Below, in pieces: positions 1 through 64,000 of a stretch of 64,000 nucleotides of DNA. How positions within the stretch are numbered: position 1 is the stretch's first letter; every line of letters starts with the position of its first letter. The stretch covers positions 37,921 to 101,920 of the forward strand of contig JAFWLO010000011.1 of the NCBI GenBank assembly GCA_017545595.1, written 5' to 3'. Source of the DNA: Candidatus Saccharimonadota bacterium (GTDB lineage: Bacteria; Patescibacteriota; Saccharimonadia; Saccharimonadales; Saccharimonadaceae). A program made the position numbers and the translations under genes. Under the pieces are notes generated by a model. That model made no database searches, was not told where the DNA came from, and was given only the letters and a program-made list of their open reading frames with translations.

Positions 1-1
1 A

Positions 2-253
2 ATGACCGAAAAAACCAACAAAGAACAGGGGAATAAAGAAAGTATTTCTAGTACCTCCGAGAACAAACTCTCCATAACCGAAAAAATCTCCTCCCTCGAC
101 GAAAAAATCCAATGGTTCTATTCTGACGATTTTTCCCTCGACTCCGCCGAAGAAAACTATAAATCCGCCGTCTTCCTCGCCAAAGAAATCGAATCCGACC
201 TAGAAAATCTAAAAAACAATATAAAAATCCTCGGCCACGACTTTACTCGCTAA
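2..253 (+). CDS. xseB: Exodeoxyribonuclease VII small subunit-like protein (start may lie outside the window)
   Basis: Short helical protein with XseB-like pattern LSITEKISSLDEKIQWF..DFSLDSAEENYKSAVFLAKEIESDL. Confidence 0.6.
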   Translation: MTEKTNKEQGNKESISSTSENKLSITEKISSLDEKIQWFYSDDFSLDSAEENYKSAVFLAKEIESDLENLKNNIKILGHDFTR

Positions 254-276
254 AATGTTCGTGCTAAAATAAAACT

Positions 277-1023
277 ATGTTTAATAATCAGTCTTCCCCT
301 CAAATGCCTCCAGTTCCTCCCTCCGGAGCTCCTTCTTCTGGCCCGGGTTATGTCGCCTCTACTCCCGTTTCCGTCCCGAGCTCACGTTCCGGCGATTCTT
401 CTCTTCTTAAAACCGTCATCATCATCCTCTTAAGTCTCCTTCTCGTCGGAGCTATCCTTCTTTCTTATTATTTCTTCCGAGAATATCGCGTCGCCCGAAC
501 AACAATTGATTCCCAAGTCGCCTCCGCTGTTGCGAAAGAGTCTAAAAATATCGAAGATAGCCTCCGCGCCGAGTATGACGAAGAAGAAAAGTCTCCTTAT
601 AAATCCTTCGGAGGTCCGACTGACTACGGCTCTCTCAGCTTTAAATACCCTAAAACTTGGAGTGCTTATGTCGAAAAAGATGCTTCCTCCGGCGGAGATT
701 TCGTCGCCTATCTCCATCCCGACGAAGTCCCTCCTATAAACGACGACAATCCTATCGCTCTGACCGTAGAAATATCCACGACTCCTTACGATTCCTTCGT
801 CTCAAACTACTCTCGTAACGTCGAATCTGGCGAACTTACAAGCTCAATCATTAAGATTAACGGCCAAGACGCAACTCGCCTTTCTGGAACTTTCGGACGA
901 GAAGAGACCGGAACTCTCGTTCTTATCAAAATCCGTGACAAAACCGCCAGTTTCTGGACAAAGGGCGACATCTATATTTCCGATTACAATAAAATCCTAG
1001 AAACAATAACATTTAATCAATAA
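277..1023 (+). CDS. Single-pass membrane protein (Pro/Ser-rich N-terminus, TM helix, extracytoplasmic domain)
   Basis: 248-aa ORF with TM segment VIIILLSLLLVGAILLSYYFF; extended -10 TGCTAAAAT 6 nt before the ATG. Confidence 0.8.
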   Translation: MFNNQSSPQMPPVPPSGAPSSGPGYVASTPVSVPSSRSGDSSLLKTVIIILLSLLLVGAILLSYYFFREYRVARTTIDSQVASAVAKESKNIEDSLRAEYDEEEKSPYKSFGGPTDYGSLSFKYPKTWSAYVEKDASSGGDFVAYLHPDEVPPINDDNPIALTVEISTTPYDSFVSNYSRNVESGELTSSIIKINGQDATRLSGTFGREETGTLVLIKIRDKTASFWTKGDIYISDYNKILETITFNQ

Positions 1024-1033
1024 AGGAGAGAAA

Positions 1034-1642
1034 ATGGCACACATCAACCGAAAATACATAGACACGCATTGGTTTATCTTTATCGTAAAGGGAATAATTT
1101 CCTTGCTGTTCGGCTGGGTTGCTTTATTCTCAATGAACCGCGAGTTCAGCTATATGATTATGCTCGTCGGAATGTTCTTGTTGTCCATGTCTATCATCGA
1201 GTTCATTAACGCCCTATATAAAGCCAAGAAAAAAACCGGTTGGTCCGCCGCCCTCTCGTTAGCCGTGGTTGACGCTGTTGTTGCTCTCGCCCTCCTCTTC
1301 ACCATAAACCAAGACGTAACCTGGCACCTCGTTCTCGTTGCGGCTTACTCCTTCATTCGTGGCTTCTGCGAAATCGTCTCAGGTTTCAGGACGACAGTCG
1401 ACCCAACCGACCGTTTCACTTGGGTTCTTGGCGGAATGTGTGGTTGTATCATGGGCCTTGCCATTCTCAACTCCGGCGAATACTTTGTCCGCTTCTTCGG
1501 AGCTTATCTTTTAACAATCGGAATTTGTAGCCTCGTCTATGGCGTCCACAATCACGTCCAAAAGCAAGAAGACCTCGAAGCACGCCGAGAAGCCGCAAAA
1601 TCCCGCTCAAAAAAGTCCCGAGTCGCGAAAAAGTCCAAATAG
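1034..1642 (+). CDS. HdeD/DUF308-like multi-pass membrane protein
   Basis: About six TM helices, motif IVKGIISLLFGWVALF, Lys-rich tail; SD AAGGAG upstream. Confidence 0.65.
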   Translation: MAHINRKYIDTHWFIFIVKGIISLLFGWVALFSMNREFSYMIMLVGMFLLSMSIIEFINALYKAKKKTGWSAALSLAVVDAVVALALLFTINQDVTWHLVLVAAYSFIRGFCEIVSGFRTTVDPTDRFTWVLGGMCGCIMGLAILNSGEYFVRFFGAYLLTIGICSLVYGVHNHVQKQEDLEARREAAKSRSKKSRVAKKSK

Positions 1643-1660
1643 TGTTATAATATCCTCATC

Positions 1661-2536
1661 ATGAACTACAAATCTCCCAAGAAAGCCATCATAACCGACG
1701 CTGGCTTTGCCAGTCGCTTCCTCCCCATCACTAAAACCGTCCCTAAAGCCATGCTCCCGATCGGGAATCGCCCCGTCATGCAGCTCGTCATCGAAGAGTG
1801 TCTCGAAGCCGGAATAGAGCAGATTATCATCGTCGCAACTGAAGATGGAAAACCTTTCTACGAAGATTATTTCAACAACAAAGTCGAAAAAGTTAAGAAC
1901 CAACTTGCCTCTCAAGGAAAGTCCGATCGTTTCGAGTCCGTCGAAAAAGTTCTCTCCTTTCCTGAGATAAAAGTCATTGTCCAGGACCCTTCGCTCCCTT
2001 ACGGGAACGGCTCTCCGATTGCCTCCGCGGCCAATTTTATCTCCCCCGACGAATCTTTCATTGTCGCTTATTCCGACGACGTCGTCTACGGTAAGTCTGC
2101 TGTAAAAGACCTCATCGAATCCTTCGAGAAACACCCCGACGCTCTCGCGATAGTCGGCGCCCAGCTCGTCCCTCACGAAGAAATTAAAAAATACGCCTCC
2201 GTCGATTTTGACGAATCCTCCGAAGTTCTGAAAGGCCTCGTCGAAAAACCCGCCCCCGAAGAAGCCAAGTCCGACCTCGCCTCTTACGGTCGCTACCTCT
2301 TGACCCCCGAAATTTTCAAATTCCTAAAACCTGAGAACACTGGCCTCGACGCCGAACTTTGGACCGCCGACGCTATCGCAAAACTCATCCCTACAAACCG
2401 CGTTTACGTTAAAGAAACCTCAGGCCTCTGGATGACGACCGGCGACCCCCGCAACTACGCCTTCGCCCAACTTAAATACGCCCTCGATAACGAGCCTTAC
2501 GCCAGCGAGCTGAGAGATTTTATCAACAAAAACTAA
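1661..2536 (+). CDS. galU: UTP-glucose-1-phosphate uridylyltransferase / nucleotidyltransferase
   Basis: KAIITDAGFASRFLPITKTVPKAMLP signature; LVEKP and GRYLL motifs. Confidence 0.85.
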   Translation: MNYKSPKKAIITDAGFASRFLPITKTVPKAMLPIGNRPVMQLVIEECLEAGIEQIIIVATEDGKPFYEDYFNNKVEKVKNQLASQGKSDRFESVEKVLSFPEIKVIVQDPSLPYGNGSPIASAANFISPDESFIVAYSDDVVYGKSAVKDLIESFEKHPDALAIVGAQLVPHEEIKKYASVDFDESSEVLKGLVEKPAPEEAKSDLASYGRYLLTPEIFKFLKPENTGLDAELWTADAIAKLIPTNRVYVKETSGLWMTTGDPRNYAFAQLKYALDNEPYASELRDFINKN

Positions 2537-2545
2537 AGGAGAACC

Positions 2546-2989
2546 ATGAACACCGCCGAATGGATTTTAGTAGTAATCTTATCCCTCACCCTACTTGTCT
2601 TCCTCGTTGTCGCAACTATTTTCCTTATTAAACTTATCGATCTCACAAAAGAAGCTAAAATCGTCGTAAAAACCAGCCAGGGAATCGCAGAAAAAACCGA
2701 AGATGTCGTAGAAAACGTTAAAGATTTCACCTCCATCGGCGGAATCGCCAAAGCTTTCGCAAATCGAATCGACCGAAACGGCGTAGAAATCGACCTCTCC
2801 AAAAAACCAAAAATCAAAGTCCCGAGCGACCCAGAACCAGCCGAATCTGCCGAACCGACTCAAGAAAGCGTCCCTAAAACCCCCACAGAAAAACCCACTC
2901 CAAGGTCCGCCACAAAACCTTCGACCGCTTCGAACTCTTCAACAAGATCCGCCCATGAAACAAAGTCCAAAAAATCCTCAAAAAACTAA
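2546..2989 (+). CDS. Hypothetical membrane-anchored protein (N-terminal TM, coiled region, Pro/Thr/Lys tail)
   Basis: SD AAGGAG, TM residues ~5-28, strand-typical codon usage. Confidence 0.7.
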   Translation: MNTAEWILVVILSLTLLVFLVVATIFLIKLIDLTKEAKIVVKTSQGIAEKTEDVVENVKDFTSIGGIAKAFANRIDRNGVEIDLSKKPKIKVPSDPEPAESAEPTQESVPKTPTEKPTPRSATKPSTASNSSTRSAHETKSKKSSKN

Positions 2990-3019
2990 GCTCAAAACCA
3001 ATTCTAACGTAACAAAGAT

Positions 3020-3065
3020 AAAATCCGCACTCGGCCATTTTCTTGGCATGATTTGCGGATTTTTT
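3020..3065. terminator. Bidirectional intrinsic terminator between convergent genes
   Basis: 10-bp inverted repeat AAAATCCGCA/TGCGGATTTT with A and T tails. Confidence 0.75.
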
Positions 3066-3094
3066 ACTGGTATCTTTCGAGACGCGAAATAAAT

Positions 3095-6000
3095 CTATAC
3101 TACTTTCACACACTCCTCCCCAACAACTTCTCCAATTTCTTTCTTGAATTCTTCGCATACTTCCACTCTAAACGGCATCTTAAGTGCCTTTTTTTCTTCT
3201 CCGTCTTGAAGAACCAAGACAACATCCTGCATTCCTAAATTCCTATCACAGACTCTCTTAATCGCCTCAAGAATATTCGTGTCGTCCGGAGTCTTAACCA
3301 AAATATAAACTTTCTCTTTTCTCGTATCTTTAGGGGGTTTCACGACACGAATTTTTTCGAATTGAACATCCGCTCCTCCACCCGTTCCGGAGTTTCCGCT
3401 CGAAAACGATGCTCCTCCTCGAGAATATCCGCCTCCTCCTCCGACGCTCGAAGCTGAAGTTTTCGAACGCCTCTGGAATTTTGGAGCTTCCTTTGGTTCT
3501 CCGAGCCTCATTCCTGTCGACTCATACCCCTCGAGAACTTCGTCAGAAACAACTTCACAAGAATCCATCAACACTTTCGCTTCAGGAACAACATTTCCAT
3601 TTTTATCTCGCGCATTAACTTTACCAATAACCTTCACAACGTTATCTTGAACTAATTTTCCGCCATATTCTTCATATACGCTCGGAAAAACCACAACTTC
3701 TTGCTCGCTTGTCTTATTTTCTATCTTCACGAACGCCATCTTCGTATTAGACTTCGTCAAAATCGTTCGAACTGCCGTAATAATCCCCCCGACAACAACC
3801 GTCCTTCCATCATATTGTTCACAAACATAAGAGAACGGATGAGTCTGTTCCTCGAAATAGGTATCGTATTTATCTAGCGGATGCGCTGAGACGTAAAGCC
3901 CCATCAAATCTCTTTCCCAGAGAAGCTGCTCCTTTTCGCTGTATTGCGCCGGCGAAGGCTTTATCTCGACTTCCGGAATTGCAGCCACCGCCCCAAAAGC
4001 CCCAAAAAGATCTGTCTGCCCACTTGCCGCGTCTTTTTGCATTTTCGCCCCATAAGCCTGAATATTTTCAAGATTATAAAGAAGATCACTCCTCGTTCCA
4101 AAGCTATCAAACGCCCCAGTTTTTATTGCCGACTCCCAAGCTTTTTTATTAAACTTTGTCGAATCAACACGTTTCGCAAAGTCACATACGCTCTTAAACG
4201 GCCCTCCGCTATCTCTTTCCGGAATAACTTTTTCCTCGACAAGTGCTTTTCCGACGCCTTTAATCCCAGAAAGCCCGAAACGAATAGTGTTTTCTCCCCC
4301 GACAATACCAAAATCCCCATAACTCTGGTTGATGTCCGGCCCGAGAACTTTAATCCCCATTCTCTTACATTCCGCAATCTCAATCGCTAATCTATCTGTC
4401 CATCTCATATCCGCCGTCATAAGCGCAGCCATATAAGCGTCAGGATAATGCGCCTTCAAATACGCCGTCCAGTAAGAAACCAGTCCATAACACGCCGCAT
4501 GAGACTTATTAAAGCAATAGTTAGCAAAATCTAGTAGTTGTTTCCAAAACGTCTCCGCAATTTCTTCTGTTGCCCCTCCAACCTTGACCGCCCCCTCAAT
4601 AAATTGCGGTTTGACTTTTTTCATCATGTCGATTTTCTTTTTCCCAACCGCTTTTCTAAGCGTATCTGCCTGTCCACCCGTAAATCCGCACCATTCTCGA
4701 CTTATCTGCATGAACTGCTCTTGATAAATCATAATTCCATACGTGTTTTTTAAAGAATTTTCCAAACCCGGATGGAGGTATGTTATCGGCTCTTCGCCGT
4801 GTTTTCTACGAATAAACGAATCAATAAATTGCATCGGTCCCGGACGATACAAAGCTACCATAGCGATAATATCCTCGAAGTGGTCAGCTTTAAGGTCCTT
4901 AAGATAACGCTTCATTCCAGCCGATTCAAGCTGGAACACCCCTGTCGTTTCGGCATTTTGGAGCAATTTATAGGTTTTTTCATCATCCAGCGGGACAGAA
5001 TACATGTCTATATCATCATGATAGACTTTTCGAATCATCCTTAAAGCATTATTAATCACAGAAAGGTTAGAAAGCCCCAAAAAGTCCATTTTAAGAAGAC
5101 CCAGCTCCTCAATCGTTCCCATTGGAAACTGCGCTGCAATCGGCCCCTTCGCAGAAACTTCCAGCGGAACAAACTTAACGAGATCGTCCGGCGCAATCAC
5201 GACCCCACAGGCATGCACCCCATGTCCGCGAATCGTTCCTTCTAGCCTGCTTGCAAAATCAAGAACTTCCTTCGAAGTCGGATTCGTCTCGTATTCATTC
5301 TTGAGGTCCGGAACGTCTCGAATCGCATCAGGAAGATGAACATGATGTCCCATAACCGGGTCTGGAACCATCTTTGCGAGTCTATCCGCCTCCGAATAGG
5401 GAACCTCGAGCACTCTCGCAACATCCCTCACGGCGTTTTTTGCCATCATCTTGCCAAAAGTCGCAATATTCGACACCCTTGCTTTTCCGTATTTTCTCGT
5501 ACAATATTCAATAACCTCATCTCGGCGCGTATCTTGAATATCCGTATCAATATCCGGCATAGAAATACGATCCGGATTCAAAAACCTCTCAAAAAGAAGA
5601 TCATAGCTCATCGGGTCGAGCTCTGTAATCCTCATTGCATACGCAAGAAGCGCCCCTGCCGCACTTCCACGCCCAGGCCCATACACGATCCCTTGCCTCT
5701 TACCCCAGTTGATAAAATCCCAAACAATCAAGAAATAACCGTTATACCCCATCTTATCAACAACAGAAAGCTCATAATCTATCCTCGGGAGAAGTTTATG
5801 AAGTTCGTCTCTAGTTTCATCCACTTTTTCGAGAATTTTTCTACATTCCTCGACAGTCAACTTACTCGCTTCTTCCTCTGTTTTTCCGCCATATCTAAAC
5901 ACCAATCCTCTAAAAACCAACTTGTCTAGATAAGTTTTATCGGTTTCTCCCTCTGGAACAGGGAATTTCGGAATTAAAATCCTCCCAAGCTGAAGCTCGA

Positions 6001-6895
6001 CATTACATCTGTCCGCAATTCTTCTCGAATTCAAAACTGCCTCAGGACAAGTCTTCTGCCACCTCTTTATGATTTCTTCTGGAGGTATAACATGAAGTTG
6101 GAATTCCTTGAGCGACATCCTGTTCGTATCAGAAAGGTTTGAACCCGTCCCAACACAAAGCAAAACTTCATGCGCATCCTGGTCTTCATGGTTCAAATAA
6201 TGCGCATCGCACGTCACCACAAGCGGTAGCCCCAGTTCTTTCGCGTGCGCCATGTGCCAATCGTTAATTTTTGTCTGCTCTGCCCAATGTGTCGGAGAAT
6301 CTGGATGTCCATGGTCCTGCATCTCAAGATAAAATCTATCCTTAAACACATTTCGATACCAATCTATAAGTTCGAGAGCCTTTTTATCGTCACCCGCACG
6401 AATCGCCTCAGAAATCTCCGACCCCGCACAACCAGATAAACAGATAATCCCCTCATTATACTTCTCCATATCTTTATGGTCAGTTCGGGGTTTATAGTAT
6501 TTTCCGTTAATCTCAGCATTAGACATGATTCGACAAAGATTCTCAAACCCCTTGTCGTTCATCGCAAGAAGAGTAATGTGGAACCTCTGTTTGTCATGCG
6601 CCGGATCTCTATCTTCGAGATTTCTTGCCGCGACATACGCCTCAAGCCCCAAAATCGGCTTAATTCCGGCATCTTTACAAGTTTTATAAAGCTCAACCAG
6701 TCCCGACATTGTCCCGTGGTCGGTCACTGCGACAGCTTCCATCCCATGTTCCTTCACAAAATCAACAAGTTCAGGAATTTTTGTCAGCCCATCAAGAAGG
6801 GAATAATGCGTATGGTTATGAAGATGGACAAAATCGCTCGGTTTAAGCACAATTTCTTCAGTTTCTTCAGAATTCTCCACTTTTTCTTGACTCAT
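3095..6895 (-). CDS. dnaE: DNA polymerase III alpha subunit
   Basis: PHP motif HLHNHTHYSLLDG, GRGSAAG, PDIDTD, FNKSHAA, OB fold; Gly/Ser-rich linker near the C-terminus. Confidence 0.98.
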   Translation of the reverse strand: MSQEKVENSEETEEIVLKPSDFVHLHNHTHYSLLDGLTKIPELVDFVKEHGMEAVAVTDHGTMSGLVELYKTCKDAGIKPILGLEAYVAARNLEDRDPAHDKQRFHITLLAMNDKGFENLCRIMSNAEINGKYYKPRTDHKDMEKYNEGIICLSGCAGSEISEAIRAGDDKKALELIDWYRNVFKDRFYLEMQDHGHPDSPTHWAEQTKINDWHMAHAKELGLPLVVTCDAHYLNHEDQDAHEVLLCVGTGSNLSDTNRMSLKEFQLHVIPPEEIIKRWQKTCPEAVLNSRRIADRCNVELQLGRILIPKFPVPEGETDKTYLDKLVFRGLVFRYGGKTEEEASKLTVEECRKILEKVDETRDELHKLLPRIDYELSVVDKMGYNGYFLIVWDFINWGKRQGIVYGPGRGSAAGALLAYAMRITELDPMSYDLLFERFLNPDRISMPDIDTDIQDTRRDEVIEYCTRKYGKARVSNIATFGKMMAKNAVRDVARVLEVPYSEADRLAKMVPDPVMGHHVHLPDAIRDVPDLKNEYETNPTSKEVLDFASRLEGTIRGHGVHACGVVIAPDDLVKFVPLEVSAKGPIAAQFPMGTIEELGLLKMDFLGLSNLSVINNALRMIRKVYHDDIDMYSVPLDDEKTYKLLQNAETTGVFQLESAGMKRYLKDLKADHFEDIIAMVALYRPGPMQFIDSFIRRKHGEEPITYLHPGLENSLKNTYGIMIYQEQFMQISREWCGFTGGQADTLRKAVGKKKIDMMKKVKPQFIEGAVKVGGATEEIAETFWKQLLDFANYCFNKSHAACYGLVSYWTAYLKAHYPDAYMAALMTADMRWTDRLAIEIAECKRMGIKVLGPDINQSYGDFGIVGGENTIRFGLSGIKGVGKALVEEKVIPERDSGGPFKSVCDFAKRVDSTKFNKKAWESAIKTGAFDSFGTRSDLLYNLENIQAYGAKMQKDAASGQTDLFGAFGAVAAIPEVEIKPSPAQYSEKEQLLWERDLMGLYVSAHPLDKYDTYFEEQTHPFSYVCEQYDGRTVVVGGIITAVRTILTKSNTKMAFVKIENKTSEQEVVVFPSVYEEYGGKLVQDNVVKVIGKVNARDKNGNVVPEAKVLMDSCEVVSDEVLEGYESTGMRLGEPKEAPKFQRRSKTSASSVGGGGGYSRGGASFSSGNSGTGGGADVQFEKIRVVKPPKDTRKEKVYILVKTPDDTNILEAIKRVCDRNLGMQDVVLVLQDGEEKKALKMPFRVEVCEEFKKEIGEVVGEECVKVV

Positions 6896-6935
6896 AATTC
6901 TATTATATCACCAAAATTTATGCTATACTTGAATT
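6896..6935. promoter_or_regulatory. Back-to-back extended -10 promoters for dnaE and ORF 6936, both probably leaderless
   Basis: Minus strand TGATATAAT 6 nt before the dnaE ATG; plus strand TGCTATACT 6 nt before ATG 6936. Confidence 0.7.
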
Positions 6936-8264
6936 ATGGATAATGATAATGCTTTAAAGTCGATAAAAACAAACCTAAACAAACCTAAAGGTTCTTCTTC
7001 CTCGGCAGAAAAATCCGAAACTTCCTCTGATTCTTCCGCTCCGGATTTTCTCTTTGCGGAAAGAAGCTCGAGCGACTCCGAAAAATCCCCTGAAGTTTCC
7101 TCCGTCCCCGAAGCCCCTTCCTCTGTTCCTGAGGAAGAGCCCGAACATTCCCCTATTGAAGAACCTTCAGAAAATTCCTCCCCAGTTGAAAAAATCGAAG
7201 TCCATCATATCTCCGACTCCGAACCGGAACCCGAAAAAGCCCCAGAACCCGAGACAAAATCCCCTTCGTCCGATTCTGGCGCAAAAATCCTCTCCATGGA
7301 GACCGAAAGCGAACCCGTCGTCTCCGTCCCCGAGTTCGACCCTGAAGCTCCCCGTCTCTCGACCGAGCCAAAGAAGAAAAAAAGCGGTCTTCTCGTCTTT
7401 CTCATTATCATTTTCGTCCTCTTTTTCTCGGCCTGCGCCGCGAGCTATTATGTCGTTGTTCTCCGTCCCGATTTAAATCCCTTCCAGAATTTCTTTAACC
7501 AATCTTCCTCTACCTCTTCGTCTTCTTCTTCGGAAAACACGACGAATCCTTCTGCCTCTCTTCCCGAAGAAGAGGTAGAAATCTCCCTCGAAGAAGAAAA
7601 GACTCTCCTTTTCAAACGCCTTTTCTCGCTTCACAGTGGCGCCGACTACGACGAAACGTTTAATGGCTCCAACCCCCTCTTCGAAGAAAAAGCCTATTTT
7701 GCCTTCGACGCATCTTATAATGTAACTGACGCCCTTTATTCTGGCAATCTCTCCGCTTCCGATCGAATTTATATCGTCACAAAAGCCCTTCATGCTCAGG
7801 ACAAGCTCAAACCTCTTTCCGAGCTCGGAATTTCCGAAGAAGCGTACATTTCTGCCTATCCTGATAATTCCGAATGGTATTCTGAGGCAAAGGGCATTGA
7901 ACAAACCGCTGTCGCCTCTCTCTATAAAGACATTTTCGGAAAAACCATCCGCCATCAAGATGCGACAGAAATCTGTGGCAGTTTAACATACAGTTCTGAG
8001 CTAAAAGCCTACATAACTCGACCAGAAGACTGCGGAGGAATTGGTGTCGGGCAACAACTTTATGTCATTTCTTACACTCAAAAGGGAACAGAATACTACG
8101 TTAATGTCGCTATCACAAACAAATACGACGGAGATCAAGCCCCGATAGAACAGCTCATCAACTCCGGAAATACCAATCTTTTCCCACAATATCGCTTCAC
8201 CTTCGAACAAGCCGAAGGAAACTACTATTTCACTAAAGTTGAACCCCTCCCTGAAAGAGATTAG
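6936..8264 (+). CDS. Single-pass membrane protein (acidic disordered N-terminus, extracytoplasmic domain)
   Basis: KKKKSGLLVFLIIIFVLFFSACAASYYVVVLRP TM segment followed by a Ser-rich linker. Confidence 0.8.
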   Translation: MDNDNALKSIKTNLNKPKGSSSSAEKSETSSDSSAPDFLFAERSSSDSEKSPEVSSVPEAPSSVPEEEPEHSPIEEPSENSSPVEKIEVHHISDSEPEPEKAPEPETKSPSSDSGAKILSMETESEPVVSVPEFDPEAPRLSTEPKKKKSGLLVFLIIIFVLFFSACAASYYVVVLRPDLNPFQNFFNQSSSTSSSSSSENTTNPSASLPEEEVEISLEEEKTLLFKRLFSLHSGADYDETFNGSNPLFEEKAYFAFDASYNVTDALYSGNLSASDRIYIVTKALHAQDKLKPLSELGISEEAYISAYPDNSEWYSEAKGIEQTAVASLYKDIFGKTIRHQDATEICGSLTYSSELKAYITRPEDCGGIGVGQQLYVISYTQKGTEYYVNVAITNKYDGDQAPIEQLINSGNTNLFPQYRFTFEQAEGNYYFTKVEPLPERD

Positions 8265-8267
8265 CTC

Positions 8268-9083
8268 ATGACTCCCGAAAATCAGCCTCAAAAACCAGCG
8301 CCAACGGCGACTCCAGCGACATCGACAGCACAAGCAACGCCAACAACTCCAACAACTCCGGCAACAACAGCTCAGCCAGCTACGCCCGCAGCAAGTCCCG
8401 TGACGCCAACGGCAGCACAAACATCTCAACCTTCTACAACCCCTTCAGCCAGCACGGACCCTGCTCCTAAAACCGGCACTCCCGCTGGCGAATCAGCCCT
8501 AAAATCCCCCGAATCTATCTATCCTACTCCTGAACCGACTCCTCCTCCAGTCGTCCATCAAGAATCCCCCAAGCCCAAAACTCCCGTCCCTATCTCCGAG
8601 CTTACGCCTCCTCCCGAGGCCGCAGGAACTCCAGCCCCAGAACCAGAAGAAAAACCTAAACAGTCTCAAGAATCCTCCGCTCAGACTGGTCTGACTCCCG
8701 CCCAAATAGCTGCCGCGAATCTTGAAGAACCTGCAGAAAAAACTTCAACTCCCGCTTCTCGCGCCTTTGGGACAGCGACTCAAAAACGTAACGGAGCGAC
8801 CATCTTCCTGCTCGTCCTCTTCTTCTTTCTTCTTGGCGCCGGAGCCGCAAGTTATTATTTCCTCGTCATAAAACCCGAACAAGATTCTAAAAACCGCCCG
8901 ACTCCAACCATAATCACCCCAACAAATTCTACTTCAGAAACAGAATCTTCAGGAACTGCAGAACCAGTCGCCGAAGAAGGAGAAACTCCCGCCGAAACCC
9001 AAGAAGCTTCCCCGTCCGAAGAAGTCTCCGAAGAGACCGCTCCGACCGTTGACCCCGAACAAAGCTCCGCAGTTTCTCAATAA
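8268..9083 (+). CDS. Pro/Thr/Ala-rich single-pass membrane protein
   Basis: Low-complexity N-terminus; TM IFLLVLFFFLLGAGAASYYFLVIKP. Confidence 0.75.
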   Translation: MTPENQPQKPAPTATPATSTAQATPTTPTTPATTAQPATPAASPVTPTAAQTSQPSTTPSASTDPAPKTGTPAGESALKSPESIYPTPEPTPPPVVHQESPKPKTPVPISELTPPPEAAGTPAPEPEEKPKQSQESSAQTGLTPAQIAAANLEEPAEKTSTPASRAFGTATQKRNGATIFLLVLFFFLLGAGAASYYFLVIKPEQDSKNRPTPTIITPTNSTSETESSGTAEPVAEEGETPAETQEASPSEEVSEETAPTVDPEQSSAVSQ

Positions 9084-9604
9084 AGACAACTTAGCCCAAA
9101 GAGCGCTATTCCCGCCGCAACAGAAACATTAAATGACTCCTTCTCTCCAAACATCGGAATTTCTAAAAACACGTCAATTATATCATAAAACGAATAATTT
9201 ATTCCTTCAACCTCCTCTCCGAGGACAAGGACGACTCTCTCTCCAAGTCTCTTTTTAAGCGTTGGAAAATTAGAATTACAGAGAGAAATTAACCTTTTAT
9301 CTTCGATATTATTTTCTAAACCCGCAACAACATATCCTTTTTTCTTGAATTCTCTAAGTTCAGAAATTATATCATGAGATGAATAATTTTTAACTAACTT
9401 TTCCGCCCCGAGCGCCGTCTTTTCTATCTGTTTATTCAGCTTTTCTCTAAGATGCGGCAAAATTCTTTCGTCGTCCGGTCTCGGCGTATATCCCGAAAAA
9501 ATCACCGCTTCCACCCCAAACCCTTCCGAAGTCCTTAGGATTGAACCGACATTTCCTGCCGAACGAATGTTATTCAAAACGACCACAACTTTCATACTTT
9601 TCAT
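9077..9604 (-). CDS. SpoU/TrmH-family RNA methyltransferase
   Basis: VVLNNIRSAGNVGSILRT, LVLGEEVEGI, IPMFGEKESFNVSVAAGI motifs. Confidence 0.92.
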   Translation of the reverse strand: MKSMKVVVVLNNIRSAGNVGSILRTSEGFGVEAVIFSGYTPRPDDERILPHLREKLNKQIEKTALGAEKLVKNYSSHDIISELREFKKKGYVVAGLENNIEDKRLISLCNSNFPTLKKRLGERVVLVLGEEVEGINYSFYDIIDVFLEIPMFGEKESFNVSVAAGIALFGLSCLY

Positions 9605-9622
9605 GATACAATAACTCTAGAT

Positions 9623-10207
9623 ATGATTCAAATCTCAAAAGATTCCACGTCCCAAATCATAAACGCCCTAAACTCCGGTCAAGTTGTCGCCCTTCCGACC
9701 GAAACCGTCTATGGTCTCGCCATCTCCCTTAACTCCCCGACCGCCCTCGAAAAGCTCATCTACCTAAAGCGTCGCGACCTTAAATCCGGAAAGGTTTTCA
9801 CCCTTGTCCCGCCGACAAAGTCCGACTTCTCGACTTATTCCGTTCCGACGCGCCTCTCTCGAACTTTCATCTCTAAATACGTCCCCGGAGAAATCACCCT
9901 CATTCTCCATAAAAACCCCGAGTTTTCCCATCCTTATTTTAACCATTTCTCAACTATCGGCCTACGCCTCCCGAAGTCTCAGCTTTTCTTTAATATCCTC
10001 CCCGAAACCGGTCCGCTCCTTCTGACTTCCGCTAATCCTCGTGGAGACAAACCCGCGACCTCTTCCGAAGAAGTCGCCGAAACTCTCCCGAAGGTTGACG
10101 TCATCGTAGAAGGGAAGACCCCCTCCGGGAAACTCCCCTCGACCGTCGTCGATTTAACCGGAAAAACCCCTGTTATCATCCGCCAAGGTGACTTAAAGCT
10201 AAAATAA
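9623..10207 (+). CDS. tsaC: Threonylcarbamoyl-AMP synthase (TsaC/Sua5 family)
   Basis: VALPTETVYGL, TSANPRG, PSTVVDL motifs. Confidence 0.9.
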   Translation: MIQISKDSTSQIINALNSGQVVALPTETVYGLAISLNSPTALEKLIYLKRRDLKSGKVFTLVPPTKSDFSTYSVPTRLSRTFISKYVPGEITLILHKNPEFSHPYFNHFSTIGLRLPKSQLFFNILPETGPLLLTSANPRGDKPATSSEEVAETLPKVDVIVEGKTPSGKLPSTVVDLTGKTPVIIRQGDLKLK

Positions 10208-10271
10208 TGTTATAATAGTCCTAGCGCTTCGCGCGTGCACTTTTTGTTCAAGAAGAAATGGAGGGGGCCCT

Positions 10272-10562
10272 ATGAATATTTCGAGCGTTATTAATTTCGT
10301 GATGAATCTTGTATTTTTTCTACTTTGTTCAGCAACAGTTCTCTTCATCGACGTCCTTTTCACAGATTTCACCATAAAAATCACCAAGGCCGTCCTCGAA
10401 GATTACTTCGTAGCCCACAAACCCACGCCACGTTCCAAAAAAATCCACACGTTCCTCCGAGACAACCAATACTACTTAGGAATAGTTTTCATCATTATCA
10501 TGGCTATCGTCGGCCTTTTGGTCGTCTCGAAACTCTTTCTTCTTATCATCGTGCGCTCCTAA
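10272..10562 (+). CDS. Small two-TM hypothetical protein
   Basis: SD GGAGG, two hydrophobic helices, upstream TGTTATAAT, downstream GCGCTCC/GGGGCGC hairpin with T-run. Confidence 0.6.
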   Translation: MNISSVINFVMNLVFFLLCSATVLFIDVLFTDFTIKITKAVLEDYFVAHKPTPRSKKIHTFLRDNQYYLGIVFIIIMAIVGLLVVSKLFLLIIVRS

Positions 10563-10607
10563 TCGGGGCGCTTTTTCTATTCTAAGAAAAATGGTATAAT
10601 ATTTCTC

Positions 10608-12971
10608 ATGAATCGTTACGAACCGCTAAAAATCGAACAAAAATGGCAAGAAAAATGGGAAAAAGAATCTCCGTTCAGAGCTCTCGACGGCGCAAAAGCC
10701 CCTAAAAAATTCCTCGCAGAGATGTTCCCGTATCCCTCCGGCGCCGGCCTCCACGTCGGTCATGTCCGCAATTTCACCATCGTCGATATTCTAGCGCGTT
10801 TTTATGCCCAAAAGGGCTTTAACGTCCTCCGCCCCTTCGGCTACGACACCTTTGGCCTTCCCGCCGAAAATTACGCCATAAAAACCGGCGTCTCTCCTCA
10901 ATCCGCGACAAAAATCAACGTAGAAAACTTCCGTAAACAGCTCAAACGCCTCGGTTATTACATAGATTGGGACAGGGAAATAAACACCTCTAATCCCGAA
11001 TACTACCGCTGGACTCAGTGGTGCTTCCTCCAACTCTACAAAAAAGGTCTAGCCTACCAAAAAGAATCTTATCAATGGTGGTGCCCCGTAGATCAAACCG
11101 TCCTCGCAAACGAGCAAGTCGAAAACGGCCACTGCTGGCGCTGTGGGGCTGAAGTCGAAAAAAAGAAGATGAAACAATGGTTCTTCAAAATAACCGAATA
11201 CGCCGATGAACTCCTCGAAGAAATCGATTCTCTCGACTGGCCCGACAAAATAAAAACCATGCAGAAAAACTGGATCGGAAAGAGCACCGGCGCGGAGATA
11301 GAATTCGAATTAGCTCCCGATTCTCAAGAAACCTCAGATTCAAGCACTAAAACAGCTATAACAGTTTTCACCACCCGCCCCGACACCATTTTCGGCGCGA
11401 CTTTCCTTGTCCTCGCCCCCGAACATCCTCTCGTCCCGCTCCTCGCGACCGAAAACACCCGCCCCGCCGTCGAAAAATACTGTGCCGACTCCCTTAAAAA
11501 GTCTGAGATCGAACGCCAAGAAAACAAAGAAAAAACCGGTGTTTTCACGGGTTCCTACGCTATAAATCCCGCCACGGGCGAAAAAATCCCTATTTGGGTT
11601 GCCGACTATATCCTCTCGGGCTACGGAACGGGCGCAATCATGGCTGTCCCTGCAGGCGACGAACGCGATCGTGAATTTGCAGAAAAATTCAACCTAGAAA
11701 TCCGAGAAATCGAAAAAACCCCAGAAAAACCCTTCGGAAAAGAAAAAACAACCTATCGTATGCGCGACTGGCTTATTTCTCGCCAACGTTATTGGGGTTG
11801 CCCCATCCCTATTGCTTACGATAAGTCCAGAAACCCCCACCCAATTCCCGAAGACCAACTTCCCGTCCTAATCCCCGAAGTTTCTGATTATAAGCCCGAC
11901 AACACCGGCCGTTCTGCCCTCGCAAAAGCGACCGATTGGCTCAAAGTTAAAATCCCCGTCGTTGACGAAAAAACCGGCGAGACTCATCTCGAAGAAATGA
12001 CCCGAGAAACCGACACTCTTGACGGCTATGCTTGCTCTTCTTGGTATCTCTGGCGCTACGCCTCCCCAAACTGCTCCGAATTTGCCTGGGACCCAGAAAA
12101 AATCGCCTACTGGGAACCCCTCGACATTTACTGCGGAGCCGACCACGCCGTCGCTCACCTTCTCTACATCCGTTTCTGGGCCAAATTCTTCGCCGACGAA
12201 GGAAAGCTCCCTTTCCGCGAGCCCGTAAAAACCCTTCTCTATAACGGCTACATCAACGCCCCCGACGGGAAGAAAATGTCGAAGTCAAAGGGCAACGTAA
12301 TCGATCCTCTCGACGTCATAAACTCCGGCTATGGCGCCGACACCCTCCGCACCTATGAAATGTTCATCGGTCCCTACGACCTTGATGCCGCCTGGAACCC
12401 CCGCTCAGTCGGCGGTGTCCACCGTTTTCTCTCAAGAGTTTACGCTCTCGCGTTTGACAAACAAACCCCCGAAAATGCCCTTAAAAATTCCGGTAAAACC
12501 GACAAAGCCCCCGAAGAAATCCCTCAAAACGCCCCGCTTCGCGCAAAAACCATTAAGCGCGTAACCGAAGACATAGAACGCTATTCCTTTAACACCGCCG
12601 TTTCTGCCCTCATGGAATTCGTAAACGACCTCTACAAATCCGGCGCCTCTGCCGAAGACATTATCATCCTCGCGAAGCTTCTAAAACCCTTCGCCCCTCA
12701 TCTCGCCTCAGAAATCCTTGAAGCCTACCATTCCGACGACTCTTGGCCAGTCTGCGACGAATCTCTCCTCGAGTCCGACCTCGTCCAGATCATCGTCCAA
12801 GTCAACGGGAAACTCCGTGGGAAACTTTCTCTCCCTGCCGAATTTCTCGAAAACGAAGAAGAAGTTAAAAAACTCGCTCTCGAAGATAAAAACGTCCAAA
12901 AATTCGTTAAAACCACTCCTAAAAAGACCATCTTCGTTAAAAAAGCCAAACTCCTCAATTTCGTAGTATAA
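10608..12971 (+). CDS. leuS: Leucine--tRNA ligase
   Basis: MFPYPSGAGLHVGH, CP1 editing motif VFTTRPDT, KMSKS. Confidence 0.98.
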   Translation: MNRYEPLKIEQKWQEKWEKESPFRALDGAKAPKKFLAEMFPYPSGAGLHVGHVRNFTIVDILARFYAQKGFNVLRPFGYDTFGLPAENYAIKTGVSPQSATKINVENFRKQLKRLGYYIDWDREINTSNPEYYRWTQWCFLQLYKKGLAYQKESYQWWCPVDQTVLANEQVENGHCWRCGAEVEKKKMKQWFFKITEYADELLEEIDSLDWPDKIKTMQKNWIGKSTGAEIEFELAPDSQETSDSSTKTAITVFTTRPDTIFGATFLVLAPEHPLVPLLATENTRPAVEKYCADSLKKSEIERQENKEKTGVFTGSYAINPATGEKIPIWVADYILSGYGTGAIMAVPAGDERDREFAEKFNLEIREIEKTPEKPFGKEKTTYRMRDWLISRQRYWGCPIPIAYDKSRNPHPIPEDQLPVLIPEVSDYKPDNTGRSALAKATDWLKVKIPVVDEKTGETHLEEMTRETDTLDGYACSSWYLWRYASPNCSEFAWDPEKIAYWEPLDIYCGADHAVAHLLYIRFWAKFFADEGKLPFREPVKTLLYNGYINAPDGKKMSKSKGNVIDPLDVINSGYGADTLRTYEMFIGPYDLDAAWNPRSVGGVHRFLSRVYALAFDKQTPENALKNSGKTDKAPEEIPQNAPLRAKTIKRVTEDIERYSFNTAVSALMEFVNDLYKSGASAEDIIILAKLLKPFAPHLASEILEAYHSDDSWPVCDESLLESDLVQIIVQVNGKLRGKLSLPAEFLENEEEVKKLALEDKNVQKFVKTTPKKTIFVKKAKLLNFVV

Positions 12972-13065
12972 TCCCCAAAAACCTCTAAAATCCTCAAAAA
13001 AATCTTAAACCCAGCCCTAAAATCTGCTAAACCCCCCAAGAAATCCCCTATAACCCCTCTTCCTC

Positions 13066-13148
13066 TTGACATTTTGTCCCTCTTGTGCTATAATAGAAAG
13101 ATAAATAGTCTTTTCTTCTTGCAATATACCCTAAAACGTGATAAAATA
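13066..13148 (+). promoter_or_regulatory. Tandem sigma70 promoters of the rpmF-nusB-NUDIX-rnc operon
   Basis: TTGACA-N17-TATAAT with TG (13066-13094) and TTGCAA-N17-TAAAAT further downstream. Confidence 0.7.
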
Positions 13149-13182
13149 CCCCCAAAGTAGTATGTATTATTAAAGGAGCATT

Positions 13183-13362
13183 ATGCCTGAACCTAAAAAA
13201 CAGAGCAGCCCTCGAAAAACTGGTCTCCGCAGGAGCCATCTTCGCCTGAAGCTTGCTCGTTCCGTTAATAAAATTTCCCCCGTAAAAGCCTTCGAAACCA
13301 AGAAGAAAACCCCTAACCTTAAAGTAAAAACCTCTAAATCTTCCAAAGCGAAAAAGGACTAG
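13183..13362 (+). CDS. rpmF: 50S ribosomal protein bL32, Cys-free (below the ORF track cutoff)
   Basis: 59 aa MPEPKKQSSPRKTGLRRSHLRLKL.., SD AAAGGAG, directly upstream of nusB. Confidence 0.85.
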   Translation: MPEPKKQSSPRKTGLRRSHLRLKLARSVNKISPVKAFETKKKTPNLKVKTSKSSKAKKD

Positions 13363-13364
13363 CG

Positions 13365-13865
13365 GTGGCGTCAAATCGGCATTTAGGCAGAATTATATCG
13401 CTTCAAAGTTTGTACGAATACGAATTCCGAAGCAAGGCGGGCGACAAAACAGCCGATATCGACCTTATCGTCGCGAAAAACATCATCCCTTACGAAAAAG
13501 CCCTCGGCGACACCGAATTCGTCTATCGCCTCACGAAAGGCGTCCTCGACCATGCAGCCGAGCTAGATAAGGATCTCGCCCCTCTCGCCCCCGAATGGCC
13601 CATCGAGTCCATCGCTTCAATCGACCGCAACGTCCTTCGCATCGGGCTCTACGAGCTTAAACATTGCATGGGTCAAGTCCCCCCGAAAGTCGCTATCAAC
13701 GAAGCTGTCGAGCTCGCGAAGGCTTTCGGTTCGGAAAATTCCTCACGCTTTATCAACGGCGTTCTTGGGACTGCCTTCAAAAACCTTAACTTAGAAACCA
13801 ATGAACAAGAAAACCCCAAACAGCCTGCCTCGGAGGAAACCTCCGCTAGCACGCAAGGGGAGTAA
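13365..13865 (+). CDS. nusB: Transcription antitermination factor NusB
   Basis: GRIISLQSLYEYEF, IDRNVLRIGLYEL, AINEAVELAKAFG, FINGVLG. Confidence 0.95.
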   Translation: MASNRHLGRIISLQSLYEYEFRSKAGDKTADIDLIVAKNIIPYEKALGDTEFVYRLTKGVLDHAAELDKDLAPLAPEWPIESIASIDRNVLRIGLYELKHCMGQVPPKVAINEAVELAKAFGSENSSRFINGVLGTAFKNLNLETNEQENPKQPASEETSASTQGE

Positions 13866-14394
13866 TCTAAAAGTTCCGGAAGCCCTTCCGAAACAATACA
13901 AACCCTCCCCAATCACAAAATTTCGTGAGACAGTTTTCAAGAAAAAACCAGCCATCCAAGAAATCGTCCGCGAACCGACCGCAGGTGGCATAGTTTTTCG
14001 TCTCTCGAAAGACAAACACGACATAGAAATCCTACTAATTCAAGATTCAAAAAATCGCTGGACAATCCCCAAAGGTCATATCGAACCAGGAGAAACCGCA
14101 AAACAAACAGCAATCCGAGAAATCGGAGAAGAAGCGGGTCTTTTCCATATCAACGTCCTCTGTTGGCTTGGAAAAATCCACTTCAAATATCGCCGTCTCG
14201 ACAAACTCGTTCTGATGACGACCCAGATCTACCTCGTCCATTCTCTCGACCTTCGAGAAACCCCAACAAAAGAAAAATGGATGAACGGCATAAAATGGTT
14301 TAAGTTTTCCGACGCTCTCGACGCCATCGAATACGAAGACATCGAAAAACTCATGCTAATTGCAAAGAAAAAAATCAGAAGTGGAGAATACTAA
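13801..14394 (+). CDS. NUDIX hydrolase (start uncertain; overlaps nusB by 65 nt)
   Basis: Nudix box GHIEPGETAKQTAIREIGEEAG. Confidence 0.88.
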   Translation: MNKKTPNSLPRRKPPLARKGSNLKVPEALPKQYKPSPITKFRETVFKKKPAIQEIVREPTAGGIVFRLSKDKHDIEILLIQDSKNRWTIPKGHIEPGETAKQTAIREIGEEAGLFHINVLCWLGKIHFKYRRLDKLVLMTTQIYLVHSLDLRETPTKEKWMNGIKWFKFSDALDAIEYEDIEKLMLIAKKKIRSGEY

Positions 14395-14397
14395 TAT

Positions 14398-15114
14398 ATG
14401 GACACAACTCCCTATCAAGAATTCGCAAAAGAAAAACTAGGCTTCGAATTTTCCGACATCAACCTCCTCGTAACCGCCCTAACCCACCGAAGTTACGTTA
14501 ACGAACATAAAAAATCAACCCACGACCACAACGAACGTCTCGAATTCCTCGGCGATGCCGTTCTCGAGCTCGTTTCGAGCGACTTTCTCTTTCGGAACTA
14601 CAACGAACCCGAAGGCATCATGACCTCTTGGCGCGCCGCCCTCGTCCGCACAGAATCCATCGGCGCCGCTGGCGAAGAACTCGGCTATGCTCCTCTCGTC
14701 CGTCTCTCTAAGGGCGAAAAACACGGCTCCGACCGCGCCCACGCCGTCATCCTCGCCGACTGCTTCGAAGCCGTCATTGGCGCCATCTATCTCGACAAAG
14801 GCTACGACGAAGCGAAAAAATTCATAGAAAAACACATTCTCGTTAAGATAAACGAAATCCTCGAAGAGGGCTCCTGGCGCGACCCAAAGTCCTATTTCCA
14901 AGAACTCGCCCAAAAACACGACGGAGAAACCCCCTCTTATCATACCCTAAAAGAAGAAGGCCCCGACCACGACAAATCTTTCACGGTCGGCGTCTATGTC
15001 GGAAAGGCCATCCGTGGAGTCGGAACCGGCCACTCTAAACAAGAAGCTCAAACCGCCGCCGCGAAAGAGGGAATTAAATTCTACAAAAATCAGAAAAAAC
15101 CCTCAAAACCTTGA
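14398..15114 (+). CDS. rnc: Ribonuclease III
   Basis: HNERLEFLGDAVL signature plus dsRBD (DPKSYFQE, GPDHDKSF). Confidence 0.97.
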   Translation: MDTTPYQEFAKEKLGFEFSDINLLVTALTHRSYVNEHKKSTHDHNERLEFLGDAVLELVSSDFLFRNYNEPEGIMTSWRAALVRTESIGAAGEELGYAPLVRLSKGEKHGSDRAHAVILADCFEAVIGAIYLDKGYDEAKKFIEKHILVKINEILEEGSWRDPKSYFQELAQKHDGETPSYHTLKEEGPDHDKSFTVGVYVGKAIRGVGTGHSKQEAQTAAAKEGIKFYKNQKKPSKP

Positions 15115-15197
15115 CTTTTTTCGCATTTTATGATACAATAGAGTTGTAGCTATGCGTTTTTGCGCATTTTTAGGCACTTTTTTCAAAGGAGGGAACT

Positions 15198-15842
15198 ATG
15201 GAATTTAGTATGGAGATGTTTCAGGGAATTAGAGACATAAAACACGACGCAAAACGAACCGCTTATAAACGCCACGCTTTCTCTCACTACGCATCCTATC
15301 TTCGCGAAGAAGCTCGTCATCGCAATTTTTCTCCAAGGGAACTGCTGTTCCTAAACCTAATGATATCCTTTCTCGATCGTCACATGGGCGACAGAATTGA
15401 TGTCGCCACCGTTCGCGCAATCGAAGATACCGTCGAACTTTTGAGTAGCCAAATCGTCGAGACTTCAAAATACCTCGATAGTCTAATGCTCAATCAGAAA
15501 CTCGAAAGATTCCCGAAAAGATTGCGCGAAGATGATGAGTTTGATCATTATGCAATTCTCAAAGATGACGGTTTTATCTATTACGCGATTTACAACTACA
15601 TCGCGGAGATAAAAGACGGTCTCTTCCGTATTCCGGAGCTTTTAAGAAACACGACGACGGATTCGTTCCGAGTTAGCACCTACGAATACTTTAAGTATTT
15701 CGTTGATAGCTTCGAAGTCCTCACCCCCGAGGAAGGCCGCTCAACATCTCCGCTTTACCTCTCTGTCCTCTATTACGTCGAGTTCTACTACGTCCGCACC
15801 GGCCGACATGCCATGGAACTCGCCTACGACCCCACCATTTAA
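15198..15842 (+). CDS. Orphan hypothetical protein with its own promoter and terminator
   Basis: 214 aa, SD AAGGAGG, upstream TTGACT..TGATACAAT; no motif recognised. Confidence 0.7.
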   Translation: MEFSMEMFQGIRDIKHDAKRTAYKRHAFSHYASYLREEARHRNFSPRELLFLNLMISFLDRHMGDRIDVATVRAIEDTVELLSSQIVETSKYLDSLMLNQKLERFPKRLREDDEFDHYAILKDDGFIYYAIYNYIAEIKDGLFRIPELLRNTTTDSFRVSTYEYFKYFVDSFEVLTPEEGRSTSPLYLSVLYYVEFYYVRTGRHAMELAYDPTI

Positions 15843-15859
15843 CCCTCCTTCCTCTCTTC

Positions 15860-15883
15860 AAGCGCCCTTCGGGGCGCTTTTTT
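15860..15883 (+). terminator. Intrinsic terminator
   Basis: AAGCGCCC-TTCG-GGGCGCTT followed by a T-run. Confidence 0.85.
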
Positions 15884-15905
15884 ACGTTTTTCTGTCTAAA
15901 AACTC

Positions 15906-15934
15906 TTGACAAACATAAGTTGTTTGACTATAAT
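15906..15934 (+). promoter_or_regulatory. Consensus sigma70 promoter with an operator-like palindrome in the spacer
   Basis: TTGACA-N17-TATAAT; CAAACA-N5-TGTTTG at 15910-15926. Confidence 0.8.
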
Positions 15935-15939
15935 GACAT

Positions 15940-16043
15940 TAGTTCATTTTGAACAAAAGCTAACTGCGAGTCAGCTTTACACATAACAAGTTGAGAGCTT
16001 ATATGTTCAAAAATCCACGGGTTTGGCTACCGGTGGTTTTTTG
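15940..16043 (+). ncRNA. Putative ~100-nt structured small RNA or attenuating leader
   Basis: TTTTGAACA/TGTTCAAAA outer stem, AAAGCT/AGCTTT inner stem, terminal CCACGG/CCGGTGG hairpin followed by T6. Confidence 0.45.
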
Positions 16044-16117
16044 GTTCTAAAAATCTCTCCGGCACCAACAGTTTCTCCACCCTCTTCGACTCAACGCTAT
16101 CTATGAATGTAGGAAGC

Positions 16118-16342
16118 AACCTCACCAGAGCCGATTCCGGTATTCTATCCGAACCGTTTGCGTTTCCTCGTAGTGGCTACTATGGCTGGAGCTCTACTGG
16201 CCTTAACGATAGGAGTTCGGTCGGCAACTACTGGTCTTCGCATAGTCACTCTACCACGTACTCTCACGGCCAGCACTTCTACTCTACGGACTTCGGCCCT
16301 CAGAATAGGTACGGCAAGGGCTACGGCTTTGCAGTCCGTTGT
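16118..16342 (+). repeat. DGR-type variable-region copy VR1 (within short ORF 16103-16432)
   Basis: Encodes ..PFAFPRSGYYGW..GNYWSS..KGYGFAVRC; aligns without gaps to three other copies, with differences at codon positions 1-2. Confidence 0.85.
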
Positions 16343-16379
16343 GTTTCTAAAAATGCAGCGGTTTTCTCCTATGGAAGAA

Positions 16380-16540
16380 AGCTCTTACTCGGGAATATCC
16401 GGAGCTGGCGAGCGGGGAGTTTCCAGCTTTGAGCGACGTCCGCAGGTTACGACCGAGGATAAGGAGGCCGACACCCGCGACGGCGGGCTGGCGGAACTCC
16501 AGTCGCGCAAAATGGAAACGACCGCAAGCGAGCCTCCTAT
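16380..16540 (+). ncRNA. GC-rich multi-hairpin element between VR1 and VR2
   Basis: Stems AGCTGG/CCAGCT, AGGAGGC/GCCTCCT, CCCGC/GCGGG, CTGG/CCAG; ~62% GC with G>C against the local skew. Confidence 0.45.
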
Positions 16541-16611
16541 AAAAGAGAGAATTAGAAAACAAATAAGCACATCAAAACATTCCGAAGAAAATATGGAAGA
16601 AGTCGCAATGA

Positions 16612-17145
16612 GTGCAACCACCCAAAAGAACCATCACCAGAGCCGACTCCAGTATTCTCTCCGAACCGTTTGCACTTCTCCGTAGTGGTTACTATTACTG
16701 GTACTCTACTGGCCTTCGCAATAGGAGTTCGTACGGCGACTACTGGCTTTCACCTACTTTCTCCACCACGAGCTCTCACTACCAGAACTTCGCCTCTACA
16801 GGCTTCAATCCTCGGAATGTGAGTCTCAAGGGCTACGGCTTCGCAGTCCGGTGCGTCGCGTTTTTCTCCTCCTTTTTCAGCTCAATGCTCTCTATGAATG
16901 TAGGAAGTAACTTAACCAGAGCCGACTCCGGTGTTCTCTCCGAACCGTTTGCGTTTGTCCGTAGTGGTAATTATAACTGGCACTCTACTGGCCTTTTCAA
17001 TAGGAGCTCGCGCGGCCACCACTGGTCTTCGCACACTTTCACTACCACGTACTCTCACTACCAGCACTTCGACTCTACGAACTTCAATCCTCCGGGTGAG
17101 GGCAACAGGGGCTTTGGCTTCTCGATTCGTTGTGTCGCTCGGTAG
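16612..17145 (+). CDS. ORF made of two tandem DGR-type variable regions, VR2 (16630-16854) and VR3 (16909-17133); may be silent
   Basis: In-frame fusion of two G.YW..RCV lectin-like C-termini; GTG start, no N-terminal carrier domain. Confidence 0.6.
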   Translation: MQPPKRTITRADSSILSEPFALLRSGYYYWYSTGLRNRSSYGDYWLSPTFSTTSSHYQNFASTGFNPRNVSLKGYGFAVRCVAFFSSFFSSMLSMNVGSNLTRADSGVLSEPFAFVRSGNYNWHSTGLFNRSSRGHHWSSHTFTTTYSHYQHFDSTNFNPPGEGNRGFGFSIRCVAR

Positions 17146-17293
17146 GCAGCTCTTCCTCTTCGCGCCTTCTTCTTAGAAATTCTTCAATAATGCGCCTCGA
17201 TGAGCAATTTCGAGAACAGCTCCCTCGGACCCTCCTCTTGCATTTTCTCTAAAAATACGCTAAAATATACTGAAAATTAATTAAGGAGAAATC

Positions 17294-17647
17294 ATGCTCG
17301 CGATTCGAATGCAGCGTAATGGCCGCGCACACCTCCCAGTGTACCGGATAGTCGTCCAAGAATCCCAGCGTCACCCTCTTTCCGGGCGCGTTGTGGCTGA
17401 GGTCGGCTCATACAACCCCGAAACAAAGCAAACCACCCTCGACAAAGAAAAAATCGAGTTTTATCTCAAGAACGGCGCCCAACCTTCTTCTCGTGTCGCC
17501 TTCGTCCTTGAGAAAAACGGGATAACTCTCCCCGCCTGGTATAAAAAACCTGCCGAGAAGCACAAGTCCGCGAAACACGCCGACAAACTTCGCAAAAACC
17601 AACCAAAGGAAGAAGAACCTTCCGAGGCTGAATCGTCCGCGGAATAA
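17294..17647 (+). CDS. rpsP: 30S ribosomal protein bS16
   Basis: MLAIRMQRNGR..PVYRIVV, VGSYNP, GAQPS; SD AAGGAG. Confidence 0.95.
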   Translation: MLAIRMQRNGRAHLPVYRIVVQESQRHPLSGRVVAEVGSYNPETKQTTLDKEKIEFYLKNGAQPSSRVAFVLEKNGITLPAWYKKPAEKHKSAKHADKLRKNQPKEEEPSEAESSAE

Positions 17648-17660
17648 TTCCAAAAACCAA

Positions 17661-17688
17661 AAAATAGCCCTCTTCCGGGCTATTTTTT
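17661..17688 (+). terminator. Intrinsic terminator
   Basis: AAAATAGCCC/GGGCTATTTT followed by T. Confidence 0.8.
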
Positions 17689-17734
17689 AATAATTGTGCT
17701 ATAATAAAATTACAAACTTAATACGGAGAATAAA

Positions 17735-18115
17735 ATGGCAACCATTGACCAGCAATTTGTCGAGTACATCGTGAAAACCCTCGTGAACAATCCTGATAAA
17801 GTTTCCGTCGAAAGAAAAATCGACGAAAAAGGCGTCCTTCTATCCCTCTCTGTCGATCCAGAAGATGTTGGTCGTGTTATCGGAAAACGCGGCGCGACTG
17901 CCCAGTCCATCCGCACCCTTCTTCGCGCCCTCGGCACGAAAAACGACGCCCGCTACAATCTCAAGATAGTCAACACCGACGATTTGTCTTCCTCTGATTC
18001 TTCCGATTCTTTCTCGGGCGAAGAAACCTCCGATTCTTCCGAAGAATCCGATTCTTCTCGCCTCGCCGAGAAAACCCGCGCCGAAATGGAAGACCTTGAC
18101 GATCTCGACATCTAA
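17735..18115 (+). CDS. khpA: KH-domain RNA-binding protein (KhpA family)
   Basis: DVGRVIGKRG GxxG loop, downstream of rpsP. Confidence 0.88.
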   Translation: MATIDQQFVEYIVKTLVNNPDKVSVERKIDEKGVLLSLSVDPEDVGRVIGKRGATAQSIRTLLRALGTKNDARYNLKIVNTDDLSSSDSSDSFSGEETSDSSEESDSSRLAEKTRAEMEDLDDLDI

Positions 18116-18142
18116 AAATTTCTTTTTAGTCCTATAAAAATC

Positions 18143-18165
18143 GCCCCAGTTTCCTGGGGCTTTTT
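18143..18165. terminator. Intrinsic terminator between convergent genes
   Basis: GCCCCAG/CTGGGGC followed by a T-run. Confidence 0.8.
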
Positions 18166-18168
18166 GTT

Positions 18169-18603
18169 TTAGTTTGTTTCTGGAGTGTAAACTCCGAGGT
18201 CATTCACGATAAGTTTTTCTCTCTGCAAAATCTCAAGCGGAACATCAAATCTCCATGTCTGGATTTCGTAAAGGTGAGGCTTTCCATCCTCAGAGTCAAT
18301 GATTTCTCCGGTTCTAGTATAAGAAAACGACGATTCAACTTTCTCATGAACGTTCAAAAGCTCAACATTTTTATCTAAATCTTTTACATAAAAGTGATAA
18401 AAGAAAAACGTCAGAGAAAACACTATCATTCCCGAAAGAATAATTGCCACTCCCGTCGCATGATCAACATCAATTCCCATTTTTACACTAAAAAACCGAT
18501 AAAAAATCTCTGACAAAATCGCCGAAAGAAGCAAAACAAGAAGAACAATTGTGTTTCCCATCTCTAGAAGTTCCCAAAAGTTAAAAAAATCCGTCCAGTG
18601 CAT
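18169..18603 (-). CDS. Orphan two-TM hypothetical protein
   Basis: 144 aa, SD GAGGGG, two hydrophobic segments. Confidence 0.65.
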   Translation of the reverse strand: MHWTDFFNFWELLEMGNTIVLLVLLLSAILSEIFYRFFSVKMGIDVDHATGVAIILSGMIVFSLTFFFYHFYVKDLDKNVELLNVHEKVESSFSYTRTGEIIDSEDGKPHLYEIQTWRFDVPLEILQREKLIVNDLGVYTPETN

Positions 18604-18692
18604 AAAATTCCCCCTCTCAAGAATACGAAGATACGAAACAAACTGATTTTAAGGTGCAGTAAAATCCCCCGACGTTTAGCCGGGGGTTGATG

Positions 18693-19136
18693 TTAAATTG
18701 ACACTCTCCAAGCGCTAGAATTCGGATGGACCGAAAGAAGGAACGAAAGTTCCGAATCATACAGCGCCGGACCTGCTTTTGACTTTGAAGTGAGGAAAGC
18801 ATCTTCGCTATCCGTTGATGTGTAGCAAGCTACCGGAAGAAGCGGCGTTTCTGCCATCCCAGGACGCTTTACCTTTATCCCCTCCTTATCGTAATCCATG
18901 AACGGATTAAACCAATAACTCTGATCAACCCAGACATGAAGTCCCGGCTTGATATTTCTCGCCCGAGCGTAACCGAAAAGCAAAACTTCCTGTTTTAAGG
19001 GAAGATTCATCTGAGAAAGAAAATTCAGAATATGCTTCGGCCCGACCCCAGTCAGGTAAATATCTGCCTCCTCCGTTCCGCAAAATGTTTTCTTAGCCAG
19101 TTCAAAGTCTTTCTGTGATGGTGCCAAAATAATCAT
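18693..19136 (-). CDS. Hypothetical protein, possibly a degenerate nucleoside-phosphorylase-like fold
   Basis: IYLTGVG, LLFGYAR, ACYTSTD, YDSEL resemble PNP/MTAN-like motifs; own promoter TTGCAA-N17-TATAAT and hairpin at ~18661-18688. Confidence 0.55.
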   Translation of the reverse strand: MIILAPSQKDFELAKKTFCGTEEADIYLTGVGPKHILNFLSQMNLPLKQEVLLFGYARARNIKPGLHVWVDQSYWFNPFMDYDKEGIKVKRPGMAETPLLPVACYTSTDSEDAFLTSKSKAGPALYDSELSFLLSVHPNSSAWRVSI

Positions 19137-19225
19137 TTTTTACCCCCTTATGAGATTATAAAGAACATGTCACACCTATATTATACCAAATTTCTCCAAA
19201 TTTTGCAAGCCCCATAACAAAAACC

Positions 19226-19412
19226 TTGAATTTTTATCCTTTCTATGCTAAAATGAGCAGAAGAAGCAGATTTGCTGATTTTTTGCTCGCTACTCGGGAC
19301 CGGCGACCCCCGTAGCAAAATCAGCAGTAATCTTCGGCGCTATTTAATCGTGCCTGTGGCCTCGGCCTCTAGACTCGAAAGGTCATACAAACTCTAACCA
19401 AAAAGGAATTTC
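19226..19412 (+). promoter_or_regulatory. rpoB promoter and ~155-nt structured 5-prime leader
   Basis: TTGAAT..TGCTAAAAT; long hairpin TGCTGATTTT/AAAATCAGCA enclosing GCTAC/GTAGC and GGG/CCC. Confidence 0.6.
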
Positions 19413-22400
19413 GTGAACAAAACAACGACGACCGGTCGCAAGTTCTTCACTGAAGGCGACCAAGCCCTCCCAATTCCTGATTTGATTGCCCACCAAAAAG
19501 ACAGCTGGGAAGATTTTGTCAAATCAGGCCTTCGCGAAGTTTTTAACGAGCTCAATCCGATTGAGGATTACACTCACCAAAAACTCGCGCTCCGCTTTAA
19601 AGATTATTATTTCAAAGAGCCTTCCGAGTCGGAAAGGGAAGCGAAATACAATTTAACAACATACGACGCCCCTCTCCATGTCATCGTCGAGCTAGAAAAC
19701 AAAGTTTCCGGCGAGAAGAAAGAACAGGATATCTTCTTTGGCGATTATCCCTGGATGACCGACCGTGCAACCTTCATCATCAACGGAACTGAGCGCGTTA
19801 TTGTCTCTCAGCTCATTCGCTCCGCAGGCGTCTTTTTCACGGCCGACCAAATCGGCGAACGTCGTTACTACGGCGCAAAAGTCATCCCTGGTCGTGGCGC
19901 TTGGCTCGAATTCGAAACCGCCCCTAACGGCGCAATCTACGTCAAAATCGACCGTCGCCGAAAAATCCCCGTAACAACCCTTCTTCGCGCTCTTGGCGTT
20001 GCGAAAAATTCCGAAATCAAAGAAAAATTCGCAGGTCTCGACGAAGGCGACGTCTCCTATATCGACGCCACCCTCGAGAAAGACACGACCCGTGGCCAGT
20101 CCGAAGCTCTCATCGAAGTTTATCGCAGACTTCGCCCGGGCGACCTCGCGACCGTCGAAAACGCGAAGGACATGATCGAACGCACTTTCTTCGACTACAA
20201 GCGTTACGATTATTCCCGTGTTGGGCGTTTCAAGATTAACCAACGCCTCGGTTTCGACACCCCGAACGATTCCGAACATCGCACCCTCCAGATGAAGGAC
20301 CTTATCGCGATTATCGCCGAAATCATCCGCCTAAACAACACTCAAGACGCCCCAGACGACATCGATTCTCTCGCAAACCGTCGCATAAAGCTCGTTGGCG
20401 AGCTTGTTCAACGTCAATTCCGCCTCGGGATGCTTCGCCTTCAGCGCAACATTCTCGACAGAATGTCAATGGCTAACCTTGAAGAAGTCACTCCTTCTCA
20501 GCTTCTAAATTCTCGCCCTGTCGTCGCCGCCGTCAAGGAATTCTTTGCGTCCTCTCAGCTTTCTCAGCTTATGGACGAAACCAACCCCTTCGCCGAACTC
20601 TCCCACAAGCGCCGTCTGTCTTCGATGGGCCCCGGCGGGCTAACCCGCGAACGCGCCGGCTTTGACGTCCGCGATGCCCACCCGACCCACTACGGTCGCA
20701 TCTGTACCGTCGAAACCCCTGAAGGTGGAAACGTCGGTCTCGTTCTTAACCTCGCGACCTATGCCCGCATAAACGACTATGGCTTCATCGAAGCCCCCTA
20801 CCGCGTCGTTAAAAACGGCAAAGTCACGGACGAAGTTGTTTACGTTGACGCCTCTCTAGAAAACGACATGATTATCGCTGACGCCTCCGTAAAACTCGAC
20901 AAAGACGGAAAGTTTGTCGACACCTACGTTTCTGCTCGCGTCCACGGAACTCCGGCTCAAGTCGAATCTTCTCGCGTCACTCATATCGACGCCGCTCACA
21001 AAGAAATTCTCGGAGTTTCCGCCTCGCTTATTCCTTTCGTCGAGAAAAACCGCGTTGACCGCTCCCTCATGGCCTGCGCCATGCAGAAACAAGCTGTTCC
21101 TCTTCTTAAAACCGACGCTCCCGTCGTCGGAACCGGAATTGAAGGTGAAGTCGCCAAAAACCTCTCCCAAATCGTCTTTGCTGAAGGCGACGGAGAAGTC
21201 AAAAAGGCCGACGGCGTCTCTGTTATCGTCAAATACAAAGACAATTCCGAAAAAGAATACAAACTCGTCCACTTCGAGAAAAACAACGACGACCGCTGTT
21301 ATAACCAACGCACAAAGGTCGTTCGTGGTCAAAAAGTCAAAAAAGGCGACGTCCTTATTGAAGGCGCTTCCATAGAAGATGGCGAACTCGCTCTCGGAAA
21401 AGATCTCCTCGTCGCGTTCATGCCTTGGCGCGGTTACAACATGGATGACGCTATCGTCATCTCTTCCCGCCTCGTAAAAGACGACACTCTGACCTCAATC
21501 AACATCAAAGATTACGACGTTGAGGTTCGCGAAACAAAGCTCGGCCCCGAACAAATCACTCGCGACATTCCAAACGTCAGCGAACATTCCCTTCGTCATC
21601 TCGGCGAAGACGGAATTGTCACCGTCGGTAGCGAAGTTTCCACCGGAGACATTCTCGTCGGGAAAATCACCCCGAAAGGCGAACAAGAGCTTTCTTCCGA
21701 GGAACGTCTCCTCCGAGCCATCTTCGGTGAAAAAGCTAAAGATGTCCGCGACACTTCTGTTCGCATGAACGGCGGAACCGGAAAAGTCATCGGCGTCCGC
21801 ACTTATACTCGCGAACAAGGTCACGACCTCAAAGCTGGCGTCCTCATGCAAATCAAAATCTACGTCGCCGAAATGAGAAAAATCGACGTCGGCGATAAGC
21901 TCGCAGGTCGCCACGGAAACAAAGGTGTCGTTTCTCGCATTCTTCCTGTCGAAGATATGCCCTTCATGGAAGACGGAACTCCAATCGACATCCTTCTTTC
22001 TCCAATGGGCGTCCCAAGCCGCATGAACCTCGGCCAGCTTTTCGAAACCCACCTCGGTTTTGCCGCTAAAAACCTCGGTTACAAAGTCGCCACCCCGTCC
22101 TTCAATGGTGTCCCAGGAGAAGTCATCTCTGAGGAGCTTAAAAAGGCCGGTTTCGACGAAGACGGTCGTGTCCAACTTTACGATGGCCTAACCGGCGAAC
22201 CCTTCAACGAAAGAACTTCCGTCGGTATCATGCACATGATAAAACTCCACCACATGGTCGAAGATAAAATCCACGCCCGTTCAACCGGTCCATACACTAT
22301 GGTCACCCAGCAACCTCTCGGCGGAAAGGCCCAGAACGGTGGTCAGCGTTTCGGAGAAATGGAGGTTTGGGCGCTCGAAGCATACGGTGCCGCCACCACA

Positions 22401-22784
22401 CTCCAAGAAATGTTGACGATAAAATCCGATGATGTTTATGGCCGTGCGAAAGCCTACGAAGCCATCATTAAAAACGAGCCAATCGAAGGCCCGAAGCTTC
22501 CTGAAGGCTTCAACGTCCTCGTCAAAGAGCTCCAAGGTCTCGGTCTTAAAGTCGATCTTCTTGACCATGGAGAAATCAACGATGCTTCCGACGTCATTGA
22601 AGAAACTTCCCGCGAAATAGAAAAAGAACAGGACGACCAGCTCATTTACGCACAACACAAAGAAGAAACCGAACCGACTATAACCGACCTCGATTCGGAA
22701 GAAACTAAAGAAATCTTAGAAGACGAAGGAATTCAAATAACAGAGGGCGATGACGCAACCACCGACCTCGGAGAGGAGATCTAA
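19413..22784 (+). CDS. rpoB: RNA polymerase beta subunit
   Basis: SSQLSQ, HKRRLS.GPGGL, GDKLAGRHGNKG, GGQRFGEMEVWALEAYGA; GTG start. Confidence 0.99.
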   Translation: MNKTTTTGRKFFTEGDQALPIPDLIAHQKDSWEDFVKSGLREVFNELNPIEDYTHQKLALRFKDYYFKEPSESEREAKYNLTTYDAPLHVIVELENKVSGEKKEQDIFFGDYPWMTDRATFIINGTERVIVSQLIRSAGVFFTADQIGERRYYGAKVIPGRGAWLEFETAPNGAIYVKIDRRRKIPVTTLLRALGVAKNSEIKEKFAGLDEGDVSYIDATLEKDTTRGQSEALIEVYRRLRPGDLATVENAKDMIERTFFDYKRYDYSRVGRFKINQRLGFDTPNDSEHRTLQMKDLIAIIAEIIRLNNTQDAPDDIDSLANRRIKLVGELVQRQFRLGMLRLQRNILDRMSMANLEEVTPSQLLNSRPVVAAVKEFFASSQLSQLMDETNPFAELSHKRRLSSMGPGGLTRERAGFDVRDAHPTHYGRICTVETPEGGNVGLVLNLATYARINDYGFIEAPYRVVKNGKVTDEVVYVDASLENDMIIADASVKLDKDGKFVDTYVSARVHGTPAQVESSRVTHIDAAHKEILGVSASLIPFVEKNRVDRSLMACAMQKQAVPLLKTDAPVVGTGIEGEVAKNLSQIVFAEGDGEVKKADGVSVIVKYKDNSEKEYKLVHFEKNNDDRCYNQRTKVVRGQKVKKGDVLIEGASIEDGELALGKDLLVAFMPWRGYNMDDAIVISSRLVKDDTLTSINIKDYDVEVRETKLGPEQITRDIPNVSEHSLRHLGEDGIVTVGSEVSTGDILVGKITPKGEQELSSEERLLRAIFGEKAKDVRDTSVRMNGGTGKVIGVRTYTREQGHDLKAGVLMQIKIYVAEMRKIDVGDKLAGRHGNKGVVSRILPVEDMPFMEDGTPIDILLSPMGVPSRMNLGQLFETHLGFAAKNLGYKVATPSFNGVPGEVISEELKKAGFDEDGRVQLYDGLTGEPFNERTSVGIMHMIKLHHMVEDKIHARSTGPYTMVTQQPLGGKAQNGGQRFGEMEVWALEAYGAATTLQEMLTIKSDDVYGRAKAYEAIIKNEPIEGPKLPEGFNVLVKELQGLGLKVDLLDHGEINDASDVIEETSREIEKEQDDQLIYAQHKEETEPTITDLDSEETKEILEDEGIQITEGDDATTDLGEEI

Positions 22785-22785
22785 T

Positions 22786-25700
22786 ATGGCCTGGAATTAC
22801 AACAACTACATCAGTGCCAACGATTTTGATTCGATTCGTCTCAGCGTAGCTTCCGCAGAAGACATTCTAAACTGGAGCTACGGGCAGGTTACAAAACCCG
22901 AGACAATCAACTATCGAACTCAAAAACCTGAGCGCGACGGTCTTTTCTGTGAAAAGATTTTCGGCCCAGTAAAAGACATTAACCCTCACGACGCAAAACT
23001 CAAAGGCATTCGTTCTCGCGAAGCTGCCGTCGATAAAGAAGGGAATCTTGTCACAAAGTCCATCACACGCCGCGAGCGCATGGGTCACATCGCCCTCGCC
23101 GCTCCCGTCACTCATATCTGGTTTATGCGCGGAACGCCATCCGCTCTTGCAACATTGCTTGATTTAACCGTTAAAAACATCGAGAAAGTTGTTTATTTCG
23201 CGACCTACTTAATCACCGAAGCGAAAGACGAAGAAGTCGAAAAAACTCTTCACGACCTTGAAGCTCAGACCGAAGCCGCGAGAAACGCAATAAAAATCCG
23301 CTACGAGAACGAAGCCTCCGTTGAGGGTGCTGACGTTCGCGCTCTCGCCGAAGCTCAAACAAAAGAGCTAGAAGAGCTCGAAACCGATTTTGTTCGCCGA
23401 AAGTCCTATCTCGAAGGCTTCCACAAAGGCGCTATCCTTTCTGAGCACGATTATCGCGAGCTCCCCGAAGAATACGAAGATTTAATCGAAGTCGGAATGG
23501 GCGCAACCGCCATCAAAAAACTTCTCGATGAAATCGATCTTGACCTTCTTATCAACGAAATCAAAGAACAATCCGAAACCGCCAAGGGTCAAAAGGCGAA
23601 AAAACTCATCAAACGCCTAAAAACCCTCGAAGGAATGCAATCCGCCGGCATAAAGCCAAGCGACCTCGTTCTGACGGTTATTCCAGTCATTCCTCCGGAT
23701 CTTCGTCCAATGATTTCTCTCCCAGGCGGACGTTTTGCAACCTCCGATTTGAACGACCTTTATCGCCGTGTCATAAACCGCAATAATCGTCTGAAAAAGC
23801 TTCTCGATCTTAACGCTCCAGAAGTTATCTGCCGAAACGAAATGCGTATGCTCCAAGAGGCCGTCGATGCCCTCATCGACAACTCCGCATCTCACGGTTC
23901 TCGCTCTGCCGCTTCCCAAAACGGCCGAAGAAAGCTCAAATCTCTCTCCGACCTCTTGAAAGGAAAGCAAGGTCGCTTCCGCCAGAACCTCCTCGGAAAA
24001 CGCGTCGACTATTCCGGCCGCTCCGTCATCGTTGTTGGTCCTGAGCTAAAACTCAACGAATGTGGCCTCCCGAAGCAAATGGCGCTCGAACTCTTTAAGC
24101 CTTTCGTAATTTCTTGGCTCATCCGCAATGAACACGCAAACAACATCCGCGCCGCCGCTCGCATGATCGAAGCAGGAGAAAACGTCGTTTGGGATGCTCT
24201 CGACGAAGTTATTCAAGGTCGTTATGTCCTCTTGAACCGCGCTCCGTCCCTCCACCGTCTCTCTGTTCAGGCTTTCCAGCCAAAACTCATCAACGGAAAA
24301 GCCATCCAGCTTCACCCGCTCGTCGCATCCGGTTTCAACGCCGACTACGACGGCGACCAAATGGCTGTCCACCTTCCGCTATCCGACGCCGCCCAAGCCG
24401 AAGCCCGCGAACTCATGTCCGCAACTAAAAACCTTCTTAAACCTGCCGACGGTGCCCCTGTTCTCGCGATTTATCAGGATGTCGTTCTCGGAATTTACTA
24501 CCTAACTTACGACAAACCCGGGACCGACACCGAAAAAGCCCATGCCTTCTCTTCGATTTACGAAGCAGAAATGGCCTACGACAAGGGTCTAATCGCGCTC
24601 CAAACCCCAATTCGTGTCTTCGCGAAGAAAGAAATCAGAAACACGACTCTCGGACGTGTCATCTTTAACGAAATCCTCCCGAAGGATTATCCGTTCGACA
24701 ACTCCGTCCAGACTTCGAAACAACTTAAAAAAGTCATGGCGAACATTTTCGACCAATACGGCCCCGAAGTAACCGTAAAAACCGCCGACGCCGTCAAAAA
24801 CCTCGCCTTCGAGTATGAAACTATCGCTTCCGTCTCGACAGCGAAAGACGATTACCCGACTTATCCAGAAATCGCCGACTTTATCGCCGAAGGAGACGCG
24901 AAGACCGCTTTGATTCAAGACCAATTCAACCAAGGTCTCGTAACCGAAGAGGAAAGAAAGAACCTTACGATCGCAAACTGGCGAGACATCGACAAGAAAA
25001 TCTCCGACTTCCTTAAAGAAAAACTCTCCACGATGGACACAGACATCGCCGTCATGGTCAACTCCGGCGCTCGTGGTTCCGTTTCGAACATCAAACTCGC
25101 TTCCGCAGAAATCGGTATCATGGTCGATATCAACAACAACGAAATCGAGCTCCCTGTTAAATCTTCTTACAAAGAAGGCCTAAACACTCTCGAATCCTTC
25201 ATTGCGACCCGAGGCGCTCGCCAAGGTCAGGTTTCGACCGCTCTCCGTACTGCCGACTCTGGTTACCTCACCCGTCGCCTCGTTGACGTCGCTCAAGATG
25301 TCTTCACGACCGATGAAGAAGCTTACGATCCAGGCTTTACAGTCTATAAATCAGAAACCGAACAAACTGGCATCGCTTTCTCTGTCCGCATTGCTGGACG
25401 CTACACCGCCGAAGCTATCCCAGGCTATCTTGAAGCCGACGAGCTCATCACAAACGACCTCGCTGCTCAAATCGAAGCCGACGATAAGATAGAAAGTGTA
25501 AAAATCCAATCCGTTCTCTCGACGACCGCCGTTAATGGCGTCCCGAGAAAAGCTTACGGTGTCGATATGTCCACCCGCGAACTTGTTGAAGCAAACCAGC
25601 CTGTCGGAGTTATCGCCGCACAATCCCTCGGCGAACCGGGCACCCAACTCACTCTCGATACAAAACACGGTTCTGGTGTTGCTGGCTCCGGCGCTATCGC

Positions 25701-26613
25701 TCGAGGTCTTCCTCGTGTCGAGGAGCTTCTCGAAGCCCGCTCCCCTAAAGGTCAAGCCTGGATTTCTCCTATCGACGGTATCGTCGAAGTCCACGAAGAC
25801 GGAAATCACTACATCGTAACCGTCTCCCCTCAGGCCGGAGAAACCGTTCGTATCGAACTTGGCGACAAAAAGTCGAAAATTAAAGACGGCGCCTCCGTCA
25901 AAACCGGCGACGTAATCGCTTCAAAAGCGAAAGGTCTCGAACCTATCATCGCCCCGTTCGACGGAAATGCTCAACTTGTTGAAGGCGCAATCATCCTCGT
26001 CGGAACCGCCGGAAGCCCAGTTCGCATCGAAATTCCGAACACAGCCGAACTTGTCGTTAAAAACGATGATTCCGTCACCGCTGGCGATCGTCTCACGACT
26101 GGTTCTTTGAACCTCCAAGACCTTCTCCGTTACAAGGGAACCGAAGAAACCGAACGCTATATCATGAACGACGTTATGTCTGTCTATGCTGCCCAAGGCC
26201 ACGAAATCTCTTCGAAACACTTCGAAGTTATCATCCGTCAGATGTTTAACCGCGTCATGATTACCGATTCTGGAGATAGTTCCTTCGTTGCTGGCGACAT
26301 CATCGGTCGCGCCGCTGTCGAAGCCAAAAACAAATCCCTCGAAGCCGAGAAAAAGACCCCTGCAAGCTTCGACGCCCTCCTTCTCGGAATTACCAAGGTT
26401 TCTATCTGGTCCGATTCGTTCTTGTCCGCCGCGTCCTTCCAGGACACAACTCGCGTTCTCATCAACGCCGCAACCCACGGTCGCATCGACCATCTCCATG
26501 GTCTAAAAGAGAACGTCATCATTGGTCGCAAGATTCCTGTCGGAACTGGCGTAAAACCCCTAAAACTCGAAAATTCCGCCGAACCGACCGAAGAAGACCT
26601 CGCAGGCTTCTAA
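22786..26613 (+). CDS. rpoC: RNA polymerase beta-prime subunit (start moved to ATG 22786)
   Basis: RERMGHI, NADYDGDQMAVH, SGYLTRRLVDVAQD, LKENVIIG; SD GAGGAG before 22786. Confidence 0.99.
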   Translation: MAWNYNNYISANDFDSIRLSVASAEDILNWSYGQVTKPETINYRTQKPERDGLFCEKIFGPVKDINPHDAKLKGIRSREAAVDKEGNLVTKSITRRERMGHIALAAPVTHIWFMRGTPSALATLLDLTVKNIEKVVYFATYLITEAKDEEVEKTLHDLEAQTEAARNAIKIRYENEASVEGADVRALAEAQTKELEELETDFVRRKSYLEGFHKGAILSEHDYRELPEEYEDLIEVGMGATAIKKLLDEIDLDLLINEIKEQSETAKGQKAKKLIKRLKTLEGMQSAGIKPSDLVLTVIPVIPPDLRPMISLPGGRFATSDLNDLYRRVINRNNRLKKLLDLNAPEVICRNEMRMLQEAVDALIDNSASHGSRSAASQNGRRKLKSLSDLLKGKQGRFRQNLLGKRVDYSGRSVIVVGPELKLNECGLPKQMALELFKPFVISWLIRNEHANNIRAAARMIEAGENVVWDALDEVIQGRYVLLNRAPSLHRLSVQAFQPKLINGKAIQLHPLVASGFNADYDGDQMAVHLPLSDAAQAEARELMSATKNLLKPADGAPVLAIYQDVVLGIYYLTYDKPGTDTEKAHAFSSIYEAEMAYDKGLIALQTPIRVFAKKEIRNTTLGRVIFNEILPKDYPFDNSVQTSKQLKKVMANIFDQYGPEVTVKTADAVKNLAFEYETIASVSTAKDDYPTYPEIADFIAEGDAKTALIQDQFNQGLVTEEERKNLTIANWRDIDKKISDFLKEKLSTMDTDIAVMVNSGARGSVSNIKLASAEIGIMVDINNNEIELPVKSSYKEGLNTLESFIATRGARQGQVSTALRTADSGYLTRRLVDVAQDVFTTDEEAYDPGFTVYKSETEQTGIAFSVRIAGRYTAEAIPGYLEADELITNDLAAQIEADDKIESVKIQSVLSTTAVNGVPRKAYGVDMSTRELVEANQPVGVIAAQSLGEPGTQLTLDTKHGSGVAGSGAIARGLPRVEELLEARSPKGQAWISPIDGIVEVHEDGNHYIVTVSPQAGETVRIELGDKKSKIKDGASVKTGDVIASKAKGLEPIIAPFDGNAQLVEGAIILVGTAGSPVRIEIPNTAELVVKNDDSVTAGDRLTTGSLNLQDLLRYKGTEETERYIMNDVMSVYAAQGHEISSKHFEVIIRQMFNRVMITDSGDSSFVAGDIIGRAAVEAKNKSLEAEKKTPASFDALLLGITKVSIWSDSFLSAASFQDTTRVLINAATHGRIDHLHGLKENVIIGRKIPVGTGVKPLKLENSAEPTEEDLAGF

Positions 26614-26628
26614 AAAGCGCCAAAAAAC

Positions 26629-26666
26629 AAAAAGTGTCCCCTAAACTCTATAGGGGACACTTTTTT
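26629..26666 (+). terminator. rpoBC terminator
   Basis: AAAAGTGTCCCCT/AGGGGACACTTTT followed by T. Confidence 0.9.
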
Positions 26667-26762
26667 GTTCTCAATACCTAATTTATTGACTTTTTATCCC
26701 TCTTGTGCTATAATAAGAGAATAACGTTTGTTAAGTTCTTACACATACAGGAGGGGAAGAAA

Positions 26763-27086
26763 ATGGATGTCTTATTCGAAAACAACGTAGAAGTCGTAGA
26801 AGATCAAGAACTAAAAGAGGCTTTACGATTAGTCTACAAACGAATCTGGCAAGAAGAACCAAATCTGAAAGGATTTTGTATTCCCGAAAGGGAAGCAATC
26901 GAAGTTCTAAAAGCCACAGTTCAAATCGCAAGCAAAATATACACTTTAGGCGTATCTGGGCTACATGCTCATGAAACCGAGTCCTACAAAGAGCCAACAG
27001 AAATTATGTTTCATATAAATTATGACAACAGTTGCAATGCCTCAAGCGGAACCCTAACTATTAAATGCACAGATGCCATCTTCTAA
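26763..27086 (+). CDS. Orphan hypothetical protein (107 aa, start moved to ATG 26763)
   Basis: SD AGGAGG; promoter 26686-26714; terminator GCCCCG/CGGGGC at ~27095-27116. Confidence 0.65.
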   Translation: MDVLFENNVEVVEDQELKEALRLVYKRIWQEEPNLKGFCIPEREAIEVLKATVQIASKIYTLGVSGLHAHETESYKEPTEIMFHINYDNSCNASSGTLTIKCTDAIF

Positions 27087-27129
27087 CTAACCCCGCCCCG
27101 TTCTTACGGGGCTTTTTCCAACTTACCCC

Positions 27130-27274
27130 TTGCTTTTCTCTTAAATCTATGATAAAATGATAAGCGTATATCTATACCTAGACGAACTAGTAAGTCCGAC
27201 CTCTGTTTCCCCAGAGAGAAGAAACTGCTAAATGTCTAGATTTATTAATGTTAAATTTAAGGGAAAGGAAAAGA
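27130..27274 (+). promoter_or_regulatory. Promoter and leader of the rplC-led ribosomal protein operon
   Basis: TTGCTT..TGATAAAAT; CTAGAC/GTCTAG pairing could close a leader structure. Confidence 0.5.
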
Positions 27275-27892
27275 ATGCAAGTCATTCTCGGCACCAAAAT
27301 TGGTATGACCCAAATCATCGGTTCCGATGGCGTCGTGACCCCTGTCACAATCATCGAAGCCGGCCCCGCGACAGTGACTCAGATTAAAACCGTCGAATCC
27401 GATGGTTATAACGCTGTCCAGCTTGGGTTTGGTAAGGGTAAGAATCTGAGCAAGTCGATTTCCGGCCACGTTAAAAAAGCCGGAGAAAACATCAACCCTA
27501 AAATTCTTAAAGAATTCCGTCTTGAGTCCGCCCCCGAAGCGAAGCTCGGCGACATCATAACCGTCGAAGCTTTCAATCTCGGTGACAAGGTCTCCGTAAC
27601 CGGAATTTCTAAAGGCAAAGGTTTCGCCGGAACCGTAAAACGCTGGAACTTCCAAGAGTCTCGCAACACCCACGGTTTTAAGGGAAACATTCGTCGTGTC
27701 GGCTCAATTGGCTCGATGTACCCTCAAAAAGTCTTCAAGGGCAAACGTATGCCAGGTCGTATGGGCCATGATCAAGTAACCGTCAAAAACCTCGAAGTCG
27801 CCTATATCGACAAAGAAAACAACCTTATCGGTCTCAAGGGCGCTGTTCCGGGTCCTAAAAAGGGAACCATAACGATCGAGGGAAAGGAATAA
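27275..27892 (+). CDS. rplC: 50S ribosomal protein uL3
   Basis: ILGTKIGMTQI, SKGKGFAGTVKRW, GRMG. Confidence 0.97.
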   Translation: MQVILGTKIGMTQIIGSDGVVTPVTIIEAGPATVTQIKTVESDGYNAVQLGFGKGKNLSKSISGHVKKAGENINPKILKEFRLESAPEAKLGDIITVEAFNLGDKVSVTGISKGKGFAGTVKRWNFQESRNTHGFKGNIRRVGSIGSMYPQKVFKGKRMPGRMGHDQVTVKNLEVAYIDKENNLIGLKGAVPGPKKGTITIEGKE

Positions 27893-27893
27893 C

Positions 27894-28502
27894 ATGGCAG
27901 AAACTCTGAACAAAGAAATCTTTTCGCTCGAAGTCGAAAATTACGAACTCCTAAAACTCGCGTACGATTCTTATCTCGCGAATTCTCGTTCGTCTCACGC
28001 AAAAACCCTAAAACGTGGTGAAGTCCGCGGTGGCGGTAAAAAACCCTGGAAACAAAAGGGAACCGGTCGTGCTCGCTTCGGCTCAACCAGAAACCCAATC
28101 TGGCGTCATGGTGGCGTCGCCTTCGGTCGAACCGGCGAAGAAAACTTCACGAAAAAACTCGCGAAAAACTCGAAAAAACTCGCTGTTCGTCAAGCTCTCA
28201 GCCTTAAAAACGCTGAAAAATCCGTCCTCGTTAACGATTTGAAGCTTTCCGGAAAAACCAAAGACATGGTTAAGATTCTCGACGATCTAAAATTAAACGA
28301 CAAATCCGTTCTCGTCGTCGTTTCCGAGAAAACCCCTGAGATTCTTCGCTCAACAAACAACCTCGAAAATCTCAAACTCGTCCGAGCGACCTACCTCAAC
28401 GTTTTCGACATCTTAAACGCCGACGCCGTCATCTTTAACAGCTCCGCTCTTAAAGACGCCGAAGCTTGGCTTGTCGATACTAAAGAAGGGAAGGAGAAAT
28501 AA
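27894..28502 (+). CDS. rplD: 50S ribosomal protein uL4
   Basis: RGEVRGGGKKPWKQKGTGRARFGS. Confidence 0.97.
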   Translation: MAETLNKEIFSLEVENYELLKLAYDSYLANSRSSHAKTLKRGEVRGGGKKPWKQKGTGRARFGSTRNPIWRHGGVAFGRTGEENFTKKLAKNSKKLAVRQALSLKNAEKSVLVNDLKLSGKTKDMVKILDDLKLNDKSVLVVVSEKTPEILRSTNNLENLKLVRATYLNVFDILNADAVIFNSSALKDAEAWLVDTKEGKEK

Positions 28503-28504
28503 TC

Positions 28505-28942
28505 ATGGCAGAAAAATCCACAGAAAAAACTCCATTAATCCTTGATCAAAAGTCCGCGCTTGTTCCTCGTGCAACCGAAAAAACCTACGCCGAACAAACA
28601 CGCCGAACTTACGCCTTCTTCGTGAATCCTTCCGATTCTAAACAAGAAATCGCCAAAAAAGTTTCCGACCAATTCAACGTTACCGTCGAAGATGTCCGAA
28701 CTTTGACCAGAAAAGGGAAGAAAACCAAATTCTCCAAAGGAAAACACGCTTACCCAGGAATCACCTTCCGACGCGACCACAAACTCGCTTACGTCACCTT
28801 AAAAGAAGGGAATTCCATCCGCGTGTTCGAAACTCCTGAAGAGAATTCCGAACTAGAAAAAGCCTCAACAAAAAAGGCAGACAAAGTCAGCGCAAAGGAA
28901 GCCAAAAAGGCCGACAAGAAAGCAGACAAGGAGAATAAATAA
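28505..28942 (+). CDS. rplW: 50S ribosomal protein uL23 with N- and C-terminal extensions
   Basis: TEKT..YAFFV..SKQEI..KLAYVTL; position in the operon. Confidence 0.9.
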   Translation: MAEKSTEKTPLILDQKSALVPRATEKTYAEQTRRTYAFFVNPSDSKQEIAKKVSDQFNVTVEDVRTLTRKGKKTKFSKGKHAYPGITFRRDHKLAYVTLKEGNSIRVFETPEENSELEKASTKKADKVSAKEAKKADKKADKENK

Positions 28943-29778
28943 TGAGTATAAAAGCCTATCGCCCGACTACTCCGGCTCAGCGCCAAAAGACAACTCAGGA
29001 TTTTGATCAAATCACGACCAAAAAACCCCTGAAGTCCCTCACTCGCGCTAAAAAACAACAAGCCGGAAAGAACAACCAGGGAAGAATCACCGTTCGTCAT
29101 CGCGGCGGCGGCGTAAAACGCCACTACCGAATCTTGACCCACAATCTTCCTGCGGGCTTAAAATTAACCGTTCGAGAAATCGAATACGACCCAAACCGTT
29201 CCGCACGCATCGCTCGCGTCGAAGATCAAGACGGAAATTTCTACTACGTCCTCGCGGACACTTCCATGACGAAAGGTTCAACTTTCGAGACCGGCGAATC
29301 CGCCTCTGTCGAAGCGTCAAACCGTCTTCCTCTCTCTAAAATCCCTGTCGGTACCTTCGTTTACGCTATCGAGCTCACTCCAGGCCGTGGAGCCCAAATG
29401 GTCCGCGCTGCCGGAACATCCGCTCAGCTTATGGCCCGAGAAAACGGATACGCGACCCTTAAGATGCCTTCCGGAGAAGTCCGCAAAGTCCTAGAAACCT
29501 GCGAAGCTTCCATCGGAACCGTCGGCAATATCCAACACCAAAACATCAAGAAAGGTGCCGCTGGTCGCGTCCGCAGAAAAGGTATTCGTCCGACCGTTCG
29601 TGGTGTCGTTATGAACGCAACCGACCACCCTCACGGTGGTGGTGATGGCGGCCGTCACGGCTCCGGAAAAGCTCCAAGAACTCCTTGGGGTCAACTCACT
29701 CTTGGGTTTAGGACCCGTCATAACAAGAAAACTAATAAAATGATCGTGCGTAGTCGTCACGAAGGAAAGAGGAAATAA
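28942..29778 (+). CDS. rplB: 50S ribosomal protein uL2
   Basis: [38 protein letters not shown]. Confidence 0.98.
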
Positions 29779-30071
29779 TGTCTCGTAGTTTGAAAAAAGG
29801 TCCTTTCGTGGACTACAAGCTAGAAAAGAAGATTAAGGCCCTCTCTCTCGAAGATCGAACCGTGATAAAAACCTGGGCTCGCTACTCAACCATCTCTCCA
29901 GAAATGGTTGGTCGCACAATTGCCGTCCATAACGGAAAAACCCATGTTCCCGTCCTCATCAGCGAAAACATGGTTGGTCACAAACTCGGAGAGTTCGCCC
30001 CAACCCGCAAATTCAGGCGCCATGGCGGAAAGAAAGCCGCCGAAGCTGCCGCGGCGAAAGGAGCTAAATAA
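29778..30071 (+). CDS. rpsS: 30S ribosomal protein uS19
   Basis: [24 protein letters not shown]. Confidence 0.98.
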
Positions 30072-30454
30072 TGGCTACTGTCTTTGCGCATGCCTACATC
30101 AAAGGCACAGATTCTCAACCAAGAAAAACTAATATCGTCGCGAGCCTCGTTCGAGACCGCTACGTCTCCGACGCTGTCGTTATTCTCGAACACACGCCTC
30201 GTCGCGCCGCTCGTGCCGTCCTCAAGGCCGTCGAATCCGCGAATGCAAACCTCCTAAACTCCGGAGCTTCAATCGACCCGAAGTCAATTCGCATCTCTCG
30301 CATTTCCGTCACCTCTGGGACGAGAATTCGTCGCTATGTTCCCGCTTCTCGTGGCCGAGCTCTTCCGTTCGAAAAAATCTCCAGCAATATTTTCGTCGAA
30401 GTTGCTGGCGAAGAAAAAGCTAAGAAAACTTCCGACGAAAAGGAGAAAAAGTAA
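30071..30454 (+). CDS. rplV: 50S ribosomal protein uL22
   Basis: PRK..VASLVR, KAVESANAN, PASRGRA. Confidence 0.93.
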   Translation: MATVFAHAYIKGTDSQPRKTNIVASLVRDRYVSDAVVILEHTPRRAARAVLKAVESANANLLNSGASIDPKSIRISRISVTSGTRIRRYVPASRGRALPFEKISSNIFVEVAGEEKAKKTSDEKEKK

Positions 30455-31080
30455 TGGGACAGAAAGTTAATCCTATCTCTTATCGTCTCCAAGTCAGCAA
30501 AGATTGGTCTTCAAAGTGGTTCACTCGCAACACCAAATTCAAAAACTGGCTCATCGAAGACATTAAAATCCGCGAATGTATCGAGAATCGCTTTAAATCT
30601 CGCCCAACAATCGCGAAAATCAACATCGAACGTTCCGCGAACTTAACCACCATCACGATTTTAACCGCAAAAGCCGGCGCCGTTATTGGAAAGCAAGGTG
30701 CGGGAATCAACGAACTTAAAAAAGAGCTCGAAAAAATCGTCACTGGTCCAATTCGCATCAACGTCGAAGAAGTTAAAAAACCAGAACTAAATGCCAAACT
30801 TGTCGCCGAAAACATCGGTTTCCAACTCGGAAAACGTATGAACTTCCGCCGAGCCGTCAAGATGGCCTGCCAATCGACCATGACTGCAGGTGCTCAAGGT
30901 GTTCGTATTGAAGTTTCCGGACGTTTAAATGGCGCAGAAATGTCTCGTCGCGAAAAGTTCATCGAGGGCTCCGTTCCTCTTCATACTCTCCGCGCCGACA
31001 TCGATTTCTACTGCCACCACGCCCCGACCATCGCCGGCATCGTTGGAGTAAAAGTCTGGATTTATAAGGGGGAGAAATAA
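30454..31080 (+). CDS. rpsC: 30S ribosomal protein uS3
   Basis: MGQKVNP, GRLNGAEMSR, PLHTLRADID, GVKVWIY. Confidence 0.98.
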   Translation: MGQKVNPISYRLQVSKDWSSKWFTRNTKFKNWLIEDIKIRECIENRFKSRPTIAKINIERSANLTTITILTAKAGAVIGKQGAGINELKKELEKIVTGPIRINVEEVKKPELNAKLVAENIGFQLGKRMNFRRAVKMACQSTMTAGAQGVRIEVSGRLNGAEMSRREKFIEGSVPLHTLRADIDFYCHHAPTIAGIVGVKVWIYKGEK

Positions 31081-31081
31081 T

Positions 31082-31501
31082 ATGGCTATTCTACTTCCAA
31101 AGAAAACAGCACACCGCAAGGTCAGAAAAGGGAAGAACGCGGGTGTCGCAACCCGTTGCAACACCGTCGCTTTCGGAGAATACGGACTTATGTCTCTCCA
31201 AAACGAACGCGTCACCTCCCGCCAAATCGAAGCCGCTCGTCAAGCAATCACTCGCTACATCAAACGTGGCGGAAAAATCTGGATTCGTATCTTTCCTCAT
31301 ACCCCAGTTACGAAGAAACCTCTCGACGTAAAAATGGGTAGCGGAAAAGGCGAACCTCAATTCTTCGTCGCGAAGGTCAAAGCCGGAACAGTCATGTTCG
31401 AAATTGCCGACGTAACCGAAGAACAAGCAAAAGAAGCTCTTCGTCTTGCTGGCCACAAATTACCGGTTCGTACAAAAATAATCAAAAAAGAGGAGTTCTA
31501 A
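31082..31501 (+). CDS. rplP: 50S ribosomal protein uL16
   Basis: RQIEAARQAITR, KMGSGKG. Confidence 0.98.
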   Translation: MAILLPKKTAHRKVRKGKNAGVATRCNTVAFGEYGLMSLQNERVTSRQIEAARQAITRYIKRGGKIWIRIFPHTPVTKKPLDVKMGSGKGEPQFFVAKVKAGTVMFEIADVTEEQAKEALRLAGHKLPVRTKIIKKEEF

Positions 31502-31503
31502 TT

Positions 31504-31827
31504 ATGGCACACACATTAGTCGGGATTGTTTCCTCCGATAAACGTGACAAGACCATTACCGTCTCCATCACGAATCGCGAAACCCACCCCCTTTACCGAA
31601 AGCAATACACTAAAACCCGAAAATATACTGCCCACGACGAGAAAAACGAAGCCCACGTCGGCGACAAGGTCGAAATCGCCGCATGCCGACCTCTCTCAAA
31701 AACCAAAGCATACACGCTCGTAAAGGTTCTCGAGAAGTCTCATGGCTCCGTCGAACTAAAAGAAGAAGCGAACGACGCATTCCAAGGAACTGTCGAAACT
31801 TCTTCCGAACAAGGAGAGAAAGAATAA
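31504..31827 (+). CDS. rpsQ: 30S ribosomal protein uS17
   Basis: GIVSSDKRDKTITV, HPLYRK, RPLSKTK. Confidence 0.97.
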   Translation: MAHTLVGIVSSDKRDKTITVSITNRETHPLYRKQYTKTRKYTAHDEKNEAHVGDKVEIAACRPLSKTKAYTLVKVLEKSHGSVELKEEANDAFQGTVETSSEQGEKE

Positions 31828-32196
31828 ATGATCCAACAAGAAACAAGATTAAAGGTTGCTGACAACAGCGGAGCGAAAGAACTCGGAGTTATTCGCGTTC
31901 TTGGCGGAACTCGCGCTCGTTATGCTCGCGTCGGCGACATCGTAACCTGTTCGGTCAAAGAAGCCTCCCCAACAGGCGGAGTCAAGAAAAAAGCTGTTGT
32001 CCGAGCAGTTATCGTCCGTACCCGCGAACAAATTCGCCGTCCAGACGGTTCAACTATCCGTTTTGACGACAACGCCGCCGTTCTCGTTAATGACGACAAA
32101 ACCCCGAAAGGAACTCGCGTTTTCGGGCCAGTTCCTCGCGAACTCCGCGATCTCGGATTCACCAAAATTATTAGCTTAGCGCCGGAGGTACTATAA
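31828..32196 (+). CDS. rplN: 50S ribosomal protein uL14
   Basis: [24 protein letters not shown]. Confidence 0.98.
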
Positions 32197-32429
32197 TGAA
32201 AAGTTCCATAAAAACCGGCGACACCGTAAAAATCATTGCGGGAGCTAACAAAGGAAAATCCGGAAAAGTCCTCAAAGTTGACCGCGAGAAAAATCTCGCC
32301 ATGATTGAAGGAATTGGCGTCCGAGAACGCCATATCCGCGCAAGTTATCTAAACCCCAAGGGCGGAAAGAAAGAAATCCACGTCGGAATCAACATTTCCA
32401 ACCTTAAAAAAGAGGAGGGTAAAAAATAA
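32196..32429 (+). CDS. rplX: 50S ribosomal protein uL24 (short)
   Basis: IKTGDTVKIIAGANKGKSGKV KOW motif. Confidence 0.93.
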   Translation: MKSSIKTGDTVKIIAGANKGKSGKVLKVDREKNLAMIEGIGVRERHIRASYLNPKGGKKEIHVGINISNLKKEEGKK

Positions 32430-32998
32430 TGGCAGACAAATACGTTCCTCGTCTCAAAACTCTTTACAATGACGAGATTAAAGAATCCCTCAAAAAAGAA
32501 CTTAACTTAAAAAACATCAATCAAGTTCCTGTTCTTGAAAAAGTTGTTGTTTCTTCCGGCGTCGGAAAGAAACGCGAAGACAAACGTTTCACGGAAACCG
32601 TTGAACTTACCCTTGAGAAAATCACCGGGCAAGCCTCAACTTCGCGCCTCGCTAAAAAATCCATCGCGACCTTCAAAATCCGCAAAGGTATGGGCGCTCC
32701 AGTTGGATATCTGACCACTCTTCGAAACGACAAAATGTACGAATTCATCGATCGCCTCATCAACGTCGCGCTTCCGCACGTACGCGATTTCCACGGCGTT
32801 TCTCGAAATTCGTTCGATGCTCAAGGGAATTATTCTCTTGGCCTCCGAGAGCAAACAGTTTTCCCCGAGATTACTTTCGAAGATTCTGCTGTCCTCCACG
32901 GCCTTGAAGTTACGTTCATTATTAAAAACGGTTCTAAAGAAGGAAGTACTAAATTGCTAGAAAAATTCGGCATGCCGTTTGAGAAGGAGAATAAATAA
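32429..32998 (+). CDS. rplE: 50S ribosomal protein uL5
   Basis: [37 protein letters not shown]. Confidence 0.97.
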
Positions 32999-32999
32999 C

Positions 33000-33269
33000 A
33001 TGGCTAAAAAATCCGCTGTTCTCCGCGATCAAAAACGCGCAAAAATGTATGCAAAATATAAAGCAAAACACGATGAGCTTAAAGCCGCTGGCGATCTCGA
33101 AGGTCTCCAAAAGCTTCCCCGAAACGCGTCTATAACTCGCCTCAAAAACCGCGATATGCTCGACGGTCGCCCTCGAGGCTATATGCGCAGATTCGGCCTC
33201 AGCCGTATTAACTTCCGAGAAAAAGCCTCCAAGGGAGAAATCCCAGGCGTAACAAAGAGTAGCTGGTAG
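33000..33269 (+). CDS. rpsN: 30S ribosomal protein uS14, long Cys-free form (start moved to 33000)
   Basis: [31 protein letters not shown]. Confidence 0.96.
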
Positions 33270-33283
33270 GAGAAAGGAAAGAT

Positions 33284-33685
33284 ATGTCACTACAATCAAC
33301 AGATCAAATTGCCGACCTCTTGACTCGCATCCGTAACGCCATCATGGTTGGAAAGAGCGAAATCTATCTCCCAACTTCAAAGCTCAAGGTCGCTATCACT
33401 GAAGCCTTAAAGAAGACAAACTTCATTTCAGGCTATGACCTTATCGAAGGCTCCCCTCGAAGCACTCTTCACGTCATCATCAACGAAAAAGAAAAAGCTC
33501 CGAGAATCAACGAAATAGAGAAGGTTTCCAAACCAGGTCGACGAGTTTATGTCTCAGTCGACGACATCCCTAAAGTAAAGTCCGGCCGAGGAATTGTCCT
33601 CATTTCGACTTCAAAGGGAATTATGACTGGTCAAGAAGCTACAAAAGCTCGTCTCGGCGGAGAAATTCTAGTCAAAGTCTGGTAA
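33284..33685 (+). CDS. rpsH: 30S ribosomal protein uS8
   Basis: DQIADLLTRIRNA, SKPGRRVY, STSKGIMT. Confidence 0.98.
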   Translation: MSLQSTDQIADLLTRIRNAIMVGKSEIYLPTSKLKVAITEALKKTNFISGYDLIEGSPRSTLHVIINEKEKAPRINEIEKVSKPGRRVYVSVDDIPKVKSGRGIVLISTSKGIMTGQEATKARLGGEILVKVW

Positions 33686-33687
33686 CG

Positions 33688-33716
33688 AAAATATCCCCCT
33701 CGGGGGATATTTTTTT
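33688..33716. terminator. Terminator ending the ribosomal protein operon after rpsH
   Basis: AAAATATCCCC/GGGGATATTTT followed by T. Confidence 0.9.
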
Positions 33717-33731
33717 GTTTTCCATTCGTCT

Positions 33732-35312
33732 CTAATATCTTATTCTTTCCCTATAAAGATCGTTCTCTTTAAAATAATACAGCCATTTCCCATTCCCGGA
33801 AATAACAATATCAAATTTATTACTCGCCCCTTCCTCCACCAGCTCTCTTTCATTCATCCAATCATAATCAAATATCGTAACTTTTCCAGTTTTATCTATC
33901 TCATACCTCAAAAACTCGTCAATCCAGCCAGTTTCGCTTCCTTCCTCTATATCTTTTTCTCTCTTTGTCACTTCTAAGTTTTCAATATCAAATACGGCAC
34001 CCTCTCCGTTTTTTCCGACTAGCCCAAACACCATTCCTTTCCCCTTTTTCTCAACTTTCTGGACCTCAAACCCAACTTTCCCCTCATAAACAATTTCCAT
34101 CCCCACTTCTTCATCCCCCCATTCTTCACTACTCAAAACCTTAACATCCTCCCCATCGGCAACTAATACGAATGATTCTTGAAAATACTCCATTGTGGAG
34201 ATTATAGTATTTTGGTTTGCGGGAATTTTAAACAAACTAGACAGCTCCGAAATATCTGAAACTTCCAGCCCTTCGACGTCATCTATTTCCCCGGTCTTAT
34301 CTTCTCTACTCTCTTCATCATTCTCACCCTCCACAACACTTCCATTCTCTATCTTTTCTTCGCTATTTGTTTTCCTTGCCCTAAGAGAATAGCTCTCTTC
34401 ATCTCCAATTCTATAAGTTTTTATCTCATAACTTTCTGTATTTTTATCCTTCTCCAAGAAAACCAGTTTCTCTCCATCATTATCAAATCTCACAACCCCC
34501 TCAGCCACAATTTCCCCAAGCTTTTTATTTTTTATGTCAATCTCTCTAACTTCTCCGGTCTTAAACAATGCGACAAGCTCTCCTCCTCCATCGCTCTGAA
34601 ACTCAATATCACCCACTTCTTCCTTCGTCACTTCCTCTAGATAAAACGACTCCGCTGGATTTTTGATATTTATAACTCCGTACTTTCCGTTTATCTTCGC
34701 AAGCATCCTCTCGCTATTTCCGCTCCACTTCACTTCACTCAAACTTTCAATCTTCCCGAATTTCTCAACCTTAATCGACTCAACAGCCTGTTTAGCGTTA
34801 TTTAAGTGGAACAAAAACAGCCCTCCGTCCTGAAGAACTATCATTTTTTCCATATTCGGAGAAGTTGTCATGAACGTAGCTTTCGGAAAACTTGCAACTT
34901 TTTCTTCTTCAAGCTCATTCAAAAACAGCCTCGGATAATTCACTCGATGCATCATTCCTTCTTTGATGGAAACCGTTTTTTCCCATTGTCCGTATCCGTC
35001 TTTAGAAAGTATAATTTCATGATCTCCACTCGAAAGTGTTTTGCTTCCATTTGTTCTAAGAAGAAGTTGTTGTTCGCCATCAATAGAAACAGTCGCTCCG
35101 ACAGGTTTCGAAGAAATCTGCACTAACCCTGTCCTCTCAATAAACTCTCCGTCAGTTTTTCCAAACTGTTTCAAGTTAAAACTATACCCTGTTACGATAA
35201 GAGTCAAAAATATCACTAAAAAAATCACAGAAATAAACATAAATATTTCCGTGAGTATAACTTTTATTTTTCTAAGTTGTTGGATTTTTTCTCGTTCGTC
35301 CATAAAACACAA
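33732..35312 (-). CDS. Membrane-anchored PEGA-domain protein with a probable beta-propeller-like region
   Basis: N-terminal TM; GLVQISSKPVGATVSIDG..GDHEIILSKDGYGQW PEGA pattern; start may be ATG 35303. Confidence 0.7.
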   Translation of the reverse strand: MCFMDEREKIQQLRKIKVILTEIFMFISVIFLVIFLTLIVTGYSFNLKQFGKTDGEFIERTGLVQISSKPVGATVSIDGEQQLLLRTNGSKTLSSGDHEIILSKDGYGQWEKTVSIKEGMMHRVNYPRLFLNELEEEKVASFPKATFMTTSPNMEKMIVLQDGGLFLFHLNNAKQAVESIKVEKFGKIESLSEVKWSGNSERMLAKINGKYGVINIKNPAESFYLEEVTKEEVGDIEFQSDGGGELVALFKTGEVREIDIKNKKLGEIVAEGVVRFDNDGEKLVFLEKDKNTESYEIKTYRIGDEESYSLRARKTNSEEKIENGSVVEGENDEESREDKTGEIDDVEGLEVSDISELSSLFKIPANQNTIISTMEYFQESFVLVADGEDVKVLSSEEWGDEEVGMEIVYEGKVGFEVQKVEKKGKGMVFGLVGKNGEGAVFDIENLEVTKREKDIEEGSETGWIDEFLRYEIDKTGKVTIFDYDWMNERELVEEGASNKFDIVISGNGKWLYYFKENDLYRERIRY

Positions 35313-35413
35313 TAATTATAACATATTCCATCTCAGAAAAATAGCTCTTGCTTTTCGAAAGTGCTTAATGTTATTATAAATATAGAATTTATAAAAGCGA
35401 GGTAAAAACTAAC

Positions 35414-36343
35414 ATGGATAACAATCCAGATTCCGAGAAAGTTAATCTTTCCAGTTCTGCGTCCCATCTACGAACCCAAAAATCTACGACCCTTAACCGA
35501 AAATACGTCAAACGTCCCGAAAGTGGAGAAAAAGTCGCGATAGATTCTCTCGCAAAACGTCGCGCTGACGATTTGAGGCGCCGCCAAGCCCTCGCCGAAA
35601 AAATCAACCGCGAACGTCTCTCTGCGCTAAGGTCCGGAAAATCCCTTTCTTCCGCGAAAGTTCCTGTCGCCGTCGAAAAAGCCGCTTCTGTCCCTGCCCC
35701 ATCTCCCGAACCTCCAAAGCCCCTCTCCGCGACAATCGAAAAAAACCTCGTCGCCCCCGCTCCGAAGTCAGAGTCCGCGAAACCCGTCGCTGATTCCGCT
35801 ATTCAAAGCGCCATGAAATCTGTTTCCTCTCTTGAGTCTTCTTCTAAGACCGTCGTTTCCGACTCTATTTCTACCCGTGGGAAACTCGGCGCAAAACGCA
35901 TCGCTCTCGCCCTCGCGTGTTCCGTCGTTGCCGTCGGTCTTATCGGTTATTTCGTCTCCACGAACACCCCCGATCTTTCCGTTCGCGTCGCTGCTATGCA
36001 GTCCGGAATCGAAGCCTCCTATCCTTCCTACGTTCCCCGAGGTTACTCCCTCTCCGACATCGTCTCTAAAGAAGGTGAACTCGAGATGACCTTCACAAAT
36101 TCCGAAGGAGCCTCCTTTATCCTCTCCGAAGAAAAGTCCGCCTGGGACAACAACACCCTCGAATCGAACTACGTCAAGCAAACTTGGAACAACAACTACA
36201 CCTCCATTCGCGAACAGGGAATCACTATCTTTATTTCCGGTTCCGACGCAAGCTGGGTGAACGGTGGCATCCTTTACAAATTAAATTCCTCCGGAAACGC
36301 CTTAACCAAAAAACAGATTAAGTCTATCGTCACTTCTCTCTAA
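35414..36343 (+). CDS. Single-pass membrane protein with a DUF4367-like C-terminal domain
   Basis: TM near aa 163-181; YPSYVPRGY and ..WVNGGILY pattern. Confidence 0.65.
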   Translation: MDNNPDSEKVNLSSSASHLRTQKSTTLNRKYVKRPESGEKVAIDSLAKRRADDLRRRQALAEKINRERLSALRSGKSLSSAKVPVAVEKAASVPAPSPEPPKPLSATIEKNLVAPAPKSESAKPVADSAIQSAMKSVSSLESSSKTVVSDSISTRGKLGAKRIALALACSVVAVGLIGYFVSTNTPDLSVRVAAMQSGIEASYPSYVPRGYSLSDIVSKEGELEMTFTNSEGASFILSEEKSAWDNNTLESNYVKQTWNNNYTSIREQGITIFISGSDASWVNGGILYKLNSSGNALTKKQIKSIVTSL

Positions 36344-36366
36344 AATCCACCCTGCTTACAAAAAGT

Positions 36367-36407
36367 TAAACTCGGCATTTGACTAACGCCGAGTTTTAAC
36401 GCATAAT
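36367..36407 (+). promoter_or_regulatory. Terminator hairpin overlapping the gltX promoter
   Basis: AAACTCGGC/GCCGAGTTT stem with TTGACT in the loop; -10 CATAAT 17 nt later and 6 nt before the ATG. Confidence 0.6.
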
Positions 36408-36413
36408 AGTATT

Positions 36414-37901
36414 ATGAAAAAAATCGTCACTCGTTTCGCGCCGTCCCCAACCGGCTACATTCACATCGGCAACGTCCGCAGCGCAATCTATCCATATCTA
36501 GCTGCAAAACAATCCGGCGGAAAATTCATTCTCCGCATAGAAGACACAGACCAATCCCGCTATGTCGAAGGTGCGACCGAGCTTATTCTCGAAACTCTGC
36601 GTTGGCTCGGCCTTGAATGGGATGAGGGACCAGAAAAAGACGGCCCAGCCGCTCCATATTTTCAAAGCAAGCGAAAATCCATTTATCAAGATTGGGCTAA
36701 ACGTCTCATCCTTAAAGGCCGTGCTTATGCCGACCCGACCGACCCTGAAACCATCCAAAAATACCGCGACTTAGACAATACTAAAAAAGTCCCCTATCTC
36801 TACCGAAATCACCGTCCAAAAGAGGCCGACTTAAGCCCCTCGGAAATTATCTCTCTCTGGAAAGAGGGCGTCCCGATTCGCTTCAAGTCCGACCCTAAAC
36901 CTCGAAAATGGCACGACGAAGTTATGGGTGACCTTCATGCCGGCCCCGAAGTTCAAGACGACATCATTCTTATTAAAAAGGATGGTCTTCCGACCTACAA
37001 TTTTGCCCACATCGTCGATGACACCCTCATGGGAGTAAATTTAGTTGCTCGAGGCGTTGAATACCTCTCTAGCACTCCAAATTATCTTGCTCTCTACGAA
37101 GCGCTAGACCTCAATCCGCCCCTGTTTGTCTCTCTTCCTCACATTCTCGCCCCTCAAGGCAACAAAAAACTCTCAAAACGCGACGGTGCTAAGTCTGTCA
37201 CGGAATATCGCGACGATGGCATCCTTCCCGAAGCCATGCTAAACTACCTCGCTTGTCTCGGTTGGAATGACGGGACCGAACAAGAACTCTACACAAAATC
37301 CGAACTCATAGAAAAATTCTCCGTCTCTCGAATCCAAAATTCCGGAGCACGCTTCGACGAAACAAAACTCCTCTGGATGAACGGTCAATGGATTCGTCGT
37401 CTCGTCTCAGAACAGGGAATCGACAAATTTTTCGAGCGAACTCTCGACTACTGGCTGGAATCCTCGAAATCTTATGAAGAAAGTTATAAAAAGAAAGTTC
37501 TCTCCATCATCTATGACCGTCTAAAAACCCTCTCCGATCTTCAAGAAATGACGACTTATTTCTTCACCGACCCAAAGTTCGATATAGAAATGCTCACGAA
37601 AAATAAATTCCTCAAAAAATTCTCCGAACTTGAACTAAAATCCCTTCTCGAAACCTCAATTTCTGCCCTAGAAGCCATCGACGAAAAGAATTGGACCGAA
37701 GAGAACTTAAACAAAACCCTAAACTCCCTTCTTGAAAAAACCGAGAAAAAACCCGCTGAGCTTTTCTCCCTCATTCGCATTTCCGTCTCCTTCGCGCCAT
37801 TCTCACCCGCTCTCGATCTCACTCTCTCTGTTCTTGGTCGAAATGTCACCCTTTCTCGCCTCCAATCCGTTCAATCTGCTCTCCTCCTCGACAACCAATA
37901 G
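36414..37901 (+). CDS. gltX: Glutamate--tRNA ligase
   Basis: TRFAPSPTGYIHIGN, LRIEDTD, PTYNFAHIVDD, KLSKR. Confidence 0.97.
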   Translation: MKKIVTRFAPSPTGYIHIGNVRSAIYPYLAAKQSGGKFILRIEDTDQSRYVEGATELILETLRWLGLEWDEGPEKDGPAAPYFQSKRKSIYQDWAKRLILKGRAYADPTDPETIQKYRDLDNTKKVPYLYRNHRPKEADLSPSEIISLWKEGVPIRFKSDPKPRKWHDEVMGDLHAGPEVQDDIILIKKDGLPTYNFAHIVDDTLMGVNLVARGVEYLSSTPNYLALYEALDLNPPLFVSLPHILAPQGNKKLSKRDGAKSVTEYRDDGILPEAMLNYLACLGWNDGTEQELYTKSELIEKFSVSRIQNSGARFDETKLLWMNGQWIRRLVSEQGIDKFFERTLDYWLESSKSYEESYKKKVLSIIYDRLKTLSDLQEMTTYFFTDPKFDIEMLTKNKFLKKFSELELKSLLETSISALEAIDEKNWTEENLNKTLNSLLEKTEKKPAELFSLIRISVSFAPFSPALDLTLSVLGRNVTLSRLQSVQSALLLDNQ

Positions 37902-37957
37902 CATCCTAGCTCTTAGTTTTTCTTGACTACCGCTCCTTTTTGCGCGATAATAAGCTT

Positions 37958-39340
37958 ATGCAGAATGAAGAACAAGCTAAGTCTCCCCTTTCTAGTGATG
38001 TTCCTGCTTCTTCCGACGTAGCCGACCCAGCCGAACTTGCCGAAAAAATCGCAAAAGCTCGCGCAAAATCTCTCGACGCTCCCAAACCAGAATCGGAAAC
38101 TCCTCTTCCTTCCGAGAAAAAGTCTAAAAAACCTCTTTTTATCACGATTTTTATCATTCTTTTTCTAGTTCTTGCCGGTGGAGGTGGAGCCGCATACTAT
38201 TTTCTCGTTTATACTCCAGAAAATTCACCCGTCCCATCGTCTCAAACTTCCCAAGAATCCCCCTCCTCTCCTGAGACCCCTGAACAAGAAAAAATCGAAC
38301 CCGAAGAGCTCCCCTCAGAAAAGTTCTATTCTCGTCTTTCCGGCGAGCCCATCTCTTCCGAAGCCGAAAGTTCCGCCCCGACTTATTGCGTCCAAATTCC
38401 GAACGGTCTCGACGGCGCTCGTCCTCAAGCTGGCTTAAACAGCGCGAAGGTCGTCTTCGAAGCCATCGCCGAACGCGGAATCACCCGTTTTGCTGCTATT
38501 TTCCAAAATCCCCCTGCCGTCGTCGGCCCGATTCGCTCTCTGAGGATATATTATTTCAACTGGGACCGCCCCTTCGACTGCACAATCGTTCATGCTGGTG
38601 GCGCTAATGACGCAATCTCCGCCCTCCGTTCTTCTGGCGCAAAAGAACTTGACGAAAGCACGACTTATATGTGGCGCACAAGCGCAAATGCCAACCTAAA
38701 CCGTCTCTGGAACAACCTCTTCACTTCTGGCGACCTCATGAAATCTTATAACGAATCCAAGGGTTATTTATCCTCCAATATTAATTCCTTCCCGAGAATG
38801 ACCCCCGAATCTGCCCTTAAAAACAAGATAAACTCCCAAGCCGTAAATCCTTTAAAAATCGACGAGCCCGCCCCTGGCGACACGAACGAGCTCAAACCTT
38901 CCGTAACCCACATCAATTTCCGTTTCGGTGACATTCCGAGCTATAATCCTGTTTACGATTATGACAGAGAAAGTAATACATACAGAAGAAGTTACGAAAC
39001 CGGAGCCGCTCACGAATCTTATGATTGCGAAGGTCAATCCGGAACAATCACCCCAGAACTCGTCTGTCCTTTGAAACAAATCTCCCCCTCCGCCATCATC
39101 GCCATGATAGTTCAAGAAAAAGTCGCTGCCTACGACAACTACCACGAAGATGTTTCCTCTCTTGGTGCTGGAGATGCATACATTTTCCAGAACGGAAGTC
39201 TCGTGAAAGGAACCTGGGAAAAATCCTCCGCCGACGAACAAATCATTTTCCGTAACGAAGCCGGAGAAACCGTCTCTCTCATCCCCGGTCAAACCTGGAT
39301 TTCTGCCGTCCCAGCCTACGGAGTTATAAACTACGAATAA
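37958..39340 (+). CDS. DUF3048-like membrane-anchored protein (start moved to ATG 37958)
   Basis: ARPQAGLNSAKVVFE.IAERGITRFAA, GPIRSLR, PGQTWI; promoter TTGACT-N17-GATAAT 6 nt before the ATG. Confidence 0.8.
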   Translation: MQNEEQAKSPLSSDVPASSDVADPAELAEKIAKARAKSLDAPKPESETPLPSEKKSKKPLFITIFIILFLVLAGGGGAAYYFLVYTPENSPVPSSQTSQESPSSPETPEQEKIEPEELPSEKFYSRLSGEPISSEAESSAPTYCVQIPNGLDGARPQAGLNSAKVVFEAIAERGITRFAAIFQNPPAVVGPIRSLRIYYFNWDRPFDCTIVHAGGANDAISALRSSGAKELDESTTYMWRTSANANLNRLWNNLFTSGDLMKSYNESKGYLSSNINSFPRMTPESALKNKINSQAVNPLKIDEPAPGDTNELKPSVTHINFRFGDIPSYNPVYDYDRESNTYRRSYETGAAHESYDCEGQSGTITPELVCPLKQISPSAIIAMIVQEKVAAYDNYHEDVSSLGAGDAYIFQNGSLVKGTWEKSSADEQIIFRNEAGETVSLIPGQTWISAVPAYGVINYE

Positions 39341-39442
39341 ATCCACCCTTAAATCCATAAAAACGTTTATAAAAATACAGGCAAAACTCGTCCTTTACGA
39401 TCGTCTTGTAAAACCCCGAAAATCATGCTAAAATATCGTTAT

Positions 39443-39519
39443 GGTTCCGTCGTCTAGTGGTCCAGGACGTCTGGTTCTCATCCAGAAAATCGCGGGTTCG
39501 ACTCCCGCCGGAATCACCA
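39443..39519 (+). tRNA. tRNA-Glu (anticodon CTC) with encoded CCA
   Basis: Acceptor stem GGTTCCG/CGGAATC, anticodon arm TCTGG-TTCTCAT-CCAGA, GGTTCGACTCC T-arm. Confidence 0.96.
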
Positions 39520-39688
39520 AACCTAGACAGATATAAAAGCCTCTATAGGGACTTTTTTTATTACATCTTAACAGTCCAAACAAATAGCCATTTTACCCTC
39601 GACCCCACAATAAAAACCCCTCAAGAACACCTTATCCCCTCATTATACCACACTTGACGAAAAAAGTCAAGTTTGCTATAATTTCCTC

Positions 39689-41011
39689 ATGAAATCTCTC
39701 CCTATCGTAGCGCTTATTGGCCAAACAAACGCCGGAAAATCCAGCCTTCTTAACCGCTTCGCGAAGAAGAATATCGCCATAGTCGCTCGCGAAGAGGGGA
39801 CAACCCGAGATAGTGTCTCTGCTAGAATCGACGAAAAATTCCTTTTAGTCGACACTGCCGGCCTTAAAAACCCCGAAGACTCCTTTGAAGCTTCTATCCA
39901 AGACCAAATTTCCGATGCAATCGCTTCTGCTGACCTCATCCTTCTAACCCTCGATTCCTCCCTCTACCCTTCAGAAAAAGACAAAAGAATTGCCAAACTT
40001 GCCCTAAAGTCCAAAAAACCAGTCTTTCTCGTCCTGAACAAATCCGACCTCGGTTCCTCTCTCGTCCCCGAAGAATTCCGCTCTCTCGGCATAAAACCCG
40101 AACAAACCTTCCAAACCTCCGCGACAACCGGCCGAGGCATCCATGAACTAAAATCTTCCATCGAGTCCTCCCTTCGAGAAGCAGGGAACTATCCTGTTTC
40201 GACCCCTCCAGAAAATCCTCCGCTCAAAATCGCCCTCATCGGCCGTCCAAACGTCGGAAAATCCAGTCTCTTTAACTCCCTCGGAAAAAAACAGCAAGCC
40301 ATTGTTAGCTCCCGTCAGGGAACGACTCGCGACATCAACCGCATCTCTCTCAAGTTCAAAGGAAAAAACCTAGAAATCCTCGACACGGCCGGTCTCAGAA
40401 AGCCAGGCCATCGTGAAGTTGGAATAGAAAAGTTTTCCGCAATCCGCACCCTTTCCGCAATCGAAGAATCCGACATTTGTGCACTTCTCGTCGATTCGAC
40501 CGAACCACATTCAAAACTCGACCAATCTCTCGCCGGAGAAATCATCAAAGCCGGAAAGGGAATTATCGTCGTTCTCACAAAAACCGACTTAATCGAAGAT
40601 TCCTCTGCTATCCTTGATCAGCTAGAAAACGACTTCAACTTCATTCCTTACGCTCCAGCTCTCCTAACCTCCTCAAAAACCGGAGAAAACGTCACAAAGC
40701 TCTTCGATCTCGCTCTAGAAATCGACAAAACTCGCCACCTAGAAATCAAAACTTCCGACCTCAACAAAATCCTCACCTCCGCCATTCTCGACCACACCCC
40801 CGCTGGCCTCAAAAACACCCGTCCTAAACCAAAATACATCGTCCAAACCGACACTTGCCCGCCTTGGTTTGTCGTCCACGGCCACAACCTCTCTCTCCTT
40901 CACTGGTCCTGGAAACGCTTTCTAGAAAATAAAATCCGCGAAGCTTATCCCTTTATTGGCACGCCAATCATGTTCTCTTTTCGGGAGGACAAACCCAAAG
41001 ACGGGGAATAA
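39689..41011 (+). CDS. der: Ribosome biogenesis GTPase Der (EngA)
   Basis: Two G domains (GQTNAGKS/DTAG and GRPNVGKS/DTAG) plus a KH-like C-terminus. Confidence 0.96.
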   Translation: MKSLPIVALIGQTNAGKSSLLNRFAKKNIAIVAREEGTTRDSVSARIDEKFLLVDTAGLKNPEDSFEASIQDQISDAIASADLILLTLDSSLYPSEKDKRIAKLALKSKKPVFLVLNKSDLGSSLVPEEFRSLGIKPEQTFQTSATTGRGIHELKSSIESSLREAGNYPVSTPPENPPLKIALIGRPNVGKSSLFNSLGKKQQAIVSSRQGTTRDINRISLKFKGKNLEILDTAGLRKPGHREVGIEKFSAIRTLSAIEESDICALLVDSTEPHSKLDQSLAGEIIKAGKGIIVVLTKTDLIEDSSAILDQLENDFNFIPYAPALLTSSKTGENVTKLFDLALEIDKTRHLEIKTSDLNKILTSAILDHTPAGLKNTRPKPKYIVQTDTCPPWFVVHGHNLSLLHWSWKRFLENKIREAYPFIGTPIMFSFREDKPKDGE

Positions 41012-41055
41012 CACTGTTTCTTAGCTACCCCCTCCTGTCCAATCATCCTCAAACA

Positions 41056-41083
41056 AAATAACCCCCGTTACGGGGGCTATTTT
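41056..41083. terminator. Bidirectional terminator
   Basis: CCCCCG-TTA-CGGGGG hairpin flanked by A and T tracts. Confidence 0.8.
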
Positions 41084-44000
41084 CTATATCTCTATCTTTC
41101 CGGTTCTCCTTCTTTTCTTTAGAACCGCGACTCCTCCCCCTAAAACTATGGCAACCCCAACAATAATTAGTGCAACCCCTCCTCCGTTTCTCGCCCCTCC
41201 ATTATCTTCGCTCGCTCTTCCACCCGTCTCTGGAGGCGCAACTTTCGTCCAAACCGTCTGCTCTGCATCATCTAGGTCTTTGTGCTCCGCAATCAACTTT
41301 TCTCCAACAGTATATTTCTCATTCTTCTCTGTCACCTTCTCGAAATACAACTCTTCAAACACTACAATATAAACCCCACCCGCATCCGTCGTATTTATAT
41401 TAAAATCAAGTTTAACCGTTCCCGACTCTCCCGTAGCGACAAACTTCATTTCCTTCTCGGTCTCACCTCCAGCAGGGAATTGCGCTATCTTTCCATCGTA
41501 TTTATTCATAAGTACCCCCTTAAGCGTGTAAGTTTCTCCAGGAACAAGCCCTTTATATTTCACTTCGTCTCTTATCGTGACGTCTGCGTTCACTTCAAGT
41601 TCCTTCTCCCCATCATTCTTATCCGTCGCGAGCGTCCCAATATTCGGGTCGAGCACGCTAATCGTCTGGCTTTCGTCCTCAATCTCCTCATGCTCCGTAA
41701 TAACTGTCGCTGATTCACTTCCATATTCACTCGCCTTATAAAGCCTCTCAAATACAACCAAATCTTTCCCAGCAAGATCAACGGTGTTTATCCCGAAATA
41801 CAGATAAACCATTCCGTCTTTTTCGGTCGTAACGCTCCCATCTCCCGTTATATCAGCCTCTCCAACAGTAAAGATCTTCGTCACAACAGCGTCCCCAACC
41901 TCAAAACATTCCTCGCCATCAGCACTACTTCCGCTCTCAAAACCGGTATTTTCACTATCCGAACTACTTCCACTCTCAGAATTATTCCCGCCAAACGGCT
42001 TCTCAACACACCTCTGCATTAATTGAACGACTTCCCCCGTCTTCTTATCCATAAGCCTCCCCTCCATCACATACTTCTCACCCATAGTTAGCCCCTCGTA
42101 TTTCACACCATCAATAATTACAACATTCCCGACTCCAACCTTATGGTCTCCATCCAAATAATCAACCGCCTCCGTCCCGATTCTCTCCCTAACCTTAATA
42201 TATTGACTATCGTCATTGATATCCTCATGAACCGCCGTCGGAACTTCCTCCTGTTCCCCTCGATATAACCTCTCAAACACAACAAGCTCCACTCCAGGAA
42301 GATCCGTTGCGTCAACCCCAAACTCCAGTTCAACCTCTCCGCTCCCGGTCTCACTGCTTATAAAAGTTTTCCTCACTGTAATCTTCTCCCCATTTATCTC
42401 AAGCGCCTCTCCCGTCTCCTTCACCATAACCGTCCCCACCATTGTATATTCCGTCCCTTTCATCAAATTTATATATTCGACAGTATCAACAATGGTCTGT
42501 TCCTTATCCGGAAAAATAATGTTATCCCCATCATTCTTATCCTTCGCAACAGTCCCAATCTTCGCTACCTTAATCTCCAGATTTTGCCCCTCATCATCCC
42601 AATCCTCATGCTTCGCAAGTTCTCGCCCGTCGCCATGCTTCTCTTCGTCTCTATAAAGCTTCTCAAACACTACAATCTTCTTCCCCTGAATCGTGGTAGT
42701 ATCAATATTAAACTCGACGACTACCTCCCCCGCGCCGCCAGTCTCAGCCTGAAAACTCTTACTTTCCGTCACGGTATTTCCGTTTATAACCAACTCACTC
42801 CGACTCTCCTTATCCATCAAAGTTCCAACAACTTTATACCATTCTCCCCCAACAAGCCCAGAATATCTAACAGTGTCTTTTACGGTAGTCTCGCCCACCG
42901 TAACTTTTCCACTCTCACTACTCTCATCTACTGCCTTTGTTCCAACCTCTGGATTAACTAGTGCAACAATCTGATCGGTATCATCTTGCTCTTCATGCTT
43001 AGCAATCTCTGTATCGCCCTTATAAAGCGCCTCATAAACCACCAAACTCACCTGTTCACCCCCAAGCGTATATAACCTTGTTGTATCGATATCAAACTCA
43101 ACCTCGACCTCACCACTCTCGTTCTCTGGAACAAACGACTTCTCTCCACTCGCAACAACGTTCAGACCATCATTTTTATTGCGCAAACTTCCCTTAACGG
43201 TATAAGTGTCCCCAGGAACCAATCCAGAATAAGCTATTGTATCGACAACCTTCGTATTTCCAATATTAAGTGTTTTTTCTCCACTTCCATCCCCGCCGTT
43301 TTTGGCGACGGTCCCAATCCCCGCACTTCTTATCCCAACGATTTGATTCGTATCGTTATCATCCTCATGTTTAGCAATTAACACATCTCCAGTATTATTG
43401 TATAAACTCTCATACACCACCAAGTTCGGATTCCCATTTACCAAATCTACAAGTTTGGTCGTATCAACATCAAATATCATTGGCGTCGAAGCAGTATCCC
43501 CACTCTCCCCGCTAGCGGTAAACTTCACGCTATTTTCTGCCAACACTTCCTTCGTATTCAAATTAACGAGTTTCCCCTTAAGTGTATAACTATTTCCACT
43601 CACGAGTCCACTATAACTCACAACATCCTTAACGCTCGTATTCCCCACGCTAAGAGTCTTCGTCTCGCCTCCCGCCCCATTATTCGTCGCAATAGTATGA
43701 ATCTCTACACTTTTTACCCCAACAACTTGATTGGTATCACTATCGTCCTTATGCTCCTTTATTAGTACTTCTCCTGTACTATCATACAAACTCTCATACA
43801 CAACCAAACTCGGATTTCCATTCTCCAAATCTACAAGCTTCGTAGTATCAACATCGAACGCCATCGGCGTCGCTGAAGTATCCCCGCTCTCCCCATTCGC
43901 AGTAAATTGAACAACCTTCTCGGCTACCGTCTCTTTTGTTTTTAAATTAATCAGTTGTCCCTTAAGTGTATAGGTATTCCCGCTAATGAGTCCACTATAG

Positions 44001-47000
44001 CTCACAACATCCTTAACACTCGTATTCCCAACACTGAGCGTCTTCGAATCACTTTCACCTCCATTACTCGTTGCAATTGTCCCGACTTCAGCCTCAACCA
44101 CCCCTACGGTTTGATTATTATCGGTCAAGTCATAATGCTCTGCGACGATTTTTCCAGTTGCATTTCTCAATGTCTCAACGACAACGAATTCAGTCCCAAC
44201 CGGATATTTACTCGTATCTAAGCTAAACTCAATATCAACTGTCCCGCTCGAAGCCTCCACGTTTACGGTTTTCGTCCCGCTCGCGACAACTTCCTCGGTA
44301 TTTTTAACTAACAACTTCCCTTCAAAAGTATATTTCTTCCCAGTTATTAATCCTGAATAAGTCACAGTGTCGCTGACTTTTGTTTTTCCGATATTAAGTC
44401 TCTTGTTTTCACTCCCAGCCCCACCATTCGTCGCAACGGTACTTAAAGTCGGCCCAACCACCCTCACGATTTGATTCTCGTCTGCCGAATCAACGTGGCT
44501 AGTCACAAGTGTATCTCCCGAATATAAATATTCATACACTACAAACTCACAAGGATTACTAGAAGTATAATCATAATAATTCGAACTATCAAACGAAAAC
44601 GTAATCGGATTCGCTGAAGTATCACCCGAACTTCCGCTCGCAGTAAAACTCGTGTTCGCCGTCCCAACAACAACTCCAGAGTTCTTCGCGATAAGTTCAG
44701 CCTTTAACTGATACGTTGACCCCTCCGACAATCCCACATAGCTCACGACATCTTTCACGGTCACTTCCCCCACATCAATAGCCTTGCTCGTCCCGTCTGC
44801 TCCTGTTGCAACCGTACTAATACTAACCGATTTCACATTCACCGTCTGCCCCGAATCAGTCAAATCTTTATGTGTAACAATCGGGTCAGAACTTCCCGCA
44901 GGATATAGTGTTTCATAAACAATTATTTTCTTCCCAATGTAAGAGCTTGTATCAACCTTAAACGTCATATTAACGGTGTGCGTCGCCCCTGCCTCCCCCT
45001 GATACGTAAAGCTATCTATAACCGAATTATCACCATTCGTAAGAGCAATTACATTCCCATATTCATCAACCAACTGCCCAACAAGATCATAAGACTCTCC
45101 CGGCACTAGCCCCTCAATCTCAACAGTATCAACCACACTAACTTTTCCTACATCAAGCGTTTTTCCTCCGCTCGAATTCGTCGCTGTTGTCCCAAGACTA
45201 ATATTTTTCACAGTCACAGTCTGCCCCGCATCTGTCAAATCGGTGTTATGTTCTTCAATCGTCACCCAACTTCCGTTATTACTCACCTCGAGCGTAGCCT
45301 TTACACTTAACGACTTCCCCCCAAGCCCCGTCGTGTCTATCCCGCTAAACACAATCTCAAAACTTGTATTTCCACTACTTGTCCATTCTTTCGTCTTCGT
45401 CGAGCCAATCGCCTCATTCTTACTCACGTCATAAAGCGTCGCCTTTAATCTATACGTCAAATCATTTGTTAACCCGCTAATGTTAAATACATCCGTCACG
45501 CTCTCGTTCGACGACAACCCAAGTTCCTTATTCGGGCTACTCGCAGAACTTTCACTATTTCTAGCCGTCGAACTTATTGTCGGACTATCCTTAAGTGTAT
45601 CTCTAAATGTCCCCGCATTAACAATAGTTCCGTCTTTATTCACAGTCACACTGAAATTACTAACTTTATTATAAGCGGCATTAGCGCTATTGCTAACCTC
45701 AACCACGGTATATGTTCCATACGGCAAATCATTCGCTCCGGTCGTTGCGACCCCATCGCTTCCTGTTTTTATAGTCTTCACAGTTGCGCCACTGCTGTCT
45801 TTTATTCTGAAAGAAACTCCACTAAATGCTGCATCGCTTCCGCCATACACCTGTTTCGTTTTAGTAAGCTTCAATCCACCCTTAATCACGGTATTAGTAA
45901 ACGGATCGTTGGTCAAATCTATGACCGCAGCACTCGAACTCGTAATCTTAAAACTCTTCTTAGTAGTCGTCTTCTTATATCCAGCCCCAGGAGTTATCTC
46001 CCAAACATAATACGTCCCCTCCTCGAACGGCCCAGCGCTTGCCGTCCCTTTACTATTTATTGTCATCGTCGCAATCGCTTCACTATCACTCGCCGAACTG
46101 CTCTCGAACACTCCAAACACTGCTCCCTGAATCTTCGCTTGTCCTTGTCCGGTCACGCTCCCCGTTTCTGAATCAATCTTCTTAATCTTAACTCCCCCCG
46201 TAGAGAGCTCCCTGTTAACAATAGACGCCTCATAGTATCCCCCAGTTGTATATTTCGCAGTATAGTGTTTCGTATCAATCTCGTATCCTTCCGGAGCAGA
46301 AACTTCATAATAAGTAAATTCCTTATTGAGCGGCACAGCAATCCAATCCGTCGAACCAGACATTGAAGGATATTCTGTCCCATTTATATTAAATACAACT
46401 TCCGGACCAGAAATAAGATCTCCGTTCGTATCAACCTTACTCAACTTAAAATATGCTCCAGGGGTAATCTCAACTTGCGTCCAGACAATATCCTGCGCCC
46501 CCGGTGTCACGGCAATATATCCACCCATCCCGTCAATTACATAAGTTCCTGTCTTAGCATAGTATCCTAAAATCGAATTAAGAAGTGCCTCAAATTTCGA
46601 CTCGTTATAAATTCCGTCATAAACCCCAGTATAAAGTCGCCCCACCAGAATATGTCCAACCAAAAACATCTTATCATCATCACTATATGAAGAAGGAATA
46701 TCCGAAGAAACCGCCGAAAGAAACGCATTAAAACTGCTGTATCCCCCAAAATCATAACCTTGAGCCTTCAAGTTATACGCAAAAGTTGAACTAGCAATAT
46801 TCGAGTAATCTCTATTTATATTAGTAAGAAGCAAAACGAGCATCATATTTTTAGCCTTTGTGGTACCAACAACATCCGAAAGTAACCTAACCGTTCCAGT
46901 CCCTCCCGCCGGAGAAGCTTTAGACGGCTCAGCACAGATGGCATATATTCCATCATCCATCACATCCGAACCATATCTTCTGGACATCTGTCCGTCGCCA

Positions 47001-47167
47001 TAAGAAACATAACTAGACTCAGCATAAATACTAATCTTATCCCCAACAACAACAGCCTTCGCAGATTCATGTTTCTTATTTACCGCAAAAAACAACCCGC
47101 CTCCAGCCAAAAGCAGAGCAAAAAGACAAATGAACATTCTTCTTAATGCTTTTTTGCCTAATTTCAT
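41084..47167 (-). CDS. Large surface adhesin: signal peptide, thioester-like domain, ~3 CnaB/SpaA-like domains, ~11 Thr-Gln ester-bond domains, LPXTG-like anchor
   Basis: YAICAEPS..GAQDIVW; KxD..Y.E..P.GY..N repeats; 11 H-x-D/E-x-x-D-x-x-Q-type motifs; APPETG, TM, KKRRR. Confidence 0.88.
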   Translation of the reverse strand: MKLGKKALRRMFICLFALLLAGGGLFFAVNKKHESAKAVVVGDKISIYAESSYVSYGDGQMSRRYGSDVMDDGIYAICAEPSKASPAGGTGTVRLLSDVVGTTKAKNMMLVLLLTNINRDYSNIASSTFAYNLKAQGYDFGGYSSFNAFLSAVSSDIPSSYSDDDKMFLVGHILVGRLYTGVYDGIYNESKFEALLNSILGYYAKTGTYVIDGMGGYIAVTPGAQDIVWTQVEITPGAYFKLSKVDTNGDLISGPEVVFNINGTEYPSMSGSTDWIAVPLNKEFTYYEVSAPEGYEIDTKHYTAKYTTGGYYEASIVNRELSTGGVKIKKIDSETGSVTGQGQAKIQGAVFGVFESSSASDSEAIATMTINSKGTASAGPFEEGTYYVWEITPGAGYKKTTTKKSFKITSSSAAVIDLTNDPFTNTVIKGGLKLTKTKQVYGGSDAAFSGVSFRIKDSSGATVKTIKTGSDGVATTGANDLPYGTYTVVEVSNSANAAYNKVSNFSVTVNKDGTIVNAGTFRDTLKDSPTISSTARNSESSASSPNKELGLSSNESVTDVFNISGLTNDLTYRLKATLYDVSKNEAIGSTKTKEWTSSGNTSFEIVFSGIDTTGLGGKSLSVKATLEVSNNGSWVTIEEHNTDLTDAGQTVTVKNISLGTTATNSSGGKTLDVGKVSVVDTVEIEGLVPGESYDLVGQLVDEYGNVIALTNGDNSVIDSFTYQGEAGATHTVNMTFKVDTSSYIGKKIIVYETLYPAGSSDPIVTHKDLTDSGQTVNVKSVSISTVATGADGTSKAIDVGEVTVKDVVSYVGLSEGSTYQLKAELIAKNSGVVVGTANTSFTASGSSGDTSANPITFSFDSSNYYDYTSSNPCEFVVYEYLYSGDTLVTSHVDSADENQIVRVVGPTLSTVATNGGAGSENKRLNIGKTKVSDTVTYSGLITGKKYTFEGKLLVKNTEEVVASGTKTVNVEASSGTVDIEFSLDTSKYPVGTEFVVVETLRNATGKIVAEHYDLTDNNQTVGVVEAEVGTIATSNGGESDSKTLSVGNTSVKDVVSYSGLISGNTYTLKGQLINLKTKETVAEKVVQFTANGESGDTSATPMAFDVDTTKLVDLENGNPSLVVYESLYDSTGEVLIKEHKDDSDTNQVVGVKSVEIHTIATNNGAGGETKTLSVGNTSVKDVVSYSGLVSGNSYTLKGKLVNLNTKEVLAENSVKFTASGESGDTASTPMIFDVDTTKLVDLVNGNPNLVVYESLYNNTGDVLIAKHEDDNDTNQIVGIRSAGIGTVAKNGGDGSGEKTLNIGNTKVVDTIAYSGLVPGDTYTVKGSLRNKNDGLNVVASGEKSFVPENESGEVEVEFDIDTTRLYTLGGEQVSLVVYEALYKGDTEIAKHEEQDDTDQIVALVNPEVGTKAVDESSESGKVTVGETTVKDTVRYSGLVGGEWYKVVGTLMDKESRSELVINGNTVTESKSFQAETGGAGEVVVEFNIDTTTIQGKKIVVFEKLYRDEEKHGDGRELAKHEDWDDEGQNLEIKVAKIGTVAKDKNDGDNIIFPDKEQTIVDTVEYINLMKGTEYTMVGTVMVKETGEALEINGEKITVRKTFISSETGSGEVELEFGVDATDLPGVELVVFERLYRGEQEEVPTAVHEDINDDSQYIKVRERIGTEAVDYLDGDHKVGVGNVVIIDGVKYEGLTMGEKYVMEGRLMDKKTGEVVQLMQRCVEKPFGGNNSESGSSSDSENTGFESGSSADGEECFEVGDAVVTKIFTVGEADITGDGSVTTEKDGMVYLYFGINTVDLAGKDLVVFERLYKASEYGSESATVITEHEEIEDESQTISVLDPNIGTLATDKNDGEKELEVNADVTIRDEVKYKGLVPGETYTLKGVLMNKYDGKIAQFPAGGETEKEMKFVATGESGTVKLDFNINTTDAGGVYIVVFEELYFEKVTEKNEKYTVGEKLIAEHKDLDDAEQTVWTKVAPPETGGRASEDNGGARNGGGVALIIVGVAIVLGGGVAVLKKRRRTGKIEI

Positions 47168-47244
47168 ACTATTTTAAGTTTAGTTCTTATGCTAGAAAAA
47201 TGCAAGCTCTTGAAATCTTAAAAACTTATATTATAATTTCAAAC

Positions 47245-47754
47245 ATGAAACTCATCGTCGGATTCGGAAATCCAGGGTCAGAATACAATTTTACTCGCCA
47301 CAATCTTGGTTTCTTAACTCTAGATTTTTATTTTAAACTAAAAAACTTAGAATGGGAACCTCACGAAAAATTCAACGCAATCTGGAAAAAAGCCGACGAT
47401 AGAATCTTTATAAAGCCTCAAACATTCTACAACAACATCGGAACCTCCGTTTCTAGTTTCAAAAACTTTTATAAAATAGATAATTCCGACATTCTCATTA
47501 TCTGTGACGATTTCAATCTAAAATTTGGCTCCAGTCGTTTCCGTGAACGCGGTTCCGCTGGCGGAAACAATGGCCTAAAATCCATTATAGAAAATCTAAA
47601 AACAGAAAACTTCCCCCGTCTCCGCCTTGGAACGGGGAACGACGAACTCCGTAAAAAAATCGGTGACGTCGATTTTGTTCTCTCTAAATTCACCGAATCA
47701 GAAAAATCCGCTCTCCCCGCGTTCCTTAAAGACGTCTGCGAAAATATGCTATAA
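47245..47754 (+). CDS. pth: Peptidyl-tRNA hydrolase (start moved to 47245)
   Basis: MKLIVGFGNPG..TRHNLG, KPQTFYN, GGNNGLKSI. Confidence 0.95.
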   Translation: MKLIVGFGNPGSEYNFTRHNLGFLTLDFYFKLKNLEWEPHEKFNAIWKKADDRIFIKPQTFYNNIGTSVSSFKNFYKIDNSDILIICDDFNLKFGSSRFRERGSAGGNNGLKSIIENLKTENFPRLRLGTGNDELRKKIGDVDFVLSKFTESEKSALPAFLKDVCENML

Positions 47755-47761
47755 TACCGTT

Positions 47762-50122
47762 ATGTCAAAAAATCTAGTTATCGTCGAGTCTCCTGCTAAG
47801 GCAAAAACCATCGAAAAATACCTCGGAAAGGATTTCCATGTCCTCTCCTCCGTAGGTCACATCCGAAAAGACACAAAAGTTGACGTAAAAAATGATTTTG
47901 CAGTTACTTACGAAATTGACCCAGGCCACAAAAAGGTCGTTTCCGAACTTAAAAAAGCGACAAAATCCGCCGAAACCGTCTGGCTCGCGACAGATGAAGA
48001 CCGCGAAGGAGAATCTATTTCCTGGCATCTTCTCGAAGTTCTTGGTCTCCCTTCTTCTACCCACCGCATCACTTTCCACGAAATCACTAAACCCGCCCTC
48101 GAGGCCGCCATAAAATCCCCCCGAACTGTTGACATGGCCATGGTCGCCTCTCAGCAAGCTCGCCAAACTCTCGATATGCTCGTCGGCTTTGATCTTTCTG
48201 GAGTTGTTCGCCGAAAAGTCCCAGGCGCAATCTCCGCCGGGCGTGTTCAGTCTCCCGCTCTTCGCCTTATCGTAGAAAAGGAAAGAGAAATAAAAAACTT
48301 CGGAGAAAAGTTCAATTTTAAAGTCACAGGAGATTTCGTCTCCTCCGACAATACAAATTTCCTAGGTTCTCTAGAAAAAAACGCCCCCTCGACCCTTGAA
48401 GAAGCCAAAGATCTCTTAAATTCCCTTAAAAATACTTCTTATTCCGTCTCGGCTGTCGATCGCTCCGAAGCTGACAAACCTAATCCAGTCCCTTTCGCGA
48501 CCGCCGCTCTTCAAATCGAAGCGAATGCTCGTCTAGGTTTTTCCTCTTCAACGACTATGCGCGCTGCCCAAGGCCTCTACCAAGCCGGTCACATCACTTA
48601 TCACAGGACTGACTCTCTTAATCTTTCTAAACAAGCCCTCGCCTCTATCGCCGACTATATAAAAACCAACTTCGGAGAAAACTACTTAAAAGTCCGCCAT
48701 TTCAAAACCAAATCCGCCGGCGCCCAAGAGGCCCACGAAGCCATCCGTCCGACCCACATAGAAAACGAAGTTGCCGGCTCAAACGACTTTGAACGAAAAC
48801 TTTACCATCTCATCCGCTCCCGCACGCTTGCAACTCAAATGGCGAACGCCCGCGTAGCAAAAACAACTATTTTTCTAACCCCCGAATCTTCAAAAACTCA
48901 TATTTTTGTCGCCCGTGGAGAAGTTGTCATATTTGACGGTTTCCTAAAAGTCTATGGAAAATCAAAAGATTTAGAACTACCCGATCTCTCCGTCGGAGAT
49001 AAGGTTCTTGCAACCTCCGTCACTGCTCGTCAAAATTTCTCTAAACCTCCAGCAAGATACACTGAAGGCTCCCTCGTTAAGAAACTCGAAGAACTCGGAA
49101 TAGGACGTCCTTCGACTTACGCTTCCATCATGACCGCCATTCAAGCCAGGAATTACGTCAAAAAAGGCGAAGGCGAAGGCGTAAAACGTGACGTTATCGA
49201 GCTAAAACTCGAAAACGGCGTAGTTTCCGAAGGAGTTGTTTCAGAAAAAACCGGTGCGACGAAAGGAAAACTCGTTCCGACCCCAGTCGGCGAACTTGTT
49301 TCTGACTTTCTGACAGACAACTTCGACCAAATAGTCGATTATGGATTCACTGCCGACGTTGAACAAAAGCTCGACCTAATAGCAGAGAAAAAACTCGACA
49401 AAGTCAAAATGTTACGCGACTTTTACACGCCGTTCTCCGAATTAGTCGATCATTCTTCATTTCTCGAGCGCTATAATTCTGCGACAGAACTTGGGACTGA
49501 CCCCAAAACCGGCAAAAAAATCTACGCAAAAATCGGAAAAAACGGCGGCTTTATTCAGCTCGGAGAAAATGAAAAAGAATCCGGAGAAAAACCCCGCTTT
49601 GCTCCACTTCCGAAGGGAAAAACCGTTAAAGATGTTACTCTCGAAGAAGCCCTTAAACAACTTTCTCTCCCCTCTCTTCCTCGTTCTCTAGGAACAGCCA
49701 AAGACGGAACCGAACTTATTGCTGCCGCTGGCCCCTTCGGCCCCTATCTTAAAGCTGGAAAATACAACATCTCCCTCGGAAAAGAAGACCCCTATAAAGT
49801 TTCTTTTGAGACCGCTAATTCTCTTTATCAAGAAAAATTAAAATCCGTCATAAAAGATTTTGGAAACGGAATTATGATTTTGAACGGCGCTTACGGCCCC
49901 TACATAAAAGGTCTCGGTCGTCGCAACAATCTTAAAATACCCAAAGACATCGACGCTAAAAAAATCACCAAAAAGAAAGCCGAAGAAATGCTCATGGAAA
50001 AATTCGGCACCCGCGCTCTTCCTGGAGCTGACGCTCTCAAAAAACGCACTTCAAAAGTCAAAAAAACCACAAAAAAAGCCGCCCCAAAGAAAAAACCCGC
50101 GAAAAAAACCACAAAAAGCTAA
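47762..50122 (+). CDS. topA: DNA topoisomerase I with zinc-free C-terminal repeats and a Lys-rich tail (start moved to 47762)
   Basis: LVIVESPAKAKTI, ATDEDREGE, SAGRVQS, ITYHRTD, GPFGPY repeats. Confidence 0.97.
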   Translation: MSKNLVIVESPAKAKTIEKYLGKDFHVLSSVGHIRKDTKVDVKNDFAVTYEIDPGHKKVVSELKKATKSAETVWLATDEDREGESISWHLLEVLGLPSSTHRITFHEITKPALEAAIKSPRTVDMAMVASQQARQTLDMLVGFDLSGVVRRKVPGAISAGRVQSPALRLIVEKEREIKNFGEKFNFKVTGDFVSSDNTNFLGSLEKNAPSTLEEAKDLLNSLKNTSYSVSAVDRSEADKPNPVPFATAALQIEANARLGFSSSTTMRAAQGLYQAGHITYHRTDSLNLSKQALASIADYIKTNFGENYLKVRHFKTKSAGAQEAHEAIRPTHIENEVAGSNDFERKLYHLIRSRTLATQMANARVAKTTIFLTPESSKTHIFVARGEVVIFDGFLKVYGKSKDLELPDLSVGDKVLATSVTARQNFSKPPARYTEGSLVKKLEELGIGRPSTYASIMTAIQARNYVKKGEGEGVKRDVIELKLENGVVSEGVVSEKTGATKGKLVPTPVGELVSDFLTDNFDQIVDYGFTADVEQKLDLIAEKKLDKVKMLRDFYTPFSELVDHSSFLERYNSATELGTDPKTGKKIYAKIGKNGGFIQLGENEKESGEKPRFAPLPKGKTVKDVTLEEALKQLSLPSLPRSLGTAKDGTELIAAAGPFGPYLKAGKYNISLGKEDPYKVSFETANSLYQEKLKSVIKDFGNGIMILNGAYGPYIKGLGRRNNLKIPKDIDAKKITKKKAEEMLMEKFGTRALPGADALKKRTSKVKKTTKKAAPKKKPAKKTTKS

Positions 50123-50334
50123 TATTTCATATAACTTATTTCTAAAAAGTAAACATATTCATAATGTTCTTGCATAATTTGTAAAGTTTGTGATACAATA
50201 ATTTTCAGGATAAATCCATCGAAGAGCACCTTATTTAGAAACAAAAATCACAAATTTTACCAGTTGACATTATGCCTATTTTATGATATTATAATAAACA
50301 AGTTTCAATAATAACCGATGAATGAGGAAAACTA

Positions 50335-51375
50335 ATGGAACAAAACGCGGACATTATTGCGCAAGCAATCAATGGTAGCCTCAAAATAATCGAACAAGAT
50401 AGGGAACGACAAATCGTCGAAAAACGTTTTGGTCTCGACGGCCAAAAGGAAACCCTAGAACAAATCGGAGAAACCCTCTCCGTCACCCGCGAACGCGTTC
50501 GTCAGCTCGAAAAAGTCATCCTCGTTCGTCTTCGTATAACCGCTAAAGCTAACAACATTCCCGAACTCGCCTCGGCTGAAAAAATCATCATCCGCAACCT
50601 TGCCGAAATCGGTCGTGTTGCGAAAGTGAATATCCTCGCTGATAAAATCTACGGTCGAAAAGCCTCGAACAAGGAAAAAGCCGCCCTTGTTTTTCTCGGC
50701 GACATCTCCCCCTCTCTTACTATCGTTTCCGAAAACGACAAATACAACAACGCCATAGCTATCGCCGACGTTGGCGACGAAAAACAAATTCGTCAAAAAA
50801 TCGACGAAATCGTTTCCATGATAAAATCCAACAAAGCCCCCCTCTCTCTTGAACAACTCGACGAGCGTCTCAATTACGAACACCCCTCTCAGATTTCCGC
50901 CATCGCCTCCGTTTCTAAACTCCTCGCAACTTTGAACGGTCTCTGGGGTCTCTCGAAATGGCCGACCGTAAACCCTAAAAACATTCGTGACAAAATCTAT
51001 GTCATCTTAGAAAACAAGAAGGAACCGATGCACTTCAACGACATCTCCACCGCCATCGCCGAGTCCAACTTCAAACGAAAGAACGTCACAACCCAAGCTA
51101 TTCATAACGAACTTATAAAAGATCCCCGTTTCGTTCTCATCGGCCGAGGAATCTACGCCCTCGACTCTTGGGGCTACAAGAAGGGAACTGTCTCCGAAAT
51201 CATCACGAACGTCCTTAAGTCTGCCGGCCGTCCACTCTCGCGCGAAGAAATTGTCGCCGAAGTCCTTAAATCAAGAAAAGTAAAAGAAACAACTATTCTT
51301 TTAAATCTCCAAAACAAAAAATATTTCGAACGCGTCGACAAAAATTCCTACACTCTAAGAACCCCCTCAAAATAA
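50335..51375 (+). CDS. Sigma70 region-4-like HTH fused to winged-helix/HARE-HTH-like domains
   Basis: RFGLDGQKETLEQIGETLSVTRERVRQLE; QAIHNELIKDPRFVLIGRGIYAL. Confidence 0.75.
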   Translation: MEQNADIIAQAINGSLKIIEQDRERQIVEKRFGLDGQKETLEQIGETLSVTRERVRQLEKVILVRLRITAKANNIPELASAEKIIIRNLAEIGRVAKVNILADKIYGRKASNKEKAALVFLGDISPSLTIVSENDKYNNAIAIADVGDEKQIRQKIDEIVSMIKSNKAPLSLEQLDERLNYEHPSQISAIASVSKLLATLNGLWGLSKWPTVNPKNIRDKIYVILENKKEPMHFNDISTAIAESNFKRKNVTTQAIHNELIKDPRFVLIGRGIYALDSWGYKKGTVSEIITNVLKSAGRPLSREEIVAEVLKSRKVKETTILLNLQNKKYFERVDKNSYTLRTPSK

Positions 51376-51421
51376 CCATAATCTTTCGACATTTTTTAGA
51401 AAATATGCTAAAATATTCTAA

Positions 51422-54400
51422 ATGTTAGCAACGATTATTCACTTCATTTTAACCCCTATTGTTTGGATTCCTCTCGTCGGTCTTTTTGCATTTTTAACTT
51501 ACCAGAACTACAAACAAGCAAATCGTCTCAAAGTCCTTAATGTCGATTCCGTCCTCCTTATGCTCGAAATCCCCCGAACAAACGACAAGAAAGAACTAGC
51601 TGCCGAACAACTCTTCGCCTCTCTTCACGGCATTCTCCGCGACAAAAACGAACTCAGAAATTCCGGAGGCGTCCAAGAACACCTTTCTTTCGAAATTGTC
51701 TCGACCGGCGGCCAAATCCGTTTCTATGTTTGGGTTCCTAAAATTCTTCAATCATTCGTCGAAGGCCAAATTTATTCCCAATATCCGACCGTCCAGATTT
51801 TCAAATGCGACGAAGATTACGTCGATAACCGTTCGAAACACTCTATCATCTATTCTTCTGAACTCGCCCTAACCGAAGATGACGCCCTCCCAATAAAAAC
51901 CTTCGATTCTTTTGAAGTTGACCCTCTTGCCGGGATTACCGGGACCTTAGCGAAGCTCGACAGCGACCTAAACGAAGAGCTCTGGATTCAAATCCTTGCT
52001 CGCCCAATCGCCGACGATTGGCACAAGTCCACAACCGACACCTGGATAAACCGCATAAAAACCGGTCGTTCCGGTGGCGGTTTTTTAGGCTTCGACGCAA
52101 GTTACATTTCCGAAATCTTCGCCGCCCTCTGGACTCCTCCTACGGGCGGAACTGGCGACTCCGGTAGTGGCCCGACAATCAGCGAACGCGATCAAACCCG
52201 AATCTCTAAAGCTGAAGAAAAAGCCACAAAGCTCGGTTATCAAGTCAAAATCCGCCTTGCTTACCTCGGAAACGACGAAGTTAACGCAAAACTAAATATG
52301 CAGGCCCTCGTCGGAACATTTAAACAGTTCAATTCTACAAATTTGAATGGGTTTAAAATGCTCGGAAGCACATTTTCCCCCGAAAGTCTTGACGCTTACA
52401 AGTTGAGGCAGTTTACAGACAACGGTTTTATTCTGAACATCAGCGAGCTCGCCAGCGTCTATCACCTCCCCCATACCAGCGTTGAAACTCCAAACATCGT
52501 ATGGGCCAACTCAAAAACCGCCGAACCCCCTTCTAAACTCCCCCTCATAACCGGAAACCCCGCAAACGACGAGAATATCTCTGCCTTCGGTCTCACAAAT
52601 TTCCGTGGCATAAACCATCAATTCGGCCTTCTTCGTCGCGACCGCAGTCGTCACGTCTATATTATCGGCCAAACCGGCGCCGGAAAATCCGGTCTCCTCG
52701 AACTCTTCGCGCTCTCTGATATCTTTTATAACCAAGGATATTGCATCATTGACCCTCATGGCGACTTCGCCATCAACAACTTAAAGTTCATCCCAGAGAG
52801 TCGTATTCGCGACGTAGTCTATTTTAACCCCGCCGACACCTCCCACCCTGTCGCCTTCAATCCTCTCGAGCTCTCCGACCCTGCGAGAAAGCCCAATGTT
52901 TCCTCCGAGGTTATCGGCGTCCTTAAACGTATGTTTGGTGATTCCTGGGGTCCACGCCTCGAACATATTTTAAGATACACTCTTTTAGCTCTTTTGGACC
53001 GCCCAGAAACTACCCTTCTTGACATCTCAAGAATGTTAACTGACAAGGAGTTTAGAAAAGAAACGCTAAATTATTGTAAAGATGTTACCGTTCTCCAATT
53101 CTGGAAACAAGAATTCGGAACCTGGAGCGAAAAGCAAGTTACCGAGTCTATAGCCCCAGTTCTTAACAAAGTCGGCGCCTTCACGGCGAACCCCATTATT
53201 CGCAATATTATCGGTCAGCCAAAATCTTCCTTCGACGTTAGAAAAATCATGGACGAGGGAAAAATTCTCGTCGTTAACCTTTCTAAGGGATTGATTGGCG
53301 AGGATAACGCCGGGATTCTTGGGTCGTTCCTAGTGACGAAGGTCCAACTTGCCGCCATGTCCCGCTCCGACATTCCTGACGTTCGCGACCGTCGTCCGTT
53401 TTATCTGTATGTTGACGAATTTCAGAACTTCGCGACCGATTCCTTCGCGACAATTCTCTCCGAAGCTAGAAAATATGGCCTTAACCTCACTGTTGCGAAC
53501 CAATACACCGCCCAAATGACCGATAGTGTCCGCGATGCTGTCTTCGGTAATGTCGGAACAACTATCTCTTTCCGTATTTCCGCCGACGATGCTCCCGTCC
53601 TTGTCAAACAATTCGAACCAACCTTCGACCAAAACGACCTCATCCAAATGAACAACCGCAACTTCATCATCAGCATGATTATAAACGGAGAAAAGGTCCC
53701 CGCTTTCTCCGCTACGACTCTTTCTCTTCCGACTTCCCCTCACGACAATCTCGAAAAAATCATAGAAAGTAGCCGAGAACAATATTCCCGCCCTCGAAGC
53801 GAAGTCGAGGAGGAAATTCGCGAAACTATCGAAGCTAGCGAAAAATACAAAAAAGAACTCTCCGATTCCGGTCGGCTCGCTCAAGACGATTCAGGTGATA
53901 AAAAATCCGAACCGAAGTTCGTTTTTAAGTCCGCCGACATTTCCTCCTCAAAATCCTACCGTCCCGAAGTAACCCGAACAAAAACCGAACGAAAGTCCTC
54001 GTCGCGCCCACTCACTCCTCAAGAAGAGTTCAAAAGACTCAAAATCTCTCCGAGTGTTGCCGAAGAAAAAGCTCCTAAACTCGGCCTAAAAGACCTAGGA
54101 AAGCTTCTAGAAGAGAAAAAATCCGAAGAAAAGGTAGGGAACGACAAGAGGGAAGAACAACCCTCTAAAAAGTCCAAACGAGCCCATAAAAAGGCTCATG
54201 TAACCCCCGAATCGTCCAAAGCGCCCAAACACCAAGCTCAAGCGGAAAATCGCTCAGAAGCCCCAAATTTTGCGCCAGAACGCAATATTTCTCATCCAAA
54301 CCCCGCGAAAGTCGCCACTCCAAAGATTACAACCTTCCATTCTGCCTCTAAAAAATCCAGTAATTCCCCAGAAAACCCGAATTCTATCGCTAAACCTTCC

Positions 54401-54484
54401 AAAAACAACGATTCCCTGAAAAAACCCAAAACCCCCAACGCCCCCAACACCTCGACCGAAGGTTATATTGTCATAAATCACTAG
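51422..54484 (+). CDS. HerA/FtsK-superfamily ATPase (type IV coupling protein/TraD-like, DUF87) with an N-terminal TM
   Basis: Walker A GQTGAGKS, IDPHGD, Walker B LYVDEFQNF, SEARKYG, ANQY; disordered basic C-terminus. Confidence 0.85.
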   Translation: MLATIIHFILTPIVWIPLVGLFAFLTYQNYKQANRLKVLNVDSVLLMLEIPRTNDKKELAAEQLFASLHGILRDKNELRNSGGVQEHLSFEIVSTGGQIRFYVWVPKILQSFVEGQIYSQYPTVQIFKCDEDYVDNRSKHSIIYSSELALTEDDALPIKTFDSFEVDPLAGITGTLAKLDSDLNEELWIQILARPIADDWHKSTTDTWINRIKTGRSGGGFLGFDASYISEIFAALWTPPTGGTGDSGSGPTISERDQTRISKAEEKATKLGYQVKIRLAYLGNDEVNAKLNMQALVGTFKQFNSTNLNGFKMLGSTFSPESLDAYKLRQFTDNGFILNISELASVYHLPHTSVETPNIVWANSKTAEPPSKLPLITGNPANDENISAFGLTNFRGINHQFGLLRRDRSRHVYIIGQTGAGKSGLLELFALSDIFYNQGYCIIDPHGDFAINNLKFIPESRIRDVVYFNPADTSHPVAFNPLELSDPARKPNVSSEVIGVLKRMFGDSWGPRLEHILRYTLLALLDRPETTLLDISRMLTDKEFRKETLNYCKDVTVLQFWKQEFGTWSEKQVTESIAPVLNKVGAFTANPIIRNIIGQPKSSFDVRKIMDEGKILVVNLSKGLIGEDNAGILGSFLVTKVQLAAMSRSDIPDVRDRRPFYLYVDEFQNFATDSFATILSEARKYGLNLTVANQYTAQMTDSVRDAVFGNVGTTISFRISADDAPVLVKQFEPTFDQNDLIQMNNRNFIISMIINGEKVPAFSATTLSLPTSPHDNLEKIIESSREQYSRPRSEVEEEIRETIEASEKYKKELSDSGRLAQDDSGDKKSEPKFVFKSADISSSKSYRPEVTRTKTERKSSSRPLTPQEEFKRLKISPSVAEEKAPKLGLKDLGKLLEEKKSEEKVGNDKREEQPSKKSKRAHKKAHVTPESSKAPKHQAQAENRSEAPNFAPERNISHPNPAKVATPKITTFHSASKKSSNSPENPNSIAKPSKNNDSLKKPKTPNAPNTSTEGYIVINH

Positions 54485-54565
54485 AATATATTATCATTAT
54501 TCATTAAACTCAAGCTTGACCCCTGTTCTACCTCTGTTAAAATAGAAGGGAATTAAGGAGTAAAA

Positions 54566-54694
54566 ATGCCCATATCTTATAAATCCGGTTCCGAGCTTAT
54601 AAAAACCTCAATAGATAATCTCTCTGAAAAACTCGACCGTCAAAACGACCTCCTAGAAAAGCTCATAAAAGCCGTCGCAAAAGATAAAAAATAA
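54566..54694 (+). CDS. Putative 42-aa coiled-coil small protein (below the ORF track cutoff)
   Basis: SD AAGGAG, MPISYKSGSELIKTSIDNLSEKLDRQNDLLEKLIKAVAKDKK; upstream TTGACC..TAAAAT. Confidence 0.55.
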   Translation: MPISYKSGSELIKTSIDNLSEKLDRQNDLLEKLIKAVAKDKK

Positions 54695-54967
54695 CTTATA
54701 AAGACTACCGGATAAAAATCCAAAGATCCTCATAGAATCAGAAACAAACAACGTTTGAAGTCCCATCATTTTGGTCGCTTTCCGACGATTCTCCCATCCA
54801 CATTTTCCGACAGTTTTAATGTCGCACAATAACTATTTTGAGACATTAACCCTAGTATAAAAAGCCGATACCACAATCATCTAAAACCTCGCTAAAAAGC
54901 CAACACAAGCATAATATCGTCCTAGCCCCCCCCACTGTCTTTAGCCTAATCCAAATACTATAAAGCC

Positions 54968-55192
54968 ACAACGGACTGCGAAGCCGTAGCCCTTGCCGTC
55001 CCCACCCTGAGGAACGAAGTCCGTAGAGTAGAAGTACTTGAGGTGAGAGTACGTGGTAGCGTAAGTATGCGAAGACCAGTAGTAGCCGCGCGAACCTCTA
55101 GTGCCAAGGCCAGTAGAGTGCCAGATATAGAGGCCACTACGAGGAAACGCAAACGGTTCGGATAGAATACTGGAATCGGCTCTGGTTAAGTT
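54968..55192 (-). repeat. DGR-type variable-region copy VR4: start-less orphan cassette
   Basis: Reverse complement reads NLTRADSSILSEPFAFPRSGLYIW..GYYWSS..KGYGFAVRC; in-frame TAG 7 codons upstream, no start codon. Confidence 0.85.
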
Positions 55193-55522
55193 GCTAACAG
55201 CCCTCCTCGACCTCTATAGCCCCTTTCAAAATCCTTCAAATCCGAACACCTCCCGAACATCCTCCGTGAAATCCGCAAATTTCACAAATTTTCACGGATT
55301 TTGCCCAAAAATCCAAATTTTTCACATTTCCCTGTTTTTTTGCACTTTTTTGCCTTTTTCTTCCTCATCTCCCCCTCCTTCGAGTATTCTAGAAAAATCT
55401 TCATTTTTTTCAAAAGAACAAAAACCGAACACCATAGGGAATCACCCGAAAAATCTCCAAAATCCACTTTTTTCACGCTAATTATCCCCGATTTCACGCA
55501 TTGTTTCCCTCTTCTGAGACCC

Positions 55523-56074
55523 CTACTTCCAAAACGCCTTTCTTTCTACCCTAACATCGATATACTCAAACTCCGTAATTCCCTGTCCTTCGAGGTATTT
55601 TATCATTTTCACCCCATCTTCCGCGCTCACCGCCGGATTTCTATCAACATGTACCTTAATCAACCCAGAAACCCCCTCAATTTCCACGTCTATCTCCCTA
55701 ATCTTATCAACCGGTATTCTCGCTCGAACGACCTTATATCCAAGTTGCGCAAACTCTTCCTCGAGATTCGCAATATACTCCTTCATCCTCGAACTAATTT
55801 GGGTCGTAGTCTGCCCAGTTCGTTCATCGATCACCTCCACACTAGGTTCTTTTTGAACAACAAAAACTTCCTCCCTATTAGAAAGCCACTTAATCCACTC
55901 TCGAATCGCTTTAACCGAAAGTCCCAAAAGACTAGCCCCGATCAGGACCACCACAACAACCGACGCAATCTTCTTATTCCGATAAAGTTTTCTGACTCTT
56001 TCCCTTTCCGAATCGCTCTCCGGTCTTCCCCTTTCCCTGACTATCGTTTTACCTGCCTGAACCATTCTGCCCAT
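55523..56074 (-). CDS. FtsQ/DivIB-like division protein (degenerate)
   Basis: One TM, C-terminal EYIDVRVERKAFWK, last gene of the dcw cluster. Confidence 0.6.
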   Translation of the reverse strand: MGRMVQAGKTIVRERGRPESDSERERVRKLYRNKKIASVVVVVLIGASLLGLSVKAIREWIKWLSNREEVFVVQKEPSVEVIDERTGQTTTQISSRMKEYIANLEEEFAQLGYKVVRARIPVDKIREIDVEIEGVSGLIKVHVDRNPAVSAEDGVKMIKYLEGQGITEFEYIDVRVERKAFWK

Positions 56075-57404
56075 CCCTGTTTATGCCTGTATTTTTCCCC
56101 GCGCTCTTCCCTGCCGAATCTTCATCCTTCTTTACTGCTTCCCTACTCCCCCTTGACAATTCAGCAATTTTATGTTCTCCTATACCTATCACAATGTCCG
56201 CAAGTCTCCTTGCCGAATCAAGCTTAGCTTCTCCGTTCAAATTTTCAGCTAACTTCCTCCTAAGCGCCGGCTTTTTCACAAGTTCCCTCACCTTCTCAAC
56301 GATCAATTCCGGCTTCTTCACCATCTTATCATCTCGAATCATCATCGCCGCTTCGATTTTTTCCAATCTCTCCGCGTTCTTTACCTGATGTCCTCCAGGA
56401 AGTTTTTCAAACGGAATCAACACAACCGCCTTCCCGAGCGCAGCAAGCTCCGCAATCGTCGTCGCCCCCGCTCTAGAAACTACAATATCTGCCGCCCCAA
56501 GCAACTCATGCATATTTGAATTAAATTCCCACATTCTAAAATTACTCGTGAGTTTAGCATCTTCCCACTTCTCAAATTCCTTCAACTCGACCATCTTCTC
56601 ATAGTGTTTTCTCCCCGCAATAAGCCCCACGCTCGCATTTTTAAGAAGCTCTGGAAGCACCTTCTGAACTGCCTCGTTCATGTGTTCCGACCCCTGACTC
56701 CCCCCAGTAATAATCACAAGCGGCTTCTTCGTGTCGAATCCAAAACTTCTCTTAAGGCTCACCTGTCTCGGCAAACTCACCTTCCTAAATTCATCACCAA
56801 TCGGAATCCCAACCCACTCCCAATTTTTCTTTCTTTCATCAACAATTTCCTCTCCATTATCATCCTTCAAAGTCTTCTCGAATTTCACCCCCATCGCAAC
56901 AACCTCTGCCCCCTTCATAAGCAACCTATTCGCAAGCCCAGGCGTCGCATCGCTCTCATGAATCACGTACGGGATTTTAAGCCACTTCGCAACAATCCCA
57001 ACCGGAAGCCCAACAAACCCGCCTTTAAGAAAAATCACATCTGGCCTCTGTTTTTTATTTAAAAGCCTGCAAAAACTTTGTAAAATCCCGCCCAAAAACC
57101 CAAAAAACCCTAGAATATTCTTACAAACAAGATCAACAAACGTTATCTTAAAATTCCTAAAATAATCCAAAAAGCTCCACCCCGCATATCTTCTAAACTT
57201 CCCCGACAAAACCTTCCTCACCCTAATCGGCAAATCCCCGCCTTCTTTCCCGAGTGTTGTAATTTTTACAACATTTTTATAGTATTTTCTATCAGTCCAA
57301 AATTCAATCCTCGCCCTCGGTCTTTTCTCGAGAATCTCTCGAACAACCGCAATCGCCGGCGTGATATGACCCCCGCTTCCTCCTCCAACAACTAAAATTT
57401 TCAT
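56049..57404 (-). CDS. murG: Lipid II GlcNAc transferase MurG
   Basis: GGGSGGHITP, HESDATPGLANR, GGSQG, SRAGATT, HQVKNA. Confidence 0.95.
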   Translation of the reverse strand: MKILVVGGGSGGHITPAIAVVREILEKRPRARIEFWTDRKYYKNVVKITTLGKEGGDLPIRVRKVLSGKFRRYAGWSFLDYFRNFKITFVDLVCKNILGFFGFLGGILQSFCRLLNKKQRPDVIFLKGGFVGLPVGIVAKWLKIPYVIHESDATPGLANRLLMKGAEVVAMGVKFEKTLKDDNGEEIVDERKKNWEWVGIPIGDEFRKVSLPRQVSLKRSFGFDTKKPLVIITGGSQGSEHMNEAVQKVLPELLKNASVGLIAGRKHYEKMVELKEFEKWEDAKLTSNFRMWEFNSNMHELLGAADIVVSRAGATTIAELAALGKAVVLIPFEKLPGGHQVKNAERLEKIEAAMMIRDDKMVKKPELIVEKVRELVKKPALRRKLAENLNGEAKLDSARRLADIVIGIGEHKIAELSRGSREAVKKDEDSAGKSAGKNTGINRDGQNGSGR

Positions 57405-57407
57405 TTC

Positions 57408-58649
57408 CTATCTTCTAGCTCCTCTTGAGCTTTTCTGTGTTTTCTTTAACGTTACTCTCCTCTGTCCCAATCTCCTCTCGCTCAAATGCCCGTTTGTATA
57501 TTTCTCTTGCTTCAAATCTTTCTCTCTTCTAGTATAGCACGAAAGTTGCGCAACAAGTCCTAAAGACACCGCAATAAACATCATACTCGTCCCGCCGTAA
57601 CTTAACAGCGGCAAAGTTATCCCTGTCAGCGGTATCAGCCCCGTCATCGCCATAATATTCACCGCCATCTGCATCCCCACCCAAGAAAACACCCCGACAG
57701 CGACCAGTCTCTCTTCCTCATCCTGCCCATACTCTCCCACTCTCAATATTCTCGCAAGAAGCACTACAAACACCACGACGACCAGCCCCAGCCCCAAAAA
57801 CCCAAACGTCTCCCCCATAACCGCAAACACGGAATCGTTTATACTTTCCGGCAAATATCCCGTCGCTTGAACGCTATTCCCCACTCCAACCCCAGCGAAT
57901 CCCCCAGTCCCAATAGCAATCAGCGCGTTTTCAATATGATAACTGTCCGATCCGCCTTCACTCATAAATGTCTTGACTCTTTCCATCCTGTGCGGACTCG
58001 TTACAATCGAAAGCACCCCAAGCAGCCCAATCATCCCGACGACCCCCAAAAACTTCTTGAGTTCCACCCCGCTCGCAAAAATAATCCCAAGTATAATCGC
58101 AATAATTACAGCCCCCGTCCCCAAATCTTTCTGAAGAACAATCACGAAAAATAAACTAATCAAACTCATCACTCCCGCTGGAATCCAAAAATCGCTCGAA
58201 TCTATCTTCCCTTCTCGTCTTCTTTCCGCCGCAAGTGGCGCAAGATATAAAACAAGCCCCAATTTTATTATTTCCGCCGGCTGGATACTCCCAAACCCCC
58301 CAAGATTTATCCACCTACACGCCCCAAGCTCACATTTCGCAAGTCCAGACCCAGCCTTCGCCAAAATCCAAAGCCCCGCACAAAGCAAAAACCCGAGAAT
58401 GAGCACCCATTTCCCGTATTTTTTCACTCTCTCGTACGGATATTTAAATGCAAACACAAACGCCACAATACTAATCGCAACGTTTAGGAGTTGATGTACA
58501 AAAAAATAATTTTGCCCCAGTTCCGCCCCATACGCTGCCTTCATAAAGTTCACTCTCATAGGCCCTATCGCGTAAATGACAATCAACCCTGTTATCAGCA
58601 GTATAAATGTCATCAAACTAATCAATCTATCGCTTTTATGTTTCCTCAT
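57408..58649 (-). CDS. ftsW: SEDS peptidoglycan polymerase FtsW
   Basis: GACRWINLGG..IQPAE, QKDLGT, LPESINDSVFA, TGITLPLLSYGGTS. Confidence 0.93.
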   Translation of the reverse strand: MRKHKSDRLISLMTFILLITGLIVIYAIGPMRVNFMKAAYGAELGQNYFFVHQLLNVAISIVAFVFAFKYPYERVKKYGKWVLILGFLLCAGLWILAKAGSGLAKCELGACRWINLGGFGSIQPAEIIKLGLVLYLAPLAAERRREGKIDSSDFWIPAGVMSLISLFFVIVLQKDLGTGAVIIAIILGIIFASGVELKKFLGVVGMIGLLGVLSIVTSPHRMERVKTFMSEGGSDSYHIENALIAIGTGGFAGVGVGNSVQATGYLPESINDSVFAVMGETFGFLGLGLVVVVFVVLLARILRVGEYGQDEEERLVAVGVFSWVGMQMAVNIMAMTGLIPLTGITLPLLSYGGTSMMFIAVSLGLVAQLSCYTRREKDLKQEKYTNGHLSERRLGQRRVTLKKTQKSSRGARR

Positions 58650-58674
58650 AGTTCTTCGCTCCCACCCCTCTCTT

Positions 58675-59706
58675 CTAAATTATTCCAGAAACGCTAGCAA
58701 TAAACAACCCGAGAAGCGCCCCAACTCCTCCGAGTACCCAAAATCTCATCACAACTTTCGCTTCTCCCCATCCTTTCGCCTCGAAATGATGATGAATTGG
58801 CGCAGAAATAAAGATTTTTCTCCCAAAAAATTTCTTACTCACCATTTGTAACAAACTGCTCCCAGCCTCAATCACCAACATCACCCCAATCACAGGAAGC
58901 AACAAAAATGCATTTGTCATCATCGCAACCACCCCTAGCCCCGCCCCAAGCGCAAAGCTCCCCACGTCCCCCATCATAAACCTCGCCGGCGGCACATTAA
59001 ACCACACATAAGACAACAGCCACCCTACAACCGTCATACAAAACCCAAACAACATCCATTGCCCCTGGAACAGTCCAATCACTCCATACGCTCCATACGC
59101 GAATATCATCAACCCCCCTGCAAGCCCATCGAGCCCATCACTAATATTCACCGCATTACTCGTCGCAACAACCGCAAACGCGAATAGCAATGTCATCCCA
59201 ACCACCCCTATCCCAATATTCCCCAAAAACGGCACCATAACCGTCGTCCATCCCAGTTTCACAGCAAAAAACCACCCTAAAAACACCCCAACGAGCGAAA
59301 TCATCGCAAATTTCACCGGCGCCCTAAGCCCCGCCGCACCTTCTCCGCTACCAAACACATTTATACAATCATCAATCAACCCTACCAAACTCCCCCCAAC
59401 AAACCCCGCAAGCGGAAGCCACGTCTGTCCCCTATCCCAGTTACAAACAAGCGTAACCGCAGAAACCGCAACTACCCCAATCACCCCCGCCATCGTCGGA
59501 AACGCCCTCTTAAACTTATGCGCATGAAGTTTCGTCATCACCGGCAAGCTCTTTCCATCAACCGCCGTTTTCTTCTGCTTTTTCCAAAACTTGTATTTAT
59601 ACGCAAAATAAGTGTAAATCGGCGTCAGAAACATCGACAACAAAAACGCCGCAAGCGTCAAAATCATTCCATAAAAGAGCTCATTGTTAATTTCTGCGCG
59701 CCACAT
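58675..59706 (-). CDS. mraY: Phospho-N-acetylmuramoyl-pentapeptide transferase
   Basis: PTMAG, GLIDD, NAVNISDGLDGL, FMMGDVGS, APIHHHFE. Confidence 0.96.
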   Translation of the reverse strand: MWRAEINNELFYGMILTLAAFLLSMFLTPIYTYFAYKYKFWKKQKKTAVDGKSLPVMTKLHAHKFKRAFPTMAGVIGVVAVSAVTLVCNWDRGQTWLPLAGFVGGSLVGLIDDCINVFGSGEGAAGLRAPVKFAMISLVGVFLGWFFAVKLGWTTVMVPFLGNIGIGVVGMTLLFAFAVVATSNAVNISDGLDGLAGGLMIFAYGAYGVIGLFQGQWMLFGFCMTVVGWLLSYVWFNVPPARFMMGDVGSFALGAGLGVVAMMTNAFLLLPVIGVMLVIEAGSSLLQMVSKKFFGRKIFISAPIHHHFEAKGWGEAKVVMRFWVLGGVGALLGLFIASVSGII

Positions 59707-59715
59707 ACACCTATT

Positions 59716-61452
59716 TTACTCTTGTTTTGGTCTTAATTTCAAGTAGTTTATCATATAATTCGATATTTCCGAAAAAATCGGCAACGCATACGTCTCGGCG
59801 CTCGTCGTTTCTCCGTCTTTCCAAATTCTCACCATAACAGTATATTCCGGCAATTCCCCTTCCGTCCCCCCGAACCCGACATACGTCGCCACCCATTCAT
59901 CCATCGAATATTTCCCATCCCGAATCACCTGCGCCGTCCCCGTTTTTCCCCCAATATAGTATCCCGCCGGATCCGTTCCATTAGCCCGATAAGTCGTCCT
60001 CGTCCCCCAAAGCATCTCTCTCATTACCCTGCTCGTCTCCTCAGATATAACCTGTTCCCCCTCCCCCCTCTCTTTTTTAACTAGTTCCCCTCCGACCATC
60101 TCCCCCTCAACAACACTCGGCGTCACCTTCTTTCCTCCATTCACAAGCGTATTATACCCGCTAATCACCTGCATCATCGTCACAAGCATATTCTGCCCAA
60201 ATGTCATGTTCGCATAAAGCGAATCTCGTCCATCTCCCTCAACCGGATCTCCTATGAGCCCCAGATTTTCATACAATTCCACCCCCGTTTCTTTCCCTAG
60301 CCCAAACTTCTCTGTATAATATTCATAAAGTTTCTTCCTCCCCTCCTCTGTTATCCTATTCGCATCCCCCCCAATCAACTTCAACGCATAAATGCTCCCC
60401 GTATTCAAACTCCAGTTGAGCGCTTTCTGTATGCTAGTTGGCCCAAGCAAACTATCATACTGGCTCGCATTGTTTATCTTCCAACCATCAATCACCTCAT
60501 ATCCGTTATTATAATAAGTTGTCTCCGGCCCAAGCACCCCCAAATCCACCCCCGTCGCAAACGTAAATGCCTTACACACACTCGCTGGCTCATACGGATC
60601 TTCCGTTACCCTATTTATAAACACGTCCGCGCTCTCGACCTCTGCATAATTAGCCGGATCATACCCCGGCAAGTTCGCCATAGCGAGAATTTCCCCAGTG
60701 TTCGGGTTCATCACGACCGCACTCGCCTGGTCCTTCCCAAACTCCTCCATTTTCTCCTTCAAAATCCTCTCAACATTATTCTGCACATTCCTGTCTATCG
60801 TCAAAACAACATCTTCCCCGTCTTTCGCCGGAATTTTCACATTATCATTCCCGATAGATAGCGCAACCCTGTTCACATCCGCCACGGTTTTCAAAAGCCC
60901 ATCTGTCCCTTTAAGCTCCTTATTAAGCGCCCCCTCGACCCCATACTGTCCTTCCCCTTCCGCATTAACAAACCCGAGTAACCTCGCTCCGAGCTCCCCC
61001 TCCGGATAAACTCTCTTCGTCCCCTCTTTCAACCAAACCCCCGCCGGCTCCGCCTCTCTTATCTGTTTAGCTTTTTGAGTTCCGACATTCCTCGCAACTA
61101 AAAAATACCTCCTCGTTCTGTCTCGAAAAACCTCTTCCTCGCTCGCGACCAAGTTCTCTTTCATATCCTCCCCGAAAATCAGCCCCCTAAGCTCTTCCTC
61201 GTCCGCCGCCATCGGGTCAACAACAACTGTATAGACCTTCTCATTCATCACAACCGCGACCGGCTCGCTCCCGTCCATCATATAAATCTCCCCCCTTTTC
61301 GCCAGAATCTTATTCTCCATCGTATGCTGTTCTTCCGCCTTAGCGACCCACATCTTATTCTGAATAATTTGCACAAAAAACAGCCGAACCATAATCACTC
61401 CGGCTACAAAATACAAACCAAGCTTCAAAAACTTAATTCTATCTTCAGCCAT
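59716..61452 (-). CDS. ftsI: Class B penicillin-binding protein (start moved to ATG 61452)
   Basis: KRGEIY, PASVCK (SxxK), SLN (SxN), KTGTAQ; TGGTAAAAT 7 nt before the ATG. Confidence 0.9.
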   Translation of the reverse strand: MAEDRIKFLKLGLYFVAGVIMVRLFFVQIIQNKMWVAKAEEQHTMENKILAKRGEIYMMDGSEPVAVVMNEKVYTVVVDPMAADEEELRGLIFGEDMKENLVASEEEVFRDRTRRYFLVARNVGTQKAKQIREAEPAGVWLKEGTKRVYPEGELGARLLGFVNAEGEGQYGVEGALNKELKGTDGLLKTVADVNRVALSIGNDNVKIPAKDGEDVVLTIDRNVQNNVERILKEKMEEFGKDQASAVVMNPNTGEILAMANLPGYDPANYAEVESADVFINRVTEDPYEPASVCKAFTFATGVDLGVLGPETTYYNNGYEVIDGWKINNASQYDSLLGPTSIQKALNWSLNTGSIYALKLIGGDANRITEEGRKKLYEYYTEKFGLGKETGVELYENLGLIGDPVEGDGRDSLYANMTFGQNMLVTMMQVISGYNTLVNGGKKVTPSVVEGEMVGGELVKKERGEGEQVISEETSRVMREMLWGTRTTYRANGTDPAGYYIGGKTGTAQVIRDGKYSMDEWVATYVGFGGTEGELPEYTVMVRIWKDGETTSAETYALPIFSEISNYMINYLKLRPKQE

Positions 61453-61584
61453 TCTCTTTATTTTACCATAAAAATTATCGAAGAGCAAAAATCTCAAAAA
61501 TTCATCTTTCACCCCTGAAAAACCGAACAAAACCTTAAAATTAGCTTAAAAATACCTTAAAATAACCTTAAAGAAACCTTAAAA

Positions 61585-61902
61585 TTATTCAGCATACCCC
61601 GACACTTCCGCGACCTCCATATTCGCTGCGACCGTGCTCTGATTATTTGACGCAATCGAAGTAAGTCTCGCCCTCTCGACAGCCAAATCTTCCTTTTTCG
61701 CTTCAAGCTCTGCAATCTCGCTCTCGACTTTCGAAAGCTCATAATCAAACCCCGTTGCCTTTGTCCCCTGAGTTACATAAATCAAACCAACAACTAAAAC
61801 GAGCACACCTAAAATAACCGTCTGAGAAACACTCCCTAGACTCTTCGGCGTATATCTAACTGTATTTCTGTTTCTCACCCATGCCGAACTGGATTCACGC
61901 AT
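61585..61902 (-). CDS. ftsL: FtsL-like cell division protein
   Basis: One TM followed by a leucine-zipper coiled coil, between rsmH and the PBP. Confidence 0.65.
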   Translation of the reverse strand: MRESSSAWVRNRNTVRYTPKSLGSVSQTVILGVLVLVVGLIYVTQGTKATGFDYELSKVESEIAELEAKKEDLAVERARLTSIASNNQSTVAANMEVAEVSGYAE

Positions 61903-61919
61903 TTTAGAATTTATTCCTC

Positions 61920-62124
61920 GCTTTTTGTTTTATTTTTGTTTTTGGTTTGGTGTATATAACTTAGTCCTAGGCGGATTGTCCGAGCAGAGCAATAAGTAAC
62001 TCGGGTCCGCCTAGGGAAGGTCATAAATTAACACACTCCTAATAAGACTCCACAACCATAAAATCGTGGTAGCCCAATTGGGCCATATCTTATCCCCCTT
62101 TCCCCCTCCCCCCGTTACCGGGGG
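61920..62124 (-). promoter_or_regulatory. Structured intercistronic leader before ftsL
   Basis: CCTAGGCGGA/TCCGCCTAGG 10-bp stem with inner CCGAG/CTCGG, plus three smaller hairpins. Confidence 0.6.
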
Positions 62125-62190
62125 TTAGCAGAAATTGATTTTGACTTTTTGAGCTCTGCTTTTGTTAGAAACAACAATTTGCTTTGGCAT
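62125..62190 (-). CDS. Putative 21-aa small protein or leader peptide MPKQIVVSNKSRAQKVKINFC
   Basis: Strong SD AAGGAGG 5 nt before the ATG, A-rich upstream tract. Confidence 0.55.
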   Translation of the reverse strand: MPKQIVVSNKSRAQKVKINFC

Positions 62191-62263
62191 AAATGCCTCC
62201 TTTTTGTTTTATTTTTTTGTTTTTATCACATCCAAGAAGCCCCTCGCGCGCCTAAGATGCGAC

Positions 62264-63142
62264 TCATTTTCTCTTTCTTGCCGCTCTAAGCTTTGCGCTC
62301 CTTGCTCTTGGGTTGATAACAAGCTCATCTTCGCTCGCAACAATCGGACTTCTCGTCAAAATTTCCAGTTCAGACTCTTCCCCAAACTCACTCGCTTCCT
62401 TAAAGTAATTCTTAACAATCCTATCCTCAAGGCTATGAAATGTTATAATCGCGACTCTTCCCCCAGGTTTCAAAATCTTAGGTATCAGCGGTAACGTTCT
62501 TTCGATAATTCCTAGTTCATCATTCACTTCAATCCTAATCGCCTGGAAAAATTTCGTCGCTGGATGATTTCGAGAAAATTTACTTTTCGACTTTATAAAT
62601 TCTGCAAGCTCACTTGTAGTATAAAAAGGTCGATTATGCACAATCTCTCTCGCCATCCTTCTAGCATTTCCAGTCCTCTCTTCTCCATATTTCTCAAATA
62701 TCTCCGCGAGCCTCTTTTCAGAATACCCGTTCACAACTTCCTTCGCACTCAACTTCTGTTCTCTATCCATCCTCATATCAAGCGGTCCATCATGAAGAAA
62801 AGAAAAACCTCTCTCTGCCTTGTCTAATTGCGGCGAAGAAACTCCAAAATCAGCCAGAATCATATCGAAAGCTTTACCACACTCTACTTCCTTCAGCACC
62901 AAACTATAAAAATCCTCATTCACTATCTCTAAAGGTTCACTTTCGTACTTCCCTTTTAGATACTCCGTAGCGAATGAATCTCTATCAACCAACGTCGACT
63001 CTTTATAATTTTGTGTCAAATCCAAAACTTTACTTGCATGCCCTCCATAACCCGCTGTCAAATCTAAATACGATTCACCCAGACTCGGTTTGAGAACTTG
63101 AAGCACTTCCGACAATAAAACTGGTTTATGAAGTTCTTCCAT
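62264..63142 (-). CDS. rsmH: 16S rRNA m4C1402 methyltransferase RsmH
   Basis: HKPVLL, DLTAGYGGH, DFGVSSPQLD..RGFSF, FHSLEDRIVK, NPRARSAKLR. Confidence 0.97.
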   Translation of the reverse strand: MEELHKPVLLSEVLQVLKPSLGESYLDLTAGYGGHASKVLDLTQNYKESTLVDRDSFATEYLKGKYESEPLEIVNEDFYSLVLKEVECGKAFDMILADFGVSSPQLDKAERGFSFLHDGPLDMRMDREQKLSAKEVVNGYSEKRLAEIFEKYGEERTGNARRMAREIVHNRPFYTTSELAEFIKSKSKFSRNHPATKFFQAIRIEVNDELGIIERTLPLIPKILKPGGRVAIITFHSLEDRIVKNYFKEASEFGEESELEILTRSPIVASEDELVINPRARSAKLRAARKRK

Positions 63143-63159
63143 ATGACATATATTATATC

Positions 63160-63555
63160 ATATGCTCGTTCGTTAGTTTGAGAACGCTTAACAAGAAATT
63201 TTAGCGTTTTTGTTTTTGCTTAGATTTTTGTTTTCCCTTACACTTTAGATCTACCACAATCTCAACAAGAAATCTTGCGTCATATTGTGGCCGTTGAGAG
63301 ACTTATTGTGTAATTGGTTGTTTTAAGAACTGTACCTTTGGAGTTTTCGTTCTTTAGAGTTTTAATTGGGAGGTGTTAGTTTTAGAATGTACTCACGATT
63401 TTGTTGACGCGTATCGTTAAATTCAACCGCGCGCCAAAACTCCTTGTTAGCCGTCCTCAAACTGATTTTAATGTACCTTCTGTAGATTTTTATTTTTCTT
63501 TTTTGTTTTGTTATCTACTTGTTATTAGTTTAACCGCTTTGAAATAAAAAATCAA
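63160..63555 (-). other. Promoter-driven ~360-nt non-coding region at the usual mraZ position
   Basis: TTGATT-N17-TAAACT (63555-63527); no ORF of 60 aa or more; hairpins and short repeats. Confidence 0.45.
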
Positions 63556-63618
63556 GACCTTTTTCGCGATTTTTTGACTTTTCTTTAACTTTTTCCACGC
63601 CACCCCTGTTACACACAA

Positions 63619-63650
63619 AAAAGTTTTCCACAACCCTGTGGAAAACTTTT
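63619..63650. terminator. 14-bp inverted repeat: minus-strand terminator built from two inverted DnaA-box-like 9-mers
   Basis: AAAAGTTTTCCACA-ACCC-TGTGGAAAACTTTT; TTTTCCACA is one mismatch from TTATCCACA. Confidence 0.6.
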
Positions 63651-63733
63651 ATCCTTCCCTGTTATCTCTTAGTCCAATAATAACCCGCCCCAAAACACGA
63701 ATCGAAGAAACGCCACTTAAAGATGGAGCAAAC

Positions 63734-64000
63734 CTACCCTTCCATCCCCCTCGGTGGTTCCCCTCCATCCGGCTCGCCCATAAGTTTCTTCGACTTAATC
63801 TCATATCTAAGCCCCGTCACTGGAGAAACATAATAATCTTCATTCAAAAGATTCACGAACGTCGTAAGATCTTTATCATCCATAATAATAATCGATTTAT
63901 CGTCATCCGTCATAAGGTCAAGCTGCATCTCGTCTGAATAATCAAGCATTTGCTCTTGCGTCATCGCCTCATTTATATCAATGTTCTGTATCTTTTTTAA
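63734..64000 (-). CDS. C-terminal part of a DUF4868/KwaB-like protein, truncated by the window edge
   Basis: Frame open from the window end; FVNLLNEDYYVSPVTGLRYEIKSKK resembles the family C-terminus (from recall, not searched). Confidence 0.5.
   Translation of the reverse strand, partial: LKKIQNIDINEAMTQEQMLDYSDEMQLDLMTDDDKSIIIMDDKDLTTFVNLLNEDYYVSPVTGLRYEIKSKKLMGEPDGGEPPRGMEG

Follow-up and report, generated by a model that had tools for sequence, protein, structure and literature searches.

Carrier-less variable-region cassettes of a diversity-generating retroelement as possible gene-conversion donors in a Candidatus Nanosyncoccus genome

The stretch of DNA analysed here (64,000 nucleotides of contig C8, hereafter the window) belongs to a 745-kb genome of Candidatus Nanosyncoccus (Saccharibacteria) and contains four repeats that resemble the variable regions (VRs) of a diversity-generating retroelement (DGR) and are attached to no target gene. 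How did these copies arise, and do they still serve a purpose? The four gap-free copies recognized in the initial annotation were recovered with a cassette HMM, which set their boundaries, and are 74-75 codons long and stop-free. Three lie on the forward strand, namely VR1 (74 codons) at 16124..16345, VR2 at 16636..16857 and VR3 at 16915..17136; VR4 lies on the opposite strand at 54968..55186. As had been claimed, the template is not among them and no long open reading frame (ORF) precedes any of them, the open frames that contain them measuring 145, 177, 177 and 90 codons. The window was also correctly described as devoid of template repeat (TR) and reverse transcriptase (RT): the TR lies on contig C2, and the RT gene 4.5 kb past the window's end.

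The TR (C2:66880-67070, minus strand) has an A at every hypervariable site, includes 17 Asn codons and agrees nearly letter for letter with the A-rich template deduced beforehand. Variation in the window copies affects codon bases 1 and 2, as proposed, at codons for which the template has AAC or AAT. The RT gene was found by tblastn with the RTs of relatives (C8:106492-107616, minus strand). Template and RT had been expected side by side; both are present in the genome, but on different contigs. The 374-aa RT carries the motifs IGNLSSQ and YVDD, matches RVT_1 (E 3.5e-11) and is 50-57% identical to relatives' RTs that adjoin Asn-rich templates. Its best PDB match (8ub7_A, E 1.9e-24) is a 328-aa RT (entries 8ub7-8ube) that we take to be the BPP-1 enzyme. 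A genome scan with Pfam RVT_1 missed this gene; all it returned was the RT of a type VI retron, accompanied by an HTH partner, on contig C9. A 272-aa ORF conserved in relatives overlaps the start of the RT gene (C8:106492-108431 for the two together); it had no match in Pfam, NCBIfam or the PDB, Avd included. No significant structure resulted when the putative transcript of the TR was folded (z -1.2), and the leaders of relatives' templates were too divergent for alignment.

A full-length gene ending in a VR was also found, as anticipated. It lies on contig C4, is full length in another sample (P0020) and encodes a 1031-aa surface protein with a signal peptide and the VR at its tail; the ORF check confirmed that the window cassettes are detached from this gene and have no carrier. 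The cassette codons make up the last third (profile positions 125-186 of 187) of a FISUMP (Fib_succ_major) domain, the assignment to a C-type-lectin-like fold coming only from FISUMP profile matches that, on the cassettes, lie below curated cut-offs. A profile search of the PDB with the 161-aa C5 ORF found nothing. Besides the 1031-aa gene, two or three short VR loci differ from the template at adenines only, the A-site/non-A mismatches of the A-only copies being 23/0, 24/2 and 19/2. A template-type 3' flank is carried by the C5 VR and by variant 2 of the VR adjacent to argS (see below).

The same adenine signature, overlaid with other changes, is found in the window. Relative to the TR, the A-site and non-A mismatches number, respectively, 19 and 11 in VR1, 20 and 18 in VR2, 20 and 17 in VR3 and 25 and 11 in VR4, so that the counts range from 19 to 25 over the 52 A sites and from 11 to 18 over the 145 non-A sites (Fisher p 1e-4 to 1.5e-9), a difference from the template being about six times commoner per site at A than at non-A. 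Over 36 copies, the mean mismatch frequency is 0.42 at the 52 A sites and 0.106 at the 145 non-A sites. These data show that the window cassettes formerly received adenine-mutagenised template information and have since gained ordinary mutations too. Some non-A differences are common to cassettes, which could reflect past evolution of the template rather than selection on the cassettes themselves. An origin by ectopic cDNA integration was rejected because all copies have in common 33 nt lying 5' of the template homology, where the adenines are unmutated. The division into two framework subfamilies was borne out in part: VR1, VR4 and the template are mutually close at non-A sites (8, 7 and 5 differences out of 138), whereas VR2 and VR3 differ at 21 of these 138 sites.

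The four cassettes differ in what surrounds them. VR1 retains some 20 extra codons of the domain: tblastn with the target head sequence matches C8:53978-54043 (window 16058-16123), within a FISUMP-domain remnant of the target gene (16004..16123, forward strand) in which MFKNPRVWLP (compare CPLGWQLP) is followed by a frameshifting indel and then by the J segment, SGTNSFSTLFDSTLSMNVGSNL. A perfect sigma-70 consensus promoter (TTGACA, 17 nt, TATAAT; 15906..15934, forward strand) lies past the upstream gene's terminator, about 190 nt before VR1, so that the term silent is not established for this cassette. The VR1-VR2 spacer contains, outside the cassettes, a G+C-rich structured element (16401..16540, forward strand), with a 98.5% identical copy upstream of valS on C2; an Rfam search of the cassette region gave no match. 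VR2 lacks its own J segment. A degenerate one, FFSSMLSMNVGSNL, at 16864..16914 of the same strand, joins VR2 and VR3 in a single frame, and the two cassettes share one 177-codon ORF. At its 3' end, VR3 keeps an IMH-like element of the VR type, TGTGTCGCTCGGTAGGCAGCTCTTCCTCTTCGCGCCTTCTTCT (17131..17173, forward strand), without the C-rich stretch that comes next in active VRs. VR4 has a stop nine codons upstream.

The window holds only 4 of a total of about 55 cassettes in this genome. These comprise approximately 38 template-like and 17 more diverged members, bare 74-codon units that occur in arrays as well as dispersed and make up about 1.6% of the 745 kb. In most of them a start codon is missing and a stop lies 2-10 codons upstream; a conserved 45-nt 5' block and a conserved 25-nt 3' block flank the variable core. 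Apart from VR1 with its upstream promoter, they are silent in the sense that they have no promoter, start or 5' part, yet they remain in frame. An array on contig C7 covers 10.5 kb and includes about 25 cassettes in alternating orientation, separated by 20-90-nt spacers; it has a recurrent head-to-head unit and inverted J segments, the J segment of each unit being invariably on the diverged partner. Cassettes also coincide with the break points of several contigs. Such cassettes are present in 56 of 61 Nanosyncoccus genomes, with up to 59 per genome, nearly all as short stop-free frames.

Stable and changing copies could be told apart by comparison with the same strain in four to five further metagenome samples; since these were all taken in one study, with about 1 SNP per 8 kb between them, "static" covers a short time only. 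Across these samples, at most 1 SNP is seen in the VR1-3 region, in VR4 and in the 10.5-kb C7 array (VR1 is identical in samples L170 and L171, VR4 in L186-L188). The VR next to argS, on the other hand, exists in three variants between samples, with identical flanks, and one sample (SAMN15830011) documents both the constancy of the window cassettes and the change at argS. One variant is an A-only rewrite of the 3' two-thirds of the VR, anchored at the 3' end. Thus, the DGR rewrites the VR beside argS in the sampled population, while the window cassettes are invariant.

Another argS VR variant and the silent cassette C7:19411 are 100% identical along 112 nt, and they share in this stretch 7 non-A differences, a kind of change that is beyond what retrohoming can make. 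The C7:19411-type core is joined to an argS-type flank through a shared 24-nt stretch. This recombinant is known from a single 2.2-kb metagenome scaffold, whose end lies within the cassette, and may also be an assembler chimera or the product of a reciprocal crossover; the direction from donor to recipient is suggested only by the constancy of C7:19411 in other samples. In a further contig (L178), the C7 flank is connected to the argS locus through a 185-nt repeat, and this junction is ambiguous. The donor seen in the recombinant is a C7 cassette, none of the window's four. Constant cassettes and a varying recipient site are found together, as in known silent-cassette systems. The identity of the array between samples argues against the mis-assembly considered in the initial annotation; of the cassette-to-gene conversion tracts also sought there, one contig is the only candidate.

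The reading that best accounts for these results, and to which we give about an even chance, is that the window cassettes are archived DGR products whose rewriting has ended and which probably act as gene-conversion donors; the ~55-copy family may be a store of ready-made variants. The repeats would be silent, 5'-truncated copies of the last ~74 codons of the DGR target gene. New binding-site variants would be generated by the DGR in the few live VRs, and the cassettes would no longer be retrohoming targets, presumably for want of a complete 3' recognition element in most of them. The conserved 5' and 3' blocks would allow homologous recombination to copy stretches of cassettes into active VR loci, combinatorial reuse of stored variants would supplement fresh mutagenesis, and the cassettes would persist because they are used as donors. 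No recombination machinery dedicated to this was identified. More tentatively, one may envisage a two-tier system in which the DGR makes variants and selected ones are parked as silent cassettes, stretches of which later return by gene conversion to the expressed surface-protein gene. The donor library first put forward thus gains from the static cassettes, the open frames, the mosaics and the one recombinant contig, and falls short of proof.

Its main rival, which we regard as somewhat unlikely, holds that the cassettes are decaying relics: by-products left by duplications and deletions that affected the target gene's 3' end, diversified as long as they were recognisable, now functionless and heading for loss. 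The 5' truncations are indeed nested, with some 108 codons kept ahead of the cassette in C5, 73 in C2:53203, about 30-40 in the argS VR and VR1, the J segment alone in many copies and nothing in many others. Ordinary decay would also fit the 11-18 non-A mismatches in each window copy, the nonsense change in VR3 in one sample (TGG to TGA at window position 16980), the near-neutral synonymous/non-synonymous ratio of private mutations (synonymous changes are not in excess) and the constancy of the cassettes between samples. Against such decay, the 35 TR-like cassettes contain no stop codon where 15.9 +/- 3.6 would be expected, and no frameshifts; the only two indels among cassettes are both in frame. 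Private mutations alone have produced 0 stops against 4.75 expected (P = 0.006), and the ~17 diverged cassettes are likewise full length and stop-free by the cassette HMM. Nanosyncoccus genomes are among the smallest bacterial genomes, and tens of cassettes are nevertheless retained across most of the 61. In addition, some cassettes are mosaic or recur in unrelated surroundings. In a relative (G069), one diversified cassette is found 100% identical at five loci with unrelated flanks, while other cassettes have in common only their 5' halves or only their 3' halves; in the window, the 3' 74 nt of VR3 match cassette C7:25501 almost perfectly, even in the states of the A sites, making VR3 a mosaic. 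The recombinant argS VR points the same way.

The open frames could also have been kept for their own products. Cassettes provided with a J segment and an ATG, such as VR1 and VR3, would then be translated as stand-alone variable proteins of 83 aa (MNVGSNL...RCVAR), and it is true that the A-only loci C2:68147 and C2:53203 each form an 83-aa ORF that starts with ATG, that VR1 is accompanied by a terminator-like hairpin besides its perfect promoter, and that an extended -10 element lies about 115 nt before the argS VR. We consider this improbable: no ribosome-binding site precedes the ATG, the piece covers only the last third of a 187-position domain, and most cassettes, including VR2 and VR4, have no start codon. 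Moreover, the longest such ORF, the 161-aa frame of C5, was modelled by AlphaFold with a pLDDT of 37 (22-row alignment).

Less probable still is that the window cassettes remain live targets, rewritten on rare occasions by RT and TR in trans. The IMH-like element of VR3 does depart from those of active VRs by one mismatch only, and in G069 nearly all differences between 13 headless cassettes and a TR fall on A sites (1-4 are non-A), one of these cassettes resembling a partial 3' rewrite of another. Full homing, however, would erase non-A mismatches, which are spread over each window cassette; VR1, VR2 and VR4 have no IMH-like 3' element, and no difference was seen in any of the four between the samples that record three changes of the argS VR. 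Finally, we find it very hard to credit either shufflon-like inversion behind a constant gene head or concatenation of population variants by the assembler, in spite of the alternating orientation, short spacers and head-to-head units of the C7 array and the contig breaks at cassettes, since no recombinase gene adjoins an array (the genome's one tyrosine and four serine recombinase matches are all elsewhere), the fixed position of the J segment in the units and an array orientation that is the same in other samples speak against a shufflon of the R64 pilV/Rci type, and other samples, assembled independently, yield the same 10.5-kb array, with the same architecture recurring in dozens of MAGs from different studies.

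Taken as archived DGR products and probable donors, the cassettes combine traits of two kinds of known systems. Like the BPP-1 DGR (mtd VR, avd, TR, brt), the Nanosyncoccus element has an RT with an SQ motif, an Asn-codon-rich template, a ligand-binding protein gene that ends in a VR, and adenine-specific differences, here with one partial rewrite anchored 3'. Unlike in BPP-1, the template is on another contig, apart from the RT, the accessory gene encodes 272 aa without an Avd match, some VRs (C5, argS variant 2) bear a template-type 3' flank, and more than 50 additional cassettes have no carrier gene. DGRs of cellular organisms may have more than one target or a distant one, as in Legionella and Treponema denticola. 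DiGReF lists up to 4 VRs per element (PMC3521204), and the DGR of Thiohalocapsa PB-PSB1 has 15 targets (bioRxiv 10.1101/2023.09.22.558884). Such multi-target DGRs have in common with the present one that a single RT and template can serve several VRs in trans and that paralogous targets arise via duplication, with active and inactive VRs; theirs, however, are complete genes, from a few to 15, whereas Nanosyncoccus has ~55 bare cassettes, mostly frozen.

Gene conversion from silent cassettes operates at Neisseria pilE/pilS and Mycoplasma genitalium MgPar. It is also described for Borrelia vlsE/vls (PMC11499132) and the Anaplasma msp2 pseudogenes (PMC2789410). Shared with these systems (vls, pilS, MgPar, msp2) are promoter-less, 5'-truncated, in-frame copies with conserved flanks and a variable core, the coexistence of arrays and dispersed copies, mosaics, static cassettes against a varying expressed site, and open frames in which amino-acid change is tolerated. 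The differences are that the stored diversity of Nanosyncoccus was made by a retroelement and not by ordinary mutation, that there are several recipient loci instead of one expression site, and that unidirectional segmental conversion is suggested by one contig only. Saccharibacteria being epibionts attached to other bacteria, immune evasion is not an evident driver here, unlike in those systems.

In the usual view, a DGR mutates a handful of complete genes in a single step. If the copies described here are recombination donors, retroelement hypermutation would be coupled with cassette gene conversion, two processes hitherto studied apart, and a DGR would have gained a heritable memory of past solutions in the 0.75-Mb genome of an epibiont. 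Cassettes of this kind disrupt metagenome assemblies and escape DGR finders that search near the RT, so that the number of DGR targets in the phylum is probably underestimated. The finding bears on how Saccharibacteria vary the surface proteins that they probably use for host binding.

Four cassettes, each a copy of about 74-75 codons of the hypervariable 3' end of a diversity-generating retroelement (DGR) target, were delimited in the window with a cassette HMM: VR1 (16124-16345), VR2 (16636-16857) and VR3 (16915-17136) on the plus strand, and VR4 (54968-55186) on the minus strand. The initial annotation had described four gap-free copies varying in the first two codon bases, none of them behind a long ORF, and this picture was recovered from both HMM and sequence: the units (222-225 nt) contain no gaps and no stops, and most of their differences affect codon positions 1 and 2 at about 17 codons; VR1 lies in an open frame of 145 codons, VR2 and VR3 share one of 177, and VR4 lies in one of 90. 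Against the Fib_succ_major (FISUMP) profile, the match is restricted to positions 125-186 of 187, the C-terminal third of the domain. At 16401-16540 (plus strand), about 140 nt of G+C-rich sequence are predicted to form one long closed hairpin-like fold (dG -76 kcal/mol, z -4.8), with an A-rich tail behind it. Rfam has no match to this element. A copy with 98.5% identity immediately precedes valS (contig C2:61966-62165, minus strand), and weaker copies occur on C14, C5 and C2, several adjoining cassettes. A strong promoter-like block (TTGAC.TTTT.TCCCTCTTGTGCTATAATA) is present twice (13066-13123 and 26686-26743), upstream of housekeeping operons.

The cassettes originate from a DGR. The predicted A-rich template exists, essentially as deduced from the window, at C2:66880-67070 (minus strand). 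This template repeat (TR) has A at every hypervariable position and translates as PFAFPRSGNYNWNSTGLNNRSSNGNYWSSHTYSTTNSHNQNFNSTNFNPQNGNNKGNGFAVRCVAR, with 17 Asn codons. Across 36 copies, mismatches occur with a frequency of 0.42 at the 52 A sites and of 0.106 at the 145 other sites. Three copies differ from TR almost exclusively at adenines (A-site/non-A mismatches: C5:532, 23/0; C2:68147, beside argS, 24/2; C2:53203, 19/2); each window copy departs from TR at 19-25 A sites and at 11-18 others (Fisher p 1e-4 to 1.5e-9). The C5 VR (532-753) and a variant of the argS VR (variant 2, see below; loci L175 and L176) are diversified yet bear a template-type 3' flank (CGTGGCTCGCTAGCAGGGCTTCCTCTTTGCCCTTCGC) rather than a VR-type one, so the 3' crossover of homing can fall farther 3', in the C-rich shared stretch TTCTGTCCCCCTCCCCCAG.

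Scanning the genome with Pfam for reverse transcriptases (RTs) missed the DGR enzyme and yielded solely a type VI retron RT on C9. The DGR RT was located by tblastn with relatives' RTs at C8:106492-107616 (minus strand), 4.5 kb past the window end. It contains the motifs IGNLSSQ and YVDD, has the 328-aa RT of entries 8ub7-8ube as its best solved-structure match (E 1.9e-24), and is overlapped by an upstream 272-aa ORF conserved in relatives. No template is found beside the RT: TR is on C2 and the RT on C8, whereas the usual order in relatives is a long target (470-700 aa), an accessory gene, the RT and, on the opposite strand, the template. The target was reached by tblastn with the upstream part of the domain. 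C4 begins inside a 935-codon ORF that has an ATG and, at its N-terminus, a hydrophobic signal-like segment; the ORF ends abruptly at '...CPLGWQLPRNSG', just 5' of the J segment (the short stretch preceding the cassette) and the cassette. The contig breaks here because the last 129 nt of the ORF are repeated, with 100% identity, at C5:814-942 and, for 103 of the 129 nt, at C2:53040-53142. A full-length gene ending in this VR, as had been anticipated, was found in another sample of the same species; its 1031-aa product terminates in '...TNSFSTLFDSTLSMNVGSGFTRADSGILSEPFAFPRSGLYHW...GYGFAVRCVAR', its VR differs from TR at A positions only (judged by eye), and homologues in other species measure 1030-1160 aa. 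Template, RT and target could all be placed. The C9 retron pair (15431-16790, or 3431-4791 of locus L023; HTH_VI and RT_VI by PADLOC) neighbors two methylases, one of them Dam-like, and a restriction-enzyme-like ORF; together they form a defence island that has nothing to do with the DGR.

The window corresponds to C8:37921-101920 of a 745-kb genome (15 contigs, 98.8% complete). Across the genome, BLAST and the cassette HMM count about 38 cassettes that are template-like and about 17 that have diverged further. Almost all are full length and stop-free, sit in short frames (79-270 codons) and together account for about 1.6% of the genome. Some 25 lie in alternating orientation within about 10 kb of C7. 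This array (16866-26751; locus L025) repeats a unit of about 520 nt in which a template-like cassette faces, head to head, a strongly diverged one that carries a J segment; the former stays close to TR while the J-bearing partner drifts, which suggests that retrohoming kept only one of the two up to date. Paralogous AAA_14/DUF4143 ATPase genes (PADLOC candidate PDC-S01; C2:65242-66528, C5:1067-2341, C7:22952-24226 and C2:71380-72000) directly adjoin TR, the C5 VR and one C7 cassette, whose ORF shares 16 nt with the end of the ATPase gene. RT homologues point to Candidatus Saccharibacteria, genus Candidatus Nanosyncoccus, with relatives from ruminant and rodent guts. Matches were found in 56 of 61 sampled genomes of the genus (maximum 59 per genome), nearly all within stop-free frames of 63-250 codons. 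Some Bacteroidota with related DGRs also have multi-cassette arrays, since in Alistipes sp. and Alistipes muris (loci L127 and L128) RTs 43-44% identical to ours have 5-9 tandem FISUMP-type short-frame cassettes just upstream. DGRs in the literature examined have 1-4 VRs per element, 15 targets being termed exceptional (PMC3521204; bioRxiv 10.1101/2023.09.22.558884; PMC11661182); the Saccharibacteria genome paper of McLean et al. does not mention retroelements.

The main rival to the reading of the cassettes as gene-conversion donors is that they are relics. Non-A changes in 35 template-like cassettes include no stop codons (15.9 +/- 3.6 expected) and an excess of synonymous changes (179 versus 118 expected). 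Because shared differences could mirror past template evolution, the test was repeated on 70 cassette-private mutations: synonymous (25 versus 21.4 expected) and non-synonymous changes (45 versus 43.8) were close to expectation, while stops were again absent (0 versus 4.75; P = 0.006). The only two indels are both in frame. Open frames are therefore maintained, with protection of the frame and not of the residues, a pattern more in keeping with donor cassettes or variable domains than with junk. Expression of the short frames as mini-proteins is less likely.

Contigs of the same strain from other metagenome samples were retrieved by exact-protein look-up of neighboring genes. The 8.35-kb VR1-VR3 region is identical in two samples except for one SNP at 16501; a third has an additional G to A change at 16980, turning TGG into TGA in VR3, a warning that frame protection is not absolute. 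VR4 is unchanged in three samples, and the C7 array (10.5 kb) shows no difference in one sample and a single SNP in another. The argS-adjacent VR, in contrast, occurs in three forms between identical flanks. Variant 1 is the form of our genome. Variant 2 keeps the 5' third of variant 1; it is a fresh retrohoming event, since the 3' two-thirds are rewritten at A positions only and the 3' flank is template-type. The DGR is therefore active at another VR while the window cassettes are frozen; that the latter are live targets, rarely used, is less likely. An assembly artefact is likewise less likely as an account of the cassettes. Structural variants in these contigs pass through 100-185-nt repeats and may be assembly choices. 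One such join (locus L178, SAMN15830012) connects the argS VR locus, via a repeat of about 185 nt, to the phosphoketolase genes flanking the C7 array in our genome; further copies of this repeat are present at C2:67305-67486 and C2:44507-44662, and the join reflects either a genuine rearrangement or a choice of the assembler.

Cassettes also share segments. VR3 and C7:25501 have their 3' 74 nt in common, down to 24 of 25 A-site states, whereas the 112 positions upstream of these show 24 differences; another pair, C2:43012 and C11:851, is near-identical. A relative's genome (G069) combines three templates and five long targets with about 35 headless cassettes, that is, copies without the 5' part of the target gene; in 13 of these, differences from a template are almost confined to A. 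One diversified cassette is present there, 100% identical, at five loci, four of which are flanked on either side by unrelated sequence; a sixth locus has only the 5' half in common with it, its 3' half being rewritten at template-A positions, and other pairs share the 3' half only. Common 5' halves fit partial, 3'-anchored retrohoming; common 3' halves and identical copies in differing flanks require DNA recombination. A shufflon is a less likely account of the cassettes. Variant 3 of the argS VR (SAMN15830011) has the argS-type flank as far as a shared 24-nt stretch, beyond which 112 nt, reaching the contig end, are 100% identical to the silent cassette C7:19411, including seven non-A differences from TR that retrohoming cannot produce; the window cassettes of this sample are unaltered. 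Variant 3 is thus one candidate transfer from a silent cassette to the active VR. We infer that the cassettes froze for want of a complete 3' element, of which, in the window, only VR3 keeps an IMH-like part, lacking the C-rich stretch, and that their retention would reflect use as gene-conversion donors through conserved 5' and 3' blocks.

Follow-up and report, generated by a model that had tools for sequence, protein, structure and literature searches.

An RNA polymerase beta-prime subunit without the cysteine ligands of either zinc site in one order of Saccharibacteria

Introduction

Both zinc sites of the RNA polymerase beta-prime subunit are treated as near-universal. The first site (Zn1) has roles in termination and antitermination, in contacts with sigma region 4 and spacer DNA, and in Rho docking. 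The second site (Zn2) is reportedly necessary for assembly of the beta-prime subunit, as Markov and co-workers are said to have held in 1999. The closest solved structures to the protein described here are those of actinobacterial beta-prime (Mycobacterium and Streptomyces), which retains its zinc sites. In ribosomal proteins, zinc-independent C-minus forms of zinc-ribbon proteins were reportedly described by Makarova, Ponomarev and Koonin in 2001; C-minus ribosomal proteins are usually extra paralogues that are switched on under zinc starvation.

Here we describe a beta-prime subunit encoded in a window of 64,000 nucleotides (the whole stretch of DNA analyzed) from Candidatus Saccharimonadota bacterium. 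It resembles canonical bacterial beta-prime in its domain architecture, its NADFDGD-type motif, the position and length of Zn1, the equivalents of K74 and K87, and its place in an rpoBC operon, but all eight zinc ligands of the canonical protein (C70, C72, C85 and C88, and C814, C888, C895 and C898 in E. coli numbering) are replaced. As in C-minus L36, L31, L33 and S14, a Cys-zinc knuckle has given way to a sequence that would be metal-free, and the L36 of the same genome is itself such a form. Unlike the C-minus ribosomal proteins, however, the putatively metal-free beta-prime is the only copy, with no C-plus paralogue in the genome, and the principle extends here to RNA polymerase, primase, and RecR.

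The rpoC locus and its zinc ligands

The features of the window on which the analysis of beta-prime rests are as follows.

19413..22784, plus strand: rpoB, RNA polymerase beta, immediately upstream of rpoC, with three cysteines in total
22750..26613, plus strand: rpoC, beta-prime, the longest ORF, 1287 aa
22972..23055, plus strand: Zn1 counterpart without Cys, residues 75-102, KDINPHDAKLKGIRSREAAVDKEGNLVT, placed by gap-free alignments
23218..23424, plus strand: coiled-coil insertion in beta-prime, residues 157-225 (about 70), a gap versus E. coli in BLASTP
25321..25554, plus strand: former Zn2 site, with A858 within EEAYDPG and T925, P932, and A935 within SVLSTTAVNGVPRKAYG

Taken at full length, the rpoC ORF runs over the last 35 bases of rpoB. 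Translation probably begins at the ATG at 22786, which lies one base past the rpoB stop with GGAGAGGAG in front and would give a protein of about 1275 aa; residue numbering throughout follows the long ORF. Five Rpb1 Pfam domains (PF04997, PF00623, PF04983, PF05000, and PF04998) are found in this order on the full-length protein, and a phmmer search of PDB matched it to solved bacterial beta-prime chains at E = 0, with actinobacterial chains aligning contiguously from residue 22. The catalytic Mg-binding motif reads NADYDGD (residues 530-536, window 24337-24357) and its three Asp residues are intact. Tyr533 in this motif is present in all 20 genus sequences that are readable through it, as against NADFDGD in other families of the order and in other orders.

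The source genome comprises 745 kb in 15 contigs and is 98.8% complete, and a genome-wide search gave one rpoC match and no second or zinc-bearing rpoC paralogue. Named relatives of this genome are MAGs assigned to Candidatus Saccharibacteria (TM7) and recovered from the guts of ruminants and other animals, and the closest named genus is Ca. Nanosyncoccus. Downstream of rpoC, an ORF of 127 aa that contains four cysteines and has no evident identity (window 26703-27086) lies before rplC, and the usual genes rpsL-rpsG-fusA-tuf-rpsJ were not found between rpoC and rplC. The GC skew of the plus strand is strongly negative over window 1-64000 (-0.13 to -0.47 per 4-kb bin), and this strand nonetheless carries rpoBC and the ribosomal protein genes.

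The original prediction, made from the sequence of the window, had claimed a beta-prime without any Cys ligand at both zinc sites. We mapped the ligands by BLASTP against E. coli K-12 RpoC, in which both zinc regions aligned without gaps; a phmmer alignment to the PDB chain 8i23_D agreed with the BLASTP register, and the eight ligand codons were re-read directly in the window. In Zn1, C70, C72, C85, and C88 of E. coli correspond to P79 (codon 22984), D81 (codon 22990), V94 (codon 23029), and E97 (codon 23038), respectively. In Zn2, C814, C888, C895, and C898 correspond to A858 (codon 25321), T925 (codon 25522), P932 (codon 25543), and A935 (codon 25552), respectively. Alignment and codons thus bear the claim out, with all eight ligands substituted; the peptides quoted in its favor occur exactly in the sequence, and its coordinates are correct.

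Distribution and timing of the loss

We examined which relatives share the loss. The Cys-free motif KDINPHD.K...REAAVDK.G was present in thirty of thirty rpoC loci from the genus of the source genome and ten other families of its order, and the same Cys-free Zn1 motif was found in thirty further loci from a class-wide draw. The combined order sample amounts to 58 genomes from about 20 families, all of them Cys-free at Zn1. The four Zn1 cysteines were also missing from every one of 80 named Saccharibacteria contigs, which include Nanosyncoccus, Nanosynbacter-labelled MAGs, TM7 G3 HMT-351, and UBA3723 and may overlap with the 58 order genomes. Because the same replacements occur in every examined genome of the order, chance or sequencing error as the origin of the Cys loss could be ruled out.

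Outside the order the picture is the reverse. All eight cysteines are retained in 20 of 20 genomes representing 19 families from other orders of the class, and the four Zn1 cysteines in each of 67 genomes drawn from the phylum's other classes. With Zn1 cysteines present in 87/87 Patescibacteria outside the order, a CPR-wide trait was rejected. When a maximum-likelihood tree was inferred with the eight ligand columns removed, the order was monophyletic with support 1.0; since it forms one clade, the loss occurred once, on the stem of the order. The alignment across CPR that had been proposed along with the original prediction, as a way of mapping ligand loss, therefore places the loss on the stem of a single order, and on these comparisons it is a trait of one Saccharibacteria order and not of CPR generally. 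It had also been allowed that the loss might already be documented as a general trait of the lineage. The trait is indeed general within this one order, but we found no description of a Cys-free beta-prime in Saccharibacteria in searchable full text; a preprint on eroded endosymbiont polymerases refers to the zinc finger as a conserved feature and nothing more.

The columns of Zn2 have a more graded history. Within the order, the columns of C895 and C898 are never Cys, being P, S, A, or G in the former and A or S in the latter, and relic cysteines persist in the C814 column (858) of 4/29 sequences and in the C888 column (925) of 7/29. A single relic falls in the genus of the source genome, a Cys at column 858 of L019 (Nanosyncoccus), and all others belong to families outside Nanosyncoccus; with that one exception, this genus lacks all four Zn2 cysteines. 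The relic pattern maps onto the tree. As columns 932 and 935 are never Cys in the order, Zn2 was already broken when the order diversified, and the remaining Zn2 cysteines decayed later and repeatedly.

Conservation and predicted structure of the Cys-free Zn1 domain

The Zn1 segment keeps its full length and aligns with zinc-bearing relatives without a single insertion or deletion. Within the order, its columns have a mean entropy of 0.28 (0.80 for the whole protein), and only 14% of the 28-residue windows of beta-prime are more conserved. Across 60 order sequences, pN/pS in Zn1 is 0.12 with pS at 0.84; the corresponding ratio is 0.11 in the universally conserved 50 codons before Zn1 and 0.25 in the 60 codons after it. 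Several charged residues are likewise retained. K83 is the counterpart of E. coli K74 and K96 that of K87; both E. coli lysines contact promoter spacer DNA (bioRxiv 10.1101/2020.01.02.893370). K83, K85, and D95 are invariant, and K96 nearly so, in Cys-free and Cys-bearing sequences alike, and R88 and R90 are also retained.

At the same time, Zn1 is enriched in positions that set the order apart from its zinc-bearing relatives. The whole protein has 33 fully diagnostic columns, in which no residue is common to the order and the other orders, and 12 of these fall within the 28 Zn1 positions (hypergeometric P about 2e-13, a value that assumes independent columns, which these are not). Zn1 thus underwent a burst of heavy remodeling on the stem branch and has been near-frozen since, and the strong conservation after the burst points to a rebuilt, functional module rather than a decaying one.

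We also predicted the structure of the first 420 residues with AlphaFold2 from a 46-sequence alignment. The mean pLDDT was 75 overall and 53-62 over residues 71-100, a low-pLDDT segment in which the model has a short hairpin with strands at 92-94 and 100-102. When a Cys-bearing relative was used as the query in the same alignment, the matching segment scored 50-59. Since this control was equally low, the low pLDDT is attributable to the isolated fragment and not to the Cys loss; structure prediction, another check suggested with the original claim, could be carried out but does not discriminate on metal-free folding. In Foldseek, the model recovered only beta-prime itself, with Mycobacterium and Streptomyces as the best matches at 48% identity over the N-terminal 420 residues.

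The coiled-coil insertion is modeled as two long helices (residues 160-189 and 196-223) with pLDDT above 90. It is missing in E. coli and aligns with the insertion of Mycobacterium and Streptomyces, and the zinc-bearing orders of the class have it too; it is a feature of the gene that stands apart from the zinc result. An insertion of actinobacterial type is notable given that Saccharibacteria live on Actinobacteria.

Zinc sites and zinc use elsewhere in the proteome

Zinc sites were also compared in other proteins of the source genome and its relatives. The relevant genes are the following, the first four lying outside the window.

G000:C14:15698-15811: L36, no cysteine
G000:C14:46426-47019: RecR, C4 zinc finger ligands lost
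G000:C2:74090-75289: DnaG, CHC2 zinc ribbon ligands lost
G000:C11:17627-18499: DnaJ, zinc-finger domain deleted
32979..33269, plus strand: probable S14, a 96-aa ORF so assigned by its N-terminus MAKKS... and its position between probable rplE and rpsH

L36 is Cys-free (KKISPDD...VINK) in the source genome and in seven other families of the order (8/8), as opposed to CxxC...C...H in the 16 readable genomes from other orders of the class. The four finger columns of RecR read C-T-S-Y in 8/8 order genomes versus C-C-C-C in 14/14 genomes of other orders. In DnaG, the order has SP[FW]...HDFS[SA] without Cys in 15/15 families, and three genomes of other orders have CPFH...HCFGC. The DnaJ of the source genome (336 aa, one Cys) has lost its CxxCxGxG zinc-finger domain entirely (model positions 144-213), and the eight Cys of DnaJ are retained in another family of the order (G058) and in other orders. 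These distributions place the loss of the DnaG, RecR, and L36 zinc sites on the branch of the rpoC loss, and the deletion of the DnaJ domain later. The conserved Cys4 sites of LigA and L33 are missing in other orders too and so provide no contrast with the order. The probable S14 ORF has no cysteine and is consistent with the long zinc-independent form.

The proteome as a whole shows a more selective pattern. By crude ORF calls, two order genomes have cysteine contents of 0.79% and 0.63%, versus 0.60% and 0.65% for two genomes of other orders, and general cysteine depletion was rejected because the content is equal to or above that of other orders of the class. With two genomes per side, the density of CxxC per 100,000 residues is 27-28 in the order versus 45-47 in other orders, and ORFs with a Cys4 motif number 1.6-2.5 per 100 kb versus 3.5-4.0. 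These counts indicate that cysteine is not avoided, yet the order has only about half as many zinc-knuckle motifs. A complete loss of zinc use was likewise rejected, since Cys4 motifs are retained in UvrA, PriA, RadA, and Fpg of the source genome, which also encodes a ZnuA-family metal-binding protein. With these Cys4 sites in place the cell cannot be called zinc-free, which makes the driver of the change less certain. A ZIP transporter was found in 0/2 order genomes and in 2/3 genomes of other orders, a sample too small to use.

We also considered Rho. In 121/121 genomes of the class (the source genome and 120 others), Rho gave only weak hits below the family cut-off. Loss of Rho was rejected as the cause of the change, because it is equally below the cut-off in orders that retain the cysteines; its apparent class-wide absence may have been permissive for Zn1 loss but does not explain it.

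Possible explanations

The best explanation overall, and in our judgment a likely one when taken as a whole, is that this is a functional beta-prime without structural zinc at either canonical site, and that its change belongs to a wider process in which the order stripped structural Cys-zinc sites out of its core information-processing proteins. It would be the sole functional beta-prime of an epibiont of the Saccharibacteria (TM7) that is closely related to Ca. Nanosyncoccus, with both Zn(Cys)4 sites converted to metal-independent sequence. The zinc-free RNA polymerase put forward in the original prediction thus gains support, at the level of sequence, from the missing ligands, the single gene copy, and the purifying selection. 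Zn1 would still fold into a small, basic hairpin domain that sits on the clamp at the channel where RNA exits. A proline-stiffened turn at N-P-H-D, a hairpin turn at D-K-x-G, and small hydrophobic residues (I77, V94, and A92/A93) may stabilize it in place of zinc, and the domain would continue to contact sigma region 4, spacer DNA, and nascent RNA.

Zn1 might instead still bind zinc or another metal through a non-Cys set of ligands, for example, H80, D81, D95, and E97. Neighboring His and Asp residues can chelate metal in other protein families; D81 and D95 do not vary within the order, and H80, which is common there, took the place of an ancestral Tyr on the branch that also lost the cysteines. 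However, D95 is just as invariant in zinc-bearing relatives and hence is no new ligand, residue 80 is Asn in 12/80 named contigs and Tyr in one genome, residue 97 varies among E, N, D, and K, and two carboxylates are insufficient for a structural zinc site. An order-wide comparison of columns revealed no conserved alternative set of three or four ligands at Zn1, and Zn2 (A, T, P, and A) is without any candidate ligand; we regard continued metal binding at Zn1 as very improbable. It also seems improbable that the former Zn1 is unfolded, a flexible basic loop or vestige whose zinc-dependent roles have become dispensable. The low AlphaFold confidence over residues 71-100 and the sub-cut-off hits for Rho, a known partner of Zn1, throughout the 121 genomes would suit such a loop, but the zinc-bearing control was equally low in pLDDT and Rho is also below the cut-off in orders keeping their cysteines. 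Moreover, a vestige would be expected to drift or be deleted, whereas Zn1 is indel-free, lies in the most conserved ~15% of the protein, and has the low pN/pS given above.

As for the cause of a zinc-site-free beta-prime, zinc economy, avoidance of zinc-thiolate oxidation, and drift with compensation are all possible. The likeliest driver would be that a cell obliged to scavenge everything from its host came to rely less on zinc, or on zinc-thiolate sites prone to oxidation, and not that cysteine is avoided in general. A cause other than zinc sparing, either avoidance of oxidation-sensitive zinc-thiolates or neutral decay in a small population with later fixation of compensatory changes, is rather unlikely in our view. 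A ZnuA-family metal importer is present, the piecemeal decay of the relic Zn2 cysteines is what drift would produce once the site was broken, and the zinc domain of DnaJ was lost later and in some lineages only. On the other hand, a single stem branch saw changes at no fewer than five independent sites in four proteins, a clustering that disfavors drift alone, and the total cysteine content is undiminished, so thiols as such are not avoided. The present data do not separate zinc scarcity from thiolate oxidation. We propose only tentatively that the order rebuilt the zinc sites of its core machinery for transcription, replication, recombination, and translation, in beta-prime (twice), DnaG, RecR, and L36, and later DnaJ, as metal-free modules, those other than DnaJ on one stem branch, and that this change was adaptive, freeing the cell from zinc or from zinc-thiolate chemistry, and tied to epibiotic life; such a history is quite conceivable, without our leaning toward it.

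Implications

What appears to be new here is the set of losses in DnaG, RecR, and L36 on the branch of the rpoC loss, together with the deletion of the DnaJ domain in the source genome. The joint loss in primase, RecR, and L36 widens what would have been a single-protein oddity to a question of how ultra-small epibionts economize on metals or withstand redox stress. Members of the order grow on Actinobacteria that inhabit the human mouth and animal guts, and some are now cultivable; at least one of them can be manipulated genetically (PMC10187176). A species-rich, partly cultivable order that works without the ligands is a natural experiment on the contribution of zinc to RNA polymerase, and the Zn1 and Zn2 regions of Saccharibacteria offer ready-made metal-free sequences for structural work. 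If the order-wide rebuilding proposed above is true, the rebuilt modules would be natural metal-free versions of domains believed to require zinc for folding.

Follow-up and report, generated by a model that had tools for sequence, protein, structure and literature searches.

The cassette VR4 is a real but orphaned and untranslatable variable region (VR) of a DGR, and on balance it is probably an inactive fossil, i.e. a 5'-truncated copy, made at the DNA level, in which only the final ~81 codons of a DGR target gene are represented. It lies in a spacer of the window, by which we mean the whole 64,000-nt stretch of DNA analysed here (contig C8, positions 37921-101920), which is part of an assembly of 744,770 bp in 15 contigs with a completeness of 98.8%. 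From the nucleotide sequence, we infer an absence of ongoing diversification at VR4. The history that we propose is that the variable region would have been diversified and selected within an expressed target, or copied from such a target, and that a fragment running from just past a conserved 40-nt block to the stop codon would have entered the spacer downstream of ftsQ by illegitimate or homology-facilitated recombination. Since then VR4 would have been drifting neutrally, probably read at the end of the division-operon transcript and neither translated nor re-homed, and it would represent one product of a high-turnover birth-and-death process behind the 53 cassette copies in this genome. 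The features on which this reading draws are collected in Table 1.

Table 1. Features of the VR4 locus and of the other cassettes in the window, with coordinates counted from the first base of the window
Feature	Position	Strand	Description
VR4 cassette	54967..55195	-	229 nt, 76 codons, SNLTRADSS...GFAVRC; found by BLASTN, nhmmer score 255.9
Degenerate IMH vestige and original stop of VR4	54958..54967	-	GGCTTTATAG, compared with GTGTCGCTCGGTAG in young VRs and GCGTGGCTCGCTAG in the TR
Stop-to-stop frame around VR4	54941..55216	-	TAG at 55214-55216, 90 sense codons, TAA at 54941-54943
Cassette c1 (= VR1)	16115..16343	+	class A; MNVG start; conserved -42 block
Cassette c2	16636..16853	+	class B (5' boundary at +9); fused in frame to c3
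Cassette c3	16906..17134	+	class A; IMH-type tail VAR*AALPLRAFF; 16 non-adenine mismatches to the TR
G8 tract	54926..54933	-	downstream of VR4; local fold z = -0.39, no better than shuffles
Hairpin with 9-bp arms	55263..55298	-	between ftsQ and VR4; dG -18.9 kcal/mol, z = -4.0 on the minus-strand RNA
Promoter-like site TTGAAA-16-TAGAAT	55386..55413	-	10/12 consensus matches; upstream of the hairpin and VR4
FtsQ-like gene	55523..56074	-	last of the ftsW-murG-ftsQ cluster; same strand as VR4; found in 22/24 genus genomes
T4SS-coupling-protein-like ATPase gene	51422..54484	+	convergent; borders the spacer

When the region 54700-55520 was searched against the window by BLASTN, VR4 was aligned with c1 over 229 nt without a gap at 86.0% identity (E 3e-74); its identity to c3 and c2 within the window was 80.8% and 78.0%, respectively. 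The first-pass annotation had described ~20 mostly NNC/NNT codon differences between VR1 and VR4, and this agrees with what we found, as the two differ at 32 nt spread over 22 codons, 17 of which are changed at the first or second position and retain C or T at the third. Its placement of the start of homology at AGC AAC (55195) was likewise confirmed, with the in-frame TAG being the seventh codon upstream, and so was its description of VR4 as start-less, since ATG, GTG and TTG are all absent from the 90-codon frame. With this upstream TAG and no start codon in frame, VR4 does not form the end of any target gene that could be translated. At the other end, homology to c1 stops after CGT TGT G (54967), and the frame continues to the TAA. 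The annotated end of homology at the residues RC thus holds for the comparison with VR1, but a weak likeness to the tails of other cassettes extends ~12 nt further and reaches the original TAG stop of the cassette family (GGCTTTATAG). As a whole, VR4 is made up of the full variable region, preceded by 39 nt that derive from the target gene and lie upstream of the span of the template repeat (TR).

The source family of VR4 appears to be a surface lectin whose C-terminus is Fib_succ_major or C-type-lectin-like. Both c1 and c3 match Fib_succ_major (PF09603 / TIGR02145) at about positions 124-186 of 187 with the motif G..YWSS...GFSVRC, their PF09603 scores of 18.7 and 23.7 bits, respectively, being below the gathering cut-off of 33.9, and VR4 itself has no Pfam match at E <= 0.01. 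The cassettes correspond to only the last third of this domain; the full domain is found above the gathering score in a 1031-aa protein encoded on contig C14. A full-length member of the family, a secreted protein of at least 935 aa on contig C4, shares the cassette upstream sequence, and over its last 129 nt it matches the upstream part of the copy on contig C5 exactly; the gene runs off the contig end at cassette position -52, and its own VR is not in the assembly. A PDB sequence search with the lectin fragment from C5 gave no meaningful match, and the single-sequence AlphaFold model of this 138-aa fragment had a pLDDT of 32, which is too low to use.

The genome encodes both an RT of the DGR clade and a TR. 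The RT, a protein of 374 aa with the motifs IGNLSSQ and YVDDF, was located by tblastn with the RT of the related genome G019 at C8:106492-107616 (minus strand), which is 13.4 kb from VR4 on the same strand and 4.6 kb past the end of the window. It is 50-59% identical to the RTs of relatives that adjoin TRs, and upstream of it lies a 272-aa accessory gene that is conserved in the relatives, the two genes together covering C8:106492-108352; a search of the genome for a homologue of Avd (PF05635) found none. The sole PF00078 profile match, a gene on contig C9, was considered as the DGR RT and rejected, PADLOC identifying it as a type VI retron RT with an HTH partner; a PDB sequence search with this retron RT gave no meaningful match. 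There is a single TR (C2:67070-66883), which has Asn at every variable codon (GNYNWNSTGLNNRSSNGNYW...) and whose upstream sequence is unrelated to the target genes. No TR adjoins the RT here, the two being on separate contigs (C8 and C2, respectively); in the relatives, the TR follows the RT by 250-400 nt, is convergent to it and starts 9-17 codons into the cassette. An Rfam search of the VR-TR spacer returned sub-threshold noise only. In the youngest VR, C5:762, 23 of the 53 TR adenines are changed and all 148 other bases match the TR, so the DGR has been active recently. Three further young VRs (C2:68377, C2:53200 and C2:44132) have three non-adenine differences each when the tail is included, one or two of them within the TR span.

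Over the TR span, 25 adenines and five other bases of the TR are changed in VR4, so its differences from a TR in the same genome lie essentially at TR adenines, which indicates that it is a genuine diversified VR; its non-adenine divergence from the TR family is about 2%. Two of the five non-adenine mismatches are states that are common in older cassettes, namely C at column 228 (22 copies) and T at column 243 (30 copies), while the remaining three occur rarely or in VR4 alone. The G of the present TR is found at column 228 in the four youngest VRs, and at column 243 only C5:762 among them has the TR-like C. VR4 thus carries an older allele than the present TR. At the variable adenine sites, 24 of 35 are mutated in VR4, and 16 of the 17 framework adenines in the TR span are intact, a pattern that points to a filter of selection at the protein level rather than to raw cDNA. 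Its haplotype at the adenine sites is unique, no other copy being more than 54% identical to it (family mean 35% +/- 9%), and no haplotype block is common to VR4 and other copies. The 5'-most 39 nt (SNLTRADSSILSE) are homologous to the target gene and have no counterpart in the TR, and none of their adenines varies among 35 copies.

In VR4, the 3' homing element (IMH) is degenerate. Active VRs read CGTTGTGTCGCTCGGTAGGCAGC...TCTGTCCCCCTCCCCCAG at this place, where VR4 reads CGTTGTGGCTTTATAGTATTTGG; here CGTTGTG GCTTTATAG is followed by unrelated sequence. An intact element is common to the active VRs and present in the four youngest, and it is this that VR4 lacks. What is left in VR4 can be aligned with the tail of the cassette C15:6819 (p = 0.027), and a 2-nt deletion in the tail has put the old TAG out of frame. 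The young C2:44132, with two non-adenine mismatches, has only 10 nt past CGTTG in common with the active VRs, and VR4 retains 7 of these 10; the short tail match of C2:44132 suggests that the minimal homing signal is perhaps shorter than assumed.

VR4 is one of many such cassettes. Enumeration of VR-only inserts across the genome had been suggested as a check, and with a nhmmer profile built from the four window copies we counted 53 cassettes, which together make up ~1.6% of the 0.74-Mb genome and about 22 of which are start-less; a protein profile gave a count of 56. The largest array, on contig C7, holds about 24 cassettes on both strands within 10 kb, and further arrays are found on C2 and C15 and in the three-copy array of the window, the remainder being singles that include VR4; several cassettes lie at contig ends and break the assembly there. 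A 948-aa ORF beside the large C7 array was considered as the target gene and turned out to encode a PBP1-like protein. When positions are counted from the first base of VR4, about 15 fragments start at -42 and about 25 at +8 or +9, with single copies starting at -180, -154, -58 and -55 and the others at -24, -2, 0 (VR4) and +1 to +6. The cassettes in the arrays form head-to-head pairs, a young start-less copy meeting a diverged one with its +9 end against the -40 block of the latter. The 40-nt block at the 5' edge of the diverged class-A copies (TCTCCAACCTCTTCGACTCAACGCTTTCTATGAATGTAGGAAG) is 85-96% conserved at the DNA level, compared with ~50% identity in the cassette body, and its core occurs 19 times in the genome. 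VR4 begins precisely at the 3' edge of this block, the block itself being absent. No recombinase gene was found near any array; the genome has a single tyrosine recombinase (C2:25.5 kb) and serine recombinases at C15:37 kb, C5:42-43 kb and C9:20 kb. Since the gene filter used at first look missed the DGR RT, a recombinase could have been missed as well.

Selection on the cassettes was tested at non-adenine sites, with the limit that the paralogues compared are non-independent. Among 35 well-preserved cassettes, all changes taken together comprise 194 synonymous and 184-186 non-synonymous ones and 1-2 stops, where ~18 stops would be expected; when only private changes in the same cassettes are counted, there are 24 synonymous and 51 non-synonymous changes and one stop, where 3.6 would be expected. 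The depletion of stops, which had been considered as a sign of selection in the young cassettes, is thus gone once only private changes are counted. The private synonymous fraction in the young cassettes is 0.32, compared with 0.30-0.36 for neutrality, and the young cassettes therefore appear to drift neutrally, their synonymous excess being inherited. Thirteen old, diverged cassettes have open frames, most with an MNVG start, and at their framework codons pS is 0.5-0.9 and pN 0.12-0.37, giving dN/dS of 0.12-0.28. This apparent selection on the old cassettes may be due to survivorship bias. The apparent purifying selection on these copies and the retention of dozens of cassettes in the streamlined 0.74-Mb genome and in several sister species both argue that at least some cassettes are functional, and count against the fossil reading.

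The sequence on both sides of VR4 is unique in the genome. The C8/G8 run downstream of it is where the first-pass annotation had placed it; it was considered as kin of the C5TC5 tract 3' of the active VRs and the TR, and no homology was found. The arms of the upstream hairpin, TCCGTGAAA (55263-55271) and TTTCACGGA (55290-55298), are also at their annotated places, and no U-run follows the hairpin on the minus strand. A promoter-like site adjoins an island conserved in the genus (55416-55430); the site is a consensus match only, and such matches are common by chance, five being found against 2.0 expected. From this putative promoter, transcription could proceed through VR4. No match was found in protein searches of 55196-55522, in an Rfam search of the spacer downstream of ftsQ, or in metagenome contigs scanned with the FtsQ protein and 24-mer flanks. 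The junctions of VR4 were searched for a target-site duplication or microhomology and neither was found, nor was a recombinase gene found adjacent to VR4. The 327 nt between VR4 and ftsQ contain no detectable likeness to the upstream part of the lectin gene: when the 120 nt upstream of VR4 were compared by Smith-Waterman with the 180 nt that precede the cassette in the C5 reference copy, the score was 14, the shuffle mean being 16, and tblastn found nothing. This supports the earlier description of VR4 as a VR-only fragment in non-coding DNA rather than a whole gene in decay.

Throughout the genus, murG-ftsQ is followed by the convergent T4CP-like gene. The two nearest relatives, G008 and G019, whose FtsQ proteins are 64-67% identical to the one here, keep this synteny and have no cassette in the spacer; their spacers can be aligned with the present one at two short islands only, which are 596 nt apart here and 494 and 534 nt apart in these relatives. 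At exactly the syntenic site and on the ftsQ strand, G005 encodes a 679-aa two-domain Fib_succ_major protein, the C-terminus of which aligns with VR4 at 33% identity (E 0.002). G023 has a 587-aa gene beside ftsQ, on the opposite strand, whose product ends in ...GISVRCV, and at the same site G013 encodes a DUF4143 ATPase and G004, G014 and G016 secreted proteins. The spacer downstream of ftsQ is a hot spot in the genus for accessory surface genes. The presence in relatives of a full-length lectin gene at this site, together with remnants of its 5' part here, had been named as the finding that would speak against a VR-only insert; such genes are present in the more distant G005 and G023 and absent from G008 and G019, and no 5' remnants are found here.

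Three other origins of VR4 have to be weighed against a truncated DNA-level copy. The first-pass annotation inferred ectopic integration of mutagenised cDNA, and this, or a VR4 that is still an active non-coding DGR target, we consider very unlikely. A cDNA insert would be expected to cover the TR span only and to show unselected adenine mutation, and VR4 does neither: the 39 nt at its 5' end are absent from the TR and so cannot have been supplied by TR cDNA, the unmutated adenines in these 39 nt also rule out an error-prone copy of the target mRNA, and the framework adenines are intact at 16 of 17 sites. The bias towards adenines (25 of 30 differences), the RT 13.4 kb away on the same strand, the recent activity of the DGR and the retention of CGTTGTG as part of the motif of young VRs would all fit an insertion or a living target, but the IMH tail is lost, and fresh homing would have erased both the old C at column 228 and the three rare non-adenine changes. 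Nor do we think it at all probable that a full lectin gene once stood downstream of ftsQ and that a deletion left its last 81 codons in place. The syntenic lectin gene of G005 on the ftsQ strand, with a C-terminus that aligns with VR4, and the gene ending in ...GISVRCV beside ftsQ in G023 are what such a history would predict, and the distance between the conserved islands exceeds that in G008 and G019 by just 60-100 nt, so that VR4 is no clean addition of 229 nt. The 5' part of such a gene, however, is undetected at both the nucleotide and the protein level, although at ~2% non-adenine divergence the whole gene would have been recent and its upstream part should still be recognisable; G008 and G019 lack the gene, and at least 22 other cassettes are cut within 10 nt of the 5' end of VR4, which suggests a common fragment-generating route.

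The other origin named in the first-pass annotation was a dispersed silent donor. It is possible, if unlikely, that VR4 and its siblings are a promoter-less, 5'-truncated archive of selected VR variants that feeds an expressed lectin gene by homologous recombination, in which DGR mutagenesis would be combined with an exchange like that of pilS or of Rhs/CDI orphans through a conserved 5' block (66 nt in VR4) and a conserved 3' block (~35 nt). Promoter-less and 5'-truncated copies that have conserved arms in common with a full-length gene are indeed what is found, with start-less copies occurring in tandem arrays, in inverted head-to-head arrays and as dispersed singles, and with a hypervariable core between the arms. 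The strong conservation of the 40-nt block (85-96% in 19 copies, with ~50% in the cassette body), the open frames and low dN/dS (0.12-0.28) of old truncated copies, and the presence of 20-80 cassettes per sister species are all in keeping with such a role; the start-less copies retain their framework adenines, which fits snapshots of an expressed VR. Furthermore, a seven-site haplotype block is common to C5:762 and the older start-less copy C11:650, where 0.10 such pairs would be expected by chance, this being the sole such pair once two duplicate pairs are set aside. Against a donor role stand the neutral private substitutions of the young start-less copies and the survivorship bias that may explain the apparent selection on old ones; moreover, transfer from a donor to an expression site was not seen, and no recombinase lies beside the arrays. 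VR4 in particular has neither the 40-nt block nor a haplotype block common to any other copy, and among the cassettes it has the weakest claim to membership in such a donor set. Extended to Saccharibacteria of the Ca. Nanosyncoccus type, the idea would be that a DGR is coupled to a genomic archive of proven VR variants, with start-less cassettes held open by selection and returned by recombination via conserved arms including the 40-nt block, and with VR4 as a stored or recently retired variant. We offer this only tentatively and with considerable doubt; if true, such an archive would let an episymbiont with a 0.7-Mb genome both generate and remember host-binding specificities.

DGRs are usually described as consisting of one RT, one TR and one to few full-length targets. 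The present system is like known ones with lapsed or remote targets in that a single TR and a single RT act in trans on several VRs, and in that the VR is found at the C-terminus of a C-type-lectin-like fold; truncated VRs, or VRs with non-adenine changes and a damaged 3' element, have been judged non-targets in those systems too. In Treponema denticola, 'suspicious' truncated targets of 58-136 aa were reported, and seven targets were counted as a high number (PMC4891356), while the 12 VRs of Trichodesmium erythraeum, some of which are no longer homed, are likewise given as a high number (PMC4143802); non-adjacent targets have been surveyed by Wu et al. (PMC5758913). At most one truncated 'suspicious' target per genome is reported in this literature, in which the DGRs of CPR bacteria tend to have single targets. 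Unlike in those systems, there are here 53 copies in 0.74 Mb, mostly bare 3' fragments, arranged in tandem and head-to-head arrays, and the TR and RT are on different contigs. The head-to-head pairs recall the inverted partial ORFs of shufflons, but no adjacent site-specific recombinase gene, as in a shufflon, was found here. The silent pilS copies of the Neisseria pilS/pilE system and the orphan modules of Rhs/CDI systems are promoter-less, 5'-truncated copies of the C-termini of variable surface proteins, which occur in arrays and as dispersed singles and have short conserved segments in common with the expressed gene. The present cassettes are like these in layout, and VR4 is without the most conserved 5' block; in contrast to both, variability here comes from retroelement adenine mutagenesis and not from accumulated point mutation.

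For annotation, these results mean that intergenic VR-like matches in Saccharibacteria should not be taken for genes or active targets unless their start codon, their 3' homing element and their divergence at non-adenine bases have been checked. The occurrence, throughout the genus, of 0.7-Mb genomes with dozens of detached VR cassettes is a more interesting result than VR4 alone, and our search of the literature found no account of such swarms in Saccharibacteria. One possibility is that DGR targets shed 3' fragments faster than the deletion bias of streamlining removes them, which, if true, would amount to DGR-associated genome dynamics of a new kind and provide VR modules for new targets; another is that the fragments are a functional reservoir. 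Profile matches were obtained in 89 of 100 other genomes of the genus, several of which have 20-54. A dedicated search of one genome, G078, returned 80 cassette matches, nearly all in frames of 79-190 aa, and these cassettes have their own distinct framework, with variable positions of the NNC type.

The spacer downstream of ftsQ, between ftsQ and the T4CP-like gene, where the start-less cassette VR4 lies, is a hot spot for accessory surface-protein genes across the genus, full-length lectin-domain genes included (examples from two relatives are listed in the table). Two short islands in this spacer are kept in many species of the genus, namely an inverted repeat (AATGTC...GACATT) at 54816-54846 of the window and GTTCGGTTTTTGTTC at 55416-55430, the latter being found upstream of ftsQ as well in relatives. 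In the relative G013, the gene immediately 3' of ftsQ encodes an AAA_14/DUF4143 ATPase, and four of the seven such genes in the source genome lie within 1 kb of the template repeat (TR) or of cassettes. A 42-aa ORF (54566-54694, plus strand), with two promoter-like sites upstream, follows the T4CP-like gene.

Coordinates of the features described in the text (C, contigs of the source genome; L, extracted loci with their own numbering)
Feature	Location	Remark
TR and neighbouring VR	L002:6883-8390 = C2:66883-68390	
Reverse transcriptase (RT) of the diversity system (DGR) and accessory gene	L053:5493-7432 = C8:106492-108431	4.6 kb past window end
Cassette array, 10 kb	L004 = C7:16800-26800	~24 copies, both strands
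25-nt core of 40-nt block	window 16090-16114, 16881-16905 (examples); C7 array	19 sites
~146-nt hairpin element, copies	C2:67975-67825, C2:67469-67324, C2:44524-44669, C7:26846-26994, C9:70472-70347	
AAA_14/DUF4143 ATPase genes	C2:65242-66528, C7:22955-24226, C15:5551-6765, C5:~1100-2400	n=7, with three others
Secreted protein, at least 935 aa	L051:1-2805 (C4)	minus strand
Accessory genes at the ftsQ-downstream spacer in relatives	L174:1104-3143 (G005); L182:1114-2877 (G023)	

The DGR RT has 374 aa with the motifs IGNLSSQ and YVDDF, its accessory gene encodes a product of 272 aa, and a PF00078 search of the genome did not pick up this RT gene. In genus relatives the TR is convergent with the RT and lies 250-400 nt downstream of it, whereas the RT and accessory gene on C8 have no adjacent TR. 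The variable region (VR) beside the TR on C2 is not part of a full gene, but lies within an 83-aa open frame of the MNVG type that is cut at -55 (counted from the first base of VR4). The tails of the TR and of this VR have TCTGTCCCCCTCCCCCAG in common; the tail of the young VR at C5:762 is of the TR type, as if a single homing event had extended beyond the 3' homing element (IMH). On C4, the gene of a secreted protein with an internal Fib_succ_major-like region reaches the contig end at cassette position -52; this protein is likely the full-length DGR target, its own VR being unassembled.

The C7 array consists mostly of head-to-head pairs, each formed by a young start-less copy and an old diverged MNVG copy. 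Class-A cassettes (those like c1 and c3 of the window) carry at their 5' boundary a 40-nt block whose core, CTCAACGCTTTCTATGAATGTAGGA, is conserved far above the coding body and may serve as a recombination arm or expression signal. Directly upstream of c1, window 15906-16045 holds a perfect TTGACA-17-TATAAT promoter, followed by a predicted transcript of ~100 nt ending in a terminator-like hairpin.

A ~146-nt element is present in at least five copies, most of them at the margins of arrays or adjoining the TR/VR locus; C10 and C11 hold incomplete copies. The element folds as a single hairpin, long and imperfectly paired (-54.6 kcal/mol, z -5.3), matches no Rfam family, and could be a MITE-like or structural element. 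A type VI retron (RT_VI and HTH_VI; L001 = C9:14451-18086) adjoins a Dam-like orphan methyltransferase.
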